The notes under the pieces were generated by a model. The model was given only the letters and a program-made list of their open reading frames with translations, had not been told where the DNA came from and did not search any database. Positions 1 to 64,000 of a DNA stretch of 64,000 nt are shown piece after piece. The position numbers and the translations under genes are program-made. Within the stretch, counting starts at the first letter, position 1; each line of letters begins with the position of its first letter. Origin of the DNA: an uncultured Candidatus Saccharibacteria bacterium (GTDB lineage: Bacteria > Patescibacteriota > Minisyncoccia > Phycocordibacterales > UBA9973); NCBI GenBank assembly GCA_964553015.1, contig CAZKJE010000002.1:14175-78174 (forward strand). The letters run 5' to 3'.

Positions 1-173
1 CCGGCAGTGACACTCTCTACAGTGTAGTTGTCATTATGCTTGTAAAACATTAAAAGAGTATAGCACTTGCTATGCGAAATTAAAATGCTATTATTGGTGC
101 ACATGTCCCGTACTAAATTTTTGATTACGGGATATAAACGATAAACATTATTAGTTAAAATTTTAGTACTGGG

Positions 174-530
174 ATGTTAGATAAGAAAAAAATAAAAGAA
201 AAATTGGAAAAAGAGCGCGATGTTTTGCTCGCCGAGATGAAAGACATGGGCAAGCTCAACACGGAGACTGAAGAATGGGAAGCAACTCCAGAAGAGCAGA
301 CTTTTCCTGAATCCGATCAGAATGATATGGCCGATCGCTTTGAAGATTTTGAAGCGCGAAGCTCCATGATGCGGACGCTCGAACCAAGGCTTAATAATAT
401 TTTAAAAGCGCTTAAGTCGCTAAACAACGACTCATTCGGCAAATGCAAAGTTTGTAAAAAAGATATTGAGATGGCGCGCCTCGAAGCGAATCCTGCGGCC
501 AGAACCTGTAAAAAACATTTAGAAGAGTAG
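174..530 (+). CDS. DksA/TraR-family C4 zinc-finger protein
   Basis: 118 aa with a C-terminal CxxC-N17-CxxC motif (CKVCKK...CKKH) and an acidic coiled-coil N-terminus, typical of DksA/TraR. Confidence 0.6.
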   Translation: MLDKKKIKEKLEKERDVLLAEMKDMGKLNTETEEWEATPEEQTFPESDQNDMADRFEDFEARSSMMRTLEPRLNNILKALKSLNNDSFGKCKVCKKDIEMARLEANPAARTCKKHLEE

Positions 531-547
531 AATAACAAAAAAATAAA

Positions 548-2140
548 GTGGCTTTTGCCAAAATATACTCAGCGCAAGTAAATTTACTTACCGGAGCTAT
601 CGTAACTATAGAAGTGGATCTCTCCCGAGGCCTGCATTCTTTTAGTGTCGTCGGCCTGCCGGACAAAGCAGTCGATGAATCTAAAGACAGGGTATCGGGC
701 GCGATAAAGAATTCCGGTTTCCAGTCCCCGAAGGCAAAAAATCAAAAAATAATTGTTTCTCTTTCACCGGCCGACTTAAAGAAAGAGGGGCCATTTTTTG
801 ATTTAGGAATTGCCATCTCGTACATGAAAGCAGCGGGAGATATTAAATTTGATTCCGAGAAAAAAATATTTTTAGGCGAGCTAGGCTTGGACGGCACACT
901 TCGCCCTATCCGCGGAGCTTTGCCTTTGGCGCAGGAAGCCAGACGGAAAGGATTTGAAGAAATATATCTGCCGAAAGAAAATGCCTCCGAGGCGGCCTTG
1001 GTGGAAGGTATTAAAATTTTTGGCGCTGAAAGTTTGCAGGAAGTCGTGGAGCATATCGATGAGTATAAAAGACCCCCTCTGTCCGATAAAAATAGGACAT
1101 CTCCCCCTTCGCAGGGGGCGAGGAATAAAATTCCGGTCCAGCCGCAGACAAAAGTAAATTACAAAAAAGAAACAAAGGGCGCAGACTTTTCTGATATTCG
1201 CGGACAGGAAGGCGCCAAGCGCGGGCTCGAGATCGCGGCCGCCGGCGGGCATAATATAGCGATGTATGGCCCGCCCGGCACAGGCAAGACGATGCTGGCC
1301 CGGGCTTTTTCGCAATTGTTGCCGGATCTGCCAATTGATGAAGTACTTGAGCTCACGGGAATACATTCTGTGTCCGGCAGCACGCAAGGGGAGCTTGTGT
1401 GCTTTCCCCCGTTTCGCGCCCCGCACCACACTTCTTCTTATGTTTCTATTATCGGCGGGGGAACGTATCCAAAGCCAGGAGAGGTTACACTCGCGCATCG
1501 CGGCGTTTTATTTCTAGACGAGTTTCCGGAATTTGAGAAGAGGGTTATAGAATCTTTACGGCAGCCGCTTGAAGACAATATCGTTTCCATTTCCCGCGCC
1601 AAGGGCACAGCAGTCTTCCCTTCAAATTTTATTTTAGTGGCCGCCATGAATCCCTGCCCGTGCGGAAACGCTGGGAACAAACAAAAGGCCTGCATCTGCA
1701 AGCCGTCCGATTTAGACAGATATAAAAGGAAACTTTCCGGTCCGATTATAGACCGTATTGACCTCTGGGTTTCAGTCGGCAACGTGGATTATAAAAAACT
1801 CGGCGCAAGTGACGATGAGCGGAACGCAGAGAAAAGTGAAAAAATAAAAGATAGAGTTACCCTAGCCAGAGAAATTCAAAAAAAGAGATTTCAAAAATTT
1901 ACAAAAAAAATCAGCACAAACAGTGAAATGAATGTGAAAGACTTAGGCACGATGGCAAAACTCGATGCAAAAGTTCGCGAACTCTTAGACAACAGTGCCG
2001 AAAATCTAGGCCTGTCCGCTCGCGCCTATCACCGCGTAATAAAAATAGCCCGCACTATTGCCGACTTGGAAAATTCTGAAAACGTAGAAGCGAATCATAT
2101 CTTAGAGGCCATTCAATATAGGCCAAAAGTTAACTCATAG
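548..2140 (+). CDS. comM: Mg-chelatase-like AAA+ ATPase, YifB/ComM family (GTG start)
   Basis: Lon-like N-terminal domain, Walker A GPPGTGKT, and the cysteine cluster (CPCGNAG...CICKP) typical of ComM/YifB. Confidence 0.8.
   Translation: MAFAKIYSAQVNLLTGAIVTIEVDLSRGLHSFSVVGLPDKAVDESKDRVSGAIKNSGFQSPKAKNQKIIVSLSPADLKKEGPFFDLGIAISYMKAAGDIKFDSEKKIFLGELGLDGTLRPIRGALPLAQEARRKGFEEIYLPKENASEAALVEGIKIFGAESLQEVVEHIDEYKRPPLSDKNRTSPPSQGARNKIPVQPQTKVNYKKETKGADFSDIRGQEGAKRGLEIAAAGGHNIAMYGPPGTGKTMLARAFSQLLPDLPIDEVLELTGIHSVSGSTQGELVCFPPFRAPHHTSSYVSIIGGGTYPKPGEVTLAHRGVLFLDEFPEFEKRVIESLRQPLEDNIVSISRAKGTAVFPSNFILVAAMNPCPCGNAGNKQKACICKPSDLDRYKRKLSGPIIDRIDLWVSVGNVDYKKLGASDDERNAEKSEKIKDRVTLAREIQKKRFQKFTKKISTNSEMNVKDLGTMAKLDAKVRELLDNSAENLGLSARAYHRVIKIARTIADLENSENVEANHILEAIQYRPKVNS
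1101..1123. repeat. GC-rich palindromic element inserted in-frame in comM (ctcccccttcgcagggggcgagg)
   Basis: CCCCCT/AGGGGG stem; shares the word ccttcgcaggg with the recG copy at 49481-49515; encodes TSPPSQGARN. Confidence 0.6.
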
Positions 2141-2160
2141 AGTTATCCACATCTGGCTTG

Positions 2161-2190
2161 TTGACAGTGAACGCTCGTTCACTTATACTA
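2161..2190 (+). promoter_or_regulatory. Sigma70-type promoter (TTGACA-18-TATACT) with an embedded LexA (Cheo-type) box AGTGAACGCTCGTTCACT at 2166-2183
   Basis: The -35/-10 hexamers are read directly. The spacer holds a perfect 8+2+8 palindrome whose core is GAAC-N4-GTTC. It lies upstream of the small ORF and lexA. Confidence 0.65.
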
Positions 2191-2205
2191 ATTAAGTCGC
2201 AAATA

Positions 2206-2252
2206 CCCCTACCCGGCCTCTCCCTAAAGTAGGGGGAGGAGAAAGGAGGGGG
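2206..2252. repeat. GC-rich palindromic repeat, intergenic copy (cctctccct aaag tagggggagg...)
   Basis: Inverted halves CTCCCTA/TAGGGAG; same family as the copies at 9412, 13252, 40727 and 49481. Confidence 0.55.
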
Positions 2253-2278
2253 TAAATTATAAAATTAAAAACAAAGCT

Positions 2279-2479
2279 ATGAGTCAAACACAATATTTAA
2301 AAATGCTGGAGAGAGAAATCCAAGCAATAAATAAGAGGATAGATCTTAAAATTCTCAAGGGTCAGAATTATCACAAAGAGGCGATAGAACACAAGCTCCT
2401 AATTAGGAAAGTGCGATATCATTCCCGAAGTAACTTTTTGCGTAAATTTTTTCCCACTTTTGCGCAGTTTTCTTTTTAG
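2279..2479 (+). CDS. Small hypothetical protein (66 aa), first gene of the putative LexA-controlled operon
   Basis: ORF lies between the LexA-box promoter and lexA on the same strand, with no terminator between them. Confidence 0.4.
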   Translation: MSQTQYLKMLEREIQAINKRIDLKILKGQNYHKEAIEHKLLIRKVRYHSRSNFLRKFFPTFAQFSF

Positions 2480-2506
2480 TTTCTTTCTAAAAGATAAACA
2501 AAATAA

Positions 2507-3076
2507 ATGATAAGAAATCCCCATCAGATAAAAATAGAATCTTTCTACGGAGAGAATAAGAGGATGCCGACGTATTCGGAAATGATGAAGCTCTTCGGCT
2601 ACAAATCCAAGAATGCGGTTTTTAAAGTCGTGGAGAAATTGATTGACGCAGGGCTCGTCGCCAAAGATCATCTCGGCCGGTTAGTACCCACACAATCTTT
2701 TGGCGAAGTTCCGATGCTTGGGCTGGTGACTGCCGGTTTGCCTGCAAGTGTGGAAGAAGAGCTCGCAGATACTGTGAGCTTGGACGAATTTTTAATAGAA
2801 AAGAAAGCTTTTACATATATGCTAGAGGTGGACGGGGATTCTATGATAGATGCGCACATAGAAAAGGGGGATATGGTTCTCGTCGAGAAGGCAAACCAGG
2901 CTAAAGATATGCAGATAGTCATCGCCGAAGTGGATGGCGAATTTACGATGAAATATTTTAGGCGTGATGGGAATAAATGTTGGCTCGAGCCGGCCAACAA
3001 AAACTACAAACCGATCTATCCGGAACATTCTTTAAATATAAATGCAGTGGTGAAAGCGGTGATTAGGAAATACTAA
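2507..3076 (+). CDS. lexA: LexA repressor (S24 peptidase)
   Basis: N-terminal winged-helix region; C-terminal GDSM serine motif and the downstream catalytic Lys region (EFTMKYFRR). Confidence 0.85.
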   Translation: MIRNPHQIKIESFYGENKRMPTYSEMMKLFGYKSKNAVFKVVEKLIDAGLVAKDHLGRLVPTQSFGEVPMLGLVTAGLPASVEEELADTVSLDEFLIEKKAFTYMLEVDGDSMIDAHIEKGDMVLVEKANQAKDMQIVIAEVDGEFTMKYFRRDGNKCWLEPANKNYKPIYPEHSLNINAVVKAVIRKY

Positions 3077-3092
3077 ATAAGATAGGAAATCA

Positions 3093-3118
3093 AAAAATCC
3101 CCCGAATGGGGATTTTTT
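3093..3118. terminator. Bidirectional intrinsic terminator (aaaaatccccc gaat ggggatttttt)
   Basis: Perfect 9-bp stem flanked by A-run and T-run between convergent lexA and hup. Confidence 0.75.
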
Positions 3119-3166
3119 GATTTCCTAATTTCTCTCGAGAGAACCCCACTTGGCGGGGCAGGAATA

Positions 3167-3439
3167 TTACGCAACCATATCCTTCAAACCTTTTGCAGGT
3201 CGGAATTTTGGCACTTTCTTTGCAGCCACTTTGACTTGCTCCCCAGTCTTTGGATTGCGAGCCATGCGAGCAGCGCGAGATTTTACTGAAAAGATTCCAA
3301 AGCCGGCGATCGATACTTCCTGTCCCTTTTTCAAGGTCTGGATGATAGCATCAAACATTCCGTCTACGAGCTCTTCAGCCTGCACTTTTGTGCCGCCTAG
3401 TTTTCCGTGTACCCATTCAGCTAATGCTTGTTTATTCAT
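3167..3439 (-). CDS. hup: DNA-binding protein HU
   Basis: 90 aa; GFGxFxV...RNPKTGE...KxVPKFRPxKxLKD HU/IHF signature. Confidence 0.9.
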   Translation of the reverse strand: MNKQALAEWVHGKLGGTKVQAEELVDGMFDAIIQTLKKGQEVSIAGFGIFSVKSRAARMARNPKTGEQVKVAAKKVPKFRPAKGLKDMVA

Positions 3440-3530
3440 AATGTAAAAAAATTATTTTTGTAATTCTTTCGACCTTTTAACCCTTATTTTTGATACCTAT
3501 TCATTATATATCAAGGGTTTTTTAGCGCAA

Positions 3531-5057
3531 CTACCGGGCGTATTCCACAATTCTTGTCTCTCGGATCATAGTGACCTTGATTTCTCCCGGATATTTTAGT
3601 TCCTGCTCTATTTTTATAGCTATATCGCGTGCCATTATTTTAGCTTCGGCGTCAGATATCTTTTCCGGAGTTACAAATATGCGGATTTCGCGTCCGGCCT
3701 GCAGAGCATATGATTTTTCAACAGCAGGGAACTGGTTTACCAGAGCTTCGAGCTCCTGCAACCTCTTTAGGTAATTTTCAACAGAGTCTCGACGGGCTCC
3801 CGGACGGCCTCCGGATATCGCGTCTGCGGTCTGCACGATGATGGATTCAATAGTTTCGTATGGATAGTCCTCGTGGTGCGATTTCATTGCAGTCACGATG
3901 CGTTCGTCAGCGCCGAATTTCTGAAGGATACGCATGCCTATCTCCACATGCGTGCCCTGTACTTCGTGGTCGAGCGCTTTTCCGATGTCATGCACCAAGG
4001 CTCCAGCCTTGGCAATCTGTACATCGGCGCCGAGCTCTTCGGCAATCATGCCGGCAATGTGAGACATTTCCGTAGAGTGCTGTAGAACGTTCTGGCCATA
4101 GCTTGTTCGGAAATATAATCGGCCGATAATCGCTACGATGCGCGGATCAAAGTTAAATATTCCGCATTCATACACCGCCTGTTCTCCTTTTTCCTTAATT
4201 ATTTTATTTATATCTTCCTTCGCTTTTTCTACGAGCTCTTCAATTTTTGCCGGCTGAATGCGTCCGTCTAAGATTAGGTTCTCAAGCGCCAAGCGGGCTA
4301 CCTGTCTTCGGATAGGATCGAAACAGGAGATAACAATAGAGCCAGGAGTATCGTCCACGATGAGCTCCACTCCCGCTGCCCGTTCAAATGCGCGGATATT
4401 GCGGCCTTCTTTTCCGATAATTTTTCCTTTAATTTCATTGTTTGGAATAGAAACAACTGTCGTCATGAGTTCGGAAGCTGTACTCGCGGCTAAACGCTGA
4501 ATAGAAGTCGCCAGGATATCTTTTGCGTGCCTATCAAGCTTTTCCTCGTTACTATTTTCCAATTTCTGAATACGAATCATGATGTCTTCTTCATATTTTT
4601 TTTCTACATCTCGAAGAAGTTCTTCTTTGGCTTCGTTTTCTGTCAGCTCTGCGACTCTCTCCAGCTCTATTCTTTTTTCATCTTCTATTTTTAATATTTT
4701 TTCCTGTATTTTTTTAACCTCCTCAACTTTTAGCTTGATCACTTCGGCTTCCTTGTTTACTTCCACCTGCCGCGCGTCCAAGAACTCATCTTTTTTTATG
4801 AGTCTTTTTTCGGTTTCTTTCCATTCATCAGTCTTTCTCTTCTCTTCTTCTTTTAAGTTGCCGACCAGCTCTTCGGATTTTTTCTTGGCTTCATCCGTGA
4901 TCCTTTGCGCTTCTTCTTTCGCGCCGACCATCATCTGTTTTATGTCTATCTCAATAGACCTGCGTTTTCCGAGCGCGACCAAAAGGCGCAGATAGTATCC
5001 GACTATCACGCCCAAAAGGAGCACTCCGACTCCGACTAGAATTATTATTATGCTCAT
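3531..5057 (-). CDS. rny: Ribonuclease Y
   Basis: N-terminal TM helix, long coiled coil, KH domain (IIGKEGRNIR), HD domain (HDIGK...H..E). Confidence 0.9.
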   Translation of the reverse strand: MSIIIILVGVGVLLLGVIVGYYLRLLVALGKRRSIEIDIKQMMVGAKEEAQRITDEAKKKSEELVGNLKEEEKRKTDEWKETEKRLIKKDEFLDARQVEVNKEAEVIKLKVEEVKKIQEKILKIEDEKRIELERVAELTENEAKEELLRDVEKKYEEDIMIRIQKLENSNEEKLDRHAKDILATSIQRLAASTASELMTTVVSIPNNEIKGKIIGKEGRNIRAFERAAGVELIVDDTPGSIVISCFDPIRRQVARLALENLILDGRIQPAKIEELVEKAKEDINKIIKEKGEQAVYECGIFNFDPRIVAIIGRLYFRTSYGQNVLQHSTEMSHIAGMIAEELGADVQIAKAGALVHDIGKALDHEVQGTHVEIGMRILQKFGADERIVTAMKSHHEDYPYETIESIIVQTADAISGGRPGARRDSVENYLKRLQELEALVNQFPAVEKSYALQAGREIRIFVTPEKISDAEAKIMARDIAIKIEQELKYPGEIKVTMIRETRIVEYAR

Positions 5058-5248
5058 AAGCCTGTGTCAGCTTACAAGAACAAACCACTATATTTTAGAT
5101 TTTTCCTGCCTGCATGCCAAAGATTTGCAAACTTTCTCTTATCTTTTCTTTTGAAAACTTCATAATATATGGGATATTCCTGTGAACCAATGTAAAATAA
5201 ATTTTTAAAATTCAACGTACATAGTATAACAGAAAGGATAAAATTAGT

Positions 5249-5854
5249 CTAGTTTTCCTGTTTTGACCCTGGAGTTTTGGATTTGGTGACTATTTCGTCT
5301 ATTATTCCGTACTTCTGCGCCTCTTGCGCATCCATGAAGAAGTCCCTCTCCACGTCTTTTTCAATCTGGGTGAGGGATTTGCCGGTATTTTTTGCCAAAA
5401 GTTTGTTTAAATTATCTCTGGTCTTTAAAATATGCTTTGCCGTGATTGCAATATCGGTGGCTTGGCCTTCCACTCCGCCCAAGGGCTGGTGGATCATGAT
5501 CTCGGCGTTCGGCAAAATATAGCGCTTGCCACGCTTACCGGAAGACATGATGATAGCGGCGCCTGAAGCAGCGAGGCCGACACAGAAGGTAGAAATATCC
5601 GGACGGACATGATTCATGGTGTCCACTATGGCCATAGTAGAAGTCACCGATCCGCCCGGAGAATTTATATAAAGATGAATATCTTTTTTAGCATCTTCGG
5701 ATTCTAGAAATAGAAGCTGGGCGATGACGATATTTGCGGTGTTGTCGTCAATCGGTCCGGCTAAAAAGACTATCCGCTCGCGCAAAAGGCGGGAATATAT
5801 GTCGTAAGCGCGTTCTCCAAATTGCGATTTTTCTATTACTGTTGGTATTAACAT
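5249..5854 (-). CDS. clpP: ATP-dependent Clp protease proteolytic subunit
   Basis: Ser-His-Asp triad context ([16 protein letters not shown]); typical ClpP length plus a short C-terminal tail. Confidence 0.9.
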
Positions 5855-5893
5855 GTAAATATTATATTCTAATTTTTAACTTTTTCAAGCTTG

Positions 5894-5922
5894 TTGACAT
5901 AAACCTACTTTAAGTGTATAAT
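5894..5922 (+). promoter_or_regulatory. Consensus sigma70 promoter TTGACA-17-TATAAT
   Basis: Exact hexamers with 17-nt spacer ~40 nt upstream of the small ORF at 5964. Confidence 0.6.
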
Positions 5923-5963
5923 ACCAAACGAATAAAAATTGAACCAAAAGGAGGATTCCAATC

Positions 5964-6143
5964 ATGAAGTTTATTTTCTTGCAGAATACATCTGACGGGT
6001 GCAAGCCCATGTGGCTTACGCCCCCGTTTGATGCCCCGTCCGTAGAAAGAGCGGATCAGATCACCAAAGAGCGATACCTCCACGAGGGCGAGCTCTACAA
6101 AAAGGTTGAAAAAACCGAGACGATCGTGAGAGGAATCTGGTAG
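5964..6143 (+). CDS. Small hypothetical protein (59 aa) with a strong Shine-Dalgarno
   Basis: AAAGGAGG sits 7 nt upstream of the ATG and a consensus promoter lies upstream. Terminator-like hairpins follow. The ORF is below the 60-aa cutoff of the ORF track. Confidence 0.5.
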   Translation: MKFIFLQNTSDGCKPMWLTPPFDAPSVERADQITKERYLHEGELYKKVEKTETIVRGIW

Positions 6144-6299
6144 AGTAGCACAACAACATCGCTCGCTCTGGGCAAGAAGACTCGTCTTCTGCTTCGGGCG
6201 AGTTTTCTTTTTACCTCCTTGCCCTGCTTAGCGGGGCTTGCTTCTCTTTTTTAAAGTGCTACTATTTTACCTAATGTGTCTAATGAAATACGTAAAAAT

Positions 6300-7523
6300 A
6301 TGCCAAGAAAAATGATAAGTGTAGAAGGCAACATAGTAAATAAAGATAAAGTTTTCCGCGGAAGAATTGAAATTGATCAGAGCGGAATGATAGATAAAAT
6401 CGGCGAACCGAAAGGTGACGCCGATTTTATTTTTGAGGATGAATTAATTTTTCCCGGATTCATAGATCTGCATGTGCATGCGCGGGAAGATGCAAGCCAC
6501 ACGCAAGATTACAAAGAAGATTTTATCTCCTCGGGAGTTGCGGCGATAAGCGGCGGAGTGACAGCATTTGCAGAAATGCCGAACAATCCAGTACCGCCGA
6601 TTGATGATAAAAGTTACGCAGAAAAAAAAGAATTAACTAAGAAATCTCCAGTTCCAGTTTTACTTTATGCAGGCATCGGCCCTAAGACAAAACCGCTTTC
6701 ATCAAAAGTTCCGTACAAAGTTTTTATGGGTAAATCTGTCGGCGATCTTTTTTTTACAACACTGGAAGAATTAGAATCAGTAATAAAAAATTACAAGGGA
6801 CAATACGTGAGTTTCCACTGCGAGGATCCGGAAATTCTGGAAGAAAAAACTCATGAGTTAACTCATGAGTTACAGCGCCCCAGAGAAGCTGAAATTTCCG
6901 GAATAGATTTCGCGCTCAAATTAATAGAAAAATATAATATTTTTGGAAAAATTTGTCATGTATCTACGATAGGAGGAATACAAAAAATTATTGAAGCAAA
7001 AAAAAGAGGGGTAAATGTAACAGTAGAAGTAACTCCGCATCATTTGTATTTTGCGAAAGCAAATAAAAATTTACAAGTCAATCCGCCCATACGTGATGTA
7101 GAAGATTGTGCGGCTTTAATAAAACTTTTGAAACGAGGCGATATTGATTTTCTTGCTACCGACCATGCTCCGCACACAAAAGAAGAGAAGAAAAAAGGAG
7201 TTTCAGGCATGCCGCATTTAGATACTTACGGACCGTTTATCGCATGGCTTATAAAAGAACACGGTTTTACGCAGGAAGAAATTGCGAGAGTATGCGCATA
7301 TAATCCGGGTGTTTTTTTAAATAGTTTTATGCCTGAGAAATATGGAGAAACAAAAGAAGGCTACGTTGGCTCGCTTACAGTAATAAATATGAACAAGCCA
7401 GTAAGGATAAAAAAAGAAATGCTTAAAACGAAATGCGGCTGGTCGCCTTTTCTGGGGGTGACATTTCCGGGAAGCGTTACTATGACAATAGTAAAAGGAG
7501 AAATTTATGAAAACAGAAAATAG
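6300..7523 (+). CDS. pyrC: Dihydroorotase (cyclic amidohydrolase); alternative GTG start at 6276
   Basis: PGFIDLHVHARE metal-binding motif, DHAPH motif; first gene of the pyrC-carA-carB-pyrB cluster. Confidence 0.8.
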   Translation: MPRKMISVEGNIVNKDKVFRGRIEIDQSGMIDKIGEPKGDADFIFEDELIFPGFIDLHVHAREDASHTQDYKEDFISSGVAAISGGVTAFAEMPNNPVPPIDDKSYAEKKELTKKSPVPVLLYAGIGPKTKPLSSKVPYKVFMGKSVGDLFFTTLEELESVIKNYKGQYVSFHCEDPEILEEKTHELTHELQRPREAEISGIDFALKLIEKYNIFGKICHVSTIGGIQKIIEAKKRGVNVTVEVTPHHLYFAKANKNLQVNPPIRDVEDCAALIKLLKRGDIDFLATDHAPHTKEEKKKGVSGMPHLDTYGPFIAWLIKEHGFTQEEIARVCAYNPGVFLNSFMPEKYGETKEGYVGSLTVINMNKPVRIKKEMLKTKCGWSPFLGVTFPGSVTMTIVKGEIYENRK

Positions 7524-8565
7524 AACAGCAAAATTAATTCTGAAAGACGGTACTATTTTTGAGGCAAAAAGTTTCGGCGCTTCAAAATCTACTGCCGGCG
7601 AAGTGGTTTTTGCCACGGGAATGACCGGCTATCCCGAAGCGCTGACAGATCCATCCTTCAAGGGACAAATTTTAGTAATGACATATCCCTTGATCGGGAA
7701 TTATGGAGTTCCTAAAAAAGAAGACTGGGAATCGGACAAGATCCAAGTTTCCGGGCTTGTAGTGTGTAATTACATAGATACGCCGTCGCATCATGCAAGC
7801 GAGATGACTTTGGCCGAGTGGTTCAAAAAAGAAGGCGTGCCACTTCTTGAGATAAAAGACACAAGGCTGCTTACAGAAAAATTACGGGACGAGGGGGCAA
7901 CACTAGGCAAAATAATTATTGGAAGCAAAAATGTTAATTTTGCAGATCCGAATTTGAGAAACTTGGCTGGAGAAGTGAGTACGAAAGAAATTTATTTTAT
8001 GGGCGAGGGAAAAGATACGATTGTGCTTTTGGATTGTGGCGCCAAGAGGAATATAATTAGAAGCCTTGCAGAAAGAGGGCTTAGGGTTGCAGTAGTTCCG
8101 TGGAATACCGATGTAACCAAATTAGATTTTCAATTTAGCGCGGTAGTGATTTCAAACGGCCCCGGAGATCCAAAGAAAGTAACCGCTACTATCAATAATG
8201 TTAAAAAAATTATTGCTAAAAAAATCCCTACGCTGGGTATTTGTTTGGGAAACCAAATTTTAACTTTAGCCATGGGAGGCACAACGTATAAAATGAAATT
8301 CGGGCACCGAAGCCAGAATCAGCCAGTAGTGCAAACGGGTACAAATAAGTGTTATTTAACAACCCAAAATCATGGTTTTGCAGTTAAACAAATTCCCAAA
8401 AATTTCAGACAATGGTTTCATAATGCGAACGATAATACGAATGAGGGAGTTATTCATGAGACCCTGCCATTTATGTCTGTGCAGTTTCATCCGGAAAGTA
8501 CTCCGGGACCCGTGGACACTGATTGGGTATTTGATTATTTTTTGAAAAAAGCTGATGAAAAATAA
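7507..8565 (+). CDS. carA: Carbamoyl-phosphate synthase small (glutaminase) subunit
   Basis: Class I GATase motif LGICLGNQIL with His/Glu region; overlaps pyrC stop. Confidence 0.9.
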   Translation: MKTENRTAKLILKDGTIFEAKSFGASKSTAGEVVFATGMTGYPEALTDPSFKGQILVMTYPLIGNYGVPKKEDWESDKIQVSGLVVCNYIDTPSHHASEMTLAEWFKKEGVPLLEIKDTRLLTEKLRDEGATLGKIIIGSKNVNFADPNLRNLAGEVSTKEIYFMGEGKDTIVLLDCGAKRNIIRSLAERGLRVAVVPWNTDVTKLDFQFSAVVISNGPGDPKKVTATINNVKKIIAKKIPTLGICLGNQILTLAMGGTTYKMKFGHRSQNQPVVQTGTNKCYLTTQNHGFAVKQIPKNFRQWFHNANDNTNEGVIHETLPFMSVQFHPESTPGPVDTDWVFDYFLKKADEK

Positions 8566-11500
8566 AGTATTTAAAAAAATATTGGTATTGGGTTCGGGAG
8601 CCTTAAAGATCGGCGAAGCGGGAGAATTTGATTATTCCGGCAGCCAAGCCATCAAGGCGCTCAAGGAAGAAAAAGTAAAAGTAATTTTAGTAAACCCAAA
8701 CATCGCAACTTTCCAGACTTCAAAAACTTTTGCCGATGAAGTTTATTTTCTGCCGATAAACGAATATTTTGTGGAAAAAGTTATCAAAAAAGAACGTCCA
8801 GACGGTATCTGCCTTTCTTTCGGTGGACAAACTGCTCTGAACTGCGGACTTGCCCTAGCAGAGAAGGGAATATTTAAAAAATACAATGTAGAAATTTTAG
8901 GAAGTCCGATTTCTTCGATAGAACTCACCGAAGATAGGGAAAAATTTGCAGAACATTTACGAAGCATACATATTCCCGTACCGCCTTCCGGCAGCGCGAC
9001 TACATTTAAAGAAGCAAAAAAAATTGCGGAAAGAATTGGGTTTCCGCTCATGGTCCGTGCAGCGTTTGCCTTGGGCGGACAGAAGTCCGGTGTGGCAGGC
9101 AGTATGGAAGAGCTTGAAGAAATAGTTGCCGGCGCACTCTCAATCTCTCCGCAGGTTTTGATAGAAAAATATCTGCATCACTATAAAGAAATTGAATATG
9201 AAGTGGTCCGCGATAAATTCGGGAACTGCGTTACGGTGTGCAACATGGAAAATTTAGATCCGCTCGGAATACACACCGGGGATTCTATTGTGGTCGCACC
9301 CAGCCAGACACTAAATAATGATGAATATCATGGTCTTCGAGAGGCCAGCATAAAAATAGTTGAGAGTTTGAAAATAGTCGGAGAATGCAATGTGCAGTAT
9401 GCTTTGAACCCGACCTCTCCCAACCCTCCCCTTGGCAGGGGAGGAGCTCTAGATTATTTCGTCATTGAAGTAAATGCCAGATTGTCGCGATCCAGCGCGC
9501 TTGCCTCCAAGGCTACAGGTTATCCGCTTGCATACGTCGCCGCTAAACTTGCCCTAGGAAAAAGTTTGCTTGAAGTGGAAAATAAAATCACAAAAGTAAC
9601 CCAGAGTTTCTTTGAGCCGGCTCTTGATTACGTCGTCGTAAAAATGCCGAGATGGGATCTGTCTAAATTTGCCGGCGCGGCGGAACAAATAGGGAGCGCC
9701 ATGAAATCTGTCGGCGAAGTGATGGCTATCGGGCGAAGCTTTGAAGAAGCGCTCCAAAAAGCTGTGCGCATGTGCGGAGCCGGGCAGGAGGGAATAACTG
9801 ACAATGGTTTTAGAAATAGCGCAGATTTAAATAAATTCCTAACAGTTCCGACACCGAAAAGAATTTTTGCAGTAGCCGAAAGTATAAAAAAGGGAGTAAG
9901 CCTGAAAAAAATCCATAAAATAACAGGAATTGATTTGTGGTTCTTGTATAGAATAAAAAATATTGTAAATACGGAACAAATATTTACAAAAACTAAGTTA
10001 CTCAATAAAGAAAATTTACTTATTTTAAAGCAAACCGGATTTTCAGACAAAAAAATTGCGAGCCTATCGGGCAAAACTGAATTAGAAATCAGAAAACTGC
10101 GAAAAAAGCTTGGCGTAACACCATACATTTTTGCGATAGACACTCTCGCGGGAGAATTTCCGGCGAAAACTAATTATTTATATCTTACCTATCATGGAGC
10201 GCACCATGACATACAGCCTTCAGGCAAGAATGCGATCATGGTTCTGGGTTCCGGTCCTTATCACATAGGCTCCTCGGTGGAATTTGACTGGTCTTCGGTG
10301 TACACCGCGCTGGCTCTCTCCAAATACGACAAACAATCAATCATAGTAAATTGCAATCCGGAAACCGTGTCTACGGACTATGATATTTCTAACAGGCTGT
10401 ATTTTGAGGATTTATCTTTTGAAACAGTGGCAGACATTTTTGAATTTGAAATGGCTGGTGGAATTATTATTTCTGTAGGCGGACAACGGCCGAACAATCT
10501 TGCGAAAAAGCTTTCGCAGGCTGAATTTAAAATTTTAGGCACAAAGGCGGAGGATATCGACCGCGCGGAAGACAGAAATGCCTTTTCAGCCCTTCTGGAC
10601 AAATTGGAAATTCTCCAGCCGACATGGCAAAGCTTTACTTCTAAAAAGGACGCGGAAAAATTTACCAAAACTGAAGGCTTTCCCGTGTTAGTCCGGCCTT
10701 CGTACGTGCTTTCCGGCGCGGCTATGCGAGTGTGCTACAACAAAGCCCAGCTTCACAATTTTATCGGCAAAGCCGCAGTTCTTTCGCCTCTTCATCCCGT
10801 CACCATATCTAAATATATTGAAAATGCCAAAGAGCTTGAATTTGATGCCGTGGCGCAGGAGGGAAAAATAATGGTGTATGGAATTTCCGAGCATGTGGAA
10901 AACGCAGGAGTGCATTCGGGAGACGCGACAATCGTGTATCCGACCCAGCGCGTGTATGCGTCTACGGAATTTCAATTGCGAGAAATATCTAAAAAAATTG
11001 CACAAGAGCTTTCCATAACCGGTCCTTTTAATATTCAATTTTTAGTAAAAAATAATATACCATATGTCATTGAAGTAAATGTGCGGGCCAGCCGAACTTT
11101 TCCGCTCTTATCCAAAGCTATGAACATAAACTTTCCGGAAATAGCAGTGGACAGCTTTATGGGACGTGCCAAAGTACAAAAAGTTACCTACCCGAGAAGC
11201 GTAGTTGTAAAGTCTCCGCAGTTTTCTTTCTCTAGATTGCTCGGAGCAGACCCGATACTTCGTGTGGAAATGTCTTCCACGGGCGAAGCAGCCTGCTTTG
11301 GCAAGGATTACGATGAGGCTCTTTTAAAATCAATACTTTCCACCAACAAATTTGATTTCAAAAATAAAAATGTGCTGCTTTCTTTGGGCGGGGAGTTAAA
11401 CAAAGCTAAATTCTTAGAAACTGCGCAAATGCTCCATGCTCTCGGCTATACCATCTTTGCCACAGATACAACAGCAGAATTTCTTCAAAAACAAAACGTG

Positions 11501-11797
11501 AAATGCAGTGCTGTACGCAAGGCTTTTGAGCGGTCGCCAAACGTACTCAATATAATTTTGAGAAAAAAAGTAGCCTTCGTGGTAAATTTAAGCAAGACAG
11601 AGACAGGAATGAGTGGAAACAAAGAAGAGGGAAAGCGTGTCGTTACAGATGGTTTTCGGATACGACGGGCGACAGTAGACGGACAGATACCATTGTTTAC
11701 AGACTTGCATCTAGCGCGCGCGTTTATCAAAGCCCTATTTCATTACAAAGTAGAAGATTTGGAGATTAAATCTTATCAAGAGTATTTAAAAGAATAA
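8555..11797 (+). CDS. carB: Carbamoyl-phosphate synthase large subunit
   Basis: 1080 aa; duplicated ATP-grasp halves, IEVNxRxSRSSALASKATG motif, C-terminal MGS-like domain. Confidence 0.95.
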   Translation: MKNKVFKKILVLGSGALKIGEAGEFDYSGSQAIKALKEEKVKVILVNPNIATFQTSKTFADEVYFLPINEYFVEKVIKKERPDGICLSFGGQTALNCGLALAEKGIFKKYNVEILGSPISSIELTEDREKFAEHLRSIHIPVPPSGSATTFKEAKKIAERIGFPLMVRAAFALGGQKSGVAGSMEELEEIVAGALSISPQVLIEKYLHHYKEIEYEVVRDKFGNCVTVCNMENLDPLGIHTGDSIVVAPSQTLNNDEYHGLREASIKIVESLKIVGECNVQYALNPTSPNPPLGRGGALDYFVIEVNARLSRSSALASKATGYPLAYVAAKLALGKSLLEVENKITKVTQSFFEPALDYVVVKMPRWDLSKFAGAAEQIGSAMKSVGEVMAIGRSFEEALQKAVRMCGAGQEGITDNGFRNSADLNKFLTVPTPKRIFAVAESIKKGVSLKKIHKITGIDLWFLYRIKNIVNTEQIFTKTKLLNKENLLILKQTGFSDKKIASLSGKTELEIRKLRKKLGVTPYIFAIDTLAGEFPAKTNYLYLTYHGAHHDIQPSGKNAIMVLGSGPYHIGSSVEFDWSSVYTALALSKYDKQSIIVNCNPETVSTDYDISNRLYFEDLSFETVADIFEFEMAGGIIISVGGQRPNNLAKKLSQAEFKILGTKAEDIDRAEDRNAFSALLDKLEILQPTWQSFTSKKDAEKFTKTEGFPVLVRPSYVLSGAAMRVCYNKAQLHNFIGKAAVLSPLHPVTISKYIENAKELEFDAVAQEGKIMVYGISEHVENAGVHSGDATIVYPTQRVYASTEFQLREISKKIAQELSITGPFNIQFLVKNNIPYVIEVNVRASRTFPLLSKAMNINFPEIAVDSFMGRAKVQKVTYPRSVVVKSPQFSFSRLLGADPILRVEMSSTGEAACFGKDYDEALLKSILSTNKFDFKNKNVLLSLGGELNKAKFLETAQMLHALGYTIFATDTTAEFLQKQNVKCSAVRKAFERSPNVLNIILRKKVAFVVNLSKTETGMSGNKEEGKRVVTDGFRIRRATVDGQIPLFTDLHLARAFIKALFHYKVEDLEIKSYQEYLKE
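9412..9447. repeat. GC-rich palindromic element in-frame in carB (ctctcccaaccctccccttggcaggggaggagctc)
   Basis: CTCCCCT-TGGC-AGGGGAG perfect hairpin. It adds ~TSPNPPLGRGGA immediately before the conserved YFVIEVNAR segment. Confidence 0.65.
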
Positions 11798-11802
11798 AAT
11801 TT

Positions 11803-12720
11803 ATGCCACACATAATCAAAGCAGAACAGTTTACAAAAAATGATCTGGAAAACATTTTGTCTTTGGCCGGAGTGATGGAAACTAATTGCAAAGATGGAAA
11901 AATAAAAAAAGTCTTAGAAGACAAGGTTGTTGCCTGTATTTTTTATGAGCCGTCCACTCGTACGCGCCTGTCTTTTGAAACCGCAGCGCTCAAGCTCGGC
12001 GCCAAGGTTATTTCTGCCGAGAACGCTATGGAAAATTCGTCCGCCCATAAAGGCGAAACGATAGAAGATACCACTAAAATACTCTGTTCGTATGCGGATG
12101 CCATAGTTATTCGCCACCCTATTGCGGGAACTTTAGAAAAAGCCGCAAAAGTTTCTACGAAACCGCTCATAAATGCCGGCGATGGCACTAATCAGCACCC
12201 TTCGCAGGGGCTTCTGGATGTCTATACTATAAAGAAAGAAAAGAAAAGACTTATGAACTTAAATATTGGATTTGGCGGGGATTTACTAAACAGCCGAACC
12301 CTAAAATCTCTTGTGCCGTTTCTCCGAATGTACGAAAGCAATAAATTTTATTTTATTTCTCCGAAAGAATTAGAACTGCCGAGGGAATATATAAAAGAAT
12401 TACAAAAAAACAAAGTACAGTTTGAAGAATTGAGAAGTCTGGAAGAAGCCTTGCCGCATTTGGATGTGCTGTATATGACCCGAGTGCAGAGAGAAAGATT
12501 CAAAGATATAAGCGAGTATGAAAAAGTAAAAGATTTATTTATTCTTAAAAAAGAACATTTAAAAATACTCAAACCAGATGCAATTATTATGCATCCGCTG
12601 CCAAAAATAAATGAAATTGAAATAGAAGTAGACGCCGATCCGCGCGCCGCCTATTTCCGTCAAGCCGAAAACGGCCTTTACATACGCATGGCGCTTTTGC
12701 AGTATGTTTTAGGAATATAA
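11803..12720 (+). CDS. pyrB: Aspartate carbamoyltransferase catalytic subunit
   Basis: STRTR carbamoyl-phosphate binding motif and HPSQGLLD motif. Confidence 0.9.
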   Translation: MPHIIKAEQFTKNDLENILSLAGVMETNCKDGKIKKVLEDKVVACIFYEPSTRTRLSFETAALKLGAKVISAENAMENSSAHKGETIEDTTKILCSYADAIVIRHPIAGTLEKAAKVSTKPLINAGDGTNQHPSQGLLDVYTIKKEKKRLMNLNIGFGGDLLNSRTLKSLVPFLRMYESNKFYFISPKELELPREYIKELQKNKVQFEELRSLEEALPHLDVLYMTRVQRERFKDISEYEKVKDLFILKKEHLKILKPDAIIMHPLPKINEIEIEVDADPRAAYFRQAENGLYIRMALLQYVLGI

Positions 12721-12721
12721 G

Positions 12722-13810
12722 CTACTGGCTTTCCAAAAACCTGAAGATTTTTTCGTTGGTGAGGACGTTTTCGGCATGCATGCGGGCGCGTTCCGGATCT
12801 GCTTCTTTGTAGTGCTCAAGTATCGCCGAGACTTCTTTAGCCACATCGGTTTCATCTGGCTCTATTTTTTCCGCTTTTGCTATTTCGTTTAATATAAGAG
12901 CTAATTTAGCTTTTTTCTCGGCATCTTTTCTAAAATCTTTTCTTAAGTCCTCCATATTTTTATTCAAGTGCTTCAGATAATCCTCAAATTTTAGCCCCAT
13001 CTGGGTGATGTCGGACTCCATGCGGTATAAAATCTTTTCCAATTCTGCTTCGACTAAAATATCCGGAATTTCAAGCGTGCTTTCGTCAATTATTTTTTCA
13101 ATAATTTGTAAACGCATTTTTTCTTTCTGTAAATTTTCTTTTTCTAGCTTAATATTTTCTTTCAGTTTTGTTCTGAAATCTTCTACGTCCTTAAAAGGTC
13201 CCATGGCTTTCACAAATTCATCATTGAATTCCGGAAGCTCTTCTTTCACCTCTTCCCCCGCCTTCCCCGAAGGGGAAGGAGCCCCTCCCTCTTGGGGAGG
13301 GGTTTGGGGTGGAGTGGCCACATGTATCTTTGGTGCGCGGGATTTTCGTATATCCATTATCGTATTTTCCATATCTTCATCTGTCACAATGATATTCTTT
13401 TCTGCATCAGTGACTTTAGAAATTACTTTTTTCGCCACGGCTTTATAATCCGGAAGCTTAATTTCAGGCAATACTGCAGTTTTTATTTTGAATCCGAGGG
13501 GGTTCTTTCGGGCAAGCTTGGTGATAGAAATATCCGGTCTACTAATAGCATCTATTTTATTTTCTTCTGCTATCTTGGGGTAGGCCTCTCCGAGCGCCAT
13601 CTCGGCCATTTCTCCCAAGATCTGCGCTTCCGGGACATTTGAAACAAGGACATTTTCCGGAACTTTGCCTTTCCTGAATCCCGGGAGTTCCACATTCTCG
13701 CCGATCTTTTTTAAGGCAAGGCTATAGTAGCTCTCAAAAACGTCGGCATCTATCTCGCCTTCTATTTCCACTTCGCTCTTTGGCAGTTTCTTTATATTTA
13801 TTTTTGGCAT
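12722..13810 (-). CDS. tig: Trigger factor (short form, apparently lacking a PPIase domain)
   Basis: N-terminal ribosome-binding signature GFRKGKVP; 362 aa; acidic C-terminal arm. Confidence 0.75.
   Translation of the reverse strand: MPKINIKKLPKSEVEIEGEIDADVFESYYSLALKKIGENVELPGFRKGKVPENVLVSNVPEAQILGEMAEMALGEAYPKIAEENKIDAISRPDISITKLARKNPLGFKIKTAVLPEIKLPDYKAVAKKVISKVTDAEKNIIVTDEDMENTIMDIRKSRAPKIHVATPPQTPPQEGGAPSPSGKAGEEVKEELPEFNDEFVKAMGPFKDVEDFRTKLKENIKLEKENLQKEKMRLQIIEKIIDESTLEIPDILVEAELEKILYRMESDITQMGLKFEDYLKHLNKNMEDLRKDFRKDAEKKAKLALILNEIAKAEKIEPDETDVAKEVSAILEHYKEADPERARMHAENVLTNEKIFRFLESQ
13252..13316. repeat. Tandem pair of GC-rich palindromic elements in-frame in tig
   Basis: ccttccccgaaggggaagg plus cccctccctcttggggagggg; the reverse complement of ggggaggggtttgggg matches the recG-copy word ccccaacccctccc. 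Confidence 0.65.
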
Positions 13811-13848
13811 ACGCCTATACTATATGTAGGAGTCTTGTTTGTCAAAAA

Positions 13849-13878
13849 AAGCCGCTTCGACATGTGTCGAAGCGGCTT
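13849..13878. terminator. Bidirectional intrinsic terminator (aagccgcttcgaca tgt gtcgaagcggctt)
   Basis: Perfect 13-bp stem with flanking A/T runs between tig start region and the downstream minus-strand gene. Confidence 0.7.
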
Positions 13879-13893
13879 TTCCCCGTGCACTTT

Positions 13894-14133
13894 CTACTCT
13901 ACGCTATTTATAGCGTTGGCCTCTATGTTGGAATCTGCAGAGTTGACTTCCATTTCTAAAGAGTTGAGTTCATCCTCGTCAGTAGGGGACACGACTTCTC
14001 CCTGAAGCGTGCCTTCAGGCAAAGGCTGTTCTTCTACTTTAGACTGCCATATGTAGATTCCGCCCGCGATCAGAATAATTATTATTATTATTGACCCGAT
14101 AAGCGCTCCGTTTGATTTTTTTTCTGGTTCCAT
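13894..14133 (-). CDS. Small membrane protein, hypothetical
   Basis: 79 aa, single TM helix (LIGSIIIIIILIAGGIYIW), acidic tail. Confidence 0.4.
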   Translation of the reverse strand: MEPEKKSNGALIGSIIIIIILIAGGIYIWQSKVEEQPLPEGTLQGEVVSPTDEDELNSLEMEVNSADSNIEANAINSVE

Positions 14134-14186
14134 TTGTTTTCCCCGCCACGGCAGGGCAAGTTAATTAAAATTGATAATTTATTAGA

Positions 14187-14864
14187 CTAATTTTCATTTT
14201 CTTCGCTATCACTATTGTCCCCAACTGGCTTCTCTGCCTTAATTGCCTTAATTTTGGTTTTCACAGCATCTTTAAGGGATTTTACTGCGTCTCCCAGAGC
14301 TTTATGAGCTTCTTTTATAAGGGCTTGTGTTTCTTTTGTTAAAGTTTGGAGAGTTGCTTTATTTTCCTCGCTAAGCTTTTCTATGGAAGTGCCAAAAAGG
14401 GCATTGGCCTCGGCAATTTTTGCCTTAGCTTCGTCTATTTTGGTTTCAGCTGTGGCGACAAATGCTTCAGCTCCTGCTGTGTCCACTCCTTTCGCTTTTA
14501 ATTTAGCGATATGGGCGACTACTCTTTCTTTTAAGTTTGTCATTCTCAAAACCGCTCCGTCAAATCTCTCCAGCGCTTTTTCGCGCCCTACGATGCGGGC
14601 TTCTTTTATTTTTGCCTTAGCCGCATCCCTTTCAGTTTTTAAAGATGCTCGCAAAGCTTCCATTTTTGCTTTCGCTTCTTCTCTTTTCATTTCAAACTCC
14701 TTTCTAAATGCGTCTCTATTTGCTTCCCATTCTTTTCTCGCTTCTTCGCGCTTTAGCCGCAGGTCATCCCTAACAGCACCTCCATTTTCTTCCGCGAGTA
14801 CAGAAGAAGTGTTAAAAGAAAGCACTAACGCCAACACCGCAAAAAAACTTAAATATTTTTTCAT
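14187..14864 (-). CDS. Secreted coiled-coil protein, hypothetical
   Basis: Signal peptide (MKKYLSFFAVLALVLSFNTSSVLA), Ala/Lys/Glu-rich heptad-like sequence. Confidence 0.5.
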   Translation of the reverse strand: MKKYLSFFAVLALVLSFNTSSVLAEENGGAVRDDLRLKREEARKEWEANRDAFRKEFEMKREEAKAKMEALRASLKTERDAAKAKIKEARIVGREKALERFDGAVLRMTNLKERVVAHIAKLKAKGVDTAGAEAFVATAETKIDEAKAKIAEANALFGTSIEKLSEENKATLQTLTKETQALIKEAHKALGDAVKSLKDAVKTKIKAIKAEKPVGDNSDSEENEN

Positions 14865-14910
14865 AAATAATTATTTTTTATTAGTTAATAATATAGAACC
14901 CTGTCTGTTA

Positions 14911-16926
14911 TTATATCAGAAAAGCCACGAGAAGCAATGCAACAATGTTGAGTATCTTTATCATCGGATTAATAGCTGGGCCGGCTGTATCTTTATAAGG
15001 GTCGCCGACAGTATCGCCGGTGACAGCGGCCTTGTGCGCATCGCTGCCTTTGCCTCCATGATAGCCTTGCTCTATGTGTTTTTTAGCGTTATCCCAAGCT
15101 CCTCCTCCGGAAGTCATTGATATTGCCACGAAGAGGCCGGTAATGATGGAGCCGACTAACAGTCCGCCCAAAACTATTAAGCCGTTAGTTTTTCCAAAAA
15201 TAATTACTACTAATATAGGGGCGAGGACAGGTATGAGGGCGGGGAGAACCATTTGCTTTATGGCTGCGCCGGTGATTATAGAGACTGCTTTTGCATAATC
15301 AGGCTTTGCAGTACCTTCCATTATTCCTTTTATTTCTCTGAACTGTCTTCGGATTTCTTCAACTACTTTTCCGGCAGTCTTGCCCACTGCTTCCATGCAA
15401 AGCGCTCCGAAATAATATGGAAGCAACCCCCCGATAAATAAGCCGACGATGACGTACGGATTACTAAGATCAAAAGTAAGGCTTTTGCCAGCTTTTATTA
15501 TTTCTTCAGTGTAAGAAGCGAAGAGCACCAGAGCCGCGAGGCCTGCCGAGCCTATGGCGTATCCTTTGGTGACTGCTTTGGTAGTATTTCCGACAGCATC
15601 CAATGGATCTGTAACATCGCGAACTTCTTTTGGAAGCTCCGCCATCTCCGCGATGCCTCCGGCATTGTCAGTGATAGGTCCGTATGCATCTATGGCGACA
15701 ATTATTCCGGTCATGGAAAGCATGGACATTGCCGCGACGGCAATACCGTAGAGTCCGCCGTAATTGTAACTAAGCAATATTCCGAGAACGATGGTAATAA
15801 GAGGCCACGCCGTAGATTTCATTGAAATTGCTAATCCCTGAATGACGTTTGTGCCGTGGCCGGATACTGAAGCCAGCGCGATAGACTGAACAGGGGAATA
15901 TTTTGTAGAGGTAAAATATTCTGTGATGACTACCAATGCACCAGTCACGAGCAAGCCTACAATGGAGCAGATGAACAGATCCATCACGCTGTATGCGCCG
16001 TTTCCGGACATAAGTATTTTTGTAACAGGATAAAACAAAGCTCCGGCAATTAATCCGGAGGCGATGAGCCCTTTATACAAAGCACCCATTATGTTTTGGC
16101 TACTTTTAGTTAATCGTACAAACCAAGTACCGATGATAGAAGCGAATATTGCCATACCGCCGATGACCAGAGGATAAATAATCGCATTTTCAAAATCTAC
16201 AAAAAGAAGCGATCCCAAAAGCATCGTGGCCACAGAAGTGACAGCGTAAGTTTCAAATAAGTCAGCGGCCATGCCGGCGCAGTCTCCGACGTTATCTCCG
16301 ACATTGTCGGCGATAACTCCCGGATTCCTCGGATCATCTTCGGGAATGCCGGCTTCAAGTTTACCCACGAGGTCTGCGCCCACGTCTGCAGCTTTAGTAA
16401 AAATTCCTCCGCCCAATCGAGCGAAAATAGAAATAAGCGAAGCGCCGAATCCGAGGCCGACTAGCGCATTCACGTCTTTAGTAACCATATAAAACAAAGT
16501 TACGCCGAGAAGCGCCAGACCGACGACTAAAAGGCCGGTAACTGTTCCGCCGCGGAAAGCAAGACTAAGTGCCGAATCTATGCCGTCTCGGGCCGCCTCT
16601 GTCGTGCGTACATTTGCGCGCACAGATACATTCATGCCGATGTATCCGGCAAGAGCAGAGAAAACAGCCCCAACTAAAAACCCAAAGGCCATAGTCCAGC
16701 CGAGTTTTTCTATAAATCCGATCGCGAAGAAAAGTATGAGAGCTATATAGCCGATAGTTTTATATTGTTTGTTCAAGTAAGCTCCGGCGCCGTCTTGGAT
16801 TGCCTTGGCGATCTCCTGCATGCGCTCATTACCGGGGCTCTTTTTTAAAATTAGTCTTGCTAAAAATAAACCGTATACGATAGCCACCACAGAACTTATT
16901 AATGCAAACAATAAAAATGAATTCAT
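14911..16926 (-). CDS. hppA: Membrane-bound proton/sodium-translocating pyrophosphatase
   Basis: 671 aa polytopic protein; GGG(I)[16 protein letters not shown] and DNVGDNVGD PPase motifs. Confidence 0.9.
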
Positions 16927-16948
16927 GAGTTTTGTTTTAACTAATAAT

Positions 16949-18109
16949 TTATTCTTCTTTTACTTCGTCAGTGGAAGCTATTTCGCCTCCCATTCCTTTT
17001 ATATCTATTCTCCAGCCGGTAAGCTTGGCGGCAAGGCGGACATTTTGCCCTCCTTTACCGATAGCGAGCGAAAGCTGATCATCGGCTACTTCTACGGTCG
17101 CCTTATGTTCCGTTTCGTCTACGTTGATAGAAATAACTTTTGCCGGAGAAAGCGAATTTGAAACGAACTGTTTTGGATCTCCCGACCACGGAATTATATC
17201 AATTTTTTCTCCGGAAAGTTCATTGGTTATGGTATTTACCCGGGTTCCTTTCTGGCCGACACAAGAGCCGACTGCATCTATGTGCTCATCGTTTGAGTAC
17301 ACTGCGATCTTGGTGCGCGCTCCGGCTTCGCGGGCTACGGATTTTATTTCCACAATGCCATTTTCTATTTCCGGCGCTTCAGTAGCAAAAAGTTTTTCCA
17401 CAAATTTTGGATGCGTGCGGGACAGGCGAAGATTTATTCCCCGCGGGGTGTCTTCCACGCTGTACAAATATGCGCGCACTCGGCGTCCGCGTTCCCAGAA
17501 CTCTCCGGGAATTTGTTCTTCGGCCGGCAATATGCCTGTCGCTCGGTTGAAGTCCACATATACATTGCCCCGCTCTACCTTTTGCACTATGCCGGAAATT
17601 ATTTCGCCTTCCTTGGTGCCGTACTCATCTATGATTGAAGTGCGTTCCGCTTCGCGTATCTTTTGGACTATGACTTGCTTTGCTGTCTGGGCGGCGATGC
17701 GGCCGTAATCATCTTTGGCTTCGAGCGGAAAAATTACTTCATCGTTGAGCTCCACCCCCTTTTTTATTTTCTTGGCATCTTCTAAGAGAATGTGATGCTC
17801 GGGATTAAAATGTACGCGTTCTTCGCCTTCATCTTTTACCGAATATTCGGCATGTTCGCCAAGTTGATGTTTTTTATCATCTTCTAATATCGCAATTGTT
17901 TCATCTACAACTATCTTCACCTGATAGAAATCCGTCTTGCCGCTATCCATGTCAAATTTTGCACGGATAATTTGTCCTTTCTTGCCGTAATCTTTCTTAT
18001 AAGCCGCCGCCATTGCCTGCTCGATGGCTTCGAGTATTTTTGCTTTTGGTATTTTTCGTTCTTCTTCCAGCTGTTCCAAGGCTGATTTGAATGTTTTTAG
18101 GTCTAACAT
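16949..18109 (-). CDS. nusA: Transcription termination/antitermination factor NusA
   Basis: N-terminal domain, S1 domain and two KH domains. Confidence 0.9.
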
Positions 18110-18140
18110 GGTTGGTTTTTTATTAAATTTTATTAAAAAA

Positions 18141-18160
18141 AGCCCTGTTTCGGACAGGAC
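18141..18160 (-). terminator. Intrinsic terminator downstream of the GNAT gene
   Basis: Minus-strand hairpin (gtcctgtccgaaacagggc) followed by a U-run. Confidence 0.55.
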
Positions 18161-18187
18161 TCATACAAAGGGAGCATAGCATAAAAC

Positions 18188-18715
18188 CTATGTCGATGCA
18201 ACATCTAGTTCCATCTCCATTTCAGGAATCATGGCTCCGCTTTTCATCACTCGCTTTTGGTCCAGCCATTTTTTGCCAGTATCTTTGAATCCAAGCTTTG
18301 TATAGAATCCTATAGCCCTTTCATTATAAGTAGCGCACTGAACAATCCATTTATTTGATGGATTCCCATGTTTTAAAACTTCTTGCCATAACATTTTTCC
18401 TATGCCCTTACCTTGATATTCTGGAGTAACATATATTACCTTAAGCTGATTTTTATCGGCGTGAAAGACAATTGTAATTACCCCCACAATCAAATTTCCG
18501 TTTTTTGCTATAAGAGTTTTTGAATCAGCGCTATCGTTCATTTTTTCCCATTTTTTACTAAGGCCCTCCTGTGTAAAACTTTTTTTGAAATGATCTTCAA
18601 CATCTTCTCTTGTTATGCCTGCTTCTTTATTTGGATATGTCTCCAACCAAGTTTCATAAAGAACTTTTACTATTCCCAACATATCTTTTTGTTCTGGCTG
18701 TGTAATTTTTATCAT
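18188..18715 (-). CDS. GNAT-family N-acetyltransferase
   Basis: Acetyl-CoA binding motif (V..EYQGKGIGKML). Confidence 0.75.
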   Translation of the reverse strand: MIKITQPEQKDMLGIVKVLYETWLETYPNKEAGITREDVEDHFKKSFTQEGLSKKWEKMNDSADSKTLIAKNGNLIVGVITIVFHADKNQLKVIYVTPEYQGKGIGKMLWQEVLKHGNPSNKWIVQCATYNERAIGFYTKLGFKDTGKKWLDQKRVMKSGAMIPEMEMELDVAST

Positions 18716-18957
18716 GTCTTAATTAATAGAATAGGAGATTAAAAATATAAGTCAACAACAATTAGAGCCATATTTTAATAAAACGTAAGCAATATATGCT
18801 CAAAAAGGCCAAAAGGGCAGTTATCCACAGAATCCACAATAGATTTGTGTTTTTGATATTTTTATGGTATACTTCTAAAGAATCAGTAAATTGTCAAAAC
18901 TTCTCAACTAATAAAACACAACCAACAAACACCTCGAAAGAGGGAAAGGAGGGCGTC

Positions 18958-19707
18958 ATGCGGCGCAACATAATCGGTTGTCTCGTTGTTCTCTTGGTCT
19001 TGGCGTTCTCTGTTAACGCACAAGACTCTGAACTCTTAACGCTTGACCGTCGTCCAGACATTTTCTCAACGAAGATGGCGGTCCAACAGGGGGTGGGCGG
19101 AGTTTTCAACTCCGTTCAAATTCCGACTAGACGTCGCGGAGCACGTCGCCCTGTGCCAACTCCCACTTATATGACGCTCGAAATGGGAATCGGAGTAGTG
19201 GGGCCTGACGAGTTCGGGAAGTACAAGGTTCCTTTCTCCATTTGGTTTCCCGTTCCGGAGGGAACCACGTTCACAGGTTACTCTGTGGATGTGAATGGGA
19301 ACAGGAGTTACCTTGGGCACAACACGGTGACCAGCGAAACTGCGAACCTCGGTTGGGCGGGTAATCTCTGGGGTCCATATACGGGAGGTGCTCTCCTGCC
19401 AGAGAGCATCGTAGGGTTCGAGGTTGAGTTTACTGGTAACTTCCAGACCTACGGTATGCATACTCCGGCACCAGGGGCTACCAGACCTCCAGTGATAGTG
19501 GACGTGTACCCCAATGGGTTGCTCTTCCTCAAGGAGACGTTCGCAGTTCCACCGGTTATCTCTCTCAACGGAAGAGGCCATCCGATTCTGAACGGATGGG
19601 TGACTCCGATGGAGGGATATACGGGACCGGACGTTGTCGTAATTAGGTGCACAGGCTTTCCTCGTTCGGAGTGTCTGACCCAGGTCGTCGACATTCCGAC
19701 CTCATAA
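18958..19707 (+). CDS. Secreted hypothetical protein on the high-GC island (the ORF-track start at 18796 is probably an upstream extension)
   Basis: Strong SD (GGAAAGGAGGG) before the ATG at 18958; signal peptide MRRNIIGCLVVLLVLAFSVNA. GC content and codon usage differ visibly from the flanking genes. Confidence 0.6.
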   Translation: MRRNIIGCLVVLLVLAFSVNAQDSELLTLDRRPDIFSTKMAVQQGVGGVFNSVQIPTRRRGARRPVPTPTYMTLEMGIGVVGPDEFGKYKVPFSIWFPVPEGTTFTGYSVDVNGNRSYLGHNTVTSETANLGWAGNLWGPYTGGALLPESIVGFEVEFTGNFQTYGMHTPAPGATRPPVIVDVYPNGLLFLKETFAVPPVISLNGRGHPILNGWVTPMEGYTGPDVVVIRCTGFPRSECLTQVVDIPTS

Positions 19708-19758
19708 CATTGAGAAGTTTAATAGAATCTGACCGAAAGGAAAGGTTCGAAGATCAAC

Positions 19759-19795
19759 CGCCCCGGTTCCGCAAGGAATCCGGGGCATAACTTTT
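19759..19795 (+). terminator. Intrinsic terminator with GNRA tetraloop (gccccggttcc gcaa ggaatccggggc + T-run)
   Basis: 11-bp stem with one bulge, GCAA loop, followed by TTTTT. Confidence 0.65.
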
Positions 19796-19865
19796 TATAC
19801 CAAAGTCTGAGTTATCCACATGCTTTCTTGATATTTTGTTTACTTTTTAAAGTATAATTGAGTAT

Positions 19866-22676
19866 ATGAACAAACTAAAATATTTTTTATTTGGCGCATT
19901 TTTTCTTTTAGCATTCGCTTTTTTATTTACTAATGTTAATCAAGTTTCCGCAGCTGGAAATTGTACGACAGATACTTGGAATCCTCCTAGTCTGGTTCCT
20001 TGGAAGACTACAGCCTCTACTCAAACATTTGACTTGACCCATACTTATAAGGATGGGTTTTTGCCTGGAGCCCCTTCTACAACTGAAACAGATTCTTGTA
20101 CAACAACAGCAAATCACGGCGCTACTTGCCAAGCGGGAGGTGTAACTGAATCATTACAAGGTCCACAGGATCCAGAATTTGGATATCCATGTAATCCAAG
20201 TGGATTAATAAACGTAACCAGTCCCATAAATAGAATAGATACACTTCTGCCAGTTTGCGGTACATGGAGTGGTTCGGGGCCGACATATACTCTCTCGGGT
20301 TCAACTGACCCGGCTGCAAGCGGGGGTAGTGGACAAAGTGGGATAAATGTTTCTGGTGGTTCTTGTACCGCTTCATCGGGGAGTTCTTGTACAGTAACTA
20401 TTTCAGATGTTGCGGGAAATCTAAAATCTTGTACCAGCCCGGTTTATGGTAATTATACAGTAGCCGCAGTTGCAAATAGTGGTGGCAGTGTTTCTCCAAT
20501 TTCTCAACCAAATGTAGCTTATGATTCTACGACAAATTTTACCGTTACCCCAAGTAATGGCTTTACTCATGCTGTTGGATCTCCAGGCTTTGGTCCTTCA
20601 GGGTGTGCTGATAATACAGGGACTTTTACTACTGGTACTAACTATCTTACTGGTAAGATTAAAAACAACTGCAACTACACTTTTAGTTTTACTCTTAGCG
20701 TTCCCGCTACTCCCACTGGTCTAACTGCCACACCTAGTTCTTGCGGAACAGGGAGAATAGATGTTTCGTGGAATGCATCCAGCGGCGCTACCAGCTACAC
20801 GCTTAAGGATGGAGCTGTTACTATTTATACCGGAGCTGCAACTTCTTTTGCTCACACTGGTCTAGTAGCGGGCTCGAGTCATAGTTACACCGTGAGTGCT
20901 ACAAATAGCGGCGGCACTTCTGCATACTCAAGCGCTGTTTCAGCGAGTGCGCCGATAGCGTGTGCTGCAGTTGTCAACGGCTCCTGTTCAGTAACCCACT
21001 ACGGTTGTACTGCAGGAACAAGCGCCAACAATGTAGACGGCGCTACTTCTTGGACTTGGGTTTGCAATGGTTCAAATGGCGGAACCAACGCATCCTGTTC
21101 TGAAGCGAAACCTTTACCCGATCTCACTGCTTCCTCTCCCACGCCAACGACAGCCACCACCGGCGTAGCGCAGACGTTCTCTTCAACTATCTCCAACATC
21201 GGCACCGCTTCAACTGGAGCTTCTTTCTCCAACTTCTTCCAGGTAGCCACAGCTGCCGGAGGAGGGGGAACTGTTACGGATCTTGCCTCTACTACAATGA
21301 CAACTCTGGCTGCCGGAGCCACTGGCACCAGCACCAAGGCCTACACCTTCCCATCTGCCGGCACATACTCTGTCCGAGCTTGCGCGGACAAGACTAACGC
21401 CGCTTCTACTGGAGTAATTACGGAATCAAATGAGGGTAACAATTGCAGTTCGTGGACAAATGTTTCAGTCACCAGCACCCCTGTCATGTCCGGCACCCTG
21501 ACTCCAAATCCTACTTCTTGTGTTATAGCTTCTGGTGCTTCAAGTTGTTCTGTCACTCTTAATTGGAGCATAGCAAATCCTGAAGGAATACCGACCGCTA
21601 TCACAGCCACAGGAATGACTAATGTGAATGTCACAAACACTCTGGCAACACCCCAATCCGGGAATCAATCTTTAACTGTTCCGTACAGTTCTAGAATATT
21701 TTATCTTTACAATAATGGAGTTCAGCTTGCTACCAGCAGTGCTACTGCCAGTTGTACAGGGGGGACTGCATGGAATGGAAGTATCTGCGCTCCCGCTATG
21801 TCCGGCACACTTACGTCTTCAGCTCCATCTTGCGTAATTGCTTCCGGAGCAAGCACTTGCATTGTAAATCTCACTTGGACTACGACAAATCCCGAAGCAA
21901 CTTCTGCGGTCACTTCTTCTTATCCTGCTCCTAACACTACTGTTTTCACTGGATTAAACGGCGGTCCTTCATCGGTTACCATTCCGTACAGTTCCAGAAC
22001 TTTCTATCTTTACAATAATGCAAAATCACTCGTGCCGACTTCTCCTAGCGGAGCCGGTATCGTCGTGACTGCAAGCTGTACAGGAGGAACAGCTTGGAAT
22101 GGAACAGTTTGCGCAAACGTTCCTCCCACGGTTAACGCCGGTCCCGATAAGGCCATAACTCTTCCTACTAGTTCTTCCGCTCCTACCGGCGCCTATGCTA
22201 CCGATGTCTCGCCTGGCACAATAAGCAGCAGATTGTGGACGAAAACTTCTGGCCCGAGTGCTACCATTACCAATGGGACGACGCTTACTCCTACGTTTTC
22301 TAATATGACAGCCGCCGGCACATACGTCTTCCGTCTCACTGCTACCGACAATCAGGGGGCTACAGGATTTGACGAAATGCAGGTTGTGGTTTCAGCTTCC
22401 GGCGGTGGAGAAGAATGCACTAATGGAGCAACGAATTATCCCGAGTGTACTATCGATGGCGGAGGATGCCTCAACGGCGCAACCAATCCGCCTCTTTGCA
22501 CCATCGGGGCAGGCACTAATGGCAACTGCGCAATCACGCCTAACACCTGTTCTTCTGGAACACCGACCGTTGGCGCATGGAATGCCTCTAACCATGTCTG
22601 GACTTGTACTGGAACGAACGGAGTGCCTGTATCATGTTCAGCCCCGAAGAGACAGCCGGACTTTATAGAAAATTAA
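19866..22676 (+). CDS. Large secreted Thr/Ser/Gly-rich surface protein with FN3-like and Cys-containing repeat modules (candidate adhesin)
   Basis: Signal peptide. An FN3-like module (GLTATPSSCGTGRIDVSWNASSGATSYTL...YSSAVSASAP). Two tandem ~110-aa repeats (MSGTLT...CTGGTAWNG). Recurring ~45-aa Cys-spaced motifs. Visibly high GC. Confidence 0.7.
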   Translation: MNKLKYFLFGAFFLLAFAFLFTNVNQVSAAGNCTTDTWNPPSLVPWKTTASTQTFDLTHTYKDGFLPGAPSTTETDSCTTTANHGATCQAGGVTESLQGPQDPEFGYPCNPSGLINVTSPINRIDTLLPVCGTWSGSGPTYTLSGSTDPAASGGSGQSGINVSGGSCTASSGSSCTVTISDVAGNLKSCTSPVYGNYTVAAVANSGGSVSPISQPNVAYDSTTNFTVTPSNGFTHAVGSPGFGPSGCADNTGTFTTGTNYLTGKIKNNCNYTFSFTLSVPATPTGLTATPSSCGTGRIDVSWNASSGATSYTLKDGAVTIYTGAATSFAHTGLVAGSSHSYTVSATNSGGTSAYSSAVSASAPIACAAVVNGSCSVTHYGCTAGTSANNVDGATSWTWVCNGSNGGTNASCSEAKPLPDLTASSPTPTTATTGVAQTFSSTISNIGTASTGASFSNFFQVATAAGGGGTVTDLASTTMTTLAAGATGTSTKAYTFPSAGTYSVRACADKTNAASTGVITESNEGNNCSSWTNVSVTSTPVMSGTLTPNPTSCVIASGASSCSVTLNWSIANPEGIPTAITATGMTNVNVTNTLATPQSGNQSLTVPYSSRIFYLYNNGVQLATSSATASCTGGTAWNGSICAPAMSGTLTSSAPSCVIASGASTCIVNLTWTTTNPEATSAVTSSYPAPNTTVFTGLNGGPSSVTIPYSSRTFYLYNNAKSLVPTSPSGAGIVVTASCTGGTAWNGTVCANVPPTVNAGPDKAITLPTSSSAPTGAYATDVSPGTISSRLWTKTSGPSATITNGTTLTPTFSNMTAAGTYVFRLTATDNQGATGFDEMQVVVSASGGGEECTNGATNYPECTIDGGGCLNGATNPPLCTIGAGTNGNCAITPNTCSSGTPTVGAWNASNHVWTCTGTNGVPVSCSAPKRQPDFIEN

Positions 22677-22747
22677 AAAATAAAATTATTCAGCAAAAAA
22701 ATCCCCCAGATAAACATTTGCGGGATTTTTTTGTTATAATAGAGAAG

Positions 22748-24511
22748 ATGCAGATCAATGAAGACAAGATAAAAAAATTTATTTTAGATTCAGGCCTCGT
22801 TTCTAAAACGGATCTCGAAGATGCTATGGAAAAAGCCGCGGAGAAAAATCAAAAGATCTCCGATTTTTTACTTTCCGAGGGAAAAATATCTGAAACGGAT
22901 ATGAGGCGGATGCAGGCTTTTGCCTTAGGCATTCCTTTTATAAGCTTAGCTGGAGAAAAAATAGAATTTTCCGTCTTGTCCCTCATTCCGGAGCCGATCG
23001 CCCGAAATTACAATATAGTTGCCTATAAAAAAAATGACGATAAATTGGAAGTCGCCATGCTGGACGCAGATGACCTGCCGGTAATTGATTTCATCAAGAA
23101 ACGCTCTGGGTTGAAAATATTGCCTCGGCTTACCGACGATGCTTCTATAAAGTCTGTACTGGTGCAATACAGGCAGAGTTTAAAGGCCGAATTTCAGAAT
23201 ATAATTCAAAAAGAAGCAAATGCACTTGCCAAAGCAGGGGGTGAAAAGACAGGAGATAAGGGAGCAGAAAAAACTGAAAGCGAACTCAAGAAAATGGCCG
23301 AAGATTTGCCGGTGGTCAAAATCGTCGACTCACTTATTTTTCATGCTATTCTCCAAAGTGCTTCAGATATTCACATAGAGCCGGGAGAAAAAGAACTGAC
23401 AGTGCGCTACAGGATAGACGGCATATTGCATGATGCCATGGTTCTGGACAAGACCGCCGGCGCCGGCATAACCGCCCGCATAAAAGTATTATCCAATTTA
23501 AAACTGGACGAAAAACGCTTGCCCCAAGACGGCAGATTTAAAATAGAGCAGAACGGAGAAAAAATTTCTTTCCGCGTTTCCACTCTGCCGACTTTTTACG
23601 GAGAAAAAACTGTTATCAGAATCCTCAAGGAAAACGCGCACGGCTTTTCTTTGGAGACGCTCGGCTTTCACGGGGAAGGACTGGAGCGGATCCACGCTTC
23701 GCTCAAACAAAAAACCGGAATGGTGCTCGCGACGGGACCGACGGGTTCAGGAAAGACGACGACGCTCTACACCATGCTCGATATTTTAAATAGGCCCGAA
23801 GTAAATATTTCTACGGTTGAAGATCCGATAGAGTATCAGATGCCGAGGGTGAATCAAACTCAAGTCAAACCCGAAATCGGGCTAACTTTTGCAAACGGCC
23901 TGCGCTCACTTTTGCGTCAGGATCCGGATATCGTGATGGTTGGGGAGATTCGCGATGGCGAAACGGCCGGCCTCGCCATCAACGCGTCTTTAACCGGACA
24001 CCTTGTACTCTCTACCATCCATACCAATTCCGCCGCCGGCGCGATACCTCGGCTCATAGACATGGGAGCTGAGCCGTTCCTCATAACCGCCACCGTCAAA
24101 ACTATCATCGCGCAGAGATTGGTGCGCAAGCTTACCCCGAATAAAGAAAAATATTTTTTGTCTCCGGCTGAGTTGAAAAATCTCGGAAACGTTGTTGACT
24201 TGGATCGCCTGCTTGGATTTCTAAAAGCTGAAAAAATAGTGGGCGCGAGCGATACTTGGGCGAAAATTCCTTTTTACAAGCCGGTAGCTTCAAGTGAATT
24301 TGAAGATGGATATTCCAGCCGAATAGGCATGCATGAGGTTCTAAAGGTTACGCCTACTATCAAGGAAATGATCATAAAAGGAAGCTCACAGGATGAAATG
24401 GAAGCGCAGGCAAAGAAAGAGGGAATGATGACCATGATAGAAGACGGAGTTTATCAGGCGGTCTTGGGAGTGACGACGCTTGAAGAAGTGTTCAGAGTAG
24501 TTTCAGAATAG
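22748..24511 (+). CDS. pilB: Type IV pilus assembly ATPase PilB (GspE family); the ORF-track start at 22604 overlaps the upstream gene
   Basis: N-terminal GSPII-like region, Walker A GPTGSGKTTT, Asp/His boxes. Confidence 0.85.
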   Translation: MQINEDKIKKFILDSGLVSKTDLEDAMEKAAEKNQKISDFLLSEGKISETDMRRMQAFALGIPFISLAGEKIEFSVLSLIPEPIARNYNIVAYKKNDDKLEVAMLDADDLPVIDFIKKRSGLKILPRLTDDASIKSVLVQYRQSLKAEFQNIIQKEANALAKAGGEKTGDKGAEKTESELKKMAEDLPVVKIVDSLIFHAILQSASDIHIEPGEKELTVRYRIDGILHDAMVLDKTAGAGITARIKVLSNLKLDEKRLPQDGRFKIEQNGEKISFRVSTLPTFYGEKTVIRILKENAHGFSLETLGFHGEGLERIHASLKQKTGMVLATGPTGSGKTTTLYTMLDILNRPEVNISTVEDPIEYQMPRVNQTQVKPEIGLTFANGLRSLLRQDPDIVMVGEIRDGETAGLAINASLTGHLVLSTIHTNSAAGAIPRLIDMGAEPFLITATVKTIIAQRLVRKLTPNKEKYFLSPAELKNLGNVVDLDRLLGFLKAEKIVGASDTWAKIPFYKPVASSEFEDGYSSRIGMHEVLKVTPTIKEMIIKGSSQDEMEAQAKKEGMMTMIEDGVYQAVLGVTTLEEVFRVVSE

Positions 24512-24533
24512 TTCTCACGAGCACCATAAATAA

Positions 24534-25751
24534 ATGTTATTTTCATACAGCGCAAAATCAAAAACGGGAGAAATCATGGAAGGAATTTTGGAGTTCCCGG
24601 ATCGTTTTTTGGCAGCGCGCGATTTGCGGTCTCGGGGCTACACGCCTATTTCTATTTCCGAAAAGGGCAAAAGTATTGCTGACAAACTTGGTTCCATGAA
24701 AGGCATGTTCTCAAAAGTAAGCGTAGGAGAGCAGATTATTTTTACAAAAAATTTAAGCGGTATGATAAAGGCGGGACTTTCGCTGTCGCGAGCGCTCTCG
24801 GTTTTACAAAAACAAACAAAGAACCCAAAACTTATTGATATTCTGACTTCGGTCTCAAGCGATATAAATTCCGGCGGAAACTTTTCCGCGGCGCTTGCAA
24901 ATTTTCCAGATGTATTTTCCAAACTTTTTACTTCCATGGTCCGTGCAGGAGAAGAGTCCGGAAATCTATCTGGCGCGCTTTCTGATATAGGAGTAAATCT
25001 GGAAAAAGCTTATTCGCTGACTAAAAAAGTTCGTGGAGCGCTCATATATCCAGGGGTAATAATGTCGGCCATGATAGTCATAGGCGTGCTCATGTTTGCT
25101 TTCGTGGTGCCGACCTTGGCGGGAACCTTTAGAGAGCTCGGGGTTACATTGCCGACTTCAACTCGTATTCTTGTATTCATCGGCAACTTTTTCTCAAACC
25201 ACCTCCTGCTAACTTTTTTGATACTAGTTTTGGCTTTCTCTGCCTTGTTTTTCTTTTTTCGCGCAAAGTTTATGGCAAAGTATATAGACTTCGTTATTTT
25301 AAAAATACCCGTTATAGGTGTTTTAGCAAAAGAAATAAATACGGCTCGTACCGCTCGCACTATCGCCTCTCTTTTGTCTTCTGGGGTTTCTATCGTTCGA
25401 GCGGTCGAGATAACGGAAGATGTCGTCCAGAATGTTTTTTATAAAAGAATTTTAAACGAAGCAAGAATTGCTATTGAAAAAGGCGCTCCTTTTTCCGCTG
25501 TATTTGAAGCGAACGAAAAGCTTTATCCGGTAATGATGGCGGAAATGGTAGCCGTCGGCGAGGAGACGGGAAAGCTATCGGACATGCTTCACGAAATCGC
25601 TCTTTTCTATGAAGAAGAAATAGAAAATAAGACAAAAAATCTTTCTACTATCATCGAGCCGGTACTGATGATCCTGATTGGCACAGCAGTGGGCTTCTTT
25701 GCTATTTCTATGATCTCTCCGCTTTATTCAATTTTGGGCAGCATAAATTAA
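24534..25751 (+). CDS. pilC: Type IV pilus inner-membrane platform protein PilC (GspF family)
   Basis: Two GspF repeat domains with three TM segments. Confidence 0.85.
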   Translation: MLFSYSAKSKTGEIMEGILEFPDRFLAARDLRSRGYTPISISEKGKSIADKLGSMKGMFSKVSVGEQIIFTKNLSGMIKAGLSLSRALSVLQKQTKNPKLIDILTSVSSDINSGGNFSAALANFPDVFSKLFTSMVRAGEESGNLSGALSDIGVNLEKAYSLTKKVRGALIYPGVIMSAMIVIGVLMFAFVVPTLAGTFRELGVTLPTSTRILVFIGNFFSNHLLLTFLILVLAFSALFFFFRAKFMAKYIDFVILKIPVIGVLAKEINTARTARTIASLLSSGVSIVRAVEITEDVVQNVFYKRILNEARIAIEKGAPFSAVFEANEKLYPVMMAEMVAVGEETGKLSDMLHEIALFYEEEIENKTKNLSTIIEPVLMILIGTAVGFFAISMISPLYSILGSIN

Positions 25752-26219
25752 ATGAAAAATTTTTACAAAAAAGGAATAAGCGCTATTGAGATATTTGTGG
25801 TAGTGGCCATAGTAGCTCTTCTCGCTACTGTCGTTATTCCTCAGTTTTCTAAAATTCGCGAAAGACAGGTTTTAAAAAGCGCTGTCAGTGACATTTTATC
25901 CAGTATAAATAAAGCACAGATAAAAACTCTGGCCTCGGTCGACTCGTCTTCTTATGGCGTGCATTTTGAATCAGGTAAAGTTATAATTTTTAAAGGGATA
26001 GTTTTTTCTTCCAGCGACTTAAATAATGAAAATGTAGATCTGACCTCGCCGGCAAATATTTCTAATGTAACTTTGGCAGGAGTAAGCGCAAGTTCAGGGG
26101 AAATTTATTTCAATCGACTGTCCGGTGTTCCCAATAAATCCGGTACGGTGACGGTATCAACGACAAATTTTGTAAAAACCATTACTATTTCCGCCATAGG
26201 CCAGGCAAGCGCGAACTAA
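25752..26219 (+). CDS. Prepilin-type pseudopilin/minor pilin
   Basis: N-terminal KKG|ISAIE with Glu at +5, hydrophobic helix. Confidence 0.7.
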   Translation: MKNFYKKGISAIEIFVVVAIVALLATVVIPQFSKIRERQVLKSAVSDILSSINKAQIKTLASVDSSSYGVHFESGKVIIFKGIVFSSSDLNNENVDLTSPANISNVTLAGVSASSGEIYFNRLSGVPNKSGTVTVSTTNFVKTITISAIGQASAN

Positions 26220-26220
26220 A

Positions 26221-26640
26221 ATGAGAATAAATTTTAAAAATAAAGGCTTTATGATGGTGGAAGTATTGGTAGCAGTCTCAATTATTACTGCTGCTATATT
26301 GGCTACGATGGCCGTCGCCCAAAAGTCTGTGTATGTTTCCCGTCAAGCTCTGCATACTACACAGGCGGCATTTTTATTGGAAGAAGGGGCGGAAAATGCA
26401 CGAATCGCGCGAGACAATGCATGGAGCAATGTCGCTTCTTTGAACACCTCGGAACAAATAGGGATTTTTACCAGAACAGTTGCTGCTTCCGGTGTGAACC
26501 GAGACAATACCACTTCAGATATTAGTGCCGCTGGCACGGATGATCCGGATACAAAATTGATCACCGTTACCGTATATTGGCCGGAAGGAGGAAACGTAAT
26601 AACCAAGACTTTACAATTTTATATTATGAATATTTTTTAG
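26221..26640 (+). CDS. Prepilin-type pseudopilin/minor pilin
   Basis: NKG|FMMVEVLVAVSII class-III signal peptide. Confidence 0.7.
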   Translation: MRINFKNKGFMMVEVLVAVSIITAAILATMAVAQKSVYVSRQALHTTQAAFLLEEGAENARIARDNAWSNVASLNTSEQIGIFTRTVAASGVNRDNTTSDISAAGTDDPDTKLITVTVYWPEGGNVITKTLQFYIMNIF

Positions 26641-26648
26641 TTGTTACA

Positions 26649-27152
26649 ATGCTTACAATTTATAAAAATAAGAATAAAAACGGTTATGCGCTTCTCGAGC
26701 TTTTGTTTTACATAGCTTTTTTCTCACTGCTTTCGATTATAGTTATAAACGCCATGATAACCATGGCGCAATCTTTCAAAGAAACAGAAATCCAAACAGA
26801 ACTTTTGCGAAGCGGATCAATAATGGAAAGGATCTCGCGAGAAGTAAGAGGAGCGATTAACATAAGCTCAATAACTACGACTGACCTCAAATTAAATACA
26901 ACAGACAGTGCCGGAACAGCAAAAACCGTAGAATTTTTAATGTCCGGTTCAAATCTGCAGCTTTTAGAGAATGAAATCCTTACCGGAAATTTAAATAGTG
27001 CGAATATAATCATTTCTGGCCTTACTTTTACGCAAATAACCACCACAGAAGGAGTCGGAGTTAAAATTGTTTTAACTGTGCAGTCTCCAAGCGATAAATA
27101 TAGCAGAACAGTGGATTTTTACGACACTGTCATTTTACGAGGAAATTATTAA
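26649..27152 (+). CDS. Prepilin-type pseudopilin/minor pilin (start moved to MLTIYKNKNKNG|YALLE)
   Basis: G|YALLELLFYIAFF prepilin motif; the ORF-track start at 26577 overlaps the previous gene. Confidence 0.65.
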   Translation: MLTIYKNKNKNGYALLELLFYIAFFSLLSIIVINAMITMAQSFKETEIQTELLRSGSIMERISREVRGAINISSITTTDLKLNTTDSAGTAKTVEFLMSGSNLQLLENEILTGNLNSANIIISGLTFTQITTTEGVGVKIVLTVQSPSDKYSRTVDFYDTVILRGNY

Positions 27153-27158
27153 TCAAAC

Positions 27159-28439
27159 ATGAAAAAAGATTTCAAAAAAATTAATAATCAGTCCCTGCCT
27201 GCCGGCCGGCAGGGCGGAGCAGCGATGCTGATAGCCGTAGTTTTTTTTCTGTTTATTTCTTTAGCAATAATTTCCGGCCTCGTGTCGCCGTCTGTGCGCG
27301 AATTCAAAAATGCCAATGATGCGGTCAGATCGAGACAAAGTTTATTTTTGTCCGAATCGGGAACAGAGGACGCCTATTTTAGATTGAAAAATGCAAAAAC
27401 TATAAGCTCTCCGGTGGTGCTGGTTTTAAACGGTAATACTGCGACAACCACTATCACAGATTCCGGATATAACGAAAAAACTGTAACGGCGCTTGGAGAT
27501 GTTTCAGCGCGGCAGAGAAAAAGTGAAATTGTTCTGACCACGGGCGACGGGGTTTCTTTCAGCTATGGTATCCAGTCAGGGGTCGGCGGATTTGTTATAG
27601 GTAACGCTGTCGTGAATGGTAATGTATATTCAAACGGAAATATCACAGGGGCTAATGGCGCTACTATTACCGGTTCGGCTTTTGCCGCCGGAGCGACGGG
27701 GGTTATTGATAATATAGATGTGGGACAGGGAGGCATAGGGGACATAAAAGCGCATACTGTGAATGATTCTACTGCTGCCGGCAATTTATATTGCCAAGTT
27801 GGCTCGAACAATAATAAATCCTGCAATACATCTCAGGCTGATCCGGAAATAGCGCCGATGCCAATCACGGAAGAGATGATTAATAAATGGAAAGCAGATG
27901 CAGAACTTGGCGGAATTTTTACTGGAAACATGATTATATCCGAGCAGACGAGCCTAGGGCCGAAAAAAATTACAGGCAATTTGTCTATTGAGGCTGATGT
28001 AGTTATTACGGGTACTGTTTATGTAACAGGGAATATTACGACTAATAACGGCGCAGAGGTTTCTTTGAGCAGTTCTTATGGGGCTCTCGGCGGAATTATT
28101 GTTGCTGACGGAAGAGTAACTCTTTCCAATAACGTTAAATTTTTTGGATCTGGCACTGCAGGCACATACATATTATTAGTCACTACAAGCGCGTGCCCGA
28201 CGGACTGTTCAGGCTTGAATGCTCTGGAAATTTTAAACAACGTAGGCGCAATACTGGTGAATGCTCAAAATGGCACGGTGCACCTCAACAATAATGTTAC
28301 CCTGAACGAAGTTGTGGGAAATACAATTATTGTAGACAATAGCGCGGTGATAAATTATCTTTCGGGGCTTGCTAACCAAAATTTTTCTTCCGGACCTTCG
28401 GGAGGATGGAACATTGATAGCTGGAAGGAGGTGGAATAA
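27159..28439 (+). CDS. PilX-like N-terminal anchor followed by an Asn/Gly-rich repeat (putative beta-helix) pilus-associated protein
   Basis: RQGGAAMLIAVVFFLFISL hydrophobic N-terminus (PilX_N-like); NGN/TGN repeats. Confidence 0.5.
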   Translation: MKKDFKKINNQSLPAGRQGGAAMLIAVVFFLFISLAIISGLVSPSVREFKNANDAVRSRQSLFLSESGTEDAYFRLKNAKTISSPVVLVLNGNTATTTITDSGYNEKTVTALGDVSARQRKSEIVLTTGDGVSFSYGIQSGVGGFVIGNAVVNGNVYSNGNITGANGATITGSAFAAGATGVIDNIDVGQGGIGDIKAHTVNDSTAAGNLYCQVGSNNNKSCNTSQADPEIAPMPITEEMINKWKADAELGGIFTGNMIISEQTSLGPKKITGNLSIEADVVITGTVYVTGNITTNNGAEVSLSSSYGALGGIIVADGRVTLSNNVKFFGSGTAGTYILLVTTSACPTDCSGLNALEILNNVGAILVNAQNGTVHLNNNVTLNEVVGNTIIVDNSAVINYLSGLANQNFSSGPSGGWNIDSWKEVE

Positions 28440-28458
28440 GGTGTGTTATACTGTACTC

Positions 28459-29229
28459 ATGGCAATGAAAAAGCTCGTAATAGGCAACTGGAAAATGAAT
28501 CCGCTCACCTTAAAAGAAGCGGAAAAACTTTTTAGTGATATCGCTTTTGGAGTATCGCGCACTAAACATACTGATGTCGTAGTATGTCCTCCAGTTTTAT
28601 ATCTTGAAAAATTAACCAAAATCAGAACGAGTAAAATAAAACTCGGCGCGCAGGACAGTTTTTGGGGAGATACTGGCGCTTTTACCGGCGAAGTTTCCTC
28701 GGAAATGCTGTATGAAATTGGAGCACGGTATGTGATATTAGGGCATTCAGAAAGGCGGGCCTTGGGTGAAAGCAATGTTGATGTAAATAAAAAATTAAAA
28801 GGCGCTCTGGCATCAGGTCTTCGCCCCGTGTTGTGCGTAGGTGAAACCGTTCGGGACGAGAATCACGGCTATTTCAGCTTGGTAAAAACACAGCTGGAAG
28901 AATGCCTTGCCGGCATTTCAAAAAACTCAATTTCTAAAATTGTTATTGCCTATGAGCCAGTGTGGGCGATATCCAGCACCGTAAATCGCAAAGATGCCAC
29001 CGCCGATGATTCCAGAGAAATGAGTATTTTTATTAAAAAAATTCTGTCAGACAAATTCGGGAAAGGAGCCTCGGCTGTGAAAATAATATACGGCGGATCT
29101 GCCAATGAAAAAGATGCGGAAGATTTTCTCTCAAACGGAGGAGTGGACGGACTTCTTGCGGGTCGGGCCAGCTTGAGTGCCAAAAAATTCACGGAAATTG
29201 TAAAAATATGCGAAACATTAAGTCGTTAA
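28459..29229 (+). CDS. tpiA: Triosephosphate isomerase
   Basis: GNWKMN, HSERR and GGS motifs; start chosen at MAMKK. Confidence 0.9.
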   Translation: MAMKKLVIGNWKMNPLTLKEAEKLFSDIAFGVSRTKHTDVVVCPPVLYLEKLTKIRTSKIKLGAQDSFWGDTGAFTGEVSSEMLYEIGARYVILGHSERRALGESNVDVNKKLKGALASGLRPVLCVGETVRDENHGYFSLVKTQLEECLAGISKNSISKIVIAYEPVWAISSTVNRKDATADDSREMSIFIKKILSDKFGKGASAVKIIYGGSANEKDAEDFLSNGGVDGLLAGRASLSAKKFTEIVKICETLSR

Positions 29230-30350
29230 AGTCTGCAAAAAATTTAAAAGGAAAAACAATACTCCTGCGGGTAGATTTTAATGTGCCGGTTAAGGATGGC
29301 AGAGTTCAGGATGACTTCAGAATCGCTAGAGCGCTCCCCACCATAAAATTTTTGCAGAAAAAAGGAGCGAAAATAATTTTAATCACCCACTTGGGCAGAG
29401 GCGGGGATACGCTTCTGCCCGTTCATAAAGTTTTAAATAAATATCTAAAAACAAAATTTATTCCCAAAATTCTTGGGCCGGAAGTTTCGGCTGCAATTTC
29501 AGGCATGAAAAATGGAGATGTGATTTTACTTGAAAATTTACGCAATAACACAGGCGAAAAAGAGTGCAGTAAAATTTTCGCTCTTGAGTTGTCAGAACTA
29601 GCTGAAATGTATGTGAATGAAGCTTTTCCCGTTTCCCACAGAGGAGACGCTTCAATTGTTCTATTGCCCAAAATATTACCTGCGTATGCAGGACTCCAGC
29701 TTGAAGAAGAAGTAAAAAATCTGTCTCACGCCTTGAAAAAGCCCAAGCATCCGTTTTTGTTTATCTTGGGCGGCGCAAAATTTTCAACTAAAATGCCGTT
29801 AATCAAAAAATACCTAAAACTTGCTGACCATGTTTTTATCGGCGGAGCTTTGGCAAATGACTTTTTGAAAGCTAAAGGCTATGAAATAGGGCAGTCTCTG
29901 GTAAGCGACACAAGTTTTGAAATTGCAGAAATTTTAAAAAGTAAACTTGCCCGCCATGGCGGAAAATTAATAATACCCTCCGATTTTTTGGTAAAATCCG
30001 GCGACAAGCTGATTAATAAAAAAGCTGATCAGGTAAAAAGCGATGAAATTATTTTAGATATTGGAAAAGAAACGATAGAAAATCTTGCCCCCCTGATTAA
30101 AAAGTCAAAACTTATTTTATGGAACGGACCACTGGGCAAATATGAAGATGGCGGCGCACAAGGCACAAAAGAAATACTAAAAATCACTGCAGCATCAAAA
30201 GCTGAGACAATCATAGGCGGAGGAGACACGGTCGCTTTAATTTCTGAAATGAAATTAGAAAAAAAGTTTTCCTTTGTTTCTACAGGGGGAGGCGCTACGC
30301 TGGATTTTCTTGCAAACGGAACCTTGCCGGGAATCAAAGCGCTTCTATAA
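29208..30350 (+). CDS. pgk: Phosphoglycerate kinase
   Basis: RVDFNVP N-terminal motif; 380 aa two-domain PGK. Confidence 0.9.
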   Translation: MRNIKSLKSAKNLKGKTILLRVDFNVPVKDGRVQDDFRIARALPTIKFLQKKGAKIILITHLGRGGDTLLPVHKVLNKYLKTKFIPKILGPEVSAAISGMKNGDVILLENLRNNTGEKECSKIFALELSELAEMYVNEAFPVSHRGDASIVLLPKILPAYAGLQLEEEVKNLSHALKKPKHPFLFILGGAKFSTKMPLIKKYLKLADHVFIGGALANDFLKAKGYEIGQSLVSDTSFEIAEILKSKLARHGGKLIIPSDFLVKSGDKLINKKADQVKSDEIILDIGKETIENLAPLIKKSKLILWNGPLGKYEDGGAQGTKEILKITAASKAETIIGGGDTVALISEMKLEKKFSFVSTGGGATLDFLANGTLPGIKALL

Positions 30351-30693
30351 TCTTCTGTGCGTTTCCTGCTAAATCTTTTTCGTCGCCGACGGTTTCCGGC
30401 CAGACCCAGATATGCGCATGATGTATTTCTTCGCCGTATACTTGCGAGCGGACTATGTCCGCATTAAAAGCTTTCTTTTGCGCGAGCGCAATTTTTCTGG
30501 CAACTTCGAAATATTCTCCTATGTTTGGCACTTCCCATACCCAGCGGAAATGTTTCTTTGGAATGATCTGCACGTGCCCCGGAGCTATAGGCCGTATATC
30601 TAGAAAGGCTAAAAAATTGCTGTCTTCATATATCTTTGTAGCAGGTATCTCACCTTTTACAATTTTGCAGAAAATACAATTTTGTTCATTCAT
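30334..30693 (-). CDS. HIT-family hydrolase
   Basis: CIFCKI zinc motif and histidine-triad HHAHIWV. Confidence 0.85.
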   Translation of the reverse strand: MNEQNCIFCKIVKGEIPATKIYEDSNFLAFLDIRPIAPGHVQIIPKKHFRWVWEVPNIGEYFEVARKIALAQKKAFNADIVRSQVYGEEIHHAHIWVWPETVGDEKDLAGNAQKIIEAL

Positions 30694-30729
30694 AAGAATA
30701 TTATATCAAATTATGCTAGAATTTCACCT

Positions 30730-32388
30730 ATGCATCAGTATGGCGAGCTGCTAAGGAGTCTTTTAGAGAAAAGGGGAATTTCTGATCTGGAAAAAGCGGA
30801 TATTTTCCTGAACCCCAGCTATGAACGCGATTTGCATGACCCTTTTTTAATGCGCGACATGGAGCGTGCCTGTGTTCGACTGCTTGAAGCCATTGAAAAA
30901 AAAGAGAAAATAGTGATATATGCAGACTACGACTGCGATGGCATACCGGGGGCTGTAATATTAAACGACCTGTTTAAATTACTGAATTATAAAAACTATG
31001 AAGTATATATACCACAGAGAAATTCTGAAGGCTATGGACTAAACATCGAAGCCATAGATAAGTTTAGAGATTCTGGCATCAAACTTATAATAACTATAGA
31101 CTTGGGGATCACGGCAGTAGAAGAAGTTGCTAAAGCAAAAACTTACGGCATTGATACGATAATAACCGATCACCATATTCCTCATGCGGTTCTGCCGGAG
31201 GCGTTTGCAATTCTAAATCCAAAAGTAGATGATTATCCGGAAAAAATGCTCTGTGGGGCGGGGGTAGCTTTTAAGTTTGCGCAGGGAATGATAAAGATGG
31301 CAAATGGTGATTTTGCCTTTAAAATAAAGCCCGGCGCCGAAAAATGGATGCTAGATATGGCAGGGCTCGCCACTCTTTCCGATATGGTGCCGTTAACGGG
31401 GGAGAACAGAGCTATTGCATATTTCGGAATGAAAGTTATGAAAAAATCTCCGCGCCCGGGTCTGCAAAAACTGCTTGCAAAAATGAATATTGATCAGCGA
31501 TATTTGTCTGAAGACGATATCGGTTTTATGGTTACCCCGAGATTAAACGCGGCCTCGCGCATGGATGATCCGATGCGGGCGTACGAACTTCTTTCCACTG
31601 ATGATGAGGTAGAAGCCGGAAGACTTGCTAGCCATCTGTCAAAAATAAACGACGACAGAAAAAGTTTGGTAAAAGGAATCATGCGGGAAGTTAATAAACA
31701 CTTTGAGGAGAGAAAGGAGACGGATGTGATAGTGATCGGGAATCCGGGGTGGCGCGTGGGCATACTCGGGCTTGTGGCCGGTAAAATATGCGACGAATAC
31801 GAAAAACCGGTTTTCGTGTGGGGGAAAGATGAAAATGACTGCATAAAAGGCTCCTGCCGAAGCGATGGATCGGTATCTGTGGTGGAGCTTATGACCGAAG
31901 CCAAAGATTCGTTCGTAGATTTTGGAGGACACGAGCTTGCCGGAGGATTTACAGTACGGAATGAAAAGATCCATTTTCTGGAAGAAGCATTGTCTGTATC
32001 TTTTCAAAAAGTAAAAAGGGCAGTAGCGGAAAATAAAGCTCTGCATGATGTTAAAACGGAATTAGGCGCGGTCAATATAAAAAACTGGAGAGATATAGAA
32101 AAAATGTCGCCCTTCGGACTCGCTAATCATAAGCCGGTTTTTCTATTTGAGAAAGCAAAAATTGAAAAAATAAAAAAATTCGGCAAAAATGGTTCCGGTG
32201 AGCATTTGGAAATAGTTTTTTCAGACGAAAGCAGCAAAAAAGCCACAGCCGTTTCTTTCTTTTCTGGGATTGATTCATTTGGCAAGCTATTGGAGGAAGC
32301 AAAAAATGTAAATGTTCTGGCGACTTTTGATCTGTCTAGGTTTAGAGGCAGAGAGGAGCTTCGTTTGAGAATTGTTGATATAATATAG
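30730..32388 (+). CDS. recJ: Single-stranded-DNA-specific exonuclease RecJ
   Basis: DHH motifs (ADYDCDGI, ITDHH), DHHA1 domain, C-terminal OB fold; an extended -10 TGCTAGAAT lies just upstream. Confidence 0.85.
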   Translation: MHQYGELLRSLLEKRGISDLEKADIFLNPSYERDLHDPFLMRDMERACVRLLEAIEKKEKIVIYADYDCDGIPGAVILNDLFKLLNYKNYEVYIPQRNSEGYGLNIEAIDKFRDSGIKLIITIDLGITAVEEVAKAKTYGIDTIITDHHIPHAVLPEAFAILNPKVDDYPEKMLCGAGVAFKFAQGMIKMANGDFAFKIKPGAEKWMLDMAGLATLSDMVPLTGENRAIAYFGMKVMKKSPRPGLQKLLAKMNIDQRYLSEDDIGFMVTPRLNAASRMDDPMRAYELLSTDDEVEAGRLASHLSKINDDRKSLVKGIMREVNKHFEERKETDVIVIGNPGWRVGILGLVAGKICDEYEKPVFVWGKDENDCIKGSCRSDGSVSVVELMTEAKDSFVDFGGHELAGGFTVRNEKIHFLEEALSVSFQKVKRAVAENKALHDVKTELGAVNIKNWRDIEKMSPFGLANHKPVFLFEKAKIEKIKKFGKNGSGEHLEIVFSDESSKKATAVSFFSGIDSFGKLLEEAKNVNVLATFDLSRFRGREELRLRIVDII

Positions 32389-32390
32389 AA

Positions 32391-32882
32391 GTGACAGAGA
32401 AAACTATTAAAATTTATACTGACGGTTCAGCCAGAGGAAATCCGGGAAAAGCAGGCTGGGGAGCTGTTTTTCTTTTAGGCGATAAAGTTTTTGAAATGGG
32501 CGGGCGGTCCGATCACGCGACAAATAATCAGATGGAGCTCACTGCGCCAATAGAAGCGCTTAAATATTTAAAAAAATCCCCTAGGCAAGGTCTAGGGGAA
32601 AAAATTACACAGGGGAGTTCTGTGCAAATCGTGTCTGACTCAAAGTATGTTATTTTAGGTATTACCGAGTGGATCTTAAACTGGCAGAAAAATAATTGGC
32701 GAAATGCCGCAAAAAAGCCTGTTATGAATCGAGAACTTTGGGAAGAGCTGTACAAGCTTACGGAAGAATTAAAAACAACATGGGAATATGTAAAAGGCCA
32801 CAACGGCGACAAATATAATGACCGAGCAGATGAAATAGCGACAAGCTTTGCAGACAATGAGCCAGTGGAGTTGAAAAAATAA
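32391..32882 (+). CDS. rnhA: Ribonuclease HI (GTG start)
   Basis: YTDGS, MELTA and HNGD catalytic motifs. Confidence 0.85.
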   Translation: MTEKTIKIYTDGSARGNPGKAGWGAVFLLGDKVFEMGGRSDHATNNQMELTAPIEALKYLKKSPRQGLGEKITQGSSVQIVSDSKYVILGITEWILNWQKNNWRNAAKKPVMNRELWEELYKLTEELKTTWEYVKGHNGDKYNDRADEIATSFADNEPVELKK

Positions 32883-32890
32883 ATATTTCA

Positions 32891-34456
32891 ATGCAAGATA
32901 AAATTTTTCATACGGTTTGTTTTGGATTTTTATTCGGAGTGCTGTTGCGCTCCTTCTTTTTTATAAGTATATATTTTTCGCTATTAGCCGGAATTATAAC
33001 GCTCGCTTTAATTTTATTTTTTACTCTTATATCCTTCGGCCATAGCCCTACCCTCGGGCGTAGTCCTACGGGCGAGCCGGGTGAGGCAAAAAGCAAATGG
33101 GGAGTTCTGATATCTGTTTTTATTTTTGCCTTTAGTTTTGGAGTTTTTAGATTTGGTCTTGCAGATGTGCCAAATCCTGTCGCCTTTGAATCTCAAGTAG
33201 GCGAAAAAATAACTCTCTCTGGGGAAATTGTAGATGAGTCCAGTATTAGAGAAAATAATCAGCAATTGATTATCGAAACAGAAAAAGAAGCGAGTATAGA
33301 TAGTAAGACAGGAATTTTATTATCAGTAAGTTTGAGTGAGAGTTATAAATACGGTGATAAGATAAATTTTACAGGAACTCTGAAAAAACCGGAAAATTTT
33401 ATCACGGATACCGGCAAAGAGTTTGATTATATAAATTATCTGCGCAAGGACGGCATTTTATACGTCATGAGTTATCCCAAAGTTGAAATTATTTCGCGCG
33501 GCAATGGTAATTTAATAAAAAAATATTTATTTCTCATAAAAGAAAAATTTCTAAATAAAGTGAATTTAGTTATAGCAAGTCCGGAAAATTTATTAATGGG
33601 TGGATTGATCTTGGGGGAGAAATCATCTTTTAGCAAAGATCTCCGGCAGGATTTCGTAGACACCGGCACGATACACATCGTCGCTCTGTCTGGCTACAAT
33701 ATCACCATAGTCGCTGAATGGTTTATGAAACTTTTCGCTCAACTGCCATACCTGTCTAAAAATTTTGGCATAGGCATGGGTGTTTTTGCTATTATATTAT
33801 TTATTTTGATGACGGGCGGAAGTTCGACGGCAGTCCGCGCCGGCATTATGGCAACTCTCGCTCTCGTGGCTAGGGCGACGGGAAGAAATTATGATGTGGC
33901 GCGGGCATTAATTCTTGCCGGAGTCGGCATGATACTTATTAATCCATTTATTTTAGCCTTTGATGTTTCTTTCGAACTTTCTTTTATCGCAACCGTTGCC
34001 GTGATATTCCTAGCGCCAAGAATAGAAAAATATTTTCTATGGGTCACCGAAAGTTTTGGCCTGCGGGACATAGTGTCTGTAACTTGTGCTGCATACATTT
34101 TTGTCTTCCCTTTTATTCTATACAAAATGGGCAATTTATCTCTCGTAGCTCTGCCGGCAAACATTTTAATACTTCCCTTTATTCCGTTTACTATGATGCT
34201 TGGATTTCTGACTGGTATCGCCGGTCTTGTTTTGCCGATATTGTCCCTGCCCATTGGCTATATATCTTATCTTTTTTTACATTATGAGCTATGGGTTATT
34301 AAATTTTTTGCAAATTTGCCGTTTGCGTCATTTTCTTTTCCGAATTTCCCGCTTTTCCTCACTTTGCTAATTTATGCCTATTTTGTCTACTATCTTTTCG
34401 GCAGAAATATAAAAGATTTTTTTAATATGGATAAAGACGAAATAGAAATATTGTAA
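32891..34456 (+). CDS. comEC: ComEC/Rec2 competence channel protein (DUF4131 + competence domain; no MBL domain)
   Basis: Polytopic; TGTIHIVALSGYNI competence-domain core. Confidence 0.75.
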   Translation: MQDKIFHTVCFGFLFGVLLRSFFFISIYFSLLAGIITLALILFFTLISFGHSPTLGRSPTGEPGEAKSKWGVLISVFIFAFSFGVFRFGLADVPNPVAFESQVGEKITLSGEIVDESSIRENNQQLIIETEKEASIDSKTGILLSVSLSESYKYGDKINFTGTLKKPENFITDTGKEFDYINYLRKDGILYVMSYPKVEIISRGNGNLIKKYLFLIKEKFLNKVNLVIASPENLLMGGLILGEKSSFSKDLRQDFVDTGTIHIVALSGYNITIVAEWFMKLFAQLPYLSKNFGIGMGVFAIILFILMTGGSSTAVRAGIMATLALVARATGRNYDVARALILAGVGMILINPFILAFDVSFELSFIATVAVIFLAPRIEKYFLWVTESFGLRDIVSVTCAAYIFVFPFILYKMGNLSLVALPANILILPFIPFTMMLGFLTGIAGLVLPILSLPIGYISYLFLHYELWVIKFFANLPFASFSFPNFPLFLTLLIYAYFVYYLFGRNIKDFFNMDKDEIEIL

Positions 34457-34457
34457 T

Positions 34458-35327
34458 ATGCCAAAAAATTCTAAAAACTACAACTTGCTGATCCTGACTA
34501 TTTTCCTCGTAGTAATAAATATTTTTCTCGCACATGCTGACTGGCAGAATTCGCACAGGGTTCTGACTTTTGCTATGCTTGATGTGGGGCAGGGGGATGC
34601 GCTTTTTATAGAATCACCAACGGGTACGCAAATTCTTTTTGACGCCGGATCTGTGCGGAAAATTTTAGGACCGCTTAAGCGCCTGATGTCTCCCATTGAT
34701 AAAACAATAGATGCTATCGTGATAACAAATCCAGATGCGGATCATATCGGCGGATTTTCTGATATTATAAAAAATTATAAAGTAGGGGCTGTCTTGGAGC
34801 CGGGGACGCTGAACGATTCAAAAACTTTTCAAAATTTAAAAGAAGAAATAGACAGGCAAAAAATTCCGAATATATTAGCAATGCGAGGCATGAGAATTGA
34901 TATGAGCGGGGGAGTAATGATAGAAATTTTATTTCCGGATCGCGAAGTGAGAGAATGGAGCACAAACGACGGCTCAATAGTCGCGCGCCTTACTTACGGC
35001 AATACTTCTATTATGCTTACCGGAGACTCTACTACAAAAACAGAAGAAATAATTCTAAAGAAAAATAATATTTCAGAGCTTAAAAGCGCGGTATTAAAAG
35101 TGGGGCATCATGGCTCGCGCACCTCTACTTCATCTTCATTTGCCGAAGCGGTTTTGCCCGCGTATGCTCTTATATCAGACGGCGTAGACAATAAATATGG
35201 TCATCCGCATAAGGAAACTCTGGACACATTAACGAAGGTTGGCGCAAAAATCTTGCGCACTGATTTGCTTGGCACGATAATCATGAAATCAGATGGTAAA
35301 AATGAGACCTTTTCATTCCACAAGTAA
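34458..35327 (+). CDS. Metallo-beta-lactamase domain protein (ComEC C-terminal-domain-like, encoded separately)
   Basis: N-terminal TM helix; DVGQGDA...HHGSRTS motifs of the ComEC MBL nuclease domain. Confidence 0.7.
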   Translation: MPKNSKNYNLLILTIFLVVINIFLAHADWQNSHRVLTFAMLDVGQGDALFIESPTGTQILFDAGSVRKILGPLKRLMSPIDKTIDAIVITNPDADHIGGFSDIIKNYKVGAVLEPGTLNDSKTFQNLKEEIDRQKIPNILAMRGMRIDMSGGVMIEILFPDREVREWSTNDGSIVARLTYGNTSIMLTGDSTTKTEEIILKKNNISELKSAVLKVGHHGSRTSTSSSFAEAVLPAYALISDGVDNKYGHPHKETLDTLTKVGAKILRTDLLGTIIMKSDGKNETFSFHK

Positions 35328-35346
35328 CTTGTGATAGTATATAAAG

Positions 35347-36591
35347 ATGAAAGATAAAAAAATAGAAATGCTAATTAAAGGGGAGGAAAAAAGGCAACGG
35401 GAAGGGCTGGAGTTGATACCTTCAGAAAACTATGTTTCAGAAGACGTGCTTAAGGCGAATGGGTCAGTTTTTACAAACAAATATTCAGAAGGCTATCCGG
35501 GCAGGCGGTATTATGGTGGGCAGGATTTTACCGATCAGGTGGAAAGGCTAGCTATAGAAAGGATTTGCAAGCTTTTTAAATGTAAATTTGCGAATGTGCA
35601 GCCTCATTCCGGCGCGCCGGCAAACTTGGCAGTATACGCTGCGCTTCTGGAACCGGGCGATACCGTCCTAGGCATGGATCTCTCTCACGGCGGACACCTG
35701 ACCCACGGCCACCCGATGACTCTGCCGGCAAAGATATATAAATTCGTCACCTATAAAATGAAAAATCCGGATACCGGAGAAATTGATTACGAAGATATGC
35801 GAAAAGTGGCGCTTGCGACCAAACCGAAATTAATTATCGCCGGATTTTCTGCATATCCAAGAACTCTGGACTACAAAAAATTCGTGGATATTGCGCATGA
35901 AGTAGGGGCGATAACCATGGCCGACATGGCGCACATCGCCGGACTCATTGCTGCAGGCGTACTTCGTAATCCTTTTGATGATGGTTTTGATATTATTACT
36001 TCCACGACACACAAAACTCTCCGTGGTCCGCGCGGAGGAATAATTCTTACCCGCGAGAGCGAAGAAATAGCAAAGAAAATAGATAAATCAATTTTCCCCG
36101 GTATTCAGGGCGGCCCGCACATGCACACAATCGCGGCCAAAGCTGTCGCCTTTGGAGAAGCTATGACTCCAAAATATAAAACATATGCCAAGCAGATTCT
36201 GAAAAATGCGAAAGCCATGGCAGAAATTTTCAAGAAAAATAAAGTTCGCATGATCGGCGGCGGCACGGATAATCACCTAATTTTGGCAGATGTGTTTGGC
36301 TCGCTCGGAGTAACCGGCAAAGAAGCGCAGACTGTGCTGGACGAAGTAGGCATTACTTTGAACATGAATTCCATTGCGGGGGATACCAGAAAACCGCTTG
36401 ATCCTTCCGGTATCAGGTTTGGAACTCCGGCTATAACAACCAGAGGATTTAAAGAAAAAGAATGCAAAAAAGTTGCAGAAATGATGATCACAGTGCTAAA
36501 AAATAAAGACGATAAAAAGATAAAAGAATCAATCCACCAAGAAATCAAAAAACTTGCCAAAAAGTTTCCGATCCCAAAGAAGTTTGTATAA
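35347..36591 (+). CDS. glyA: Serine hydroxymethyltransferase
   Basis: LIPSENY, PLP-binding TTHKTLRGPRGG. Confidence 0.95.
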   Translation: MKDKKIEMLIKGEEKRQREGLELIPSENYVSEDVLKANGSVFTNKYSEGYPGRRYYGGQDFTDQVERLAIERICKLFKCKFANVQPHSGAPANLAVYAALLEPGDTVLGMDLSHGGHLTHGHPMTLPAKIYKFVTYKMKNPDTGEIDYEDMRKVALATKPKLIIAGFSAYPRTLDYKKFVDIAHEVGAITMADMAHIAGLIAAGVLRNPFDDGFDIITSTTHKTLRGPRGGIILTRESEEIAKKIDKSIFPGIQGGPHMHTIAAKAVAFGEAMTPKYKTYAKQILKNAKAMAEIFKKNKVRMIGGGTDNHLILADVFGSLGVTGKEAQTVLDEVGITLNMNSIAGDTRKPLDPSGIRFGTPAITTRGFKEKECKKVAEMMITVLKNKDDKKIKESIHQEIKKLAKKFPIPKKFV

Positions 36592-36595
36592 AATT

Positions 36596-37003
36596 ATGGA
36601 ATTACAAGTCGGAGTGAAAATTTTATTGAAGAATAAAGACGGCAAGTATCTCACAGTTTGTCGTAGTGCAGAGAAATACCCCGATGCTGGCCGGCAATGG
36701 GAAATTCCCGGCGGACGCATAAATCCGGGCGTATCTTTAATGGAAAATTTAAGGAGGGAAGTACTTGAAGAAACTGGACTTGAAATTACAGATGAACCAA
36801 AGTTGGTAGCTGCGCAAGATATCCCAAGACCACAGAGAAACAGACACATTGTTCGCTTGACCTATTTAGGCTTTGCAAACGGGGAAGTGAAATTGAGCGA
36901 CGAGCATACAGAGTACAAATGGCTGAGCCTAGAAGAAATTTCTAAACTGGATCCAATAGATTTATATTTCAAAGAAGTTTTAGCACATTTTGATCTAGAT
37001 TAA
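36596..37003 (+). CDS. NUDIX hydrolase
   Basis: Nudix box GGRINPGVSLMENLRREVLEETGL. Confidence 0.75.
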   Translation: MELQVGVKILLKNKDGKYLTVCRSAEKYPDAGRQWEIPGGRINPGVSLMENLRREVLEETGLEITDEPKLVAAQDIPRPQRNRHIVRLTYLGFANGEVKLSDEHTEYKWLSLEEISKLDPIDLYFKEVLAHFDLD

Positions 37004-37006
37004 TTT

Positions 37007-37564
37007 ATGATTGAAGTTGAAAAACAATTTCAGCCAACAGAAGAACAACTTAGGGTTCTAATTGAAAATGCGAAGTTTGTGAATGAAGTTATAAATCATG
37101 ATGTTTATTATGACTATCCAGATTACAGGCTTTTTAAAAAAGATATAAGATTGCGCATTAGAAATGGAACTTTCGAATTAAAGATTGGAAAATCTTCAGG
37201 GGTAAGTCAAGAATTAGAAATAAAAGAGGAAATAGCGAAATATTTTAACGTTAATTCTCTGGAAGAATTTATAAAAAATAACCTTATTGTAATAATAGAT
37301 TTTAATAATAAAAGAAAAAAGTACAAAAAAGAAAATTTTAATATTGATATAGATGAAACAAGTTTTGGATATAAACTTTGCGAAATTGAGCTTATGGTTG
37401 AGACAGAAGATAAAGTAAAAGAGGCCGAAGGTAGAATAATTGATTTAGCAAAAAAATATAATTTTGAGATTAAAAGAATACCATCTAAGCGCTCTGAATA
37501 TTTTCGTTTAGTTAAACCAGAAGTGTACAAGCAACTGTATGGAGAAAGAAACCTAGACTCGTAA
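37007..37564 (+). CDS. CYTH-domain protein (triphosphate tunnel metalloenzyme)
   Basis: N-terminal IEVEKQF (ExExK) motif. Confidence 0.55.
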   Translation: MIEVEKQFQPTEEQLRVLIENAKFVNEVINHDVYYDYPDYRLFKKDIRLRIRNGTFELKIGKSSGVSQELEIKEEIAKYFNVNSLEEFIKNNLIVIIDFNNKRKKYKKENFNIDIDETSFGYKLCEIELMVETEDKVKEAEGRIIDLAKKYNFEIKRIPSKRSEYFRLVKPEVYKQLYGERNLDS

Positions 37565-37608
37565 CAAAAAATCCCCGTTACTGGGATTTTATTATGTATT
37601 CATAACTT

Positions 37609-37950
37609 TTAGAAACTAATGCCAGGAGTGGTGTTGGTAGTCCAAAAGAAAACTGGGAAAAATAGAAAGATAATTATTGACAGTACTAAAAGTAATATAT
37701 AAGTATTTCTTAAAATACCAGGATTGTCTTTTCTGTAAAGTTTCTTAACTGATAAAAAAGTTCCAATCATTCCAAATAATAGAGATGAAGGTAAACATAT
37801 GAATAATAGATAAGCTGCTTCATCTATATATTCCATACTTTTTGGGAGAAGAATTAAAGTAACAGAACCACCAAAAATAATAATTTCTAAAATAAATAAA
37901 AGAGTTAATGACGAAATACTATCTTTTGTTTGAGGTGGTGTTGATTCCAT
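37609..37950 (-). CDS. Membrane protein, hypothetical
   Basis: 113 aa with 3 predicted TM helices. Confidence 0.35.
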   Translation of the reverse strand: MESTPPQTKDSISSLTLLFILEIIIFGGSVTLILLPKSMEYIDEAAYLLFICLPSSLLFGMIGTFLSVKKLYRKDNPGILRNTYILLLVLSIIIFLFFPVFFWTTNTTPGISF

Positions 37951-37978
37951 TAATTTATTTGCAATTCATTACGATTTT

Positions 37979-38323
37979 TTATCTTACAGTTTCCAGAATT
38001 CTTTTGAAAGTTGCGGGATGATGTTCTGCAAAGTCGGCCATAATCTTTCTATCAAGCATTATATTTTTCTTTTTGAGGGCATCAATAAGTTTGGAATAAG
38101 TCATGCCGAGCTCTCTACTTCCAGCATTTATTTTTATATTCCAAAGCTTTCTGTTGTGAGATTTTTTATCCTTTCTATGCGCGAAAGAGTAATTTCCTGC
38201 GTGCAGAAGCGCATCTTTTGCCTGGCGCTCTTTCTTGCTTCTGCCGTGGCGCATTCCCTTTGTCTGCTTCAATACGCTTCTCCTTCTCTTTAACGCATGT
38301 ACCCCCTTTTTTACTCTGGTCAT
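37979..38323 (-). CDS. rplT: 50S ribosomal protein L20
   Basis: MTRVKKG...RRR basic N-terminus; infC-rpmI-rplT operon order. Confidence 0.9.
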   Translation of the reverse strand: MTRVKKGVHALKRRRSVLKQTKGMRHGRSKKERQAKDALLHAGNYSFAHRKDKKSHNRKLWNIKINAGSRELGMTYSKLIDALKKKNIMLDRKIMADFAEHHPATFKRILETVR

Positions 38324-38365
38324 AAAATCAATTACGAATTATAGATTATTAATTACAAATTTAAA

Positions 38366-38560
38366 TTAACTGAAAGGCAGCAAGTAACTCTTTGGCTTGT
38401 TTTTGATCACGAAGTTTACTCCCTTTCGCCCTGCAAGCTGTGAATTTCGCGACTGTTTTGCATTAAAATGGTTAAAGCCAGCCTTGCGAGAAAGAACCTT
38501 GCCGTTTTTGGTAAGCTTTAATCTTTTGCTGTATGACTTGTTTGTCTTCATTCCTTTCAT
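38366..38560 (-). CDS. rpmI: 50S ribosomal protein L35
   Basis: 64 aa basic protein MKGMKTNKSYSKRLK. Confidence 0.85.
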   Translation of the reverse strand: MKGMKTNKSYSKRLKLTKNGKVLSRKAGFNHFNAKQSRNSQLAGRKGVNFVIKNKPKSYLLPFS

Positions 38561-38566
38561 AAAATT

Positions 38567-39070
38567 TTATTTTTTCTCTATTGTTATGGTTAAACCCTTC
38601 GGACCCTTTTTATAACTGTCTGAAACTTTGTAATCTTCGGTAATTAAATGCAATACTCTATCTAAGCGCTCCCTTAAAAATTTTTCATCCATATACTTCG
38701 CGCGTCCCGCGAGGAAAAGTTCTACTTTGATCCTATGGCCTTCCTTGATCCACCTGGATGCCGTTTTGGCTTTTAGTTCGAGGTCGTGATCTCCGGTGCC
38801 TATTTTTATCTGAATGGATTTCGTCTCGGTCTTGTTTGCTCCGGCTTTGGCCTTTTTTAATTTCTTTGCGGCTTCGTACTGATATTTGCCAAAATCCATT
38901 ATCTTGGCAACCGGCGGATTGCCGGTAGGACCAATCTCAATTAAGTCTAAACCCTTACTTTGCGCTAATTCCAAAGCATCTCTTATGCTTAAAACACCTA
39001 AATTTTTATTTTCACTATCCAGAACCCGAAGTTCCTTGGCCCGTATTTGGTTGTTTATTCGTTCGCGCAA
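38567..39070 (-). CDS. infC: Translation initiation factor IF-3 (non-ATG start; TTG at 39070 or the in-frame ATA)
   Basis: IF3 N- and C-domains (RVLDSENKNLGVL...DLIEI...). Confidence 0.85.
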   Translation of the reverse strand: MRERINNQIRAKELRVLDSENKNLGVLSIRDALELAQSKGLDLIEIGPTGNPPVAKIMDFGKYQYEAAKKLKKAKAGANKTETKSIQIKIGTGDHDLELKAKTASRWIKEGHRIKVELFLAGRAKYMDEKFLRERLDRVLHLITEDYKVSDSYKKGPKGLTITIEKK

Positions 39071-39145
39071 TTGATATTAGTAGCAAAATAGACTTATGAA
39101 ACTACAAGAAGGATAATAGCGTAACTAAACCATAAAGTCAATTTG

Positions 39146-39535
39146 TGGAGATGGGGGAAATTGAATCCCCGTGCAGAAGGTTTTTGCAAAGAAGTCTACA
39201 TGCGTAGCGCGCTTTTTGTTTTAAATTAAAAAATTATGAAACGCGCCAAATATTTTTTAACCGAGTTCTTTTGTTTTGCGAGAGCGTCAGAACAGGCGTT
39301 CAAGCTATCCCGATAATGTTATGCCTCGTCTTATATATCGGAAGTCTATAAGAGAGACACCACCTCAGGCTTACGCGAAAGATGGAGCGAAAGCGAGCGC
39401 ATTACCGAAGTAAGGCGAACGCATTGCTGTGAAAGCTGATTTTGCAATTAGCTGTTGAACGAATTTTTACGAGATTACGTTCATTCTCGGCATGCATCAA
39501 TAACAAATGGCCAACTGTCTATGCCTTGCATCCCC
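39146..39535 (-). ncRNA. ssrA: tmRNA (SsrA)
   Basis: 5' GGGGAUG pairs with 3' CAUCUCC (G3-U70 Ala identity wobble) plus discriminator A. T-arm GGGGA-UUCAAUU-UCCCC. An in-frame GCA at nt 91 opens a tag frame ending ...NALAFAPSFA-UAA. Lies immediately downstream of smpB. Confidence 0.7.
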
Positions 39536-39546
39536 ATATTTACTTT

Positions 39547-39993
39547 TCAACGTCCTTTAAAATCTCGGCGAATCTCGCGATCAGTGTCACGCTTTTTTAG
39601 AGTTTCGCGTTTATCAAATTTTTTCTTGCCTTTCACCAGGGCAATTTCCAATTTGATTTTCCTGCCTTTATTATACACTGAAATCGGCACTATTGTCAAA
39701 CTTTTATTCTTCTCGCTGCCTTGTAGCTCATTAATTTCTTTTTTGGTCAGCAAAAGTTTCCTATTGCGCAGAGGATCATAATCTTTTGGCGCATTTTTTG
39801 CCTGATATGGAGGTATGTTGGCATTGATCAGGTATGCTTCGCCGCCGCGTATAATTACAAAAGCCCCCTCGAGCGACATCTGACCCGTTCGTACAGCTTT
39901 TACTTCTGTTCCCAAAAGCTCAATACCGGTTTCGTGCTTTTCTAGGAATTCATAATTGAATCGCGCTTTGCGGTTTTCTGTATAACTAGCCAT
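39547..39993 (-). CDS. smpB: SsrA-binding protein SmpB
   Basis: NRKARFNYE...GTEVKA...DPLRNRKLLL conserved SmpB motifs. Confidence 0.9.
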   Translation of the reverse strand: MASYTENRKARFNYEFLEKHETGIELLGTEVKAVRTGQMSLEGAFVIIRGGEAYLINANIPPYQAKNAPKDYDPLRNRKLLLTKKEINELQGSEKNKSLTIVPISVYNKGRKIKLEIALVKGKKKFDKRETLKKRDTDREIRRDFKGR

Positions 39994-40064
39994 AGCTTTA
40001 TCTTAACATAACTTTTCTTTATTTTATGATGACTATGATTCTATGTGCTTAATTGATAGTAAAT

Positions 40065-40092
40065 TTGACTCAAATTTTCTAAAGTGTATAAT
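40065..40092 (+). promoter_or_regulatory. Sigma70-type promoter TTGACT-16-TATAAT
   Basis: Hexamers read directly, ~40 nt upstream of the 40130 ORF. Confidence 0.5.
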
Positions 40093-40129
40093 CTAGGTAT
40101 TATTTTTATAATTAAATCTTGAAAAAACT

Positions 40130-40642
40130 ATGAAAAATATAGAGAACGCGGGGCGTCTTTCCGAGGAAAAAGCTCAAAAGGAAGCCAAAGCAATTCAAGG
40201 TATGTCAGAGTTTAGGTCTTACGAGGAAGGCTACAAGAATCCAACAGCAGAACATTATGAAAAATCCTCAAAACATTTGGATAATCTAAAAGGGATAAGT
40301 TCTAAAGTTGCAGAGCTTTTTATAGAAGCAGCCGGACTAGGAAAGGATTTGAGAGATGAAATGGGTCCTGAAACACATAGGATATTTGAAATAGCCCAAA
40401 GAGATATTGTCCAACGCCTCAGATTAGAGGGTCTTTTTCTAAGATTGGGTAGTGAAGATCCAGAAGAAGAAAAAGAGAATATGGATTATATTCTTTCCAG
40501 ATGGGACAATGAGATTCGTTCAGATGAACGCATTAAGGATGTTTTCTTAGGGAAAGAGGAATTACTTAATAGGACAATAGAGTTTACTAAAAAGCACACC
40601 TTTCAACTTCTTGCTGGTATTAAGATAGAGATAGGAGAGTAA
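40130..40642 (+). CDS. Hypothetical protein (170 aa)
   Basis: ORF with upstream promoter; no recognisable motifs. Confidence 0.45.
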   Translation: MKNIENAGRLSEEKAQKEAKAIQGMSEFRSYEEGYKNPTAEHYEKSSKHLDNLKGISSKVAELFIEAAGLGKDLRDEMGPETHRIFEIAQRDIVQRLRLEGLFLRLGSEDPEEEKENMDYILSRWDNEIRSDERIKDVFLGKEELLNRTIEFTKKHTFQLLAGIKIEIGE

Positions 40643-40726
40643 TATAAAAATTTTATAATTAAATCTCGCTTTTCGGTGTAATGAGACATAACTTTATATT
40701 AACATAGATTTTTATTCCCCTCTTGA

Positions 40727-40850
40727 GGGGTGGCTCGCGTGCAAGACGGGGTGGATAATTTACCTCACCCTGCTGCCCTCTCCTGTAAAGGGGAGGGGAA
40801 AATTCATCCACCTCCCTCCGACCCATGTCGGAGTACTCCTCAAGAGGAGA
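40727..40850. repeat. Composite cluster of GC-rich palindromic elements (cccctcttgagggg ... ccctctcctgtaaaggggagggg ... ctccgacccatgtcggag ... ctcctcaagaggag)
   Basis: Four hairpins in an AT-rich intergenic region. The middle unit matches the 2206-2252 copy. The overlapping ORF 40730-40930 is judged spurious. Confidence 0.55.
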
Positions 40851-40926
40851 ATTTTTTACTCATATACTACTCTAATCCTATAAATAAGGGTTTTTTGACT
40901 TTGCTAGCAACAAAGTGTAAAAATGC

Positions 40927-40954
40927 TTGACAAAAAATGTAGATATGCTATGAT
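40927..40954 (+). promoter_or_regulatory. Sigma70-type promoter TTGACA-16-TGcTATGAT (extended -10)
   Basis: Hexamers read directly; would drive the ~330-nt structured region upstream of ftsH. Confidence 0.55.
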
Positions 40955-41260
40955 ATAAGCATCTCATAGATTTTATTTGATTTAATATGAGGTCAAGAGA
41001 TTGTTTCGTATAGTCTCTTGCATATCCCTAAATCAAATGTAGTTTCTCAAAAACGATTAGCGAATTGAGAGATTTTCGCTAAAAACGCTTGAGAAATGAA
41101 GAGCTGAAATCTCTCTGGGTCTGGAGCGCTCGGGTTACCTTTAGCTCTTTGATCCATCTGTTGGTAAAAACCCGAACATCATCGCCGTCGGTTCGAAACA
41201 ACCCTCGGCACCCCACCCAAAGCTTCGGCCGCGGGTGGGTTTTTATTTTTATACTGAATT
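40955..41260 (+). other. Candidate structured ncRNA or long ftsH 5' leader, ending in a terminator-like hairpin (cccaccc...gggtggg + T-run at 41212-41245)
   Basis: Nested inverted repeats (ctcata..tatgag; caagaga..tctcttg; atttgatttaa..ttaaatcaaat; gagagattt..aaatctctc); no ORF with coding signal. Confidence 0.3.
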
Positions 41261-41301
41261 TTTTATTTCACATTTTGGGTTTTTTGTGCTATTATCTCAA
41301 A

Positions 41302-43230
41302 ATGGATTTAAATTTTCTTAACAATAAAACTGGCGACAAAGGGCGAAAGAAACTTCCGAAGCCGACGAAGTTCAGTGGGAATATTTTAGGCGCGATAATT
41401 TTTTTCATGCTCATCACTGCGCTTTACTTGGTGGTAGCAGGAGACCAAAAAACGGTTCCAGAAATTCCAATTTCCGACCTGGCGCAAAGCGTATCTGCGG
41501 GAGAGGTAAAAAATATTTTAGTTTCCGGAGACAAGCTCACCATCACGTACAAAAACGATCAAGTTAAGACATCCAAGAAAGAAGTGGGCTCGGCGCTGTC
41601 GCAGACACTTTTTAATTATGGGGTGCCGCCGGAAGCACTTGCGCAGACAGAAATAGAAATAAAAAACGAAAGTGGATTTGCGTACTGGCTCGTAAATATT
41701 CTGCCGTTTCTTCTGCCGGTAATTTTTATTCTGTTGTTTTTCTGGTATTTATCACGCCAGGTAAAAGGCGCAGGCATGCAGGCGTTTACTTTCGGACAAT
41801 CCAAGGCCCGCATCACAGATCCGAATGATAAAAATAATAAAGTTACTTTCAAAGACGTGGCCGGAGCCAAAGAAGCGAAGGAAGAATTGAAAGAGATTGT
41901 AGACTTTTTGAAAAGTCCGAAAAAATTTCTGGATATTGGCGCAAGGATTCCAAAAGGTGTAATGCTGACAGGAGCCCCGGGTACAGGAAAGACGCTGCTC
42001 GCTCGCGCTGTAGCAGGCGAGGCCTCCGTGCCGTTCTTTCATTTATCCGGCAGCGAATTCGTGGAAATGTTCGTTGGTGTCGGGGCTTCGCGTGTGCGTG
42101 ACCTATTTAAAATGGCTAAAAAAGCTGCACCGGCCATCATATTCGTGGATGAAATAGACGCTATCGGGCGCACGAGAGGGGGAGGCTTTGGCGGCGGGAA
42201 TGATGAACGCGAGCAAACCTTGAACCAGATTTTGGTGGAGATGGACGGCTTTGAACCGAACGATAAAGTGATAGTCATGGCGGCTACAAACAGGCCGGAC
42301 GTCCTCGATCCGGCGCTCATTCGCCCGGGACGTTTTGATAGAAAAGTAATGATAGATCTTCCGGATCGCGCTGACCGCGAAGAAATTTTAAAAATTCACG
42401 CTGTTAAAAAACCTCTCGCCGAAGATATAAATTTGAAATTAATTGCCGAACGTACACCTGGTTTTTCTGGCGCCGACCTGTATTCGCTCATGAACGAAGG
42501 TGCGATACTCGCCGCACGCGAGAACCGCAAGAAAGTTTTTCAATTTGATCTCATACGCGCGATAGAAAAAGTAATGCTCGGTCCTGAGAGGAAGAGCCAT
42601 TTGCTTTCCAAAAAAGAAAAAGAAATTACTGCGTACCATGAAGCGGGTCATGCGATCGTCGCATCAGTTTTACCTCACGCAGATCCCGTTCATAAAGTTT
42701 CTATCATCTCCCGCGGAAACGCCGGAGGATACACTTTGAAGCTTCCGCTTGAAGAAAGGCGATTGCAATCTAAAAAAGAATTTATAGATGACATTGCGAT
42801 GTCGCTCGGAGGATATGTGGCCGAGCAGATGATGTTCGGAGATATCACGACTGGTCCGTCAAGCGATTTGCAGGCAGCAACAAACATTGCGCGCGCCATG
42901 GTGACGCGCTGGGGCATGTCGGACATTATCGGACCGATAGCCTTGAACGATTCTCCCGGCCGTTCTATGTATGGAGGAGAAACAGTAGAAAAAGAATTTT
43001 CCGAAAGTGTTTCTACTAAAGTAGATGCTGAAGTTTCAAGAATAATTAGTGATGGGCTAAAGTCTGCGCAAATCGTAATTACCGAAAACAAAAAAGCCTT
43101 TGAGGCTATAGCACAAAAACTCATAGAAGTTGAAACCATAGAACAGGAGGAATATGAAAAAATTCTCATAGCGCACGGAATTATCTTAAAAAAGAAAGAA
43201 GTCATAGCTCCACCGGAAGGTACAAAGTAA
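41302..43230 (+). CDS. ftsH: ATP-dependent zinc metalloprotease FtsH (start at MDLNFL; the ORF-track 41089 start is an upstream extension)
   Basis: Two N-terminal TM helices, Walker [20 protein letters not shown] zinc site. Confidence 0.9.
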
Positions 43231-43323
43231 AAACCAAAGCGCTTTTCTGACTGTTTATATTATATGCGAACTATGGTATGCTATACTAGTACTAACTATT
43301 TGTAAGTTCATAAATAAAAAGAA

Positions 43324-43998
43324 ATGGCGAGAAAACAAGATAAACAAAGCGTTTTGGCTATGCGCAAGAGAGGAATGAGCTACAGCCAGATCAAAGGGAA
43401 AATAAAAATAAGCAAAAGCACTTTGAGTGTCTGGCTTAAAGATTTACCACTCGATGAAAAACGGATAAGAGAATTAAGAGACAATAGCCCTATTCGTATT
43501 GAAAAATTCAGAAATACAATGCGAGCAAAAAAAGAGATGAGACTTTATGAGGTATATAAAAAAGTCGCAAATGATATTTGTGATCTCTCAAAAAGAGATT
43601 TATTTTTAACAGGCTTGTTCTTATATTGGGGAGAAGGCACGAAATCACAAAATTCTTTAGTTGCCCTCACAAATACAAATCCAGCCATGGTTAAGTTTTT
43701 CATACAATGGCTAAAATTGTTTGGAGTAAAAAGCAAAGATTTGAAAATTAAACTACATTTATACTCCGATATGAAAATTAAAGAAAGTCTTGATTTTTGG
43801 TCAAAAGAGCTTAATATTCCGATAAGCCAGTTTTATAAGCCGTATGTTAAGAAAAATACTCTCAAATCTATCTCGTATAAAAATGGCTTTGGAAAAGGAA
43901 CATGTAGTGTTATATTTGGGAGTAGAGATCTTTGGGAATATATAACAATGGGATTGAAATATATTTCTGAAATTAGTAATGAAAATTTCCGCCCCTAG
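43324..43998 (+). CDS. HTH-domain protein with a LAGLIDADG-like motif (possible free-standing homing-endonuclease-like protein); its 3' end overlaps the tRNA
   Basis: N-terminal HTH (RKRGMSYSQIKGKIKISKSTLSVWLKD); LTGLFLYWGEGTKS resembles a LAGLIDADG block; stop codon lies within tRNA positions 8-10. Confidence 0.4.
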   Translation: MARKQDKQSVLAMRKRGMSYSQIKGKIKISKSTLSVWLKDLPLDEKRIRELRDNSPIRIEKFRNTMRAKKEMRLYEVYKKVANDICDLSKRDLFLTGLFLYWGEGTKSQNSLVALTNTNPAMVKFFIQWLKLFGVKSKDLKIKLHLYSDMKIKESLDFWSKELNIPISQFYKPYVKKNTLKSISYKNGFGKGTCSVIFGSRDLWEYITMGLKYISEISNENFRP

Positions 43999-44061
43999 CT
44001 CAGTTGGTAGAGCAATCCGCTTATACCGGATCGGTCCTTGGTTCGAGTCCAAGGGGGCGGA
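43989..44061 (+). tRNA. tRNA-Ile (anticodon UAU)
   Basis: Manual cloverleaf: acceptor CCGCCCC/GGGGCGG, D-arm GCTC-AGTTGGTA-GAGC, anticodon arm ATCCG-CTTATAC-CGGAT (U33, anticodon UAU, A37), T-arm CTTGG-TTCGAGT-CCAAG; CCA not encoded. Confidence 0.8.
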
Positions 44062-44063
44062 CA

Positions 44064-44624
44064 ATGAAAGATAATTTGAACGAAAAATTAATTTCTGTTC
44101 CCCAACCACCCGTATTCCATACCTCAAGCCGTTTTTTATACGACGAATGGGTGCGCCTGAGTAAGCGTCTGGAAATAGAAGAGTTAAACGAAGAGGAGCG
44201 TGTTATAATAGAACAAAAGAGATCTGCGCTATTTAAAGAATATGAAGTTGCGTCTAATCGTGAGCAAGCCGAACCCGAAGCCATAGGCTTAGAATTTCTA
44301 GAAAACTTGAAATACGCTATTAAACAGAAAGACAAAGCTTTGTTACGAAAAACAATCCTTATGATTCAAGAGTTTGTTAATCGCCCTAACTTTTATAAAG
44401 ATTTAGATTTTATCAGATTTGCTGATGATGAATTAGATAAGATTTTAAATAATCGAATTGCCGCTATTATTGTCGGATCAGGTACTTATGGTCAAAGAAT
44501 TTTGATTTCTTCCAGCCGCTTGCGCATGAGCGGAGATAGACACGGACAGGAGTATAGAAACCGTTTTGCTAAACTTTTCGGTCTCAAATTCGATCCTAAC
44601 ATTGATTTAAGTATTGAATTTTAA
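44064..44624 (+). CDS. Hypothetical protein (186 aa; start at MKDNLNEK)
   Basis: ORF immediately after the tRNA; no recognisable motifs. Confidence 0.45.
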   Translation: MKDNLNEKLISVPQPPVFHTSSRFLYDEWVRLSKRLEIEELNEEERVIIEQKRSALFKEYEVASNREQAEPEAIGLEFLENLKYAIKQKDKALLRKTILMIQEFVNRPNFYKDLDFIRFADDELDKILNNRIAAIIVGSGTYGQRILISSSRLRMSGDRHGQEYRNRFAKLFGLKFDPNIDLSIEF

Positions 44625-44773
44625 ATCTAATCCAGCTTATAGATACTCGGTTTCTGGAAGTCGCTCTTGTGTTCTCTTTTTCGGTGTTTTCTTTTGCGAA
44701 ATTTGCAAAAAAATGGCGGTTATCCACTTGCTATGGGTGTGTAAAATGGATTATTATTATAGTCCAACCAAGC

Positions 44774-44799
44774 TGAACAAAAATTATCTAAAATGTTCA
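44774..44799. promoter_or_regulatory. 26-bp inverted repeat TGAACA-N14-TGTTCA upstream of nrdJ (candidate operator)
   Basis: Perfect 6-bp arms 31 nt upstream of the nrdJ ATG. Confidence 0.3.
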
Positions 44800-44829
44800 C
44801 TTTTAATCCAAAAATAATTTAAAAAACTC

Positions 44830-47124
44830 ATGAAACCAACTGCAAAAATTTCAAAAAGCGAATTAGCAAAAATAAAAACTATCCGAAGGAGAACCGGAGA
44901 AGTGGTTCCGTTTGATCTCGACAGGGTAGCCCGCGCTACATTCAAGGCTTTTGAAGTTACCAGAGAGGGGGGAGAAAAGGAATCGGAAAAAGTTGCTACG
45001 AATGTTTTCAAAATGCTGCTTGACCTTCGGGAAGGCCTTTTGAAATCAAACAAGAGCGCAAAATTTCTGCCGACCGTGGAACTTGTGCAGGATTTTGTTG
45101 AAAAAGAATTGATGAAAGACGGGTTTACGGATACCGCGAAAAAATATATTTTATACCGAAACAAGCGTTCAGAGCTTCGCGCTACTTTCGGGCCGGTGTC
45201 AGAAGCAGTCCGCACCGCGGTTGAAGAATCCAGTAAATATTTCGGAAGCGCGTACTCTGAATATATTTTCTATCAATTTTATTCGCGCTGGGTGCCGGAG
45301 CTTGGCCGCCGCGAGACATGGATAGAAACTGTTGATCGCTACATGGCTTACATGAAAGAAAATCTGGCAAATAAACTTACCGCAAAAGAATATTCAGATG
45401 TGAGACAAGCTATCTTAAATCAGGATATTTGTCCTTCCATGAGGCTTCTCTGGTCTGCGGGCAAGGCCTGCAGACAATCGAACGTCTGGGCATACAACTG
45501 TTCCTACATCGCGCCTACGTGTCCGCAAGATCTAGGAGAGATAATGTATGTTTCAATGTGCGGAGCAGGCTTGGGGTTTGCCGTTGAATGGGAAAATGTT
45601 CAGCAGTTTCCGCAAATCCAAAAGCAAACAAATGAAAAGCCGATCACTCACGTAGTTATAGACAGCAAAGAAGGCTGGGCAGATGCTTTTGTTCTCGGGC
45701 TAACATCTTGGTTTGACGGCAAGGATGCAAAATTTGATTATTCGGGGATCAGGCCGGCCGGCGCACGACTGGAAACAGCAGGCGGTAAAGCATCCGGACC
45801 GCAGCCGCTGATGGATCTAATGGAGTTTGCAAAAAGAAAAATTTTAGCAAAACAGGGACGCAGACTTTCAAACATAGACATGCATGACATCATCTGCCAG
45901 ATCGGCATGATCGTCGTAGCCGGCGGAGTTCGCCGAAGCGCCCTCATCTCCTTGTCAGAACTGGAGGACACAGAGATGCGCGACGCAAAGAAGGGACAAT
46001 TTTATCTGACCGAAGGTCAGCGCAGCATGGCAAACAATTCTGCGGTGTACAACGCAAAGCCGGGAGCAGAAGAATTTCTTGATGAATGGACTTCTCTTGT
46101 AAAATCAAAATCCGGCGAACGCGGAATTTTCAATCGCGCGGGGCTGGAAAAACAAGTGCCGGCTCGCAGATGGGCAGCGATCAAAAATGAAAGACAGATG
46201 GGATTAAATCCTTGCGGAGAAATTTATCTTCGTTCAAAACAATTTTGTAATTTGACCAGCATTGTAATCCGTCCGAAGGACACCGCGGAAACTCTGAAGA
46301 GAAAAATGGAGCTGGCGACACTTCTCGGAACGTATCAGTCCACCCTTACCAATTTCGGATATCTTTCAAAGAAGTGGAAAGAGAACTGCGAAGAAGAAAG
46401 ATTGCTCGGCGTATCGCTCACTGGCTACTATGACAATCCTCTTATACGAACCGATAAAGTTTTGGATATGTTAAAAAAGGATTCAGTAGAAACAAATAAA
46501 AAATATGCAAAACGCTTTGGCATAAATCCTTCTACGGCTATCACCTGCGTAAAACCTCATGGAAATTCCGGGCAGCTCCTCGGCGTCGGCTCCGGCATGC
46601 ACCCTTGGTTTGCTCCTTATTTCATCCGCCGTGTGCGCATTTCTCACACTGATACTCTTTTAAAGATGGCCCGAGATCAGGGAGTGCCATGTGTCCCAGA
46701 AGTAGGACAGGCAGAAGGAAGCGCCACTACGTATGTACTCGAATTTCCAGTCAAGGCGCCGCAGGGAGCAATATTCAAAGATGAAGTTTCCGCTCTTGAT
46801 CTCATGAAAGAATGGAAGAGGCTAAAAGAGCATTTTGTGGAGCACAATCCTTCGGCTACCATATATGTCGGCCCTGACGAATGGATCGCCGTAGGAAACT
46901 TTGTCTACGAAAATTGGGACTGGATCGGCGGACTTTCCTTTCTTCCTCGCTCGGAACACGTGTATCAGCTCGCTCCATACGAGCCCATAACAAAAGAACA
47001 GTACGAACGCCGCACAAGGGCAATCGGCAAGATTGACTTCTCAAAACTTTCTCAATATGAGGCGCAGGATAATACTACCGGCGCCAAAGAATTCGCGTGC
47101 GTTTCAGGCGTCTGTGAAATATAA
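44830..47124 (+). CDS. nrdJ: Class II (adenosylcobalamin-dependent) ribonucleotide reductase with N-terminal ATP-cone
   Basis: ATP-cone (KTIRRRTGEVVPFD), active-site NPCGEI...CNL motifs. Confidence 0.9.
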   Translation: MKPTAKISKSELAKIKTIRRRTGEVVPFDLDRVARATFKAFEVTREGGEKESEKVATNVFKMLLDLREGLLKSNKSAKFLPTVELVQDFVEKELMKDGFTDTAKKYILYRNKRSELRATFGPVSEAVRTAVEESSKYFGSAYSEYIFYQFYSRWVPELGRRETWIETVDRYMAYMKENLANKLTAKEYSDVRQAILNQDICPSMRLLWSAGKACRQSNVWAYNCSYIAPTCPQDLGEIMYVSMCGAGLGFAVEWENVQQFPQIQKQTNEKPITHVVIDSKEGWADAFVLGLTSWFDGKDAKFDYSGIRPAGARLETAGGKASGPQPLMDLMEFAKRKILAKQGRRLSNIDMHDIICQIGMIVVAGGVRRSALISLSELEDTEMRDAKKGQFYLTEGQRSMANNSAVYNAKPGAEEFLDEWTSLVKSKSGERGIFNRAGLEKQVPARRWAAIKNERQMGLNPCGEIYLRSKQFCNLTSIVIRPKDTAETLKRKMELATLLGTYQSTLTNFGYLSKKWKENCEEERLLGVSLTGYYDNPLIRTDKVLDMLKKDSVETNKKYAKRFGINPSTAITCVKPHGNSGQLLGVGSGMHPWFAPYFIRRVRISHTDTLLKMARDQGVPCVPEVGQAEGSATTYVLEFPVKAPQGAIFKDEVSALDLMKEWKRLKEHFVEHNPSATIYVGPDEWIAVGNFVYENWDWIGGLSFLPRSEHVYQLAPYEPITKEQYERRTRAIGKIDFSKLSQYEAQDNTTGAKEFACVSGVCEI

Positions 47125-47157
47125 GCGCGAAATAGGAAAGCTCTAAAATAAAAGTTT

Positions 47158-47715
47158 ATGCTTTATACCAGAAAAGGGGATGGAGGCACGACCAAGACTT
47201 TTGGATGCGATCAGCGCATTTCAAAAAGCTCTTTGGTGGCGGAAGCACTCGGTTCGCTGGATGAGACTAATTCTTTTTTAGGCATTGCGCGAGCTAAAAC
47301 TGAAGGCTTGAGTTTTAAAGTTGGAACAGGGGAAATAAAATTTTCAGAACTGATTTTAGAAACCCAGCAGAATTTATTTATCGTGCAGGCAGAAGTCGCA
47401 GGTTCTACTCTTTTCATCACGCAGGATAAAATAACTCGAGTTGAAAATATAGTTGATGAAATAGAAAAAGTTCTACCGCCGATTAAAAGTTTCTTCATCA
47501 GCGGGGCGACAGAGCTAGGTGGAATTTTTGATTTCGCGCGAACGCTTTCAAGGCGGGCGGAGAGGAGAGTAGTCGCCGCCAAAGAAGAAGGTAAAATAAC
47601 TGTGAGCGCAGAAACAATGTCTTATTTAAACAGACTTTCAAGTTTACTGTATGCTCTAGCAAGAATCTCAAGCCACATTGAGGGCGTAGAAGAAGTAAAA
47701 CCAGAATATAAATAA
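47158..47715 (+). CDS. ATP:cob(I)alamin adenosyltransferase, PduO type
   Basis: MLYTRKGDGGTT N-terminal motif. Confidence 0.8.
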   Translation: MLYTRKGDGGTTKTFGCDQRISKSSLVAEALGSLDETNSFLGIARAKTEGLSFKVGTGEIKFSELILETQQNLFIVQAEVAGSTLFITQDKITRVENIVDEIEKVLPPIKSFFISGATELGGIFDFARTLSRRAERRVVAAKEEGKITVSAETMSYLNRLSSLLYALARISSHIEGVEEVKPEYK

Positions 47716-47749
47716 CACTATATTTTGACGGCCGTCTAAAAGTGACGCT

Positions 47750-49957
47750 TTACTCGAAGTGAAACTCTCCGGCTTTGGTGCGGACTTTTTGTTTTAGGAG
47801 AGGATATTTACTTAGTTCGGGGTCAGATTCTATCATGCTAATAGCTTCAGTTCTAGCCGCTTCTACCATTTTTATATTTTTTATAGCTTCCATGCCGAGA
47901 TCAGTGATGCCCCACTGCTTTGTACCGCCAAGCTCTCCGGCGCCTCGGAGTGTGAGATCTAGCTCTGCCAATTCAAAACCATTTTTTGCAGTCTTGAGCG
48001 CTTTAAGGCGGTCTACGGTTTTTGCGCTTTTGGCTTCAGCAAAAATATAACAATATGCCTGATGCGAACTTCGGATCACCCGTCCGCGGAGCTGATGCAA
48101 TTGGGCCAATCCAAAACGCTCCGCACCTTCTATGATAATTATTGTCGCATTTGGAACATTCACTCCGACTTCTACCACGGACGTAGCGCATAAGATATGT
48201 ATCTTGCCTTCGGTAAATTCCTGCATTACCTCTTCTTTTTTTTCTCTGCTCATCTTGGAATGAAGTACGCCTATTTCATACTCTTTGAACACTCGCTCTT
48301 TTAATATTTTAGCTTCAGCTACGGCAGATTTTACATTTAAAGCCATTTCTTTTTCAGGATCAGGCTCAAAAATTCGCGGGCAGATGACGTAGAGCTGTCT
48401 ACCGGCCTCCAATTCTTTTCTGATTGCTTCGTAAGTGTTAGTCCTCTTGTCCGGAGTAATAATCTCTGTAATTATTTGTTTTCTTCCTACCGGCATTTCG
48501 TCTAAAAGCGACAGATCCAAATCTCCGTATATCGTGAGCGCGAGCGTGCGGGGGATAGGAGTTGCGGTCATGGATAGCAGGTGCGGAGCGATGTTATCTT
48601 TGCGCACTAACTTTCTTCTTTGTGCTGTGCCGAAGCGATGCTGTTCGTCTATCACCACAAGTGCAAGATTTTTAAATTTAACAGTTTTTTGAATGAGCGC
48701 ATGTGTACCGATAAGTATAGGTATCTCGCCGTTTCCGATCCATTTCAAAAGTTGTGCTCGGGAAATTGTTGTCCAGCTTGCCCCGTCCTTGGCGGGACCG
48801 ATTGTTTTTGATGGAAATTTTCTGCAGCCACTTCCAGTGATCAAGCCTATGTTTATCGGCAAATGCTTGAAATATTCTATGAAAGATTCAAAATGTTGCG
48901 TTGCTAATATTTCTGTCGGCGCCATGTATGCCACTTGCAAATTACCAAAATTTTGTGGTTTACCCTGGGTGTAATCGAAGGGCCTTTGCTGTACTGTCAC
49001 ATAGCTTGCAGTCGCAGCTACAGCAGTTTTACCGGAGCCGACATCGCCTTCGAGTAATCGCGACATCGGAAAATTCTTTGCCAGATCAGCAAGTATCGTT
49101 GCGATGGATTTTTCTTGTGATTTTGTCGGTTTAAAAGGGAAGCGCTTCAGAAATTCTTCTGCACTTTTCTTTTCAGGTTTTATTTGAAAAGATTTATTTT
49201 TTCTATATTCAAATTTATCATGCTGGCGTTCCAGCTGAATACAGAATACTTCTTCAAAAGCGAATCGTTTGCGTGCCGACTGCGCATCGGCTTTATTTTT
49301 CGGTTTGTGTATCCAAATAAGCGCGGTTTTCAGAGTAGGCAAATGATATTTTTTTAAAATTTCGGCCGGAATATAATCTTCAATATTATCCAAAGTTTTT
49401 TCTTTAAATATTTTTTCAATTGCGTGGTAAAACCATTTGGAAGTGATACCTCGCGTCTCCGCATAAATTGGATAAGACAGACCCTCCCCCAACCCCTCCC
49501 TTCGCAGGGCGGGGCTTTTAAATAATGTGTCGTGCGAATCTATCGGCATATTCGGCAATTTTTCAAATTCCGGATTAGCAAGATACATGCCATTTTTGCC
49601 TTGCGTGACTTTGCCCGTCAGCTTCACATTTTCGCCGTCATGGATCATTTTTGCCAAGTAAGTCTGATTGAACCATGTGATTTTTATTTTTCCAGATAAA
49701 TCTTCTATTTCGCCTTCGCCCATGGGCATTTTTGAACGAAATCCTTTTTTGGTTTTCAATTTTGAAACTTTGCCATATACAGTAGCCATATCTCCGGCAA
49801 CTAATTCAGCAATATTCTTTACCTCGCTGATATCGCTGTAGCGGACAGGGAAGTGAAACAAGAGATCAGCCACAGAAAAAATCTTGAGCTTATGCAAAGC
49901 CCTTTTCTGGCTTTCATCCAGCCTGAATTTTAGTTCAAGCTTATCGCTTAAATTCAT
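47750..49957 (-). CDS. recG: ATP-dependent DNA helicase RecG (start at MNLSDK; the ORF-track 50215 start overlaps the pilin gene region)
   Basis: Wedge/OB N-domain, SF2 helicase motifs (GDVGSGKT, DEQHRFG), TRG motif region. Confidence 0.85.
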   Translation of the reverse strand: MNLSDKLELKFRLDESQKRALHKLKIFSVADLLFHFPVRYSDISEVKNIAELVAGDMATVYGKVSKLKTKKGFRSKMPMGEGEIEDLSGKIKITWFNQTYLAKMIHDGENVKLTGKVTQGKNGMYLANPEFEKLPNMPIDSHDTLFKSPALRREGLGEGLSYPIYAETRGITSKWFYHAIEKIFKEKTLDNIEDYIPAEILKKYHLPTLKTALIWIHKPKNKADAQSARKRFAFEEVFCIQLERQHDKFEYRKNKSFQIKPEKKSAEEFLKRFPFKPTKSQEKSIATILADLAKNFPMSRLLEGDVGSGKTAVAATASYVTVQQRPFDYTQGKPQNFGNLQVAYMAPTEILATQHFESFIEYFKHLPINIGLITGSGCRKFPSKTIGPAKDGASWTTISRAQLLKWIGNGEIPILIGTHALIQKTVKFKNLALVVIDEQHRFGTAQRRKLVRKDNIAPHLLSMTATPIPRTLALTIYGDLDLSLLDEMPVGRKQIITEIITPDKRTNTYEAIRKELEAGRQLYVICPRIFEPDPEKEMALNVKSAVAEAKILKERVFKEYEIGVLHSKMSREKKEEVMQEFTEGKIHILCATSVVEVGVNVPNATIIIIEGAERFGLAQLHQLRGRVIRSSHQAYCYIFAEAKSAKTVDRLKALKTAKNGFELAELDLTLRGAGELGGTKQWGITDLGMEAIKNIKMVEAARTEAISMIESDPELSKYPLLKQKVRTKAGEFHFE
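49481..49515. repeat. GC-rich palindromic element in-frame in recG (accctcccccaacccctcccttcgcagggcggggc)
   Basis: Shares ccttcgcaggg with the comM copy and cccaaccc(c)tccc with the carB copy; encodes PALRREGLGEGLS. Confidence 0.65.
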
Positions 49958-49971
49958 AAAACCATTATACC

Positions 49972-50424
49972 CTATCTGGTCAGTGTAATAGATTGGCCAA
50001 GTTCCGCATTTGGAGCGGCTATAGTGTAGCGGCCATTTGAATCCACTAATACAGTGTATTGCGTGTCTGCCGCTGTTCCCGCAGTCAATCCAGCTCCGCC
50101 GGGGTCCATAGGAATTACTGAAGGAATATATGTAGGTACCAGGCAGCTCAAGTCCATATTCCCTGCGCCGGTTCCAATATTTTCGGCAGTGGAAGTTATG
50201 GTAACGCCGGCACAAGTAAATATACCTTTGTTATCGGCAAGATTTTGCCCGATTGCATTTAAAATAGTCTCGACGTTGCTAATGCGTTGGCTGTTTCTCG
50301 CCTGCGCAAACTGACGAGCGGGATTTATAGCTACTACCACGATAGATGCCAATATCGCGATAATACCGATCACAACTAAAATTTCAATAAGCGTGAAACC
50401 TCTTTTCCTCGCAACTTTTTTCAT
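49972..50424 (-). CDS. Type IV major pilin (PilA-like)
   Basis: Canonical prepilin signal KRG|FTLIEILVVIGIIAILA; 150 aa; C-terminal Cys pair. Confidence 0.8.
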   Translation of the reverse strand: MKKVARKRGFTLIEILVVIGIIAILASIVVVAINPARQFAQARNSQRISNVETILNAIGQNLADNKGIFTCAGVTITSTAENIGTGAGNMDLSCLVPTYIPSVIPMDPGGAGLTAGTAADTQYTVLVDSNGRYTIAAPNAELGQSITLTR

Positions 50425-50562
50425 ATTTAATTTTTGAAAACATTAGAGAACGTCGACGTTAATATAATTATAATTTTACGCTTCAATAATTATCTTGTAA
50501 AGATAAAATGTTTATAACTTAATCAATTTTTCATTTCTATCTTTTTCTGGTATATTTCCTGT

Positions 50563-51273
50563 ATGGCAAAAAAGTCAAAACGAGGTAAACTCATAGTCAT
50601 AGATGGCACGGACGGCAGCGGAAAAGCGACACAGATAGGCCTCCTCATAAAACATCTAAAAAAAGACGGCAAAAAAGTAAAGCTTGTCGATTTTCCGGAA
50701 TACTATTCAAACTTTTTTGGCGCATTCATAGGGCATTGTCTTTCCGAGCAATATTATAATTTCGTAAAAGTGCATCCCAAAATTGCTTCCGTGCTTTACG
50801 CCGCAGACCGCTTTGAATCAAAAGATAAAATACAAAAATGGCTAGCAGAGGGAAACATCGTAATTGCAAACAGGTACGCGAGCGCGAATCAGATCCATCA
50901 GGGCGGAAAGATTGCTAATACACAAAAAAGAGAAAATTTTTTAAAATGGCTTGCCGAGATGGAGTACGAGGTCTTTAAAATTCCAAGGCCGGATGCAGTT
51001 TTTTATTTAAGCGTGCCGATCCCGATAGTTATGAAGCTGATAAAAGAAAGAAATAAGGAAAGTAGGCGCGCCTACCTCGGCAAGAAAAAAGATGTGGTGG
51101 AAAAAGATAAAAATTATATGGAAAATTCCAGAAAAAGCGCACTCTGGCTCGCCAAGACCCAGAGGGGCTGGATAAAAATTGAATGCCTAAAAAATAGCGA
51201 ACTAGAAAGCCGTGAAGTTATTCACGATAAGATTTATGAAAAAGTTAAAAATATTTTGCTTGCCCGTCCATAG
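50563..51273 (+). CDS. tmk: Thymidylate kinase
   Basis: P-loop IVIDGTDGSGKAT, DRF/LID region. Confidence 0.85.
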   Translation: MAKKSKRGKLIVIDGTDGSGKATQIGLLIKHLKKDGKKVKLVDFPEYYSNFFGAFIGHCLSEQYYNFVKVHPKIASVLYAADRFESKDKIQKWLAEGNIVIANRYASANQIHQGGKIANTQKRENFLKWLAEMEYEVFKIPRPDAVFYLSVPIPIVMKLIKERNKESRRAYLGKKKDVVEKDKNYMENSRKSALWLAKTQRGWIKIECLKNSELESREVIHDKIYEKVKNILLARP

Positions 51274-51299
51274 CTTTAGCGAAGGAGGGGAATAAACCA

Positions 51300-51722
51300 A
51301 TGAAAATCAAAGTTAAAAAATTAAAAGAAAATGCAAAGCTGCCTACATATCATCACCCCGGAGATGTGGGCATGGATTTGTATTCTATGGAAGAAGTGAC
51401 AGTAAAACCCGGAGAGCACTATCGTTTCTGGCATGGCTTTGCTCTTGAATTTCCGGAAGGCTATGCGGCTCTTATAATGGATAAAGGAAGTATTTCCAGG
51501 GCTGGATTTGCGCATATGGGCGGAGTATATGATGCAGGCTACAGAGGCGAATACAATACACTATTGGTAAATTTGTCCGATCAGCCGTATACTTTTGAAG
51601 TAGGTGATAAAGTTTCCCAGCTTGTCATCACGCCGGTAGAAATTGCAGAATTGGAAGAAACAGATACTTTGAGCGAGTCTGCTCGCGGGGAAGGTAAATT
51701 TGGAAGTACCGGAAGAAAATAA
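51300..51722 (+). CDS. dut: dUTP diphosphatase
   Basis: dUTPase motifs (GDVGMDL, RAGFA, GVYDAGYRGE, GDKVSQLV, RGEGKFGSTG). Confidence 0.85.
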   Translation: MKIKVKKLKENAKLPTYHHPGDVGMDLYSMEEVTVKPGEHYRFWHGFALEFPEGYAALIMDKGSISRAGFAHMGGVYDAGYRGEYNTLLVNLSDQPYTFEVGDKVSQLVITPVEIAELEETDTLSESARGEGKFGSTGRK

Positions 51723-51770
51723 GCGCCGCGCTTTAATTGACGATTACGCGGCATGATTTCGTAAAATCAT

Positions 51771-53486
51771 ATGCAAACCAGAATAAAAAATTTAATAAGA
51801 GATGCGCTGAAAAATCTCAACATTGAAGTGAGCGAAATTTCCCTGGAGCATCCGGAAGATTTGAAAAACGGGGATTATTCTACAAATGTTGCCCTAGCTA
51901 TTGCAAAAAATATGGGAGAAAAACCGAAACATCTTGCCGAAAAAATAGTAAAAGAATTAGAAAGATTAAATACAGACAAAAATATAGAAAAATTTCAAGT
52001 TGCAGGCGCTGGATTTATAAATTTTTATTTATCGCGCAGATATTTTGCCGGCAGCATAGAGGAAATTGTAAACAAAGGGGGTAATATCGGCAAAAACGAC
52101 GTGCTTTCTGGAAAAAAAATAATGGTGGAATACACCGACCCAAATCCTTTTAAGCCTTTTCATATAGGCCACCTCATGACAAATGCCATCGGTGAATCTT
52201 TGGCAAGAATCTTAGAACACTCGGGCGCCGAAATTTCCCGCGCAAATTATTATGGAGATGTGGGGTTGCATGTGGCAAAAGCGATCTACGGCCTATTAAA
52301 AGATACTGATCTTCAAAGCAAAGCAGGTTCACACAACGAACAGGCTTCTAATATAGGCAAAGCATACGTTCTCGGCGCGGAAGTCTATGATAGTAATGAT
52401 TTTTCTAAAAAAGACATTGATGAAATAAATAAAAAAATTTATGCTCGAAGCGACCAGGAAATAAATGACATATATGACTGGGGATATAAAGTGACGATGG
52501 AGGCGTTTGAAGATTTATATAAAATGCTTGGCACGAAGTTTGATTTTTATTTTCCAGAAAGCCAAATGGCGCCCATTGGTGAAGATATTGTTCGTGCTAA
52601 TGTTGGTAAAATTTTTGACAAATCGGACGGCGCTATTGTGTTTAAAGCTGAAAAACATGACCCAAAACTGCATACTAGAGTTTTTATAACCTCCCAGGGA
52701 CTACCTACTTACGAGACAAAAGAATTCGGGTTAACTGAAGAAAAATTTAAAACGGAGCCAGATATGGATATTTCTGTTGTGGTTACGGCAAACGAGCAGG
52801 CAGATTATATGAAAGTTGTTGCCAAAGCCATTTCTCTTATTAAACCCGAACATGAGAAAAAAATGCTGCATATAACTCACGGCATGATGCGCTTGGAAGG
52901 CGGCAAAATGAGTTCCAGAAAAGGAAATGTAGTAACGGGTGAATCTCTAATTCGCGATACCATAGCCCTCATAGGTGAAAAAATCAAAGATAAAGACTGG
53001 AATAATGCAGAAAAAAATAAAATTGCCGAGATTGTCGGCGTCGCAGCGATAAAATATTCCATACTTCGCTCCAGAGCGGGAAGTGATATTGTGTATAACG
53101 CCGAAGAATCAGTTTCCACCGAAGGGGACTCTGGTCCATACCTGCAATATTCCTATGCCCGCGCAAATTCTGTCTTAGAAAAAGCGCAAAAGGAAAACAT
53201 ACTGCCGGATTTTGAAAAATTGCCGGAAGAAATTTTTGAAATAGAAAAATTTCTGTACAAATTTCCAGAAGTTGTCCTGCGCTCTTCATCGCTGTATGAG
53301 CCGCATCATATTACAGGCTACTTAGTAGAAATCGCTCGCGCATTTAACAGTTTTTATGGCAACAATTTGATCGTAAAAAAAGAAGACGACACCTCTCCGT
53401 ACAAAGTCGCCCTGACGTACGCCTTTTCTTTTGTAATGAAAACCGGTCTGCACCTCCTCGGCATCGAAGCCCCGAAGCAAATGTAG
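51771..53486 (+). CDS. argS: Arginyl-tRNA synthetase
   Basis: HIGH motif (PFHIGHLMT), class I ArgRS architecture, C-terminal DALR anticodon-binding domain. Confidence 0.9.
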   Translation: MQTRIKNLIRDALKNLNIEVSEISLEHPEDLKNGDYSTNVALAIAKNMGEKPKHLAEKIVKELERLNTDKNIEKFQVAGAGFINFYLSRRYFAGSIEEIVNKGGNIGKNDVLSGKKIMVEYTDPNPFKPFHIGHLMTNAIGESLARILEHSGAEISRANYYGDVGLHVAKAIYGLLKDTDLQSKAGSHNEQASNIGKAYVLGAEVYDSNDFSKKDIDEINKKIYARSDQEINDIYDWGYKVTMEAFEDLYKMLGTKFDFYFPESQMAPIGEDIVRANVGKIFDKSDGAIVFKAEKHDPKLHTRVFITSQGLPTYETKEFGLTEEKFKTEPDMDISVVVTANEQADYMKVVAKAISLIKPEHEKKMLHITHGMMRLEGGKMSSRKGNVVTGESLIRDTIALIGEKIKDKDWNNAEKNKIAEIVGVAAIKYSILRSRAGSDIVYNAEESVSTEGDSGPYLQYSYARANSVLEKAQKENILPDFEKLPEEIFEIEKFLYKFPEVVLRSSSLYEPHHITGYLVEIARAFNSFYGNNLIVKKEDDTSPYKVALTYAFSFVMKTGLHLLGIEAPKQM

Positions 53487-53544
53487 TAATTATCCCCCTT
53501 TTGTCTGGCTATTGTTTTCAATCCTGTTATTATTAAGGATAGTT

Positions 53545-55965
53545 ATGAATCTCCGGCAAAACTTGTCGATTTTATTTATTCTAGCTATTTTTTCGTTTCT
53601 AGTATTTTTAGGCAGTTTCCCTTCTCTGGTTTTTGCCACTGTGTATACAGGATCTACGGGTATTGTGTACTCAGATTTTGATGAGGTTGGGTTAGGGCCT
53701 CATGGCTTTAAGGATGTAATTGCGGAATGTCCTCCCGGCATTGGGGCAGTAAACTCTTTGAAAGATAATATTACTCTCGGCAGTGCTGCTTCCTGCAGCA
53801 ATTCGTATTTTTGGTTACAAAATAACATGGCCGTGAATGGTAACAATAACGACGAGCAGATTGCGGACGGGCATTACTGTATTTATGTAAATGGTGGAAA
53901 CCAGAGTGAATGTACGCATGGAGAATTTGATATAGTAAACGGTCTTCTTGTAGGTTCGCCTTGCTTAGAAAATTGTTTCTCAAATGTGCTTTTCTTGCCG
54001 GGGCTTGAATCAAGCCGTTTGTATACCCAAAGAACTGATGGCAGCGAAGACCAGCTCTGGGAGCCAAATGGCAATAGCGATGTTGAAGACATATATTTAA
54101 ATACAGACGGCACAAGCAAAAATCCTGATATTTACACACGAGATATTATTAAAGAAACAAATACGCCATTTCCATCAGGCTCTGCCGGCCAAAATATTTA
54201 TAAAAGCTTTTCCGACACTATGAATCAGCTTGTCGATGATTTTAAAATTGCGGACTGGCAACCTTACGCCTATGACTGGCGGCAAGATGTAAATGATATT
54301 GTGAATAACGGAACAAAATATCAGGATGGCAGTAAATCTCTCATTGAAACCCTGCAGTCGCTTGTCGATTCGTCAAAAAATGGAAAGGTGACAATAGTAG
54401 CTCACAGCAACGGCGGACTTTTAGCGAAAGCTCTGCTCAAAAAATTACAGAATGATAAAGCTGCCGGAATTAATAATTTAATTGATAGTGTAGATGTGTT
54501 GATTTTAGTCGCTGTTCCGGAAATAGGGACGGCAAAATCAGTGTCAGCAATACTGCATGGATACGATCAGCAAATATTGGGAGGTCTGCTCATGAATGAA
54601 ACTCATGTGCGCGAACTCGGCAGAAATATGAACGGAGCTTACGGACTTTTGCCAAGCCGGGAATATATAAATAGAGTGAGTGCGTCGCCGGCGACTTTCG
54701 TGGATACAGCGCTTCCTTCAAATGTCACAACTTCATTTGTGCAAAAATATGGGAATGTAATAGATTCGTATGCTGAATACAAAGATTTTCTCTTTGGCGC
54801 AGAAGGCAGGACAGATCCAGCGATAAGCCAAACAAATTTACCGATTAATTTATCTCAAAATTTATTTTCAAAAGCTGAAAATTTGCACGACAGCATAGAC
54901 AACTTTACTCCACCCACAAGCTTGCGAGTGATAGAAGTAGCCGGTTGGGGCTTGGACACGGTGGCGAGTTTTGAATACTATCCGAAAAAACAACAATGCG
55001 GGCAATTGATTTGTCCTTTCACTTTAGACGAAAGACCTCGTTTTACGTCGGATGGAGATAAAACTGTTGTGGTGCCGAGTGCACATTATATGAGCCTTGG
55101 CGGGGCGGAGAAATATTGGGTAAATCTTCCATTTTATAATGATGGATTAACGAAAAATAGAGAACATAAAGATATATTGGAAGTTGATCCAATTTTGAAT
55201 TTAATATCAAGTACAATTCAGAATTTGTCGTTAGATAATTCACCTTATTTATCTTCCGCGGCACCAACAGATTCTTCAAATCGTTTTCGAATTTCAATTC
55301 ACTCGCCCGTAACCATAGATGCATACGATGAAGAAGGAAATCACACCGGGAAAATTTGTCCTCAAAATTCTGACTTCTGTTATGCAGAAGAAAATATACT
55401 AAATAGCTCATATCTTGAATTCGGAGAAGGGAAGTACATTAATCTGCCAGAAGACCAAATGGCAAAAGTCATACTTCAGGGAACCGATATTGGAACTTTT
55501 ACCTATGAATCTGAAAAAGTTTTACCCGACGAAACATCAACCACTTCTTCCTTTATAGATATTCCAGTGACGACGCAGACACAAGGAGAAATAACGCTTG
55601 ATCAAGATGGTATGCCACAACTGGCATTAGACGTGACAGGAGATGGGGTTATTGATTTCAATATTTTACCAAATACTGCTTTTGACCCTGTTTTATATTT
55701 ACAGATCATGAAAACTACCATTGATTCCCTTGATTTAAACCAAGGCCAGATCAAAGCCTTTGATAATCGGGTTGATATCATAATTAAATCCATACAAGAA
55801 GGAAAATCTGACAACACTAAACTAAAAGCAGAGATATTCAAATCTGCTATTCAAAAGACATTATCTAAACCCGATTTGAAAACTCCAAAACCCAAAAAGT
55901 TATCTAAAACAGACGCACAATTATTGCTTGATATAATGAATAAATTATTAGATAATATTAGTTAA
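53545..55965 (+). CDS. Secreted alpha/beta-hydrolase (lipase/esterase-like) with large C-terminal extension
   Basis: Signal peptide; nucleophile elbow VTIVAHSNGGLLA (GxSxG). Confidence 0.55.
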   Translation: MNLRQNLSILFILAIFSFLVFLGSFPSLVFATVYTGSTGIVYSDFDEVGLGPHGFKDVIAECPPGIGAVNSLKDNITLGSAASCSNSYFWLQNNMAVNGNNNDEQIADGHYCIYVNGGNQSECTHGEFDIVNGLLVGSPCLENCFSNVLFLPGLESSRLYTQRTDGSEDQLWEPNGNSDVEDIYLNTDGTSKNPDIYTRDIIKETNTPFPSGSAGQNIYKSFSDTMNQLVDDFKIADWQPYAYDWRQDVNDIVNNGTKYQDGSKSLIETLQSLVDSSKNGKVTIVAHSNGGLLAKALLKKLQNDKAAGINNLIDSVDVLILVAVPEIGTAKSVSAILHGYDQQILGGLLMNETHVRELGRNMNGAYGLLPSREYINRVSASPATFVDTALPSNVTTSFVQKYGNVIDSYAEYKDFLFGAEGRTDPAISQTNLPINLSQNLFSKAENLHDSIDNFTPPTSLRVIEVAGWGLDTVASFEYYPKKQQCGQLICPFTLDERPRFTSDGDKTVVVPSAHYMSLGGAEKYWVNLPFYNDGLTKNREHKDILEVDPILNLISSTIQNLSLDNSPYLSSAAPTDSSNRFRISIHSPVTIDAYDEEGNHTGKICPQNSDFCYAEENILNSSYLEFGEGKYINLPEDQMAKVILQGTDIGTFTYESEKVLPDETSTTSSFIDIPVTTQTQGEITLDQDGMPQLALDVTGDGVIDFNILPNTAFDPVLYLQIMKTTIDSLDLNQGQIKAFDNRVDIIIKSIQEGKSDNTKLKAEIFKSAIQKTLSKPDLKTPKPKKLSKTDAQLLLDIMNKLLDNIS

Positions 55966-55966
55966 T

Positions 55967-56344
55967 ATGAAGAAAATTATTAGTTTGTCCTTGTTTATAT
56001 TATCCTTAGCAATATTCTTTTGGTTGTCATCTTATACTAATGAATGGCCATTTAATTACCATGTATCAGAATTTGTTAGCTACTTGTTTTATTGGAGTAG
56101 CGTGTTATTTATAGTAAGTCTACTAGCCTTAACTCTTAATCAAAAAAAATATAAAATTTGGCTTTTTGTAACTATTATTTATATTGCAATATCTGTTTTA
56201 ATTGCTTGGGCTACAGGAGATGGAAATGGTGCTATTGTAAGCTTTGACGGAGAATTAACTACATGGTTTTTAATAGGGTTGTATTCTTTAATTTCAATAA
56301 TTTATTTTATTGCTCAATTCTTCAAGGAAAACAAATCCAACTAA
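55967..56344 (+). CDS. Membrane protein, hypothetical
   Basis: 125 aa, four predicted TM helices. Confidence 0.35.
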   Translation: MKKIISLSLFILSLAIFFWLSSYTNEWPFNYHVSEFVSYLFYWSSVLFIVSLLALTLNQKKYKIWLFVTIIYIAISVLIAWATGDGNGAIVSFDGELTTWFLIGLYSLISIIYFIAQFFKENKSN

Positions 56345-56396
56345 TTACGTAGCAAATTACGTAATTAAATAATTACATAGAGCGGCGTTAGTTTTC

Positions 56397-56600
56397 TTAG
56401 TCGTCTCCTACGTGATCGTTATGGTCTATGGGCGTGATATCGTATGGTGATTTTGGTTTTTCGCCGGGTGGCGGTGGTTCGGGAAGAATACCTATTCGTA
56501 GTTCTTCCTGTATCTCTCGGAACGGCTTTCTCTGGGGAGTTGGTTCCCATTCTTCTTGGTGGTTTTTCATGTTTTTATTATAGCACAAAAAGTTATGCAC
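56397..56600 (-). CDS. Small Pro-rich hypothetical protein
   Basis: 67-aa ORF; weak support. Confidence 0.25.
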   Translation of the reverse strand: MHNFLCYNKNMKNHQEEWEPTPQRKPFREIQEELRIGILPEPPPPGEKPKSPYDITPIDHNDHVGDD

Positions 56601-56882
56601 TTTGGCAAGTACTTGACTTTGTTTATAGGTATATAATTATAGTGGAGTCAAATTGCACGCCTGAGTAGTTTGAAAGGAAATCCAAATGAGCTCTGAGTCA
56701 CGGTCACCCAATTTCCCAAGGCAGATGAAGCGGTATTGGTGGATGCGAAGGACACCACCGCCTCCATACCCCGTTCTCCGGCGCTTGCGCCTAGTGTTTC
56801 AGAACCACAACAGCGCAGTGTCACTTTCGGTCAAGGGAGTGATTCAGAGACATCTCGTGCGAGGCTAATCACTCCGCAGACC

Positions 56883-56916
56883 CGCGGGCACACCCGAGTG
56901 CCCGCTTCGTTTTTTC
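56883..56916 (+). terminator. Intrinsic terminator ending the GC-rich ileS leader (gcgggcac acccga gtgcccgc + cttcgTTTTTT)
   Basis: 8-bp GC stem plus T-run 32 nt upstream of the ileS ATG. Confidence 0.65.
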
Positions 56917-56947
56917 TTTTGATATATGGTATATTTTCTTTACATAT

Positions 56948-59900
56948 ATGCAGAAGCATGAAAACAATAACTCCAAATCAGAAGCAGCTTTGCGCGAAGA
57001 GCGAGTTTTGGAATTTTGGAAAGAAAATAAGATATTTAAAAAGTCGCTGGAGAAAAAATCCCCAAAGGGAGAATTTGTGTTTTATGATGGTCCAGTTACG
57101 GCAAACTCAAAGCCAGTTTTGCATACAATGCTACCTTTTTCTTTCAAAGATGTTATTCCCAGATATAAAACTATGCGCGGATATCATGTACGAAGGAAAG
57201 GCGGTTGGGATACGCATGGGCTTCCGGTAGAACTGCAAATAGAAAAAAAACTTGGGTTCAATTCAAAAGCAGATATTGAAAATTATGGTATTGCAGCTTT
57301 CAATAAATTATGTAAGGACAGTGTTTGGGAGTACGTTGGGGCATGGAAAAGTTTTACCGAACGAATGGGCTACTGGGCAGATCAAGATAATGCATATGTC
57401 ACATATTATAATAATTATATTGAATCTGTTTGGAATATAGTAAAAAAAATAAATGAGCAGAATCTGCTTTATAAAGATTACAAAGTGGTGCCGTGGTGCC
57501 CGAGGTGCGGTACAGCACTGTCTTCGCATGAGCTCGCACAGGGATACGAAGATGTAAAAGATCTGTCAGTGTATGTAAAGTTTAAGATAACTACGCCAGT
57601 GCAGGAAAATTCTGCCGCTTTACCCGCAAGCGGGCTCCGACACGGACAAAATTTTCCCGCATTGGCTCCGCAGTATATCCTCGCCTGGACGACGACGCCG
57701 TGGACCCTGCCCGGGAACGTTGCCTTAGCCGTCGGCGAAAATATTGATTATGTAAAGGTAAAGAGTGGAGAAGAGTTTTATATTCTCGCCAAAGAGAAGC
57801 TTTCAATCATAACCGAACCATATGAGATAGTGGAAGAGGTCAAGGGCGCGGGGCTAGTAGGGCTCGAATACGAGCCGTTGTATCCATATCTTGCAAATAC
57901 GGTTTCGGATACAGAAAAACCAAAATTAGAAAAGGCATACAAGGTGCACAAGGCAAACTTTGTGACCACAGATGACGGCACCGGCGTGGTGCATACGGCT
58001 GTGATGTATGGGCAAGATGACTTTATGCTCGGAACAGAAGTCGGCCTGCCGAAGCACCACCTCGTAGGTCTCGATGGCAAATTTTTAGCAGGCACAGGTA
58101 TTTTTGAAGGACGATTTGTAAAAGATGAAGAAGTCGCCGTAGATATCATTAAAGACTTGGCGCACCGCGGGCTTCTTTTCAAAAAAGAAAAATACGAGCA
58201 CTCGTATCCGCACTGCTGGCGCTGTAAAACTCCGCTCATATATTACGCGCGGGATTCTTGGTATATCCGGATGTCTGATCCTAGAATAAAAGCCGAAATG
58301 ATAAAGGAGAATAAAGAAATAAACTGGGAGCCGGAGCATATTCGCGACGGGCGGTTTGGGCAGTGGCTGGAAGAAATAAAAGACTGGGCAATATCCCGCG
58401 AACGGTACTGGGGCACGCCGCTGCCGGTCTGGGCCTGCGAAGCGTGTAAAAAAATTGAAGTAGTAGGAAGCGTAGAAGATCTAAAAAGTAGAACCAAAAA
58501 GTCTGGCAATAAATATTTTGTGATGCGGCACGGCGAGGCTGTCGATAACGCCAAGCATTTGGGTGATCCGAAAGGCGATCCAAATAATCACCTGACTGAT
58601 AAAGGGAAAAAAGAAATAATTCTTACCGCAGAAGAATTAAAAAATAAAAAAATTGATTTTATCTTTACGTCTTCTTTTCTGCGAACCAAAGAAACAGCAG
58701 AGGTCTTGAGAAAAGAACTAGGTTTGGAGCAAGAAAAAGTAATAGTTGAAGATAGATTGCATGAACACAATGAGGGAGACACTAAGCTCGTTCGCAAAAG
58801 GATGGCCGACTTTATTTATGAAATAGAAAAAAATTACGAAAATAAAAATATCTTAATAATTTCGCACGGAAATCCTATCTGGATCCTGCAGAAAACCGCT
58901 TTGGGCTTGTCTATAAATAATTTTACAGAAGGCGAGATGCTGCATACCGGCGAAGTCAAAGAATTAGATTTTATACCGCTACCGCATAATGAAAATTATG
59001 AGCTTGATCTGCACAAGCCTTATATAGATGAAATAAATCTTGTTTGTTCATGTGGTGGAAAATTAACACGCACGAAAGAAGTCATGGACGTGTGGTTTGA
59101 TTCGGGAGGCATGTCTTTTGCGCAGGATCATTACCCTTTCGATAACGCTTCCGGTAAATCTTTTGACGGCAAAGAACTTTTATATCCGGCGGATTTTATT
59201 TCAGAGGGCATAGATCAGACGCGCGGATGGTTTTACACCTTGCATGCTGTTGGAATTCTCTTGGGGCGGGGCAAGGCTTACAAAAACGTAATCTGCCTTG
59301 GCCATCTTCTCGACGCTAAGGGCAAAAAAATGTCCAAATCTCTCGGCAACGTCGTCGAGCCGTTTCTTGCGATGGATACATATGGCGTGGATACTTTGCG
59401 TTTGTGGATGTATTCCATAAATCAGCCGGGCGAATCCAAGAATTTTGATGAGAAAACAGTAGCGCTTCTTTCTCAGCAGATTTTTGGCTTGCTTTACAAT
59501 GTGCTTGCGTTTTATGAACTTTATCGCGATGTTTCGCTAGAGCCTAGAGCCTATGGCCTAAAGCCCAGCAATATTTTAGATAAATGGATCTTGGCGCGTC
59601 TAGATGAGTTGACAGAGCTTGCAACCAAAAATTTAGATAACTACAAATTGCTGGAGCCAGTGCGGGGCATGAGAGACTTTATCGGCGATCTTTCTACTTG
59701 GTATTTGCGCCGTTCGCGCGACAGGATAAAATCCTCCTCCGCACAAGGCTCCGGTGGAACAAGGGAAGGAGATGAAGCGAAGGAAACTCTGTACTATGTG
59801 CTAAAAACCTTGGCAAAACTCATGGCTCCGCTCGCGCCGTTTGCCGCTGAAGACATCTGGCTTAAGTTAAAAAATGAAGATGATGAAGAAAGCGTGCATT

Positions 59901-60448
59901 TGGCGAGCTGGCCGGAAGTAAAAAAGACATCTTTTATCTCCAAGTTGCTTAAAAATGATCCAAGCAAAAAAATAATTGAAAATATGGAGAGCGTCAGAAG
60001 AGTAGTCACACTCGGACTCGAAGCTCGACAGAAAACCGGAATAAAAGTCCGCCAGCCTCTTAATCAATTACGAATTAAAAATTACGAATTAGGAATTGAG
60101 TATGCAGACTTGATTAGAGAAGAGCTGAATGTCAGAGAAGTTATTTTTGATAATTCTATTGAAGGCGAGGTGTGGCTCGATATAAGAATAAACGAAGAGC
60201 TCAAAGCTGAAGGGGATTACAGGGAGTTTGTCCGCGCGCTGCAGGATATGAGAAAGAAAACCGGACTGACGCCGAGCGACGTGGTCTCTGTTACTTTTGA
60301 AACAAACAAAGCAGGCAAGGAACTTATTAAAAAATTCGAAGCTGAAATGAAAAAAACAGTGCTTGTCTCTACGATAGAATTTTCGGAAAATGAAGGAGAA
60401 AAAATAAAAATCGACAATCTTCACTTCAGGATAAAAATTGATAAATAA
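56948..60448 (+). CDS. ileS: Isoleucyl-tRNA synthetase, type 2 (eukaryote-like), with an inserted histidine-phosphatase domain
   Basis: GWDTHGLPVE, CP1 editing motifs (TTTPWTLPGN, GTGVVHTA), CWRC zinc knuckle, KMSKS; ~170-aa insert with RHGE...SSFLRTKET...ISHGNP motifs. Confidence 0.9.
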   Translation: MQKHENNNSKSEAALREERVLEFWKENKIFKKSLEKKSPKGEFVFYDGPVTANSKPVLHTMLPFSFKDVIPRYKTMRGYHVRRKGGWDTHGLPVELQIEKKLGFNSKADIENYGIAAFNKLCKDSVWEYVGAWKSFTERMGYWADQDNAYVTYYNNYIESVWNIVKKINEQNLLYKDYKVVPWCPRCGTALSSHELAQGYEDVKDLSVYVKFKITTPVQENSAALPASGLRHGQNFPALAPQYILAWTTTPWTLPGNVALAVGENIDYVKVKSGEEFYILAKEKLSIITEPYEIVEEVKGAGLVGLEYEPLYPYLANTVSDTEKPKLEKAYKVHKANFVTTDDGTGVVHTAVMYGQDDFMLGTEVGLPKHHLVGLDGKFLAGTGIFEGRFVKDEEVAVDIIKDLAHRGLLFKKEKYEHSYPHCWRCKTPLIYYARDSWYIRMSDPRIKAEMIKENKEINWEPEHIRDGRFGQWLEEIKDWAISRERYWGTPLPVWACEACKKIEVVGSVEDLKSRTKKSGNKYFVMRHGEAVDNAKHLGDPKGDPNNHLTDKGKKEIILTAEELKNKKIDFIFTSSFLRTKETAEVLRKELGLEQEKVIVEDRLHEHNEGDTKLVRKRMADFIYEIEKNYENKNILIISHGNPIWILQKTALGLSINNFTEGEMLHTGEVKELDFIPLPHNENYELDLHKPYIDEINLVCSCGGKLTRTKEVMDVWFDSGGMSFAQDHYPFDNASGKSFDGKELLYPADFISEGIDQTRGWFYTLHAVGILLGRGKAYKNVICLGHLLDAKGKKMSKSLGNVVEPFLAMDTYGVDTLRLWMYSINQPGESKNFDEKTVALLSQQIFGLLYNVLAFYELYRDVSLEPRAYGLKPSNILDKWILARLDELTELATKNLDNYKLLEPVRGMRDFIGDLSTWYLRRSRDRIKSSSAQGSGGTREGDEAKETLYYVLKTLAKLMAPLAPFAAEDIWLKLKNEDDEESVHLASWPEVKKTSFISKLLKNDPSKKIIENMESVRRVVTLGLEARQKTGIKVRQPLNQLRIKNYELGIEYADLIREELNVREVIFDNSIEGEVWLDIRINEELKAEGDYREFVRALQDMRKKTGLTPSDVVSVTFETNKAGKELIKKFEAEMKKTVLVSTIEFSENEGEKIKIDNLHFRIKIDK

Positions 60449-60452
60449 AAAT

Positions 60453-61055
60453 ATGAAGCTCGTTATTTTTGATTTTGATGGGGTGCTGGTTGATACGCTC
60501 ATAATGCATTATGAGATCAGTAAAAAAATCAATAAAAATATGTCTCTTGACATGTTTCGTTCCATTTTTAGTGGGAATATCTACGATTCATTAAAAAATA
60601 ATCCTGCCATAAAACAACATCCTCAGTTTTTCGAGCAATATGAAGACAAATCACGAGAGCTCAAAGTGCCTCAATCGTTGAAGGGTTTGATAGGTAAATT
60701 AAGCAAAGAACATACCCTTGCGATTGTTTCATCAACTCCATCTGCGCTCATTAGAAAAATTCTAAAACAAGAAGCTGTTTTAAATTATTTTTCTGATGTA
60801 CTTGGGGCAGATGTTAATACAAGTAAAGTTATTAAAATAAGAATGCTTTTGGGAAAATATAAAATTAAACAAGAAGATGCAGTTTTTATTACAGATACCA
60901 CAGGGGACATTTTTGAGGCCCTAGAATGCGGAGTAAAAGCCATAGCTGTCACATGGGGTTTTCACGAAGAAAAAACATTAGAAAAATCAAATCCAGCGAA
61001 AATTGTTAGGAGCCCCGAAGAATTATTTGAAGCTGTGAAGCAAATTTTGTGTTAA
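60453..61055 (+). CDS. HAD-superfamily hydrolase
   Basis: MKLVIFDFDGVLVDT motif I. Confidence 0.8.
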   Translation: MKLVIFDFDGVLVDTLIMHYEISKKINKNMSLDMFRSIFSGNIYDSLKNNPAIKQHPQFFEQYEDKSRELKVPQSLKGLIGKLSKEHTLAIVSSTPSALIRKILKQEAVLNYFSDVLGADVNTSKVIKIRMLLGKYKIKQEDAVFITDTTGDIFEALECGVKAIAVTWGFHEEKTLEKSNPAKIVRSPEELFEAVKQILC

Positions 61056-61064
61056 AATAGAAGG

Positions 61065-61703
61065 ATGAAGATAACAAAGCTGGGGCACTCTTGTTTTATC
61101 GCAGAGCCAAAACAGGGAGTGCGAGTGATGACAGATCCTGGGGCATTTTCGCCTTTGGCAACAGAAATAAAAAATATTTCTGCAATTTTAATTACCCATG
61201 AACATTCGGATCATCTGCATATTGAAACCTTAAAAAAAGTTTTAGATAACAATCCTGATGCAGTCGTTATAACAAATACTGAAGTAGGCAAACACCTTGA
61301 AGAAGCCGGAATCAAGTATATAAAAATTGAAAACGGTCAAAAATATGATTTAAACGGAGTAATTATCGTCGGTTTTGGAAATACTCATGCCGAAATTTAT
61401 CCAACAATTGGTCCGTTTCAAAATACTGGATATATAATTGAGGGCCTCTGTTATCCGGGAGACGCCCTAGAGAACCCTGATTCAAAAGTAAACATAATAG
61501 CTCTTCCTATTATTGGACCATGGATGAGACTAAGAGACGCGATTGATTACGCAAAAGCATTAAAACCAAAAGCCGTATTTCCAATTCATGATGCAATACT
61601 GCAGAACTGGGCGACTTTCGTGTCGGCTACTTCAGAGAAATTACTAAAAGAAGCTGGTATAGAATTTAAAAAATTGGAACTAGGTAAGGAAGAAGACCTG
61701 TAA
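61065..61703 (+). CDS. MBL-fold metallo-hydrolase
   Basis: THEHSDH metal-binding motif. Confidence 0.75.
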   Translation: MKITKLGHSCFIAEPKQGVRVMTDPGAFSPLATEIKNISAILITHEHSDHLHIETLKKVLDNNPDAVVITNTEVGKHLEEAGIKYIKIENGQKYDLNGVIIVGFGNTHAEIYPTIGPFQNTGYIIEGLCYPGDALENPDSKVNIIALPIIGPWMRLRDAIDYAKALKPKAVFPIHDAILQNWATFVSATSEKLLKEAGIEFKKLELGKEEDL

Positions 61704-61712
61704 AAATCAGAA

Positions 61713-62294
61713 ATGCACCACATTTATCATACTGAAGGCATAATATTGGGCAGTAGAGGCTACGGCGAAACGGGGAAGTACTATTCTATTTTTACTAAAG
61801 ATTTAGGCATGATATACGCGTGCGCACAAGGCGTGCGCAAGATGTCTTCCAAGCTGCGTTTTATTCTGCAGGATTTTGCTTATCTAAAAATTGATCTGGT
61901 GCAGGGGAAGGATTTTTGGCGGGTGACCAGCGCTTCTAAAACTAATATACTTGAAAATGTTTCTAAAAATTCTTCAACCCTAAAGGTATTTTTCAACATC
62001 GCAAGCCTGCTCAAAAGACTGCTCGCCGGCGTAGAGCCAAATCCCGCTTTATTTTCTGATTTAATCAATGGTCTTGCAGTGTTGGAAAAAATAGAAAAGG
62101 AAGCGGACTTGCGAAATGTTGAAGCAGTCATGGTCTTGCGAATTCTTAACAACTTGGGGTATATAGGCGGAGATAAAATTCTGGAAAATCTTATCACGTC
62201 TCCTTTTGAGCAAGAGCTTATATATGAAGCCTCAAAGCAGAGGCGCGATGTTCTCAAAGAAATCAATAAAGCGTTAAAAGAAACGCATTTGTAA
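61713..62294 (+). CDS. recO: DNA repair protein RecO (short form)
   Basis: N-terminal OB-fold pattern (EGIILGSRGYGETGK...ACAQGVRKMSSKL). Confidence 0.6.
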   Translation: MHHIYHTEGIILGSRGYGETGKYYSIFTKDLGMIYACAQGVRKMSSKLRFILQDFAYLKIDLVQGKDFWRVTSASKTNILENVSKNSSTLKVFFNIASLLKRLLAGVEPNPALFSDLINGLAVLEKIEKEADLRNVEAVMVLRILNNLGYIGGDKILENLITSPFEQELIYEASKQRRDVLKEINKALKETHL

Positions 62295-62298
62295 AATA

Positions 62299-62307
62299 TG
62301 CTATAAT
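62299..62307 (+). promoter_or_regulatory. Extended -10 element TGcTATAAT; the downstream ATG at 62314 implies a near-leaderless transcript
   Basis: Read directly 7 nt upstream of the ATG. Confidence 0.4.
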
Positions 62308-62313
62308 TGCTGA

Positions 62314-64000
62314 ATGCCCCTAGATGACAAAAACAAGCTCAACAGGCTTGAAGAATTAAAAAATAAGCTTTTCAGCAAGAATTATCAGACCAGAATAGAG
62401 CATCGAGACGGTTTTTCCCATACAAGCAGGAAAGAAGTCACGGATTCATGGGACACAGGAGAAAGCCCGGAGCCGGACTTTGAAAATAAATTTTTTATGA
62501 AAACGTCAATGTTCAAAAAGCTTTTTATTTTCTCGCTGACCTTTTTTGTTTTTACGTTATTCTATGCCACTTACGTTTTTTTTGCCGGTAATAACACAGT
62601 ATCAAATGACAACATTGAAATATCGATTCTCGGTAATAATTTTACCGCCGGCGGGGAAACGCTTGACCTTGTTGTCGGTATAACAAATAGAAATAGTTCA
62701 TCTCTAGACTTGGTAGATCTCGTAGTTGAATATCCGAGGGGCGGAGCGCTTGATCCGCTCACTGATACCGAGCGGCTTCGCCAGTCCCTCGGCACAATTC
62801 CGGCCGGCGCCGTCCGAAACGAAAACGTAAAATTAGTGCTGTTCGGAGAGCAGGGCAGTATAAGACCGATAAAAATAACTCTGGAATACAGGGTTTCCGG
62901 ATCAAACGCGATTTTCGTAAAAGAAAAACTTTATAACGTAAATATAAATTCTACCCCGATAAATCTTTCGATAGAAGCTCCGTCGTCCATAAGCCCGAAT
63001 CAGAATATAATATTGGATATAAAAGCATCGCTGAATGCTACCAAGCCCGCGGAAAAAATTTTGGTAAAGCTGGATTATCCTGTCGGATTTCAATTTATAA
63101 GCGCTACACCGGCGCCTTCTTATAGTAATAATATATGGAGTCTGGGAGACCTTGCTCCGGGAGCAGAGCATGGCATAACTATTACAGGCAAAATGATAGA
63201 TGTCTTTGACGGCGAGGAGAAAACTTTTAATGTCTCTAGCGGTTCACAATCCGCAATCAGTAAGTCTGTCATCGGCGTAGTTTTCAATTCCATAAGGCAT
63301 ACAGTGATGATAAAAAAACCTTTCATCGAAGCAAATTTATATGTGAACGGAGTTACGGGAAGGGAATATGCTGTTGATTCCAAGACTCCTTTAAATGTGG
63401 AAGTGCGCTATGCAAATAATCTTGATACAAGAATCGACGATCTTAAAATCAGAGCAAAAATCTCCGGCAATGCTTTTAATGAAAAAACGATAAACGTGCA
63501 GGGAGGTTATTATGATTCTTCCAAGGATACTATAACCTGGGACAAAACTTACCAGAACAGACTTAGAGAAGTGAATACCGGAGATTCTGACTCGGTATCT
63601 TTTTCAGTTTCTCCTCTTACTTTATTTTCTTCGGAGGGCGGATTGCTTTCAAACCCTCTAATAAATATTGAAGTAAGCGTGGAAGGCGATCAGTCAATTC
63701 AGGGCGTTGAATCCACCGAACTGACGAATTCCTCTTCGGTCTTGGTGAGAATTATTTCTGATGTTGGATTTTCCGCCAAAGCGCTTTATTTCTCAGGTCC
63801 TTTTACTAATTCCGGCCCAATCCCGCCGAAAGCCGAAGAGGAGACGACATATGCCATCGTATGGACACTTTCCAACACCTCAAACAGTATTTCAAACGCA
63901 GAAGTAAACTCTACTCTTCCGCCGTGGATGTCTTTCCTTGGCTCTATTTCTCCAGCAGGCGAAGTACTGACTTATAATTCTTCTACGAGATCAATACAAT
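62314..64000 (+). CDS. Membrane-anchored extracellular protein, hypothetical (3'-truncated by the window end)
   Basis: Open frame from ATG 62314 to the window end (>560 aa); TM helix LFIFSLTFFVFTLFYATYVFF; Asn/Ser/Thr-rich ectodomain. Confidence 0.5.
   Translation, partial: MPLDDKNKLNRLEELKNKLFSKNYQTRIEHRDGFSHTSRKEVTDSWDTGESPEPDFENKFFMKTSMFKKLFIFSLTFFVFTLFYATYVFFAGNNTVSNDNIEISILGNNFTAGGETLDLVVGITNRNSSSLDLVDLVVEYPRGGALDPLTDTERLRQSLGTIPAGAVRNENVKLVLFGEQGSIRPIKITLEYRVSGSNAIFVKEKLYNVNINSTPINLSIEAPSSISPNQNIILDIKASLNATKPAEKILVKLDYPVGFQFISATPAPSYSNNIWSLGDLAPGAEHGITITGKMIDVFDGEEKTFNVSSGSQSAISKSVIGVVFNSIRHTVMIKKPFIEANLYVNGVTGREYAVDSKTPLNVEVRYANNLDTRIDDLKIRAKISGNAFNEKTINVQGGYYDSSKDTITWDKTYQNRLREVNTGDSDSVSFSVSPLTLFSSEGGLLSNPLINIEVSVEGDQSIQGVESTELTNSSSVLVRIISDVGFSAKALYFSGPFTNSGPIPPKAEEETTYAIVWTLSNTSNSISNAEVNSTLPPWMSFLGSISPAGEVLTYNSSTRSIQ

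Follow-up and report, generated by a model that had tools for sequence, protein, structure and literature searches.

A family of short GC-rich palindromes carried in frame by conserved genes of a CPR bacterium

Results

We identified a family of short GC-rich palindromic elements in a 64-kb stretch of DNA (the window) from a CPR genome of Paceibacteria/Nomurabacteria type. Four copies lie within comM, carB, tig and recG and two are intergenic (Table 1). These are probably copies of a selfish, non-autonomous REP/MITE-like palindromic DNA element, able to survive in genes as stop-free DNA that encodes a flexible loop.

A hairpin family dispersed through the window

We scanned the window for perfect stems of at least 6 bp (loop 3-8 nt, GC content at least 70%), with Markov-1 simulations as the null. 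This yielded five GC-rich hairpins whose 5' arm is pyrimidine and whose 3' arm is purine (0.07 expected); none in the window had the opposite polarity (purine 5' arm). Four of the five, in comM, carB and tig, are family members. The fifth (27193-27214) is a separate palindrome outside the family. A mismatch-tolerant scan of the window gained the hairpins of type A, the 139-nt composite and recG, to give seven with a C-rich arm followed by a G-rich arm (0.2 expected), dispersed over 64 kb and all inside the six loci originally predicted to share related words and hairpins. All six contain these features, although only four of the seven hairpins are perfect, as all had been described. Stems are 6-9 bp and loops 3-6 nt.

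The 22-mer CCCAACCCYYCCCTTSGCAGGG is common to carB (9419-9440) and recG (49488-49509), and no match was obtained in 100 dinucleotide-preserving shuffles, even allowing three mismatches. Within the window, sharing of words beyond chance is borne out by this and by the hairpin excess. Common architecture and long common words support assignment of the six loci to one family. The architecture comprises an outer C-rich arm, e.g., (C)ACCCC, a 2-base spacer (AA, AG or GG) and an inner CCYTCCCC-loop-GGGGARGG hairpin; some copies add a second inner hairpin and, on the outside, a matching G-rich arm. The tig, type A and L011 copies have outer arms, but several genic copies, including carB and recG of the window, lack the arm on one side. 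Related CPR DNA (1.33 Mb) contains 27 hairpins of this polarity and 4 of the opposite one. One related locus, L003, has at least eight such hairpins within 20 kb.

Table 1. Host genes and palindromic elements in the window
Feature	Position	Strand	Hairpins	Details
comM (Mg-chelatase/AAA+ competence helicase)	548-2140	+		Pfam Mg_chelatase, ChlI, Mg_chelatase_C; aligns to solved ComM 8rxd
comM element	1070-1123	+	1103-1118	AGACCCCCTC-(GTCC..GGAC)-CTCCCCCTTCGCAGGGGGCGAGG
Type A extended hairpin	2204-2254	+	2217-2239	TACCCCTACCCGGCCTCTCCCTAAAGTAGGGGGAGGAGAAAGGAGGGGGTA; intergenic, 64 nt past the comM stop
carB (carbamoyl-phosphate synthase large subunit)	8555-11797	+		Pfam; PDB alignments
carB module	9412-9447	+	9425-9444	GACCTCTCCC-AA-CCCTCCCCT-TGGC-AGGGGAGG-AGC
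tig (trigger factor without PPIase domain)	12722-13810	-		Pfam Trigger_N and Trigger_C only
tig two-hairpin element	13247-13316	-	13261-13279, 13282-13302	Outer arms CACCTCTTCCCCC / GGGGTGGAGTG
Composite multibranch palindrome, 139 nt	40714-40851	.	40776-40797	Intergenic; -70 kcal/mol, z = -5.5
recG (735 aa; identical to database protein P0001)	47750-49957	-		Pfam
recG module	49480-49516	+	49493-49514 (one arm mismatch)	GACCCTCCCCC-AA-CCCCTCCCT-TCGC-AGGGCGGGG-CT

Copies within and between genes

As predicted, four copies are in conserved genes (identified by Pfam) and all four frames continue uninterrupted through the element. The comM element encodes RPPLSDKNRTSPPSQGAR in the linker joining the N-terminal and AAA+ domains; it probably begins upstream of the reported 1101-1123, which does contain the hairpin. 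The carB module translates as (T)SPNPPLGRGGA and immediately precedes the conserved block LDYFVIEVNARLSRS, just as described originally. The tig element encodes TPPQTPPQEGGAPSPSGKAGEE where the PPIase domain is missing (TF residues ~141-238 are passed over in the PDB alignment). On the minus strand, the recG module reads SPALRREGLGEG, in the loop following the wedge domain. Structure alignments thus place all genic copies in loops, linkers or domain boundaries, and the mapping that had been proposed for the insert positions finds loops or linkers in all four host proteins. The extra residues are of Pro/Ser/Gly/Arg type. The encoded stretches are 9-23 residues long (8-20 had been estimated), and the net gain relative to orthologues is smaller.

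Several copies have counterparts in related genomes. The comM subfamily word (AGACCCCCTC...CTCCCCCTTCGCAGGGGGAG) recurs in the RecG loop of a relative (L207). The tig hairpin CCTTCCCCTTCGGGGAAGG has an exact counterpart in carB of L003, the two-hairpin tig element recurs in NusA of L003, and decaying forms of the tig element occur in L003, L031 and L019.

The type A hairpin precedes a 66-aa ORF and a gene for a LexA-like S24 peptidase, and near-identical copies occur in L002, L003, L016, L036 and L044. In type A copies, the 3' half is invariant across six species and C/T varies opposite an invariant G (a G-U pair is tolerated). The locus predicted as a family element at 40727-40850 does contain one family module, at 40763-40798 (CCTCACCC-TGCTG-CCCTCTCCT-GTAA-AGGGGAGGG), but as a whole is the larger composite. 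No Rfam family matched the elements or the composite.

Presence and absence in orthologues

Comparison with orthologues supports the interpretation of the four genic copies as lineage-specific insertions, as predicted: most orthologues lack the insert, and equivalent residues were not found in unrelated orthologues. The CarB loop has a short 11-residue form in 45 of 80 CPR sequences (mostly LNPNPKNGELD or near), and human CPS1 is without the insert residues. Most of 120 close relatives of RecG (81-89% identical) have the short loop, and Tig and ComM relatives have different linkers. Net gains over relatives are about +4 residues in RecG, about +6 in CarB and +7 to +11 in ComM (vs. most relatives); the Tig linker of the window has 30 residues, compared to 18-25 in element-free relatives. 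Filled alleles usually replace 3-7 loop residues rather than making a clean addition. Neither target-site duplication nor a clean boundary is visible between filled and empty RecG, CarB and Tig sites, the nearest relatives compared being 81-89% identical in protein.

The same loops were struck independently by several palindrome families. The RecG loop contains the module in both orientations (window vs. L206), the comM-type subfamily and other palindrome families. In the CarB loop, one and the same word is read in one frame in the window and in another in L011, and L040, L066 and L072 have unrelated palindromes; for 19 of 38 CarB inserts, folding is far better than in gene-matched controls. 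In all, the CarB, RecG, Tig, ComM and NusA loops were struck repeatedly.

Orthologous tig copies differ by one compensatory double change (CCTTCCCC/GGGGAAGG vs. CCTTCTCC/GGAGAAGG). This could mean that the structure is maintained, and we counted it against the selfish-element reading.

Reading frames

All genic copies (e.g., 1098-1123 in comM and 13249-13316 in tig) and the extragenic module are open in all six frames. This is because one arm is composed only of C/T and the other only of G/A, and the loops of the genic variants (TTCGCA, TTGGCA and similar) add no stop. The intergenic copies of the window, in contrast, are open in three of six frames (type A, 2204-2252) and two of six (composite). 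The encoded order is always Pro/Ser/Leu and then Gly/Arg/Glu, giving a flexible hydrophilic loop. Long CPR ORFs, including LigA-like and UvrD-like genes (recognized by motif), use the same word in five of the six combinations of frame and orientation. Thus, no peptide is conserved, and judging from the sequences the element appears to act at the DNA level.

The core word in other phyla

The core word is not CPR-specific. At least 120 exact copies of the 22-mer, with conserved flanks, occur in metagenomes, and the word is also found in Rahnella, Aeromonas, Moraxella, Shewanella, Azospirillum and Pseudanabaena. In Rahnella, a ~105-nt MITE-like repeat that is full length in megaplasmids has the module at either end, as inverted copies of ~40 nt. 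This repeat is single or in tandem, and downstream of genes in the contexts examined. The module was intergenic in all contexts examined in Rahnella, Moraxella, Shewanella and Pseudanabaena. Near-identical copies are shared by a CPR gene and plasmids of Rahnella, Aeromonas and Moraxella. Over 36 nt, the CPR gene and Rahnella are 97% identical, which is hard to account for without inter-phylum transfer or a conserved recognition function and counts against the selfish-element reading.

Tentatively, one ~35-nt module without stops in six frames (ACCCCACCCCAACCCTCCCCTTCGCAGGGGAGGG and close variants) might be maintained or exchanged among groups as distant as CPR, Gamma- and Alphaproteobacteria and Cyanobacteria. 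With no dedicated transposase nearby in any context examined, this would mean either that a minimal mobile element spreads between phyla or that widely shared host machinery recognizes the module. In the gene-dense CPR, the module would repeatedly have supplied essential proteins with new loop residues, at defined hot-spot loops.

Proposed origin

No transposase gene was identified within the window. Y1_Tnp/RAYT-like genes are common among relatives (eight related loci, flanked by other hairpins). The only one scored, from L082, reached 29.4 bits for Pfam Y1_Tnp (cut-off 23) and 19.7 for NCBIfam RAYT (cut-off 80). In both L007 and L082, the Y1/RAYT-like gene is flanked by its own hairpin; thus, hairpin-mobilizing systems exist in the clade. 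We found no Y1 gene in the window or next to 125 module copies, none flanked by the C-run/G-run family in related loci, and no autonomous IS sharing the module ends in 838 kb around the 125 copies or beside the plasmid copies.

Copies would reach the chromosome through a DNA-level event, most plausibly via a hairpin-recognizing single-strand Y1/HUH (RAYT/IS200) transposase acting in trans, or by patch-like recombination with another copy. Selection would then retain frame-preserving lengths in permissive surface loops or inter-domain linkers. The CarB, RecG, Tig, ComM and NusA loops may be struck repeatedly because only frame-keeping copies in permissive sites are retained. Survival in genes would be possible because the element cannot encode stops and encodes flexible loops. 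Inserted copies would subsequently decay neutrally, neutrality for the host protein being likely. The missing transposase, the replacement of loop residues with neither target-site duplication nor clean boundary in view, and the single outer arm of several genic copies speak against this origin.

Alternatively, the hairpins may be functional in place, as an mRNA element (for translational pausing at domain boundaries or nuclease protection) or as a selected flexible Pro/Gly linker whose palindromy follows incidentally from CCN (Pro) codons preceding GGN (Gly) codons. This seems unlikely. Consistent with such a role are loops that are often UUCG- or GNRA-like tetraloops, the domain-boundary or loop position of every genic copy, the compensatory pair in tig, and the type A variation, which preserves pairing. 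However, the element is absent from most orthologues, is intergenic in other phyla, and has no conserved peptide across its five frame and orientation combinations. Genes differ in whether the stable tetraloop is on the sense or the antisense strand, and copies decay (e.g., the arm mismatch in recG of the window and the degraded arm in tig of L019). Codons for Pro and Gly also cannot yield identity over 22-36 nt, loop and spacer included, across unrelated genes.

Palindromes could also form locally, without mobile copies, if replication repeatedly switches template or slips within C-rich loop codons (e.g., AACCCAAACCC for NPNP). The empty CarB site (aacccaaaccc) resembles the outer arm ACCCCAACCC, filled alleles look like replacements, and quasi-palindrome correction is an established mutational process that could also account for the compensatory change in tig. 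We nevertheless regard local origin as improbable, given that the A-rich empty sites of RecG, Tig and ComM lack such similarity, and that identical loops and spacers recur across unrelated genes and phyla; by a rough estimate, chance would provide at most a few of the exact metagenomic 22-mers. It is very improbable that the elements serve a naturally competent CPR cell as DNA uptake signal sequences. The genome does encode ComM, and uptake sequences can form hairpins as inverted pairs and can lie inside coding regions; in Neisseria and Haemophilus such pairs build up, and variable protein parts tolerate them. However, the elements are sparse (~1 per 10 kb), with a density that differs strongly from one related genome to another, copies differ in sequence, and the word is present in unrelated phyla with different uptake systems.

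Implications

If the copies are selfish elements, then selfish DNA is present even in streamlined CPR genomes. Palindromic elements may occupy permissive loops of essential proteins because intergenic space is scarce in CPR. The repeated reshaping of hot-spot loops in CarB, RecG, Tig, ComM and NusA by several palindrome families would account for odd Pro/Gly-rich segments and length variation among CPR orthologues. Such segments should not be taken as functional motifs. The elements naturally mark insertion-tolerant sites in enzymes, and the near-identity of the module between CPR and Rahnella, Aeromonas and Moraxella provides a concrete sequence for testing the spread of minimal hairpin repeats.

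Comparison with known systems

The original prediction likened the elements to Rickettsia palindromic elements (RPEs) in a different lineage. As outlined in PMC10969869, RPEs (Ogata et al., 2000, 2002) are palindromes inserted without frame disruption into numerous unrelated housekeeping genes, at fold-compatible positions, and those first described are ~150 bp, each encoding a conserved peptide. The analogy holds for in-frame insertion of palindromes at tolerated positions of functional protein genes. By that description, however, the window elements are much shorter (26-70 nt) and read in any frame, and resemble intragenic REPs (PMC3733652). The difference in lineage stands for the CPR copies, but the core word is also found in several other phyla.

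The ~40-nt ends of the ~105-nt Rahnella-type unit match the terminal inverted repeats of MITEs, but CPR copies are mostly solo modules, with no target-site duplication seen and no autonomous parent found. REP/RAYT and TIR/TIRYT systems have a likeness in the hairpin-flanked Y1/RAYT-like genes of the window's relatives, although none of these is flanked by the C-run/G-run family.

GTAG- and CGTC-tagged REPs are GC-rich stem-loops of 20-40 nt, single or paired, that are multi-copy and mostly extragenic, with some in frame in repair and replication genes (UvrABCD, RecBCD, ligase, PolA); in Xanthomonas recB genes, different REPs occupy roughly the same position (Di Nocera, De Gregorio & Rocco, 2013; PMC3733652). 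The CPR elements are likewise short, GC-rich imperfect palindromes, dispersed in multiple copies and in some cases in frame. RecG and ComM, with the LigA-like and UvrD-like hosts in other CPR contigs, fit the repair and replication pattern. Unlike REPs, the window copies and the Rahnella-type unit lack the GTAG/CGTC terminal tag (GTAG occurs only inside the type A loop), and the window arms are strictly C/T and then G/A. REPs are predominantly extragenic, as is the module in Rahnella, Moraxella, Shewanella and Pseudanabaena, whereas four of six window loci are genic. In-frame REPs and RPEs are already known from other bacteria, and the CPR family is a further case, differing from REPs in its CPR host and in a core word common to several phyla.

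Hairpin repeats in the window

All six loci predicted to carry GC-rich palindromic repeats read as described (see table). We scanned the window for perfect hairpins (stem of at least 6, loop of 3-8, GC of at least 70%) and found five with pyrimidines in the 5' arm and purines in the 3' arm, compared with 0.07 predicted by Markov-1 simulations. The same scan found none of the opposite polarity (purine 5' arm) in the window. Four coincide with reported loci; the remaining one, at 27193-27214, is a palindrome of another kind. When mismatches were tolerated, a scan identified exactly seven hairpins with a C-rich 5' arm and a G-rich 3' arm (the C-arm to G-arm type; 0.2 expected). All of them fall within the six loci, so the list in the original prediction is complete for the window. 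The carB and recG elements have in common a 22-mer, CCCAACCCYYCCCTTSGCAGGG, for which no match occurred in 100 shuffles, even with three mismatches permitted. Taken singly, the short hairpins score weakly against dinucleotide shuffles (z only -1.2 to -2.7) because sequence composed of C runs and G runs folds anyway; thus, significance rests on the genome-level counts. Five of the six copies have the same orientation on what appears, from reading the sequence, to be a single replichore, a bias that is not significant at n = 6.

Repeat copies, host genes and other features in the window and in loci from other genomes
Feature	Locus	Position (strand)	Description
comM copy	window	1070-1123 (probable span)	genic
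type A copy	window	2204-2254	intergenic
carB	window	8555-11797	CarB gene
carB copy	window	9412-9447	genic
tig	window	12722-13810	trigger factor gene
tig copy	window	13247-13316	genic
nusA	window	16949-18109	neither two-hairpin element nor ARNA..AGG-type insert
ORF	window	27159-28439	
other palindrome	window	27193-27214	CCCTGCCTGCCGGCCGGCAGGG; encodes SLPAGRQGG in first 20 codons of ORF 27159-28439
tmRNA gene	window	39143-39535 (-)	Rfam
composite copy	window	40714-40851	intergenic; 139-nt composite fold enclosing one module
tRNA gene	window	43989-44061 (+)	Rfam
recG copy	window	49480-49516	genic
other hairpin	window	56884-56905	intergenic, GC-rich; GCGGGCACACCCGAGTGCCCGC; mixed arm composition, outside the family
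type A copy	L016	905-956	
type A copy	L044	712-762	
NusA two-hairpin element	L003	~16540-16610 (-)	TSPRPLSKGEGQAPSPLGKAGDEVRG; variable loop
Y1_Tnp/RAYT-like gene	L082	3248-3844 (-)	flanked by AGGAGC-taa-GCTCCT
Y1_Tnp/RAYT-like gene	L007	~14236-14736 (-)	CCCCGAGGG-ttc/gaa-CCCTCGGGG on both sides
~105-nt repeat	L128	1900-2121	unannotated; tandem
~105-nt repeat	L205 (Rahnella aquatilis HX2 plasmid PRA1)	162606-162745	unannotated

Rfam searches of the window at gathering thresholds returned nothing beyond the tmRNA gene, which is ~1.2 kb from the composite palindrome, and one tRNA gene. The permissive mode added sub-threshold matches to generic hairpins (miRNA precursors) only, and no family fits the elements. 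Hairpins of the form CCTGCCTgcgcAGGCAGG, related to the palindrome at 27193-27214, are present in loci L003 and L048.

Anatomy and subfamilies

The repeat unit is an extended hairpin, a module in which an outer C-rich arm and a two-base spacer precede an inner CCYTCCCC-loop-GGGGARGG hairpin. The carB copy of CPR locus L011 is an example (GACCCCTCCCC-AA-CCCTCCCCT-TCGC-AGGGGAGGG-AGAA-GGGTGGGGTG). The 3' outer arm is missing from the carB and recG copies of the window, and in the tig copy a pair of inner hairpins is flanked by outer arms. This two-hairpin form recurs in NusA of L003 and, with reversed order, in CarB of L003. The comM copy represents a subfamily that also occupies the L207 RecG loop; the loop peptides of about eight further relatives suggest that they carry it there too.

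The type A copy is near-identical across six species, with an invariant 3' half. It is upstream of a small ORF and a LexA-like gene in the window, L016 and L044, and directly before carB in L036. The small ORF (66-73 aa) begins 27-29 nt downstream of the hairpin and is followed by an ORF of 188-189 aa, which in the window is a LexA-like S24 peptidase. This hairpin might have a regulatory role.

Host proteins and insertion sites

Pfam identified the hosts as ComM, CarB, trigger factor (Tig) and RecG and, as originally claimed, all four reading frames are open through the element. The closest CarB relatives are from Minisyncoccia, Paceibacterota and Nomurabacteria MAGs (at most 87% identical). 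Thus, the window, with GC of ~41%, derives from a CPR/Patescibacteria genome. The RecG of the window is identical to database protein P0001, located on an 84-kb NCBI contig. The window CarB scores 1068 bits against human mitochondrial CPS1 versus 785 bits against E. coli CarB.

Each of the four inserts falls in a loop or linker. In the window CarB, ten residues (PNPPLGRGGA) that are absent from human CPS1 stand just ahead of (L)DYFVIEVNARLSRS. The CarB loop is 11 residues long in 45 of 80 CPR genes, mostly LNPNPKNGELD or near it, compared with 17 in the window. The RecG insert site corresponds on structure 1gm5 to the loop after the wedge domain. Most of 120 RecG relatives (81-89% identical) have LF[KT]-KNGISNTGF-SYP in this loop, and only six have the window type (SPALRREGLGEGL or PSLRREGQGEGL). 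The hairpin is intact in RecG of L082 (CCCCTCCCT-GCGA-AGGGAGGGG); in the window copy, an arm contains a single mismatch. AlphaFold2 modelling of RecG, based on 54 close relatives, gave low confidence (mean pLDDT 53), and the model is weak evidence for its placement of the insert in a coil segment (pLDDT below 50). Tig lacks the PPIase domain, and the element is located in the replacement linker; L003, L031 and L019 share this element in decaying form, and other relatives have a His/Glu-rich linker. The ComM element is in the linker that joins the N-terminal domain to the AAA+ domain; solved ComM (8rxd) and most relatives have a shorter linker here. The claim that the insertions are lineage-specific is borne out by human CPS1, by the short loops of most CarB and RecG relatives and by the differing linkers of other Tig and ComM proteins.

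The CarB loop between ECNVQ[FY]A and [FY][FY]VIEVN, and sites at aa ~420 and ~478, are expanded by unrelated palindromes across CPR lineages (L001-L080). CarB of L040 has a 66-nt palindrome (ccccgttagaagtc...gacttctaacgggg), and the expansions in L066 and L072 are long, AT-rich palindromes encoding NSNLEFVSDFELRASDF-like peptides. The RecG loop also hosts other palindrome families, known by peptides such as ARNA..AGG and GGxTSGG. At least four families occur there among database proteins P0001-P0120 (DNA in L206, L207 and L208), with the peptides SPALRREGLGEG, RPPRPPGTPPSQGEKYEGF, TPSPQPSPEGRGG, AKGGYTSGGNK and SPARNADNIASAGG. Trigger factor in this lineage has N- and C-terminal domains only, and a ~45-residue linker that is strongly variable among relatives takes the place of the PPIase domain. 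A variable loop of NusA carries the two-hairpin element in L003 and L031; the corresponding loop has an ARNA..AGG-type peptide (HAPARNTFGIADAGG) in L048 and the related KPARLSTQSGASG in L016.

Nature and mobility of the element

The repeats could encode a peptide that is conserved or an RNA signal that depends on orientation, or they could be recurrent DNA insertions on which selection acted as a filter. Long ORFs of low-GC contigs, including LigA-like and UvrD-like genes (by sequence motifs), use five of the six combinations of frame and orientation. The identical word is read in different frames as PNPPLGRGG in the window CarB and TPPQPSPSQGRE in L011 CarB. RecG reads the module from the strand opposite to that used by CarB, and the RecG loops of the window and of L206 bear it in opposite orientations. 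None of the six frames contains a stop codon in any of the four genic copies or in the extragenic Rahnella-type module (background 0.4-12% for stretches of equal length); the two intergenic window copies do contain stops. CarB indels over 79 genes are clustered at three loops, and 19 of 38 inserts of at least five residues fold far better than gene-matched controls. The frame and orientation usage, the six-frame openness, the two orientations and the further palindrome families in RecG, and the clustering and folding of CarB indels argue for DNA insertions filtered by selection rather than for a peptide or RNA signal.

We consider it probable that these insertions are selfish REP/MITE-like elements tolerated in frame. 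The mobilizing enzyme and the insertion chemistry are both inferred. No transposase gene was found in the 64-kb window. Comparison of filled with empty RecG, CarB and Tig sites, in relatives only 81-89% identical in protein, shows no target duplication; in the filled alleles, several residues of the loop are replaced. Y1_Tnp/RAYT-like genes with an HUH motif (HYH) and a YVNLN motif are present in eight related loci (L082, L007, L031, L033, L024, L025, L015 and L036). Those of L007 and L082 are each flanked by their own hairpin, in what looks like REPtron architecture in CPR genomes; thus, hairpin-mobilizing systems are present in the clade. None of the Y1 genes in the eight loci is linked to the C-arm to G-arm family, and no Y1 homologue was found near 125 metagenome copies of the module (838 kb).

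Distribution beyond the CPR

Exact matches to the 22-mer in metagenome contigs number at least 120, and among the matches listed most belong to genomes that have megabase contigs and a GC of 51-57%. In these genomes, each of the two ~40-nt inverted ends of a ~105-nt repeat, at times tandem, is a copy of the module; the repeat is full length in Rahnella megaplasmids. The ends of this repeat form hairpins, and a single Rahnella megaplasmid has it in up to 12 places. A 60-nt query from the CarB loop region of L011, insert included, matched Rahnella (36 nt, 97%), Aeromonas (46 nt, 91%), Moraxella and Shewanella (39 nt, 92%), Azospirillum (about 84%), Pseudanabaena and Paenibacillus. The Rahnella, Moraxella, Shewanella and Pseudanabaena copies are intergenic, with no adjoining transposase gene. 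There was no match in 5,426 E. coli genomes. IMG/VR gave only one match, which indicates that the module is not carried mainly by phages. A pair of modules 1.4 kb apart in L105 flanks an apparent CRISPR array (judged from repeated ORF peptides).

Comparison with known palindromic repeats

The original finding is real and its interpretation was essentially right. We found no report of in-frame palindromes in CPR bacteria, or of the sequence word, in the literature. Of note are the loops of CPR housekeeping proteins that are recurrent hot spots and the conservation of the module across phyla. In-frame palindromic repeats as such are already known, and the window family adds to them. Rickettsia palindromic elements (RPEs) are in-frame palindromic repeats of Rickettsia (Ogata et al. 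2000, 2002, as cited in PMC10969869); compared with RPEs as first described, the window family is far shorter and is readable in any frame. REPs tagged GTAG or CGTC are found within genes for repair and replication in Opitutus, Xanthomonas, Thauera and others (PMC3733652), and the window family differs from these in having neither tag.

Follow-up and report, generated by a model that had tools for sequence, protein, structure and literature searches.

The gene pair between nusA and the pilus operon

We analysed a stretch of 64,000 nucleotides (the window), in which two genes for secreted proteins lie on the plus strand directly upstream of a type IV pilus operon, as an earlier sequence-only reading had stated. 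The relatives of its pilB (65-86% identical) all belong to metagenome-assembled genomes of Nomurabacteria/Paceibacteria and, judged by its sequence, the window comes from an uncultured Nomurabacteria/Paceibacteria (CPR) bacterium. In and around the interval from nusA to pilB, referred to below as the slot, lie the following features:

16949..18715, minus strand: left border of the slot, formed by nusA (16949-18109) and a GNAT acetyltransferase gene (18188-18715)
18821..18839, plus strand: tandem CCACA boxes TTATCCACAGAATCCACAA just upstream of the gene 1 promoter, the first being a perfect TTATCCACA
18845..18873, plus strand: putative gene 1 promoter, with a -35-like TTGTGT (18845-18850) and an extended -10 TGGTATACT (18865-18873)
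18946..18953, plus strand: Shine-Dalgarno sequence AAGGAGGG of gene 1 (AAGGAGG, 5 nt before the ATG)
18958-19707, plus strand: gene 1, ORF of 249 aa
19760..19796, plus strand: hairpin after gene 1 resembling an intrinsic terminator (GCCCCGG...CCGGGGC, then a T-run)
19812..19820, plus strand: second perfect TTATCCACA box, upstream of the putative gene 2 promoter
19853..19858, plus strand: putative -10 box TATAAT of gene 2, 7 nt before the ATG, without a ribosome-binding site
19866-22676, plus strand: gene 2, ORF of 936 aa
22701..22740, plus strand: terminator-like hairpin after gene 2 (ATCCC...GGGAT and a T-run; consensus match only)
22748..28439, plus strand: type IV pilus genes, recognised by domain family matches and found in the same order in relatives
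22748-24511, plus strand: pilB, true start ATG 22748
24534-25751, plus strand: pilC
25752-27152, plus strand: three pilin-like genes with pilin family matches
within 22748..28439, plus strand: gene for a 426-aa protein after the pilin-like genes, without a family match

The GNAT gene was missing from this position in the relatives examined.

Terminators and separate putative promoters appear to divide gene 1, gene 2 and pilB. Gene 1 is predicted to have a leader of about 80 nt, counted from the putative transcription start, and its strong Shine-Dalgarno sequence is, as had been claimed, unusual for the window, with a match of at least 6 nt in only 3 of the 48 ORFs, gene 1 included. The upstream box, which occurs at the matching place in the 10 aligned alleles, the -35, TGGTATACT, the leader and AAGGAGG were all kept down to about 25% protein identity; in the upstream alignment of these alleles (A4) TGGTATAC was invariant and the Shine-Dalgarno sequence nearly so. 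A strong GC hairpin with a T-run was also found at the matching place after gene 1 in all nine other loci folded. The gene 2 mRNA is probably leaderless, and in relatives TATAAT (TACAAT in L091) likewise occurs late in the spacer, in most of them 7-8 nt before the ATG. The hairpin after gene 2 overlaps a promoter-like TAAACA-18-TATAAT (again a consensus match only), with its -10 box 7 nt upstream of the ATG of pilB.

In relatives, the 9-mer TTATCCACA shows an enrichment of about 10-fold within the nusA-pilB slot (p = 6e-9). Of the nine other gene 1/gene 2 spacers shown, eight contain this box (either TGTGGATAAC or the complementary sequence, in some alleles with a single mismatch), none being visible in that of L008. 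Upstream of gene 1, gene 2 and a lexA-like leader, the 9-mer is identical to the classical DnaA-box consensus. Unlike DnaA boxes, those of the slot sit at activator-like positions upstream of promoters, and the GC-skew profile, which mostly tracks gene orientation, carries no origin-of-replication signature. This DnaA-box-like motif marks the putative promoters of the slot.

As read from the sequence, both products start with a typical Sec signal peptide of type I, in agreement with the earlier reading: residues 1-21 of the gene 1 product (ending VNA-Q) and 1-29 of the gene 2 product (ending VSA-A). Neither is a class III prepilin leader (G followed by F/M-x-x-x-E and a hydrophobic helix), neither protein matched a pilin family, unlike the genes at 25752-27152, and neither shows a recognisable wall or membrane anchor.

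In the gene 1 product, a linker carrying RRRGARRP (59-66) precedes two Ig-like beta-sandwich domains (about 74-170 and 178-247), and the C-terminus holds a conserved Cys231/Cys239 pair followed by a VDIP tail. The AlphaFold model (mef05306888bd; pLDDT 88, pTM 0.82) gave generic Ig-like matches only in Foldseek, and no sequence match was obtained in Pfam, NCBIfam or PDB. A profile search yielded 25 matches among 1.84 billion representatives, a tiny, unnamed family. Its marks, defined from alignments A1 and A2, the profile search and the model, are a signal peptide, an Arg-rich RRRxxR, two beta-sandwich domains, C-x7-C and VDIP; gene 1 has them all, and the family is one of predicted secreted proteins with tandem Ig-like domains. 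Purifying selection acts on gene 1 overall (dN/dS 0.07-0.30).

The gene 2 product is composed of many modules:

residues 30-195: Cys-rich N-terminal region
residues 196-278: InlB B-repeat-like region, weak
residues 283-365: fn3-like module (PF00041, E 1.7e-4, profile positions 2-82 of 84)
residues 374-411 and 888-924: 4-Cys module, two copies
residues 418-528: CARDB (PF07705, E 3.5e-10, 40.4 bits against a gathering cut-off of 22.7)
residues 539-643 and 644-751: tandem repeats of about 105 aa each (50% identical, E 1e-30)
residues 630-641, 738-749, 851-861 and 868-878: four C-x9-10-C loops
residues 758-842: K319L-like PKD (PF22352, E 4.9e-16, 59 bits against a cut-off of 27)

These modules bear out the tandem repeats (announced at about 110 aa) and the Cys-spaced motif recurring four times, to which the duplicated 4-Cys module is added. 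The FN3-like module scores 22.1 bits, just below the Pfam cut-off of 25, but matches nearly the full profile. With its signal peptide and its CARDB, PKD, fn3-like and Cys-knotted modules, the protein looks like a modular surface protein of adhesin make-up, as had been proposed, and one typical of its lineage. The alternative surface-layer role was not borne out, no SLH or S-layer family having been found in Pfam or NCBIfam scans. The protein resembles the CARDB/PKD/fn3 surface proteins of Paceibacteria (Parcubacteria) and other bacteria in having CARDB and K319L-like PKD above the Pfam cut-offs, in its signal peptide and beads-on-a-string beta-sandwich architecture, and in its best relatives, which are "CARDB domain-containing proteins" of Paceibacteria. 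It differs from them in lacking an anchor motif, in its N-terminal 250 residues, 105-aa repeats and 4-Cys modules, which matched no curated family, and in that a single full-length relative was found (P0014, 37% identity), likewise located in a nusA-pilB slot.

Base composition and codon usage

The earlier reading described a high-GC island with a common codon choice (CTC, GTC, AAC, GGC) and a return to background at pilB. The local rise in GC is real: gene 1 has a GC content of 0.540 and gene 2 of 0.481, against 0.416 for the window, and the interval 18900-22600 accounts for 13 of the 25 most GC-rich 500-bp windows. The rise nevertheless stems from two causes that are independent of each other, and on the right it has no sharp border. 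The GC content of pilB is 0.448 (GC3 0.48) and its 500-bp windows reach 0.526, so that the proposed fall at this gene did not appear; elsewhere, a comM-like gene at 900-1700 reaches 0.548.

In codon usage (Karlin B), the two genes stand out more than any other ORF of the window, with z = 6.5 and 6.4, but they deviate in different directions, gene 2 being T3-rich and G3-poor. Gene 1 has the highest GC3 among the 48 ORFs (0.576, +2.65 sd), and its GC1 and GC2 are raised too. Within the window, its GC excess sits in CTC and the 2-fold codons (NNC/NNG); 4-fold sites match the background (0.51 vs 0.52). Among the codons named earlier, CTC and AAC are enriched in gene 1 only, where GTC is at background and GGC, together with GCC, is depleted. 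In gene 2 all four are at background level and GC3 (0.360) is below the ORF mean (0.385), whereas GC2 is 0.642 (+4.6 sd) and T/S/G/A make up 52% of the residues; gene 2 is therefore GC-rich because of its amino-acid make-up and not through synonymous codon choice. Sliding windows and codon counts gave a profile that is not flat, as predicted, without a codon shift common to both genes, and codon usage foreign to the host does not extend across the whole region, as it would in an island.

In 12 AT-rich loci that carry the family, the gene 1 relative is always more GC-rich than its neighbours (GC3 0.47-0.75, against mostly 0.15-0.45). The gene 2-like gene combines a GC2 of 0.55-0.64 with a GC3 of 0.23-0.36. 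The gene 1 of most relatives has both 2-fold and 4-fold sites raised in GC, at 4-fold sites especially in G-ending codons, and the preference for CTC and AAG recurs. The simultaneous rise of GC1, GC2 and GC3 and, in most loci, of 2-fold and 4-fold sites resembles a mutational or foreign signature more than it does classical codon optimisation.

Content of the slot in related genomes

In 12 Nomurabacteria loci a large T/S/G/A-rich protein is encoded after a gene 1 relative, which in at least 8 of these lies between nusA and pilB. The large protein, or a fragment of it, follows in L001, L004, L005, L006, L007, L008, L009, L090, L091, L093 and L094; pilB in turn follows the pair in the window and in L001, L005, L006, L091 and L093, and probably also in L007 and L094, whose downstream ORF is truncated where the contig stops and has no domain call. 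In L008 and L009 the pair is found away from any pilus gene.

Upstream sequence was sufficient for a comparison in 65 relatives. In seven of them nusA abuts pilB and leaves the slot empty, and the content differs in the rest; a large T/S/G/A-rich ORF adjoins pilB in 34 of the 65. Gene 1 is carried by only 1 of 80 species representatives, and gene 1 carriers stand in a pilB subclade that also includes the non-carriers L010, L038 and L046; the relatives of gene 2 are all Paceibacteria/Nomurabacteria proteins, often at the matching position. In this respect the earlier reading is supported, the region being a variable insert, and the slot, by these comparisons, appears hypervariable between close relatives. 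Regarding the proposed synteny check, the pair does recur at this position, in at least eight other lineages, which agrees with the refutation named in the earlier reading except that the composition of gene 1 is not native; yet the slot is empty in the seven relatives mentioned.

A comparison of L001 with L007 revealed a dS of 0.61 for nusA and 95% identity for pilB, while gene 1 was 48% identical with saturated synonymous sites (pS 0.76). Compared with the flanking nusA, gene 1 shows the greater synonymous divergence between alleles, which indicates exchange between lineages. The alleles predate the genome splits, and this points to cassette exchange. The gene 2 of L008 is 81% identical to that of L006, and their gene 1 partners are only distantly related. 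The two genes thus do not co-vary in this comparison, an observation that weakens the case for a specific complex.

Origin and possible role of the module

Recent import from a GC-rich donor, as implied by the horizontally acquired island of the earlier reading, was not supported for either gene. In gene 2 the GC content is an amino-acid effect and the relatives all belong to Paceibacteria/Nomurabacteria; in gene 1 GC-richness recurs in all 12 loci together with the conserved native promoter, leader and ribosome-binding site, and the retention of these signals across alleles argues against a fresh foreign acquisition. The region lacks flanking repeats and a nearby tRNA (the window has a single tRNA, at 43989), and the neighbouring ORFs contain no integrase or transposase domain. 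The pair was also considered as a target of a diversity-generating retroelement, and this was discarded because the check for template/variable repeats found no sequence of gene 1 or gene 2 repeated elsewhere in the 64 kb and none of the window ORFs scanned contained a reverse-transcriptase domain.

We regard it as moderately probable that the nusA-pilB slot is a hypervariable site for cell-surface genes, occupied in this genome by a two-gene adhesion module, that the GC content is not a scar of recent import, and that whole genes are swapped within the slot, giving rise to the variation between relatives. Gene 1, with its own strong promoter, leader, ribosome-binding site and terminator, would provide a small Sec-exported protein whose Arg-rich linker precedes the two Ig-like beta-sandwiches, possibly an accessory or tethering subunit; gene 2, probably leaderless, would provide a Sec-exported string of beta-sandwich and Cys-knotted modules. 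The module would most likely act extracellularly, helping the cell to attach to a host or substrate, as a companion of the pilus and not as part of it, an adhesive function suggested by domain names only. The GC enrichment of gene 1 at all three codon positions would be family-wide and stationary, held by selection or by a biased process, and the conserved promoter/terminator spacers are probably the crossover sites.

A foreign source for gene 1 has to be weighed against this. The family might have entered Nomurabacteria from a high-GC bacterium or prophage and be ameliorating or repeatedly re-imported, which we consider unlikely; its product might then act on the pilus in the manner of phage proteins for receptor masking or superinfection exclusion. 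The raised GC at all three codon positions, in most loci at 2-fold and 4-fold sites alike, the spread of GC3 from 0.47 to 0.75 between alleles, as expected of partial amelioration, and the patchy distribution agree with such an entry. Further, one family member, P0133, which matches the family profile at E 1e-35, is at native composition in a prophage-like contig of 61.6% GC, and the family may therefore ultimately be of foreign or phage origin. P0133 is a small secreted protein whose gene has a tape-measure-like and a J-like tail-fibre gene as direct neighbours; close by are also an excisionase-like gene and an IS1595 transposase. The arrangement recalls phage moron or superinfection-exclusion genes (cor/llp-type), which are placed beside tail-fibre genes. 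This resemblance serves as a lead only: no phage protein matched by sequence or fold, and the other family members examined are all chromosomal in Nomurabacteria. Moreover, P0133 is the one high-GC member examined, and no match was found in IMG/VR viral contigs or 50,697 phage genomes. The AT-rich promoter, leader and ribosome-binding site are kept in 10 of 10 aligned alleles, which would not be so after independent imports, and the excess in the window spares the 4-fold sites. Finally, synonymous sites are saturated between alleles and GC3 is still high everywhere; the GC3 of gene 1 is therefore stationary and not decaying.

Very high expression of gene 1 could also account for the island signal, with codons, promoter, ribosome-binding site and terminator reflecting selection for output or mRNA stability, and with no meaning for evolutionary origin. 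The extended -10 consensus, the rare AAGGAGG, the strong terminator, the confinement of the window excess to CTC and NNC/NNG 2-fold codons with GGC and GCC depleted, and the recurrent taste for CTC and AAG all fit this idea. It does not explain why GC1 and GC2 are raised as well, or why 4-fold sites are raised in most relatives, and no such bias is seen in the HU gene of L004 and L007 (GC3 0.26-0.29), for which high expression is expected; we judge the idea quite improbable.

Adhesin-like modules lie beside type IV pilus genes, and vary between strains, in the case of the PilY1/PilC tip adhesins and of modular minor pilins such as PilB of Streptococcus sanguinis (PMC8179133). The slot is alike in that its adhesin-like modules adjoin pilus assembly genes and its content varies; it is unlike in the Sec signal peptides and the predicted transcriptional insulation from pilB, and no sequence similarity to those families was found in the Pfam and NCBIfam scans; a likeness and not membership is meant. 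That both proteins are true pilus components or pilus-dependent cargo (a PilY1/PilC-like tip adhesin, or a TcpF-like secreted factor) seems to us very improbable. The place beside pilB is indeed kept across very divergent alleles, and a cultivated strain of Saccharibacteria attaches to its host by means of type IV pili (cited in PMC12281837). However, the signal peptides are ordinary Sec ones and not prepilin leaders, terminator-like hairpins and separate putative promoters divide the pair from pilB, the pair is off-pilus in two lineages, the pilus operon is found with an empty slot in seven relatives, and Pfam and NCBIfam scans gave no similarity to PilY1, PilC or TcpF. Of the earlier proposal that the module works with the pilus, the adjoining position stands, and the link appears to be positional only.

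Returning to the hypervariable surface-gene slot that we favour, a bolder and decidedly doubtful extension is that it forms a dedicated, recombination-driven host-recognition locus, in which interchangeable secreted genes between conserved terminator/promoter spacers, co-regulated through a DnaA-box-like operator, determine what is bound. If this were true, the slot genes (the tandem-Ig gene 1 family, the giant CARDB adhesins and, in other lineages, HExxH lipoproteins) would set the host or surface of the episymbiont, and the GC content of gene 1 would be upheld by selection or GC-biased conversion at an exchange hotspot, or would date back to an ancestor's capture of the gene from a phage infecting a GC-rich host.

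The gene pair between nusA and pilB

Our best reading of the two secreted-protein genes upstream of the type IV pilus operon is that they form a lineage-specific, exchangeable surface module in a hypervariable slot. We infer the function of this module from domain content and position only. Both genes lie on the plus strand and fill positions 18958-22676, between a divergently oriented left block and the pilus operon, as follows.

Left block, minus strand: H+-pyrophosphatase, nusA and GNAT acetyltransferase genes
18845-18873: predicted promoter of gene 1, then a leader of ~80 nt and a strong ribosome-binding site
18958-19707, plus strand: gene 1 (249 aa)
19760-19796: predicted terminator after gene 1
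19812-19820: TTATCCACA box upstream of gene 2
19853-19858: TATAAT, 7 nt before the ATG of gene 2
19866-22676, plus strand: gene 2 (936 aa)
22701-22732: hairpin with T-run, then a promoter-like site whose -10 box lies 7 nt before the pilB ATG
Right: pilus operon with pilB, pilC, three pilin-like genes and a gene for a 426-aa protein
Further downstream: tpiA, pgk, recJ, RNase H and comEC

The start of pilB is the ATG at 22748, not the upstream TTG of the mechanical ORF. All its relatives (65-86% identity) belong to metagenome-assembled genomes of Nomurabacteria/Paceibacteria, which places the organism in this group of CPR bacteria. The recJ, RNase H, comEC and metallo-beta-lactamase-fold genes that follow the pilus operon and tpiA/pgk (30682-35327) are in keeping with a part of the pilus region in DNA uptake.

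Judged from sequence alone, gene 1, gene 2 and pilB look like three adjacent, mutually insulated transcription units. The strong Shine-Dalgarno sequence of gene 1 is as unusual as the sequence-only reading had held, since only 3 of the 48 ORFs match AAGGAGG over at least 6 nt. In many genes of the window the start codon is preceded instead, at a distance of 7-14 nt, by a TATAAT-like box (for example at starts 5854, 13810, 19866, 22748, 32391, 35347 and 61065), which points to widespread use of leaderless mRNAs in the genome.

The gene 1 product has no match in Pfam, NCBIfam or PDB sequences, and its family profile finds nothing below E 0.05 among the latter. The family is rare: we recovered only 7 relatives from an index of 5.8 billion proteins and, by profile search, 25 among 1.84 billion representative proteins, while a metagenome scan with a family alignment (A1) gave one locus. 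Common features are a signal peptide followed directly by an Arg-rich motif (RRRxxR), conserved Trp, Gly and Pro positions, and a C-terminal C-x7-C with VDIP. A confident structure model, built from a trimmed 11-sequence alignment (pLDDT 88, pTM 0.82), predicts two beta-sandwich domains; it replaces a full-length model from 7 sequences (pLDDT 47) with generic Foldseek matches. Against PDB and BFVD, Foldseek found nothing but generic two-Ig matches (E of at least 7e-4 throughout), among them viral Ig-like proteins, Fab chains and MG domains of complement. Weak profile matches to giant PA14/Big_13 proteins (P0140, P0141, P0145) were discarded as repeat beta-sandwich noise. The gene-wide dN/dS of 0.07-0.30 indicates that the protein is constrained. 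An overlapping antisense gene was rejected: the antisense ORF (171 codons in the window, 55-242 in relatives) is not conserved and is no longer than expected from synonymous shuffles.

Gene 2 encodes a modular protein with a Sec signal peptide and no cell anchor recognisable in the sequence. Two Pfam matches exceed the threshold (CARDB at 418-528 and K319L-like PKD at 758-842), and a fragment scan added a weak InlB B-repeat-like match (196-278). The signal peptide, tandem repeats and recurring Cys modules noticed earlier were confirmed; the proposed FN3-like module corresponds to an fn3 match at 283-365 that is full-length yet stays below the threshold. The repeats (539-643 and 644-751, DNA repeat D3) are 50% identical and each terminates in CTGGTAWNGxxC. 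Residues 374-411 and 888-924 each form a 4-Cys module, C-x6-C-x18-C-x9-10-C, and two more C-x9-10-C loops lie within 851-878. The 189 database relatives are mostly Paceibacteria proteins with single modules in common. The sole full-length relative (P0014, 37% identity) is likewise encoded between nusA and pilB. We found no paper connecting CPR with CARDB proteins.

Base composition and codon use

The sequence-only reading described the pair as a high-GC island, abruptly bounded and rich in CTC, GTC, AAC and GGC codons. The GC content of the window is 41.6%.

Base composition of the two genes compared with the 48 ORFs of the window
GC: gene 1, 0.540; gene 2, 0.481; 48-ORF mean, 0.408
GC1: gene 1, 0.572; gene 2, 0.442; 48-ORF mean, 0.484
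GC2: gene 1, 0.472; gene 2, 0.642; 48-ORF mean, 0.356
GC3: gene 1, 0.576; gene 2, 0.360; 48-ORF mean, 0.385 (sd 0.072)

Overall GC is indeed high in both genes (0.540 and 0.481), but the GC3 of gene 2 (0.360) is below the mean. Its GC excess falls on the second codon position, a consequence of a combined Thr, Ser, Gly and Ala content of 52%. None of the 48 ORFs exceeds gene 1 in GC3, and the 2-fold codons of gene 1 are strongly shifted relative to the remaining genes: GAC 88% vs 32%, GAG 73% vs 25%, TTC 77% vs 25%, AAC 75% vs 29%, and AAG in 4 of 4 cases. The claimed codon choice was therefore borne out only for CTC (53% of Leu codons vs 14%) and AAC, and only in gene 1, where GGC (10% vs 37%) and GCC (0/10) are depleted and GTC is at background. 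In gene 2 codons of these types occur at background frequency, and the gene is instead T3-rich (0.42) and G3-poor (0.12). By Karlin codon bias with a resampling null, no gene of the window stands out more than gene 2 (z 6.5) and gene 1 (z 6.4), which differ in direction; the rise in composition is real, with two unrelated causes. The fall at pilB was not seen: the right edge is not sharp, with a pilB GC3 of 0.48 and 500-bp windows of up to 0.526, and the 500-bp GC reaches 0.548 in a comM-like gene elsewhere. The lowest-GC stretch of the window (36500-38500, 0.27 per kb) holds a CYTH-domain gene (37007-37564, GC 0.276, GC3 0.20) and ~1 kb of unannotated sequence.

Both deviations recur in relatives. 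Across 12 AT-rich loci, GC3 is 0.47-0.75 in the gene 1 relatives and mostly 0.15-0.45 in their neighbours; every gene 2-like gene shows a GC2 of 0.55-0.64 and a GC3 of 0.23-0.36. The enrichment in gene 1 affects 2-fold and 4-fold sites in most loci, but only 2-fold sites in the window itself. Its GC-rich coding can be read as a conserved, lineage-wide bias. The puzzle at the core is a small secreted Ig-like protein retaining GC-rich coding across many AT-rich genomes.

Variation of the slot and origin of its contents

In every Nomurabacteria locus recovered, the gene 1 relative is followed by a gene for a large secreted protein rich in Thr, Ser, Gly and Ala (T/S/G/A). The pair lies between nusA (left) and pilB (right) in L001/L018, L005, L006 and L091, and probably also in L007 and L094, where the ORF in the place of pilB is truncated at the contig end and gave no domain call. 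L004 and L090 have the same arrangement with nusA on the left, on contigs ending early, and in L008 and L009 the pair lies amid unrelated genes. L093 combines a gene 1 relative with the pilus operon and a gene 2-like ORF that is fragmentary. Between its gene 1 relative and pilB (3527-6828) only a 272-aa C-terminal gene 2-like fragment is open, preceded by 2.5 kb with gene 2-like GC and no long ORF; this gene 2 is probably decayed or mis-assembled.

Gene 1 was carried by one (L018) of 80 species-representative genomes chosen by pilB similarity. Of the 65 loci that extend 3 kb or more upstream of pilB, a large T/S/G/A-rich ORF adjoins pilB in 34, nusA is directly adjacent in 7, and 24 have other content. 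The gene 1 carriers fall in one subclade of the pilB tree, mixed with the non-carriers L010 (the sister to the window), L038 and L046. In L017, L027, L028, L030, L038, L046, L072 and L078 the slot without gene 1 often contains another secreted protein or lipoprotein of raised GC3 (0.46-0.68), whose gene adjoins the large T/S/G/A-rich gene. Several of these proteins carry a HExxHxxGxxH zinc-protease-like motif, and the one in L028 matches Matrixin weakly (E 0.003).

Several comparisons point to exchange within the lineage. L001 and L007 have 97% identical NusA and 95% identical PilB (nusA dS 0.61), but their gene 1 products are 48% identical and synonymous sites are saturated (pS 0.76). This trend recurs in other pairs, for instance L001 and L004, with a dS of 0.90 for nusA vs 2.04 for gene 1. 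The alleles therefore predate the carrier genomes. The gene 2 product of L008 is 81% identical to that of L006 while their gene 1 partners are remote relatives, which indicates that the two genes were swapped independently. Conserved spacers (a strong terminator, the TGTGGATAAC box and the TATAAT near the gene 2 ATG) could supply the homology for such swapping. DGR or repeat-mediated variation of the two genes was also considered and rejected; no template-like repeat was found in the window.

An alignment of the upstream regions of 10 alleles, with protein identity down to ~25%, shows one conserved order: a CCACA box, a -35 element, an invariant TGGTATAC, an AT-rich leader of ~80-150 nt, AAGGAGG and ATG. 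This native control region is common to the alleles, which would not be expected of independent imports from a foreign donor. The adhesin-like, variable insert of the sequence-only reading is retained, and its recent GC-rich import is not. GC-biased gene conversion as the sole cause is weakened by gene 2, which occupies the same exchange-prone slot with background or lower GC3. A lead on the origin came from P0133, which belongs to the gene 1 family (profile match with E 1e-35) and is encoded at 8001-8654 of JBIOVK010000398.1 (GCA_044867665.1; locus L092). With a GC3 of 0.71 it has the native composition of this 61.6% GC contig, where it is oriented convergently to a tape-measure-like gene and a J-like tail-fibre gene, with an excisionase-like gene and an IS1595 transposase nearby, a context that is, judged by these genes, prophage-like. 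The gene 1 family may descend from an ancient capture from a phage of a GC-rich host; the family was not found in the viral contigs and phage genomes searched.

The TTATCCACA box, further features and implications

The TTATCCACA box, a perfect DnaA-box consensus, occurs three times in 64 kb (2143-2151, 18821-18829 and 19812-19820; 0.47 expected), each time 10-25 nt upstream of a promoter: those of gene 1, of gene 2, and of a leader preceding a lexA-like gene with a GAAC-N4-GTTC box. In relatives we counted 19 copies in 150 kb of slot sequence (slots L010-L089) vs 8 in 657 kb outside (~10-fold enrichment, p 6e-9). The box is probably an operator for some regulator or for DnaA. A replication origin was not supported as the reason for these boxes: the cumulative skew has only a local minimum near 22 kb, and its course mostly reflects gene orientation. 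SOS control of the slot was rejected, as GAAC-N4-GTTC is found only at the lexA-like promoter and inside tmRNA. The S24 LexA-like gene (2507-3076) has an upstream promoter with a Gram-positive-type SOS box, GAACGCTCGTTC (2169-2180), between -35 and -10, followed within 2143-2480 by a GC-rich leader with GGAGG and a ~66-codon ORF (2280-2479).

Rfam detected no structured RNA above noise at 17500-23500 and only tmRNA and one tRNA in the whole window. The tmRNA (39143-39535, minus strand; 119.6 bits, not reported by ARAGORN) adjoins smpB (39547-39993). The tRNA (43989-44062) is a tRNA-Ile with a UAU anticodon, a type rarely seen in bacteria; 40% of the window's Ile codons are ATA. Because the tRNA gene is overlapped by the mechanical ORF 44004-44624, the start of this ORF is probably wrong. 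An isoleucyl-tRNA synthetase-like gene (56948-60448, 1166 aa) has a His_Phos_1 (histidine-phosphatase) domain inserted midway through the catalytic domain (residues ~524-611 and beyond). A 225-aa ORF with no family match (14187-14864, minus strand) contains four copies of a 31-nt direct repeat (D1), and its homologues in relatives are unnamed secreted proteins encoded between H+-pyrophosphatase and trigger-factor genes.

The analysis brought out two specific items, the unnamed tandem-Ig family and the TTATCCACA promoter box. It also illustrates that a GC "island" can arise from amino-acid composition alone (gene 2) or from a conserved lineage-wide coding bias (gene 1), so that in AT-rich genomes horizontal transfer is over-called when GC profiles are the only evidence. 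The presumed lifestyle of CPR bacteria, Nomurabacteria included, is attachment to other microbes. The slot beside the pilus genes, whose content varies even where NusA is 97% identical, is a concrete candidate for a partner-specificity locus, and a surface-protein slot that can be tracked in metagenomes.

Follow-up and report, generated by a model that had tools for sequence, protein, structure and literature searches.

Why does an ORF of an unnamed protein family run into a tRNA gene and stop there, and why does that tRNA carry the anticodon UAU? The locus lies in the 64,000-nucleotide stretch of Patescibacteria DNA analysed here (the window), for which a sequence-only reading had proposed a clean tRNA-Ile(UAU) enclosing the stop codon of an upstream mobile gene. 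The tRNA itself is the firmest part of the picture:

43989..44062 (+): tRNA-Ile(UAU) gene (ARAGORN; Rfam RF00005; covariation)
44022..44024 (+): anticodon T34-A35-T36 (UAU), which reads AUA (ARAGORN, Rfam; 61 orthologues)

The sole ARAGORN tRNA call in the window is this tRNA-Ile with anticodon tat, and Rfam RF00005 matches positions 43989-44061 at 65.7 bits (E 4.7e-12; gathering score 29) with no non-canonical pairs. The acceptor stem has C1-G72, the discriminator base is A73, CCA is not encoded, and the anticodon loop reads C-U-U-A-U-A-C. All 61 orthologous tRNAs keep the UAU anticodon, and T34-A35-T36-A37 is invariant. Across 32 orthologues, 99% of the stem cells pair and 17 of 21 pairs show compensatory double changes, with a covariation score of 0.61 versus 0.14 for shuffled alignments (0 of 500 reach 0.61) and at most 0.12 in slid registers. 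The cloverleaf is far beyond chance, and the tRNA is genuine, as had been proposed, and under selection.

The second proposal, that the upstream ORF stops inside the tRNA, also holds:

43324..43998 (+): 224-aa ORF of an unnamed Patescibacteria family (ATG start; homologues; dN/dS)
43996..43998 (+): TAG stop of the ORF, coinciding with U8-A9-G10 of the tRNA (ORF and tRNA calls)

The two genes overlap by 10 nt, with the TAG at tRNA positions 8-10; across the family the ORF-to-tRNA gap is -10 in 21 loci and otherwise mostly 0-30 nt. Such an overlap could in principle be a meaningless accident or an artefact of annotation, with a spurious ORF running into a tRNA: the conserved core stops near residue 215, conservation does not extend to the last ~9 codons, and it is the universal TAG of the tRNA that ends the reading frame. 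We give this explanation practically no weight, as it is already refuted by a set of homologues that runs into the thousands and shares invariant motifs (1,596 clusters in the single-sequence search and 3,184 in the profile search), by a dN/dS of ~0.1 (0.09-0.14), and by confident AF2 models (pLDDT 81-86); the ORF is under purifying selection. The broader family diversity used for alignment came from a search seeded with a distant member. Current annotation of the family goes no further than “helix-turn-helix protein,” with some JGI records reading “transposase-like protein.”

Is the ORF a regular companion of this tRNA? The usual genomic setting includes one further gene:

41302..43230 (+): ftsH, conserved in this clade to the left of the tRNA-Ile(UAU) site (Pfam context in relatives)

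Among 60 species-representative, protein-anchored loci from the Parcubacteria and Microgenomates groups (38-78% identity), tRNA-Ile(tat) adjoins the ORF in 58, and the remaining two contigs end at the gene; in two loci (L025 and L045) the tRNA is inverted relative to the ORF. In a tRNA-anchored metagenome scan, all 13 ORF copies found adjoin tRNA-Ile(UAU), eight of them upstream, four convergent at the tRNA 3' end, and one divergent downstream, so that 71 of 71 testable copies are beside this tRNA. The 58 of 60 pairs were at first read as a sign of a conserved vertical partner of the tRNA, an idea that was rejected when most tRNA-Ile(UAU) genes proved to have no ORF: it is present at only 8 of 68 loci with both flanks available (~12%). 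In about 20 metagenome loci only a spacer of 17-190 nt separates FtsH from the tRNA, with no ORF, and other loci have unrelated inserts at the FtsH-tRNA site, including an IS200-like transposase (L130). tRNA-Ile(UAU) itself is common in Patescibacteria, usually just 3' of ftsH and behind a short candidate promoter of its own. At 88-93% FtsH identity, sites with and without the ORF interleave; one ORF copy has decayed to a C-terminal remnant (L082), and another has an in-frame stop (L057). No near-identical occupied/empty pairs that would give the exact insertion boundary were found among the loci compared, the best empty sites being ~75% identical in ftsH DNA. Site-specific occupancy, empty cognate sites in relatives, and decay remnants together make up the pattern of a homing life cycle.

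One alternative is that the ORF encodes a vertically inherited, autoregulated helix-turn-helix (HTH) transcription factor which is tied to tRNA-Ile(UAU), repeatedly lost, and not mobile. Purifying selection and the correlation between ORF and FtsH divergence (r=0.77) are in keeping with this, and no nuclease fold was detected for the ORF. Its presence at so few tRNA-Ile(UAU) genes, with nearest relatives lacking it, speaks against the idea, as does the persistence of adjacency where ORF and tRNA are convergent: in such pairs, co-transcription or a shared promoter cannot account for it. The relative ages of the genes are also difficult to reconcile with vertical descent. In each of the 9 closest pairs, synonymous divergence (pS) is lower in the ORF than in FtsH (among them 0.00 against 0.10, 0.08 against 0.21, and 0.36 against 0.69), and the saturation plateaus of the two genes are equal (0.79 and 0.81). 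Nucleotide identity between the window and its relative L187 is 0.79 in FtsH, 0.65 in the spacer, 0.88-0.93 in the ORF, and 0.94 in the tRNA, falling to ~0.55 3' of the tRNA before reaching 0.80 in RNR. ORF and tRNA form an island younger than the DNA on either side. In some pairs, FtsH is 79-85% identical yet the ORFs are just 43-49% identical. The flank comparison thus upholds the earlier suggestion of a mobile gene set against the tRNA, through empty sites in close relatives, strict adjacency, decayed copies, and an ORF synonymous divergence below that of the flanks. The far side of the tRNA has its own occupant:

44064..44624 (+): 186-aa orphan ORF, starting 2 nt past the tRNA (no Pfam/NCBIfam match)

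No homologue of it was found in the closest relatives (L187, L189, and L002), which have other small ORFs there instead; the 3' flank of tRNA-Ile(UAU) is variable.

An ORF that is tied to one tRNA, missing from most relatives, and younger than its neighbours is likely to be a site-specific selfish gene. The explanation we favour, at a probability of roughly 0.55, is that the 224-aa ORF is a selfish gene of the homing-endonuclease type, free-standing and specific for one site, the boundary of the tRNA-Ile(UAU) gene; its nuclease activity, target site, homing route, and autoregulation are what we infer from the features described here. The ORF protein would recognise and cut the tRNA-Ile(UAU) gene region of ORF-less genomes, and repair from an ORF-bearing copy, on DNA taken up, would install the ORF plus the adjacent tRNA. 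For DNA uptake, the host has genes for ComEC and for type IV pilus-like proteins. A known free-standing homing endonuclease gene in a tRNA cluster is phage T4 SegB. Free-standing LAGLIDADG genes near tRNA genes are also known from fungal mitochondria. The ORF family is like these cases in placing a free-standing (here putative) endonuclease gene beside tRNA genes, in its patchy distribution, and in that the neighbouring tRNA region is predicted to be inherited preferentially or co-converted; those genes are found in phages or organelles and are not known to be tied to a single tRNA species, whereas the family here is large, belongs to a cellular superphylum, and sits exclusively at tRNA-Ile(UAU). 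LAGLIDADG homing endonucleases are frequent in CPR rRNA introns (PMC8172020, PMC7143001).

Under the homing-type reading, the overlap would arise because the ORF reads through the tRNA promoter and leader. Two further features are relevant:

43954..43988 (+): variable ORF tail (~9 codons) over the candidate tRNA promoter/leader (inferred, anchored site comparison)
43268..43309 (+): inverted half-sites GAAC (43268-71) and GTTC (43306-09), 34 nt apart (recurrence in loci)

The ORF would have been placed between the upstream gene and the tRNA promoter, with neither terminator nor stop of its own; its translation would cross the promoter and leader and end at whichever in-frame stop comes first: the TAA of the tRNA -10 box or, as in the window, the universal U8-A9-G10 TAG. 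An anchored comparison covering 64 occupied and 19 empty sites places TATAAT-like boxes 7-20 nt 5' of tRNA +1. The candidate promoter within the ORF tail consists of TTGAAA, 17 nt, TAATGA, and 6 nt before tRNA +1, and the tail sequence TAGTAAT-aaaaatat is similar to the empty-site TAGTAT-taaaaaatat. The tRNA promoter and leader would lie beneath the ORF tail; since a simple consensus promoter/terminator scan of the sites was not above chance, these promoter statements come solely from the anchored comparison.

At the other end of the ORF, the GAAC/GTTC half-sites flank a TGnTATACT box (43279-87). Exact GAAC..GTTC pairs with 32-35 nt spacing occur in 36 of 69 loci, against 0.61 expected, and are absent from empty sites; the symmetry reaches 3 nt outward only, and this window keeps just the 4-nt core. 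The placement of the pair around the ORF's -10-like box suggests an operator-like element that would serve autorepression. An RNA hairpin was rejected as the main reading of the inverted repeat: the symmetry is only ~7 bp with a 34-nt spacer, and a -10-like box is placed either between the two arms or immediately ahead of them. The endonuclease I-TevI represses its own promoter via an operator, and the ORF family would likewise be a homing-type gene with a predicted operator-like dyad over its own promoter, unlike I-TevI in that its half-sites are 34 nt apart. The same half-sites, together with an HTH in 50 of 51 family members, are what a dedicated transcription factor would also have, a conceivable role for which would be to keep down expression of a tRNA that could read AUG in error. 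The tRNA promoter shows no evident copy of the operator, though, and an invariant C-terminal set of residues hints at catalysis; taken with the occupancy, orientation, and age of the ORF, this leaves the transcription factor unlikely, if still a serious minority view.

What kind of protein would the favoured selfish gene encode? Three segments are informative:

43327..43443 (+): N-terminal helix-turn-helix, residues 2-40 (Pfam HTH_23; AF2 helices)
43600..43644 (+): LFLTGLFLYWGEGTK motif, residues 93-107 (family alignments; profile vs PDB)
43897..43905 (+): invariant G192-T193-C194 motif in the C-terminal domain (family alignments)

The sequence-only reading had described an N-terminal HTH and a LAGLIDADG-like block. 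The HTH is borne out by the family-wide HTH_23 matches (best E 3.4e-8) and by three short N-terminal helices in the AF2 models, the window copy itself being sub-threshold (E 3.4e-4, 20.8 bits, under the Pfam cut-off of 24.6); a PHROGs search matched the HTH and nothing beyond. The block in question, LTGLFLYWGEG, spans residues 95-105, and F99-G105 and K107 of the LFLTGLFLYWGEGTK motif are invariant across 38-100% identity. G192-T193-C194 is the sole surviving part of the decayed L082 copy, and a Glu/Lys/Tyr/Cys set is invariant in the family's C-terminal domain, which suggests catalysis.

The LAGLIDADG part of that description has fared less evenly. In its favour, a profile of the ORF family searched against the PDB has I-DmoI for its top six matches (E 0.005), and I-DmoI/LAGLIDADG_3 is both the best and the only specific remote sequence match of the family. 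The LFLTGLFLYWGEGTK motif aligns with the second LAGLIDADG motif of I-DmoI (GLYVAEGDKT): in the weak profile alignment (E 0.005) of the family motif GLFLYWGEGTK...N...W, the invariant E104 falls on the Glu and K107 on the Lys of AEGDK. Against this, Pfam LAGLIDADG_3 scores 13.8 bits on the window ORF (E 0.07, below the cut-off of 22.5) and appears at E<1 in only 8 of 51 family members, all sub-threshold (best 0.05), and Foldseek searches with two AlphaFold models gave no match to a LAGLIDADG fold (alpha-beta-beta-alpha-beta-beta-alpha core). The ORF motif is two residues longer than the canonical LAGLIDADG, and model confidence is lowest there (low at 105-108). The C-terminal domain is probably LAGLIDADG-derived, and its Glu/Lys pair would then occupy the positions of the catalytic residues of I-DmoI. 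With LAGLIDADG homing endonucleases the family would share the lifestyle of a selfish site-specific gene; unlike I-DmoI, the ORF is free-standing, outside any intron or intein, and its protein is single-domain, begins with an HTH, and has ~45 residues inserted ahead of the last strand. A single-domain protein would need to dimerise in order to act in the LAGLIDADG mode.

A second comparison is with WhiA, a bacterial regulator that combines a degenerate LAGLIDADG scaffold with an HTH. Both are bacterial chromosomal proteins joining an HTH to a LAGLIDADG-derived (here candidate) domain. WhiA has two LAGLIDADG domains and a C-terminal HTH, has lost the catalytic residues, and is near-universal in its lineages, whereas the ORF family has the reverse domain order, keeps the Glu/Lys pair, and is patchy, being found at only ~12% of tRNA sites. 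No Pfam match to WhiA_N, LAGLIDADG_WhiA, or HTH_WhiA was found in the ORF.

Another possibility is a new kind of minimal transposable or integrative element aimed at tRNAs, whose only gene, the ORF, would encode a transposase or recombinase with a transposase-type HTH and a novel catalytic domain rather than a homing endonuclease. Domains such as HTH_23, HTH_28, and HTH_7 are typically found at the N-terminus of transposases and resolvases, NCBIfam weakly matches the HTH portions of IS3, IS1, and IS21 (E 0.01-0.2), and the JGI “transposase-like” names point the same way, as do site specificity at the tRNA in both orientations and the IS200-like element at the same site in L130. The reading is doubtful all the same: neither Pfam nor NCBIfam gives a DDE, Y1, serine-, or tyrosine-recombinase domain, each locus has one copy only, and the only specific remote match is a LAGLIDADG enzyme. 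No terminal inverted repeats or target duplications are seen at the ORF ends; the inverted repeat that is present lies wholly 5' of the ORF and so does not provide terminal repeats at both ends.

Could the ORF protein act instead on the tRNA-Ile(UAU) molecule, in modification, processing, or as a chaperone, as a functional substitute for TilS? The exclusive genomic linkage to this tRNA and the invariant Cys, Lys, Glu, and Tyr are suggestive, and some LAGLIDADG proteins are RNA-binding maturases. About 88% of tRNA-Ile(UAU) genes, those of the closest relatives included, are nevertheless without the ORF, which is therefore not required for decoding; the HTH is of DNA-binding type, and nothing resembling a known RNA-modifying fold was found. 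We consider such a role very improbable.

How, then, is AUA read? It is a heavily used codon here (30.9 per 1000 codons; 39% of Ile codons), and the window also encodes an isoleucyl-tRNA synthetase:

56948..60448 (+): IleRS, eukaryote-like type 2, with an inserted His_Phos_1 domain (TIGR00392, PDB, PF00300)

TIGR00392 scores 869 bits on this MupA/MupB-like enzyme; against the PDB it reaches 770 bits with IleRS2 and 727 bits with the T. thermophilus enzyme, versus 310-321 bits with type 1 enzymes, and the His_Phos_1 (PF00300) insertion occupies residues 524-611. tRNA-Ile(UAU), with its genomically encoded UAU, is the predicted functional AUA decoder of the host, and the type 2 IleRS is presumed to be its charging enzyme. 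An enzyme of this type would be permissive for charging a UAU anticodon and for TilS-independence, rather than proof of either, because T. thermophilus pairs a type 2 IleRS with TilS. A search for a TilS-like PP-loop (SGGxDS) ORF in the 64-kb window and 1.51 Mb of related loci, a non-random sample, found none, the motif matches being GuaA and AsnB and nothing else. The few CAU tRNAs in the related loci are an initiator-like species (C1-A72) and a second CAU species, none of them like the UAU tRNA. TilS-independent reading of AUA is consistent with the type 2 IleRS, the heavy AUA use, and the TilS-less sampled DNA. A literature search for TilS or lysidine in connection with CPR/Patescibacteria yielded nothing relevant.

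There are precedents. In Mycoplasma mobile, AUA is read by tRNA-Ile2(UAU) (Taniguchi et al. 2013, PMC3575796); the loss of tilS and the unmodified U34 are experimentally established, and the IleRS is a bacterial type 1 enzyme with a Trp-to-Arg change, Arg865 (PMC3575796). Like M. mobile, the organism here is a small-genome bacterium with a genomic UAU anticodon for AUA and no evident conventional lysidine route in the sampled DNA; unlike it, the window IleRS is of the eukaryote-like type 2, and the absence of tilS and an unmodified U34, shown by experiment there, would here be predictions. M. mobile is also a single-species peculiarity, whereas tRNA-Ile(UAU) recurs in many Patescibacteria lineages. 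Bifidobacterium and Neorickettsia, which are tilS-less with a eukaryote-type IleRS (discussed in PMC3575796), are alike in pairing tRNA-Ile(UAU) with a eukaryote/archaeal-type IleRS, and differ in phylum; the window IleRS additionally has the inserted His_Phos_1 domain. The window's IleRS solution resembles theirs and not that of M. mobile.

A more far-reaching extension of the homing-type reading is that ORF and tRNA form a gene-conversion unit that has spread, or enforces, UAU-type, lysidine-free reading of AUA across Patescibacteria. The two would travel together, since the identity island spans both, and with every homing event the UAU allele would replace whatever the recipient had at its tRNA-Ile locus. 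This is a long shot; if true, it would be a case of a homing element altering host codon decoding and would explain a whole superphylum's departure from the near-universal TilS system. On the protein side, a ~3,200-cluster “helix-turn-helix protein” family gains a testable identity as a selfish gene bound to one tRNA species. Were that identity correct, the family would offer possibly a new nuclease domain with a defined natural target region, a new scaffold for sequence-specific DNA binding or cutting, a marker for tracking how ultra-small, uncultivated bacteria exchange DNA, and a case of tRNA gene boundaries serving as landing pads. On the decoding side, reviews up to 2026 still name Mycoplasma mobile as the natural UAU-anticodon reader of AUA (PMC13602947). 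Here the tRNA recurs in many Patescibacteria lineages, with a eukaryote-type IleRS encoded in this window, and if tilS is truly absent, a very large share of bacterial diversity would read AUA without lysidine.

The sequence-only reading had proposed a tRNA-Ile with anticodon UAU and, inside it, the stop codon of the preceding ORF. ARAGORN and the Rfam tRNA model bear out the tRNA (65.7 bits against a threshold of 29, zero non-canonical pairs, CUUAUAC as the anticodon loop in the Rfam alignment), and the ORF's TAG coincides with tRNA positions 8-10, an overlap of 10 nt:

43324-43998, + strand: ORF of 224 aa, TAG stop at 43996-43998
43989-44062, + strand: tRNA-Ile, anticodon tat (ARAGORN), the sole tRNA called in the 64-kb window

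Among tRNA orthologues from 32 species-level genomes, 99% of cloverleaf cells are paired, compensatory double changes affect 17 of the 21 pairs, and the covariation score is 0.61 (reached in 0 of 500 shufflings), versus 0.14 for shuffled alignments and at most 0.12 in a slid register. T34-A35-T36-A37 and A73 are without variation, which together with the covariation indicates that the tRNA is selected and functional; the UAU-type tRNA is most probably a genuine AUA decoder.

The association of ORF and tRNA was followed from both sides. Starting from the protein, the family alignment retrieved 60 loci of species-representative genomes, which cover Nomura-, Giovannoni-, Kaiser-, Vogel-, Nealson-, Taylor-, Azam-, Woese-, Levyi- and Gottesmanbacteria labels. 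A tRNA-Ile(tat) adjoins the family gene in 58, and in the remaining two the contig ends at the gene. The gap is -10 in 21 loci (the stop being the tRNA's TAG) and mostly 0-30 nt in the others; two loci have an inverted tRNA that still adjoins the gene. Neighboring genes vary, with ftsH upstream in many loci and tRNA clusters downstream in others. Starting from the tRNA, a pattern combining D-arm and anticodon loop was run over metagenomes; it retrieved at least 120 loci, and 105 of the 120 among the matches listed have a valid intron-less tRNA-Ile(tat). Eight loci (L067, L085, L101, L103, L105, L110, L129, L141) have a tRNA-Ile(UAU) interrupted just after position 37; these are taken to be eukaryotic intron-bearing genes, and their retrieval speaks against a bias of the pattern toward CPR. 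The family gene occurs in 13 loci among the matches listed, always adjoining the tRNA: eight copies upstream, four convergent at the tRNA 3' end, and one divergent copy (31% identity) downstream. This last copy (L183, 2260-2919 in tRNA-oriented coordinates) is co-directional with its tRNA, a third geometry, and its nearest FtsH relatives all have empty sites. Occupancy is 8 of 68 among the matches listed with at least 750 nt on either side of the tRNA.

In about 20 loci among the matches listed, ftsH is followed by a 17-190 nt spacer and then the tRNA, without the ORF; in two of these (L100 and L173) FtsH is about 89% identical to that of the window over the matched C-terminal segment. Elsewhere the FtsH-tRNA gap holds unrelated genes, namely an IS200-like transposase, a hydrolase, a VanY-like peptidase or a glycosyltransferase, which makes the gap an insertion hot spot. 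The transposase, in a metagenome relative (L130, 616-1305 in tRNA-oriented coordinates), is of IS200/IS605-like Y1 type with the motifs HIYNRG…MPNHFHLL. At 88-93% FtsH identity, sites with the ORF, empty sites and sites holding other genes are intermixed. Remnants also occur: a C-terminal fragment alone (…REGFGHGTCNVIISD) beside the tRNA in L082, and a family gene with an in-frame stop in L057. A protein always found with the tRNA, a tRNA mostly without the protein, empty sites and remnants are together what one would expect of a site-specific selfish gene, in keeping with the earlier suggestion of a mobile gene set against the tRNA. The best explanation, at a probability of roughly 55%, is that the ORF is a free-standing gene of homing-endonuclease type with the tRNA-Ile(UAU) gene boundary as its home site. 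In phages, and also in organelles, free-standing homing genes adjoin tRNA genes, so that the kind is already known; what would be new is that a family spread over a bacterial superphylum is bound exclusively to a single tRNA species, that its domain is divergent, and that it is linked to an unusual decoding system.

Sixty-four occupied and 19 empty sites were anchored on tRNA +1. In the majority of the occupied ones a TATAAT-like box, often with the ORF's own TAA stop within it, is found 7-20 nt upstream of that point, and in the group of loci where ORF and tRNA overlap by 10 nt the tail …TAGTAATaaaaatat/CC is similar to the empty-site promoter …TAGTATtaaaaaatat/CC. A generic promoter scan gave no excess over chance. 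The simplest reading would be that the tRNA's own promoter is retained within the ORF 3' end: the variable ORF tail would then be the translated promoter and leader of the tRNA, and the frame would close at whichever stop comes first, either the TAA within the -10 box or the tRNA's U8-A9-G10. A read-through transcript would lose the ORF stop codon after RNase P processing. At the other end, exact GAAC…GTTC arms lie 5' of the ORF start in 36 of 69 loci (0.6 expected), spaced 32-35 nt apart, the 3' arm ending 1-10 nt ahead of the start codon. Their symmetry reaches 3 nt outward and no more, and a -10-like box is located between the two arms or immediately in front of them. In the window the half-sites are reduced:

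43268-71 and 43306-09: GAAC/GTTC half-sites, only the 4-nt core remaining

The element, not found in the empty sites, looks like an autoregulatory operator. The main rival explanation is that the ORF encodes a transcription factor which regulates its own gene, is tied to the tRNA and has repeatedly been lost; we consider it unlikely.

A single-sequence search gives 1,596 homologous clusters and a profile search 3,184; named homologues come from Paceibacterota/Patescibacteria MAGs, and the names, where given, are “helix-turn-helix protein,” “transcriptional regulator,” “transposase-like” or hypothetical. A novel tRNA-targeting transposase is an improbable alternative, behind the transcription factor. 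The N-terminal HTH that had been proposed is solid at family level, with HTH_23 (Pfam) matches in 50 of 51 members, the best at E 3e-8, though the window copy scores slightly under the Pfam cut-off. In the C-terminal domain, F99-L-Y-W-G-E-G105, K107, N117, Y147, W159, K176 and G192-T-C194 are invariant among members at 38-100% identity; the conserved core runs to about residue 215, and the final nine or so residues are variable. The proposed LAGLIDADG likeness is weak: LAGLIDADG_3 (Pfam) stays sub-threshold (E 0.07 in the window ORF; E<1 in 8 of 51 members), but when all PDB sequences are searched with a profile built from 51 diverse members, the top six entries are all I-DmoI (E 0.005). There, GLFLYWGEGTK...N...W of the family aligns to the second LAGLIDADG motif of I-DmoI, GLYVAEGDKT...N...W, Glu with Glu and Lys with Lys.

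The ORF's closest homologues, in the relatives L187 (90%) and L189 (88%), give dN/dS of 0.09-0.14; the ORF is therefore a working gene. That its product is a factor acting on the tRNA is very doubtful, well below the transcription factor in likelihood. Synonymous divergence from L187 is far lower in the ORF (pS 0.36) than in FtsH (0.73) or RNR (0.70), and in a comparison of 50 loci ORF pS is below FtsH pS in all nine closest pairs (ORF/FtsH 0.00/0.10, 0.08/0.21, 0.08/0.25, 0.36/0.69, 0.41/0.57, 0.42/0.65, 0.47/0.64, 0.49/0.62, 0.49/0.62). Composition is not the cause, because ORF and FtsH saturate alike (0.79 and 0.81). A sliding identity profile against L187 runs from FtsH (mean 0.79, dipping to 0.69) and the spacer (0.65) to an island in the ORF (0.88-0.93) and tRNA (0.94), then to unrelated sequence (about 0.55) downstream of the tRNA and RNR at 0.80; with L189 the island is less marked. 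Between more distant loci, identity in the ORF correlates with identity in FtsH (Pearson 0.77), and in a few pairs FtsH is 79-85% identical and the ORFs just 43-49%. This may be read as long vertical persistence with episodes of transfer or gene conversion between relatives.

The window makes heavy use of AUA (30.9 per 1000 codons, 39% of Ile codons) and also encodes the synthetase:

56948-60448, + strand: IleRS, eukaryote-like type 2 by bit scores against PDB structures; MupA/MupB-like

It scores 770 bits against IleRS2 and 727 against T. thermophilus, versus 310-321 against bacterial type 1. The tilS-less, UAU-using Bifidobacterium and Neorickettsia have the same eukaryote-like type 2 IleRS (Taniguchi et al., 2013, PMC3575796), whereas M. 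mobile, still given as the natural example of AUA reading by a UAU anticodon in a 2026 review (PMC13602947), has a type 1 IleRS with one residue altered (PMC3575796). A scan of the window plus 1.51 Mb of related DNA, a non-random sample, for ORFs with the TilS PP-loop motif brought up two matches in all, GuaA and AsnB, and no TilS-like ORF; for this sample, which is not a genome, the data are consistent with tilS-independent decoding. No report of a link between TilS or lysidine and CPR bacteria was found in the literature searched. The window IleRS also carries a His_Phos_1 (PGM-like, histidine-phosphatase) domain at about residues 522-620, splitting the synthetase core (ileS model matches at 9-535 and about 700-1166). 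The fusion is unusual; in the relative L002, His_Phos_1 also occurs as free-standing genes.

An orphan ORF of 186 aa (44064-44624, +) begins 2 nt 3' of the tRNA. It matches nothing in Pfam or NCBIfam, and L187, L189 and L002, the closest relatives, lack a homologue. These have 87-aa and 181-194-aa ORFs in its place, making the tRNA 3' flank a second variable spot. A tmRNA (39143-39535, -; Rfam 119.6 bits) adjoins smpB (39547-39993); ARAGORN did not call it, though it called tmRNAs in many relatives. The mechanical ftsH ORF (41089-43230) begins at a TTG 71 codons upstream of the 41302-43230 form; the extension is probably untranslated, since homologues start at the MDLNF… methionine (41302). 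In bacteria, A34 tRNAs are unusual apart from Arg(ACG). Relatives have a conserved Ser-type tRNA with anticodon ACU (A34), a long variable arm and compensatory acceptor-stem changes, mostly adjoining tRNA-Ser(GCU), and one has a tRNA-Leu(AAG):

L002, 20466-20555, - strand: tRNA-Ser-type (ACU)
L008, 10332-10419, - strand: tRNA-Ser-type (ACU)
L010, 12468-12555, - strand: tRNA-Ser-type (ACU)
L012, 11547-11633, + strand: tRNA-Ser-type (ACU)
L014, 10592-10679, - strand: tRNA-Ser-type (ACU)
L015, 10746-10832, - strand: tRNA-Ser-type (ACU)
L040, 7194-7275: tRNA-Leu(AAG)
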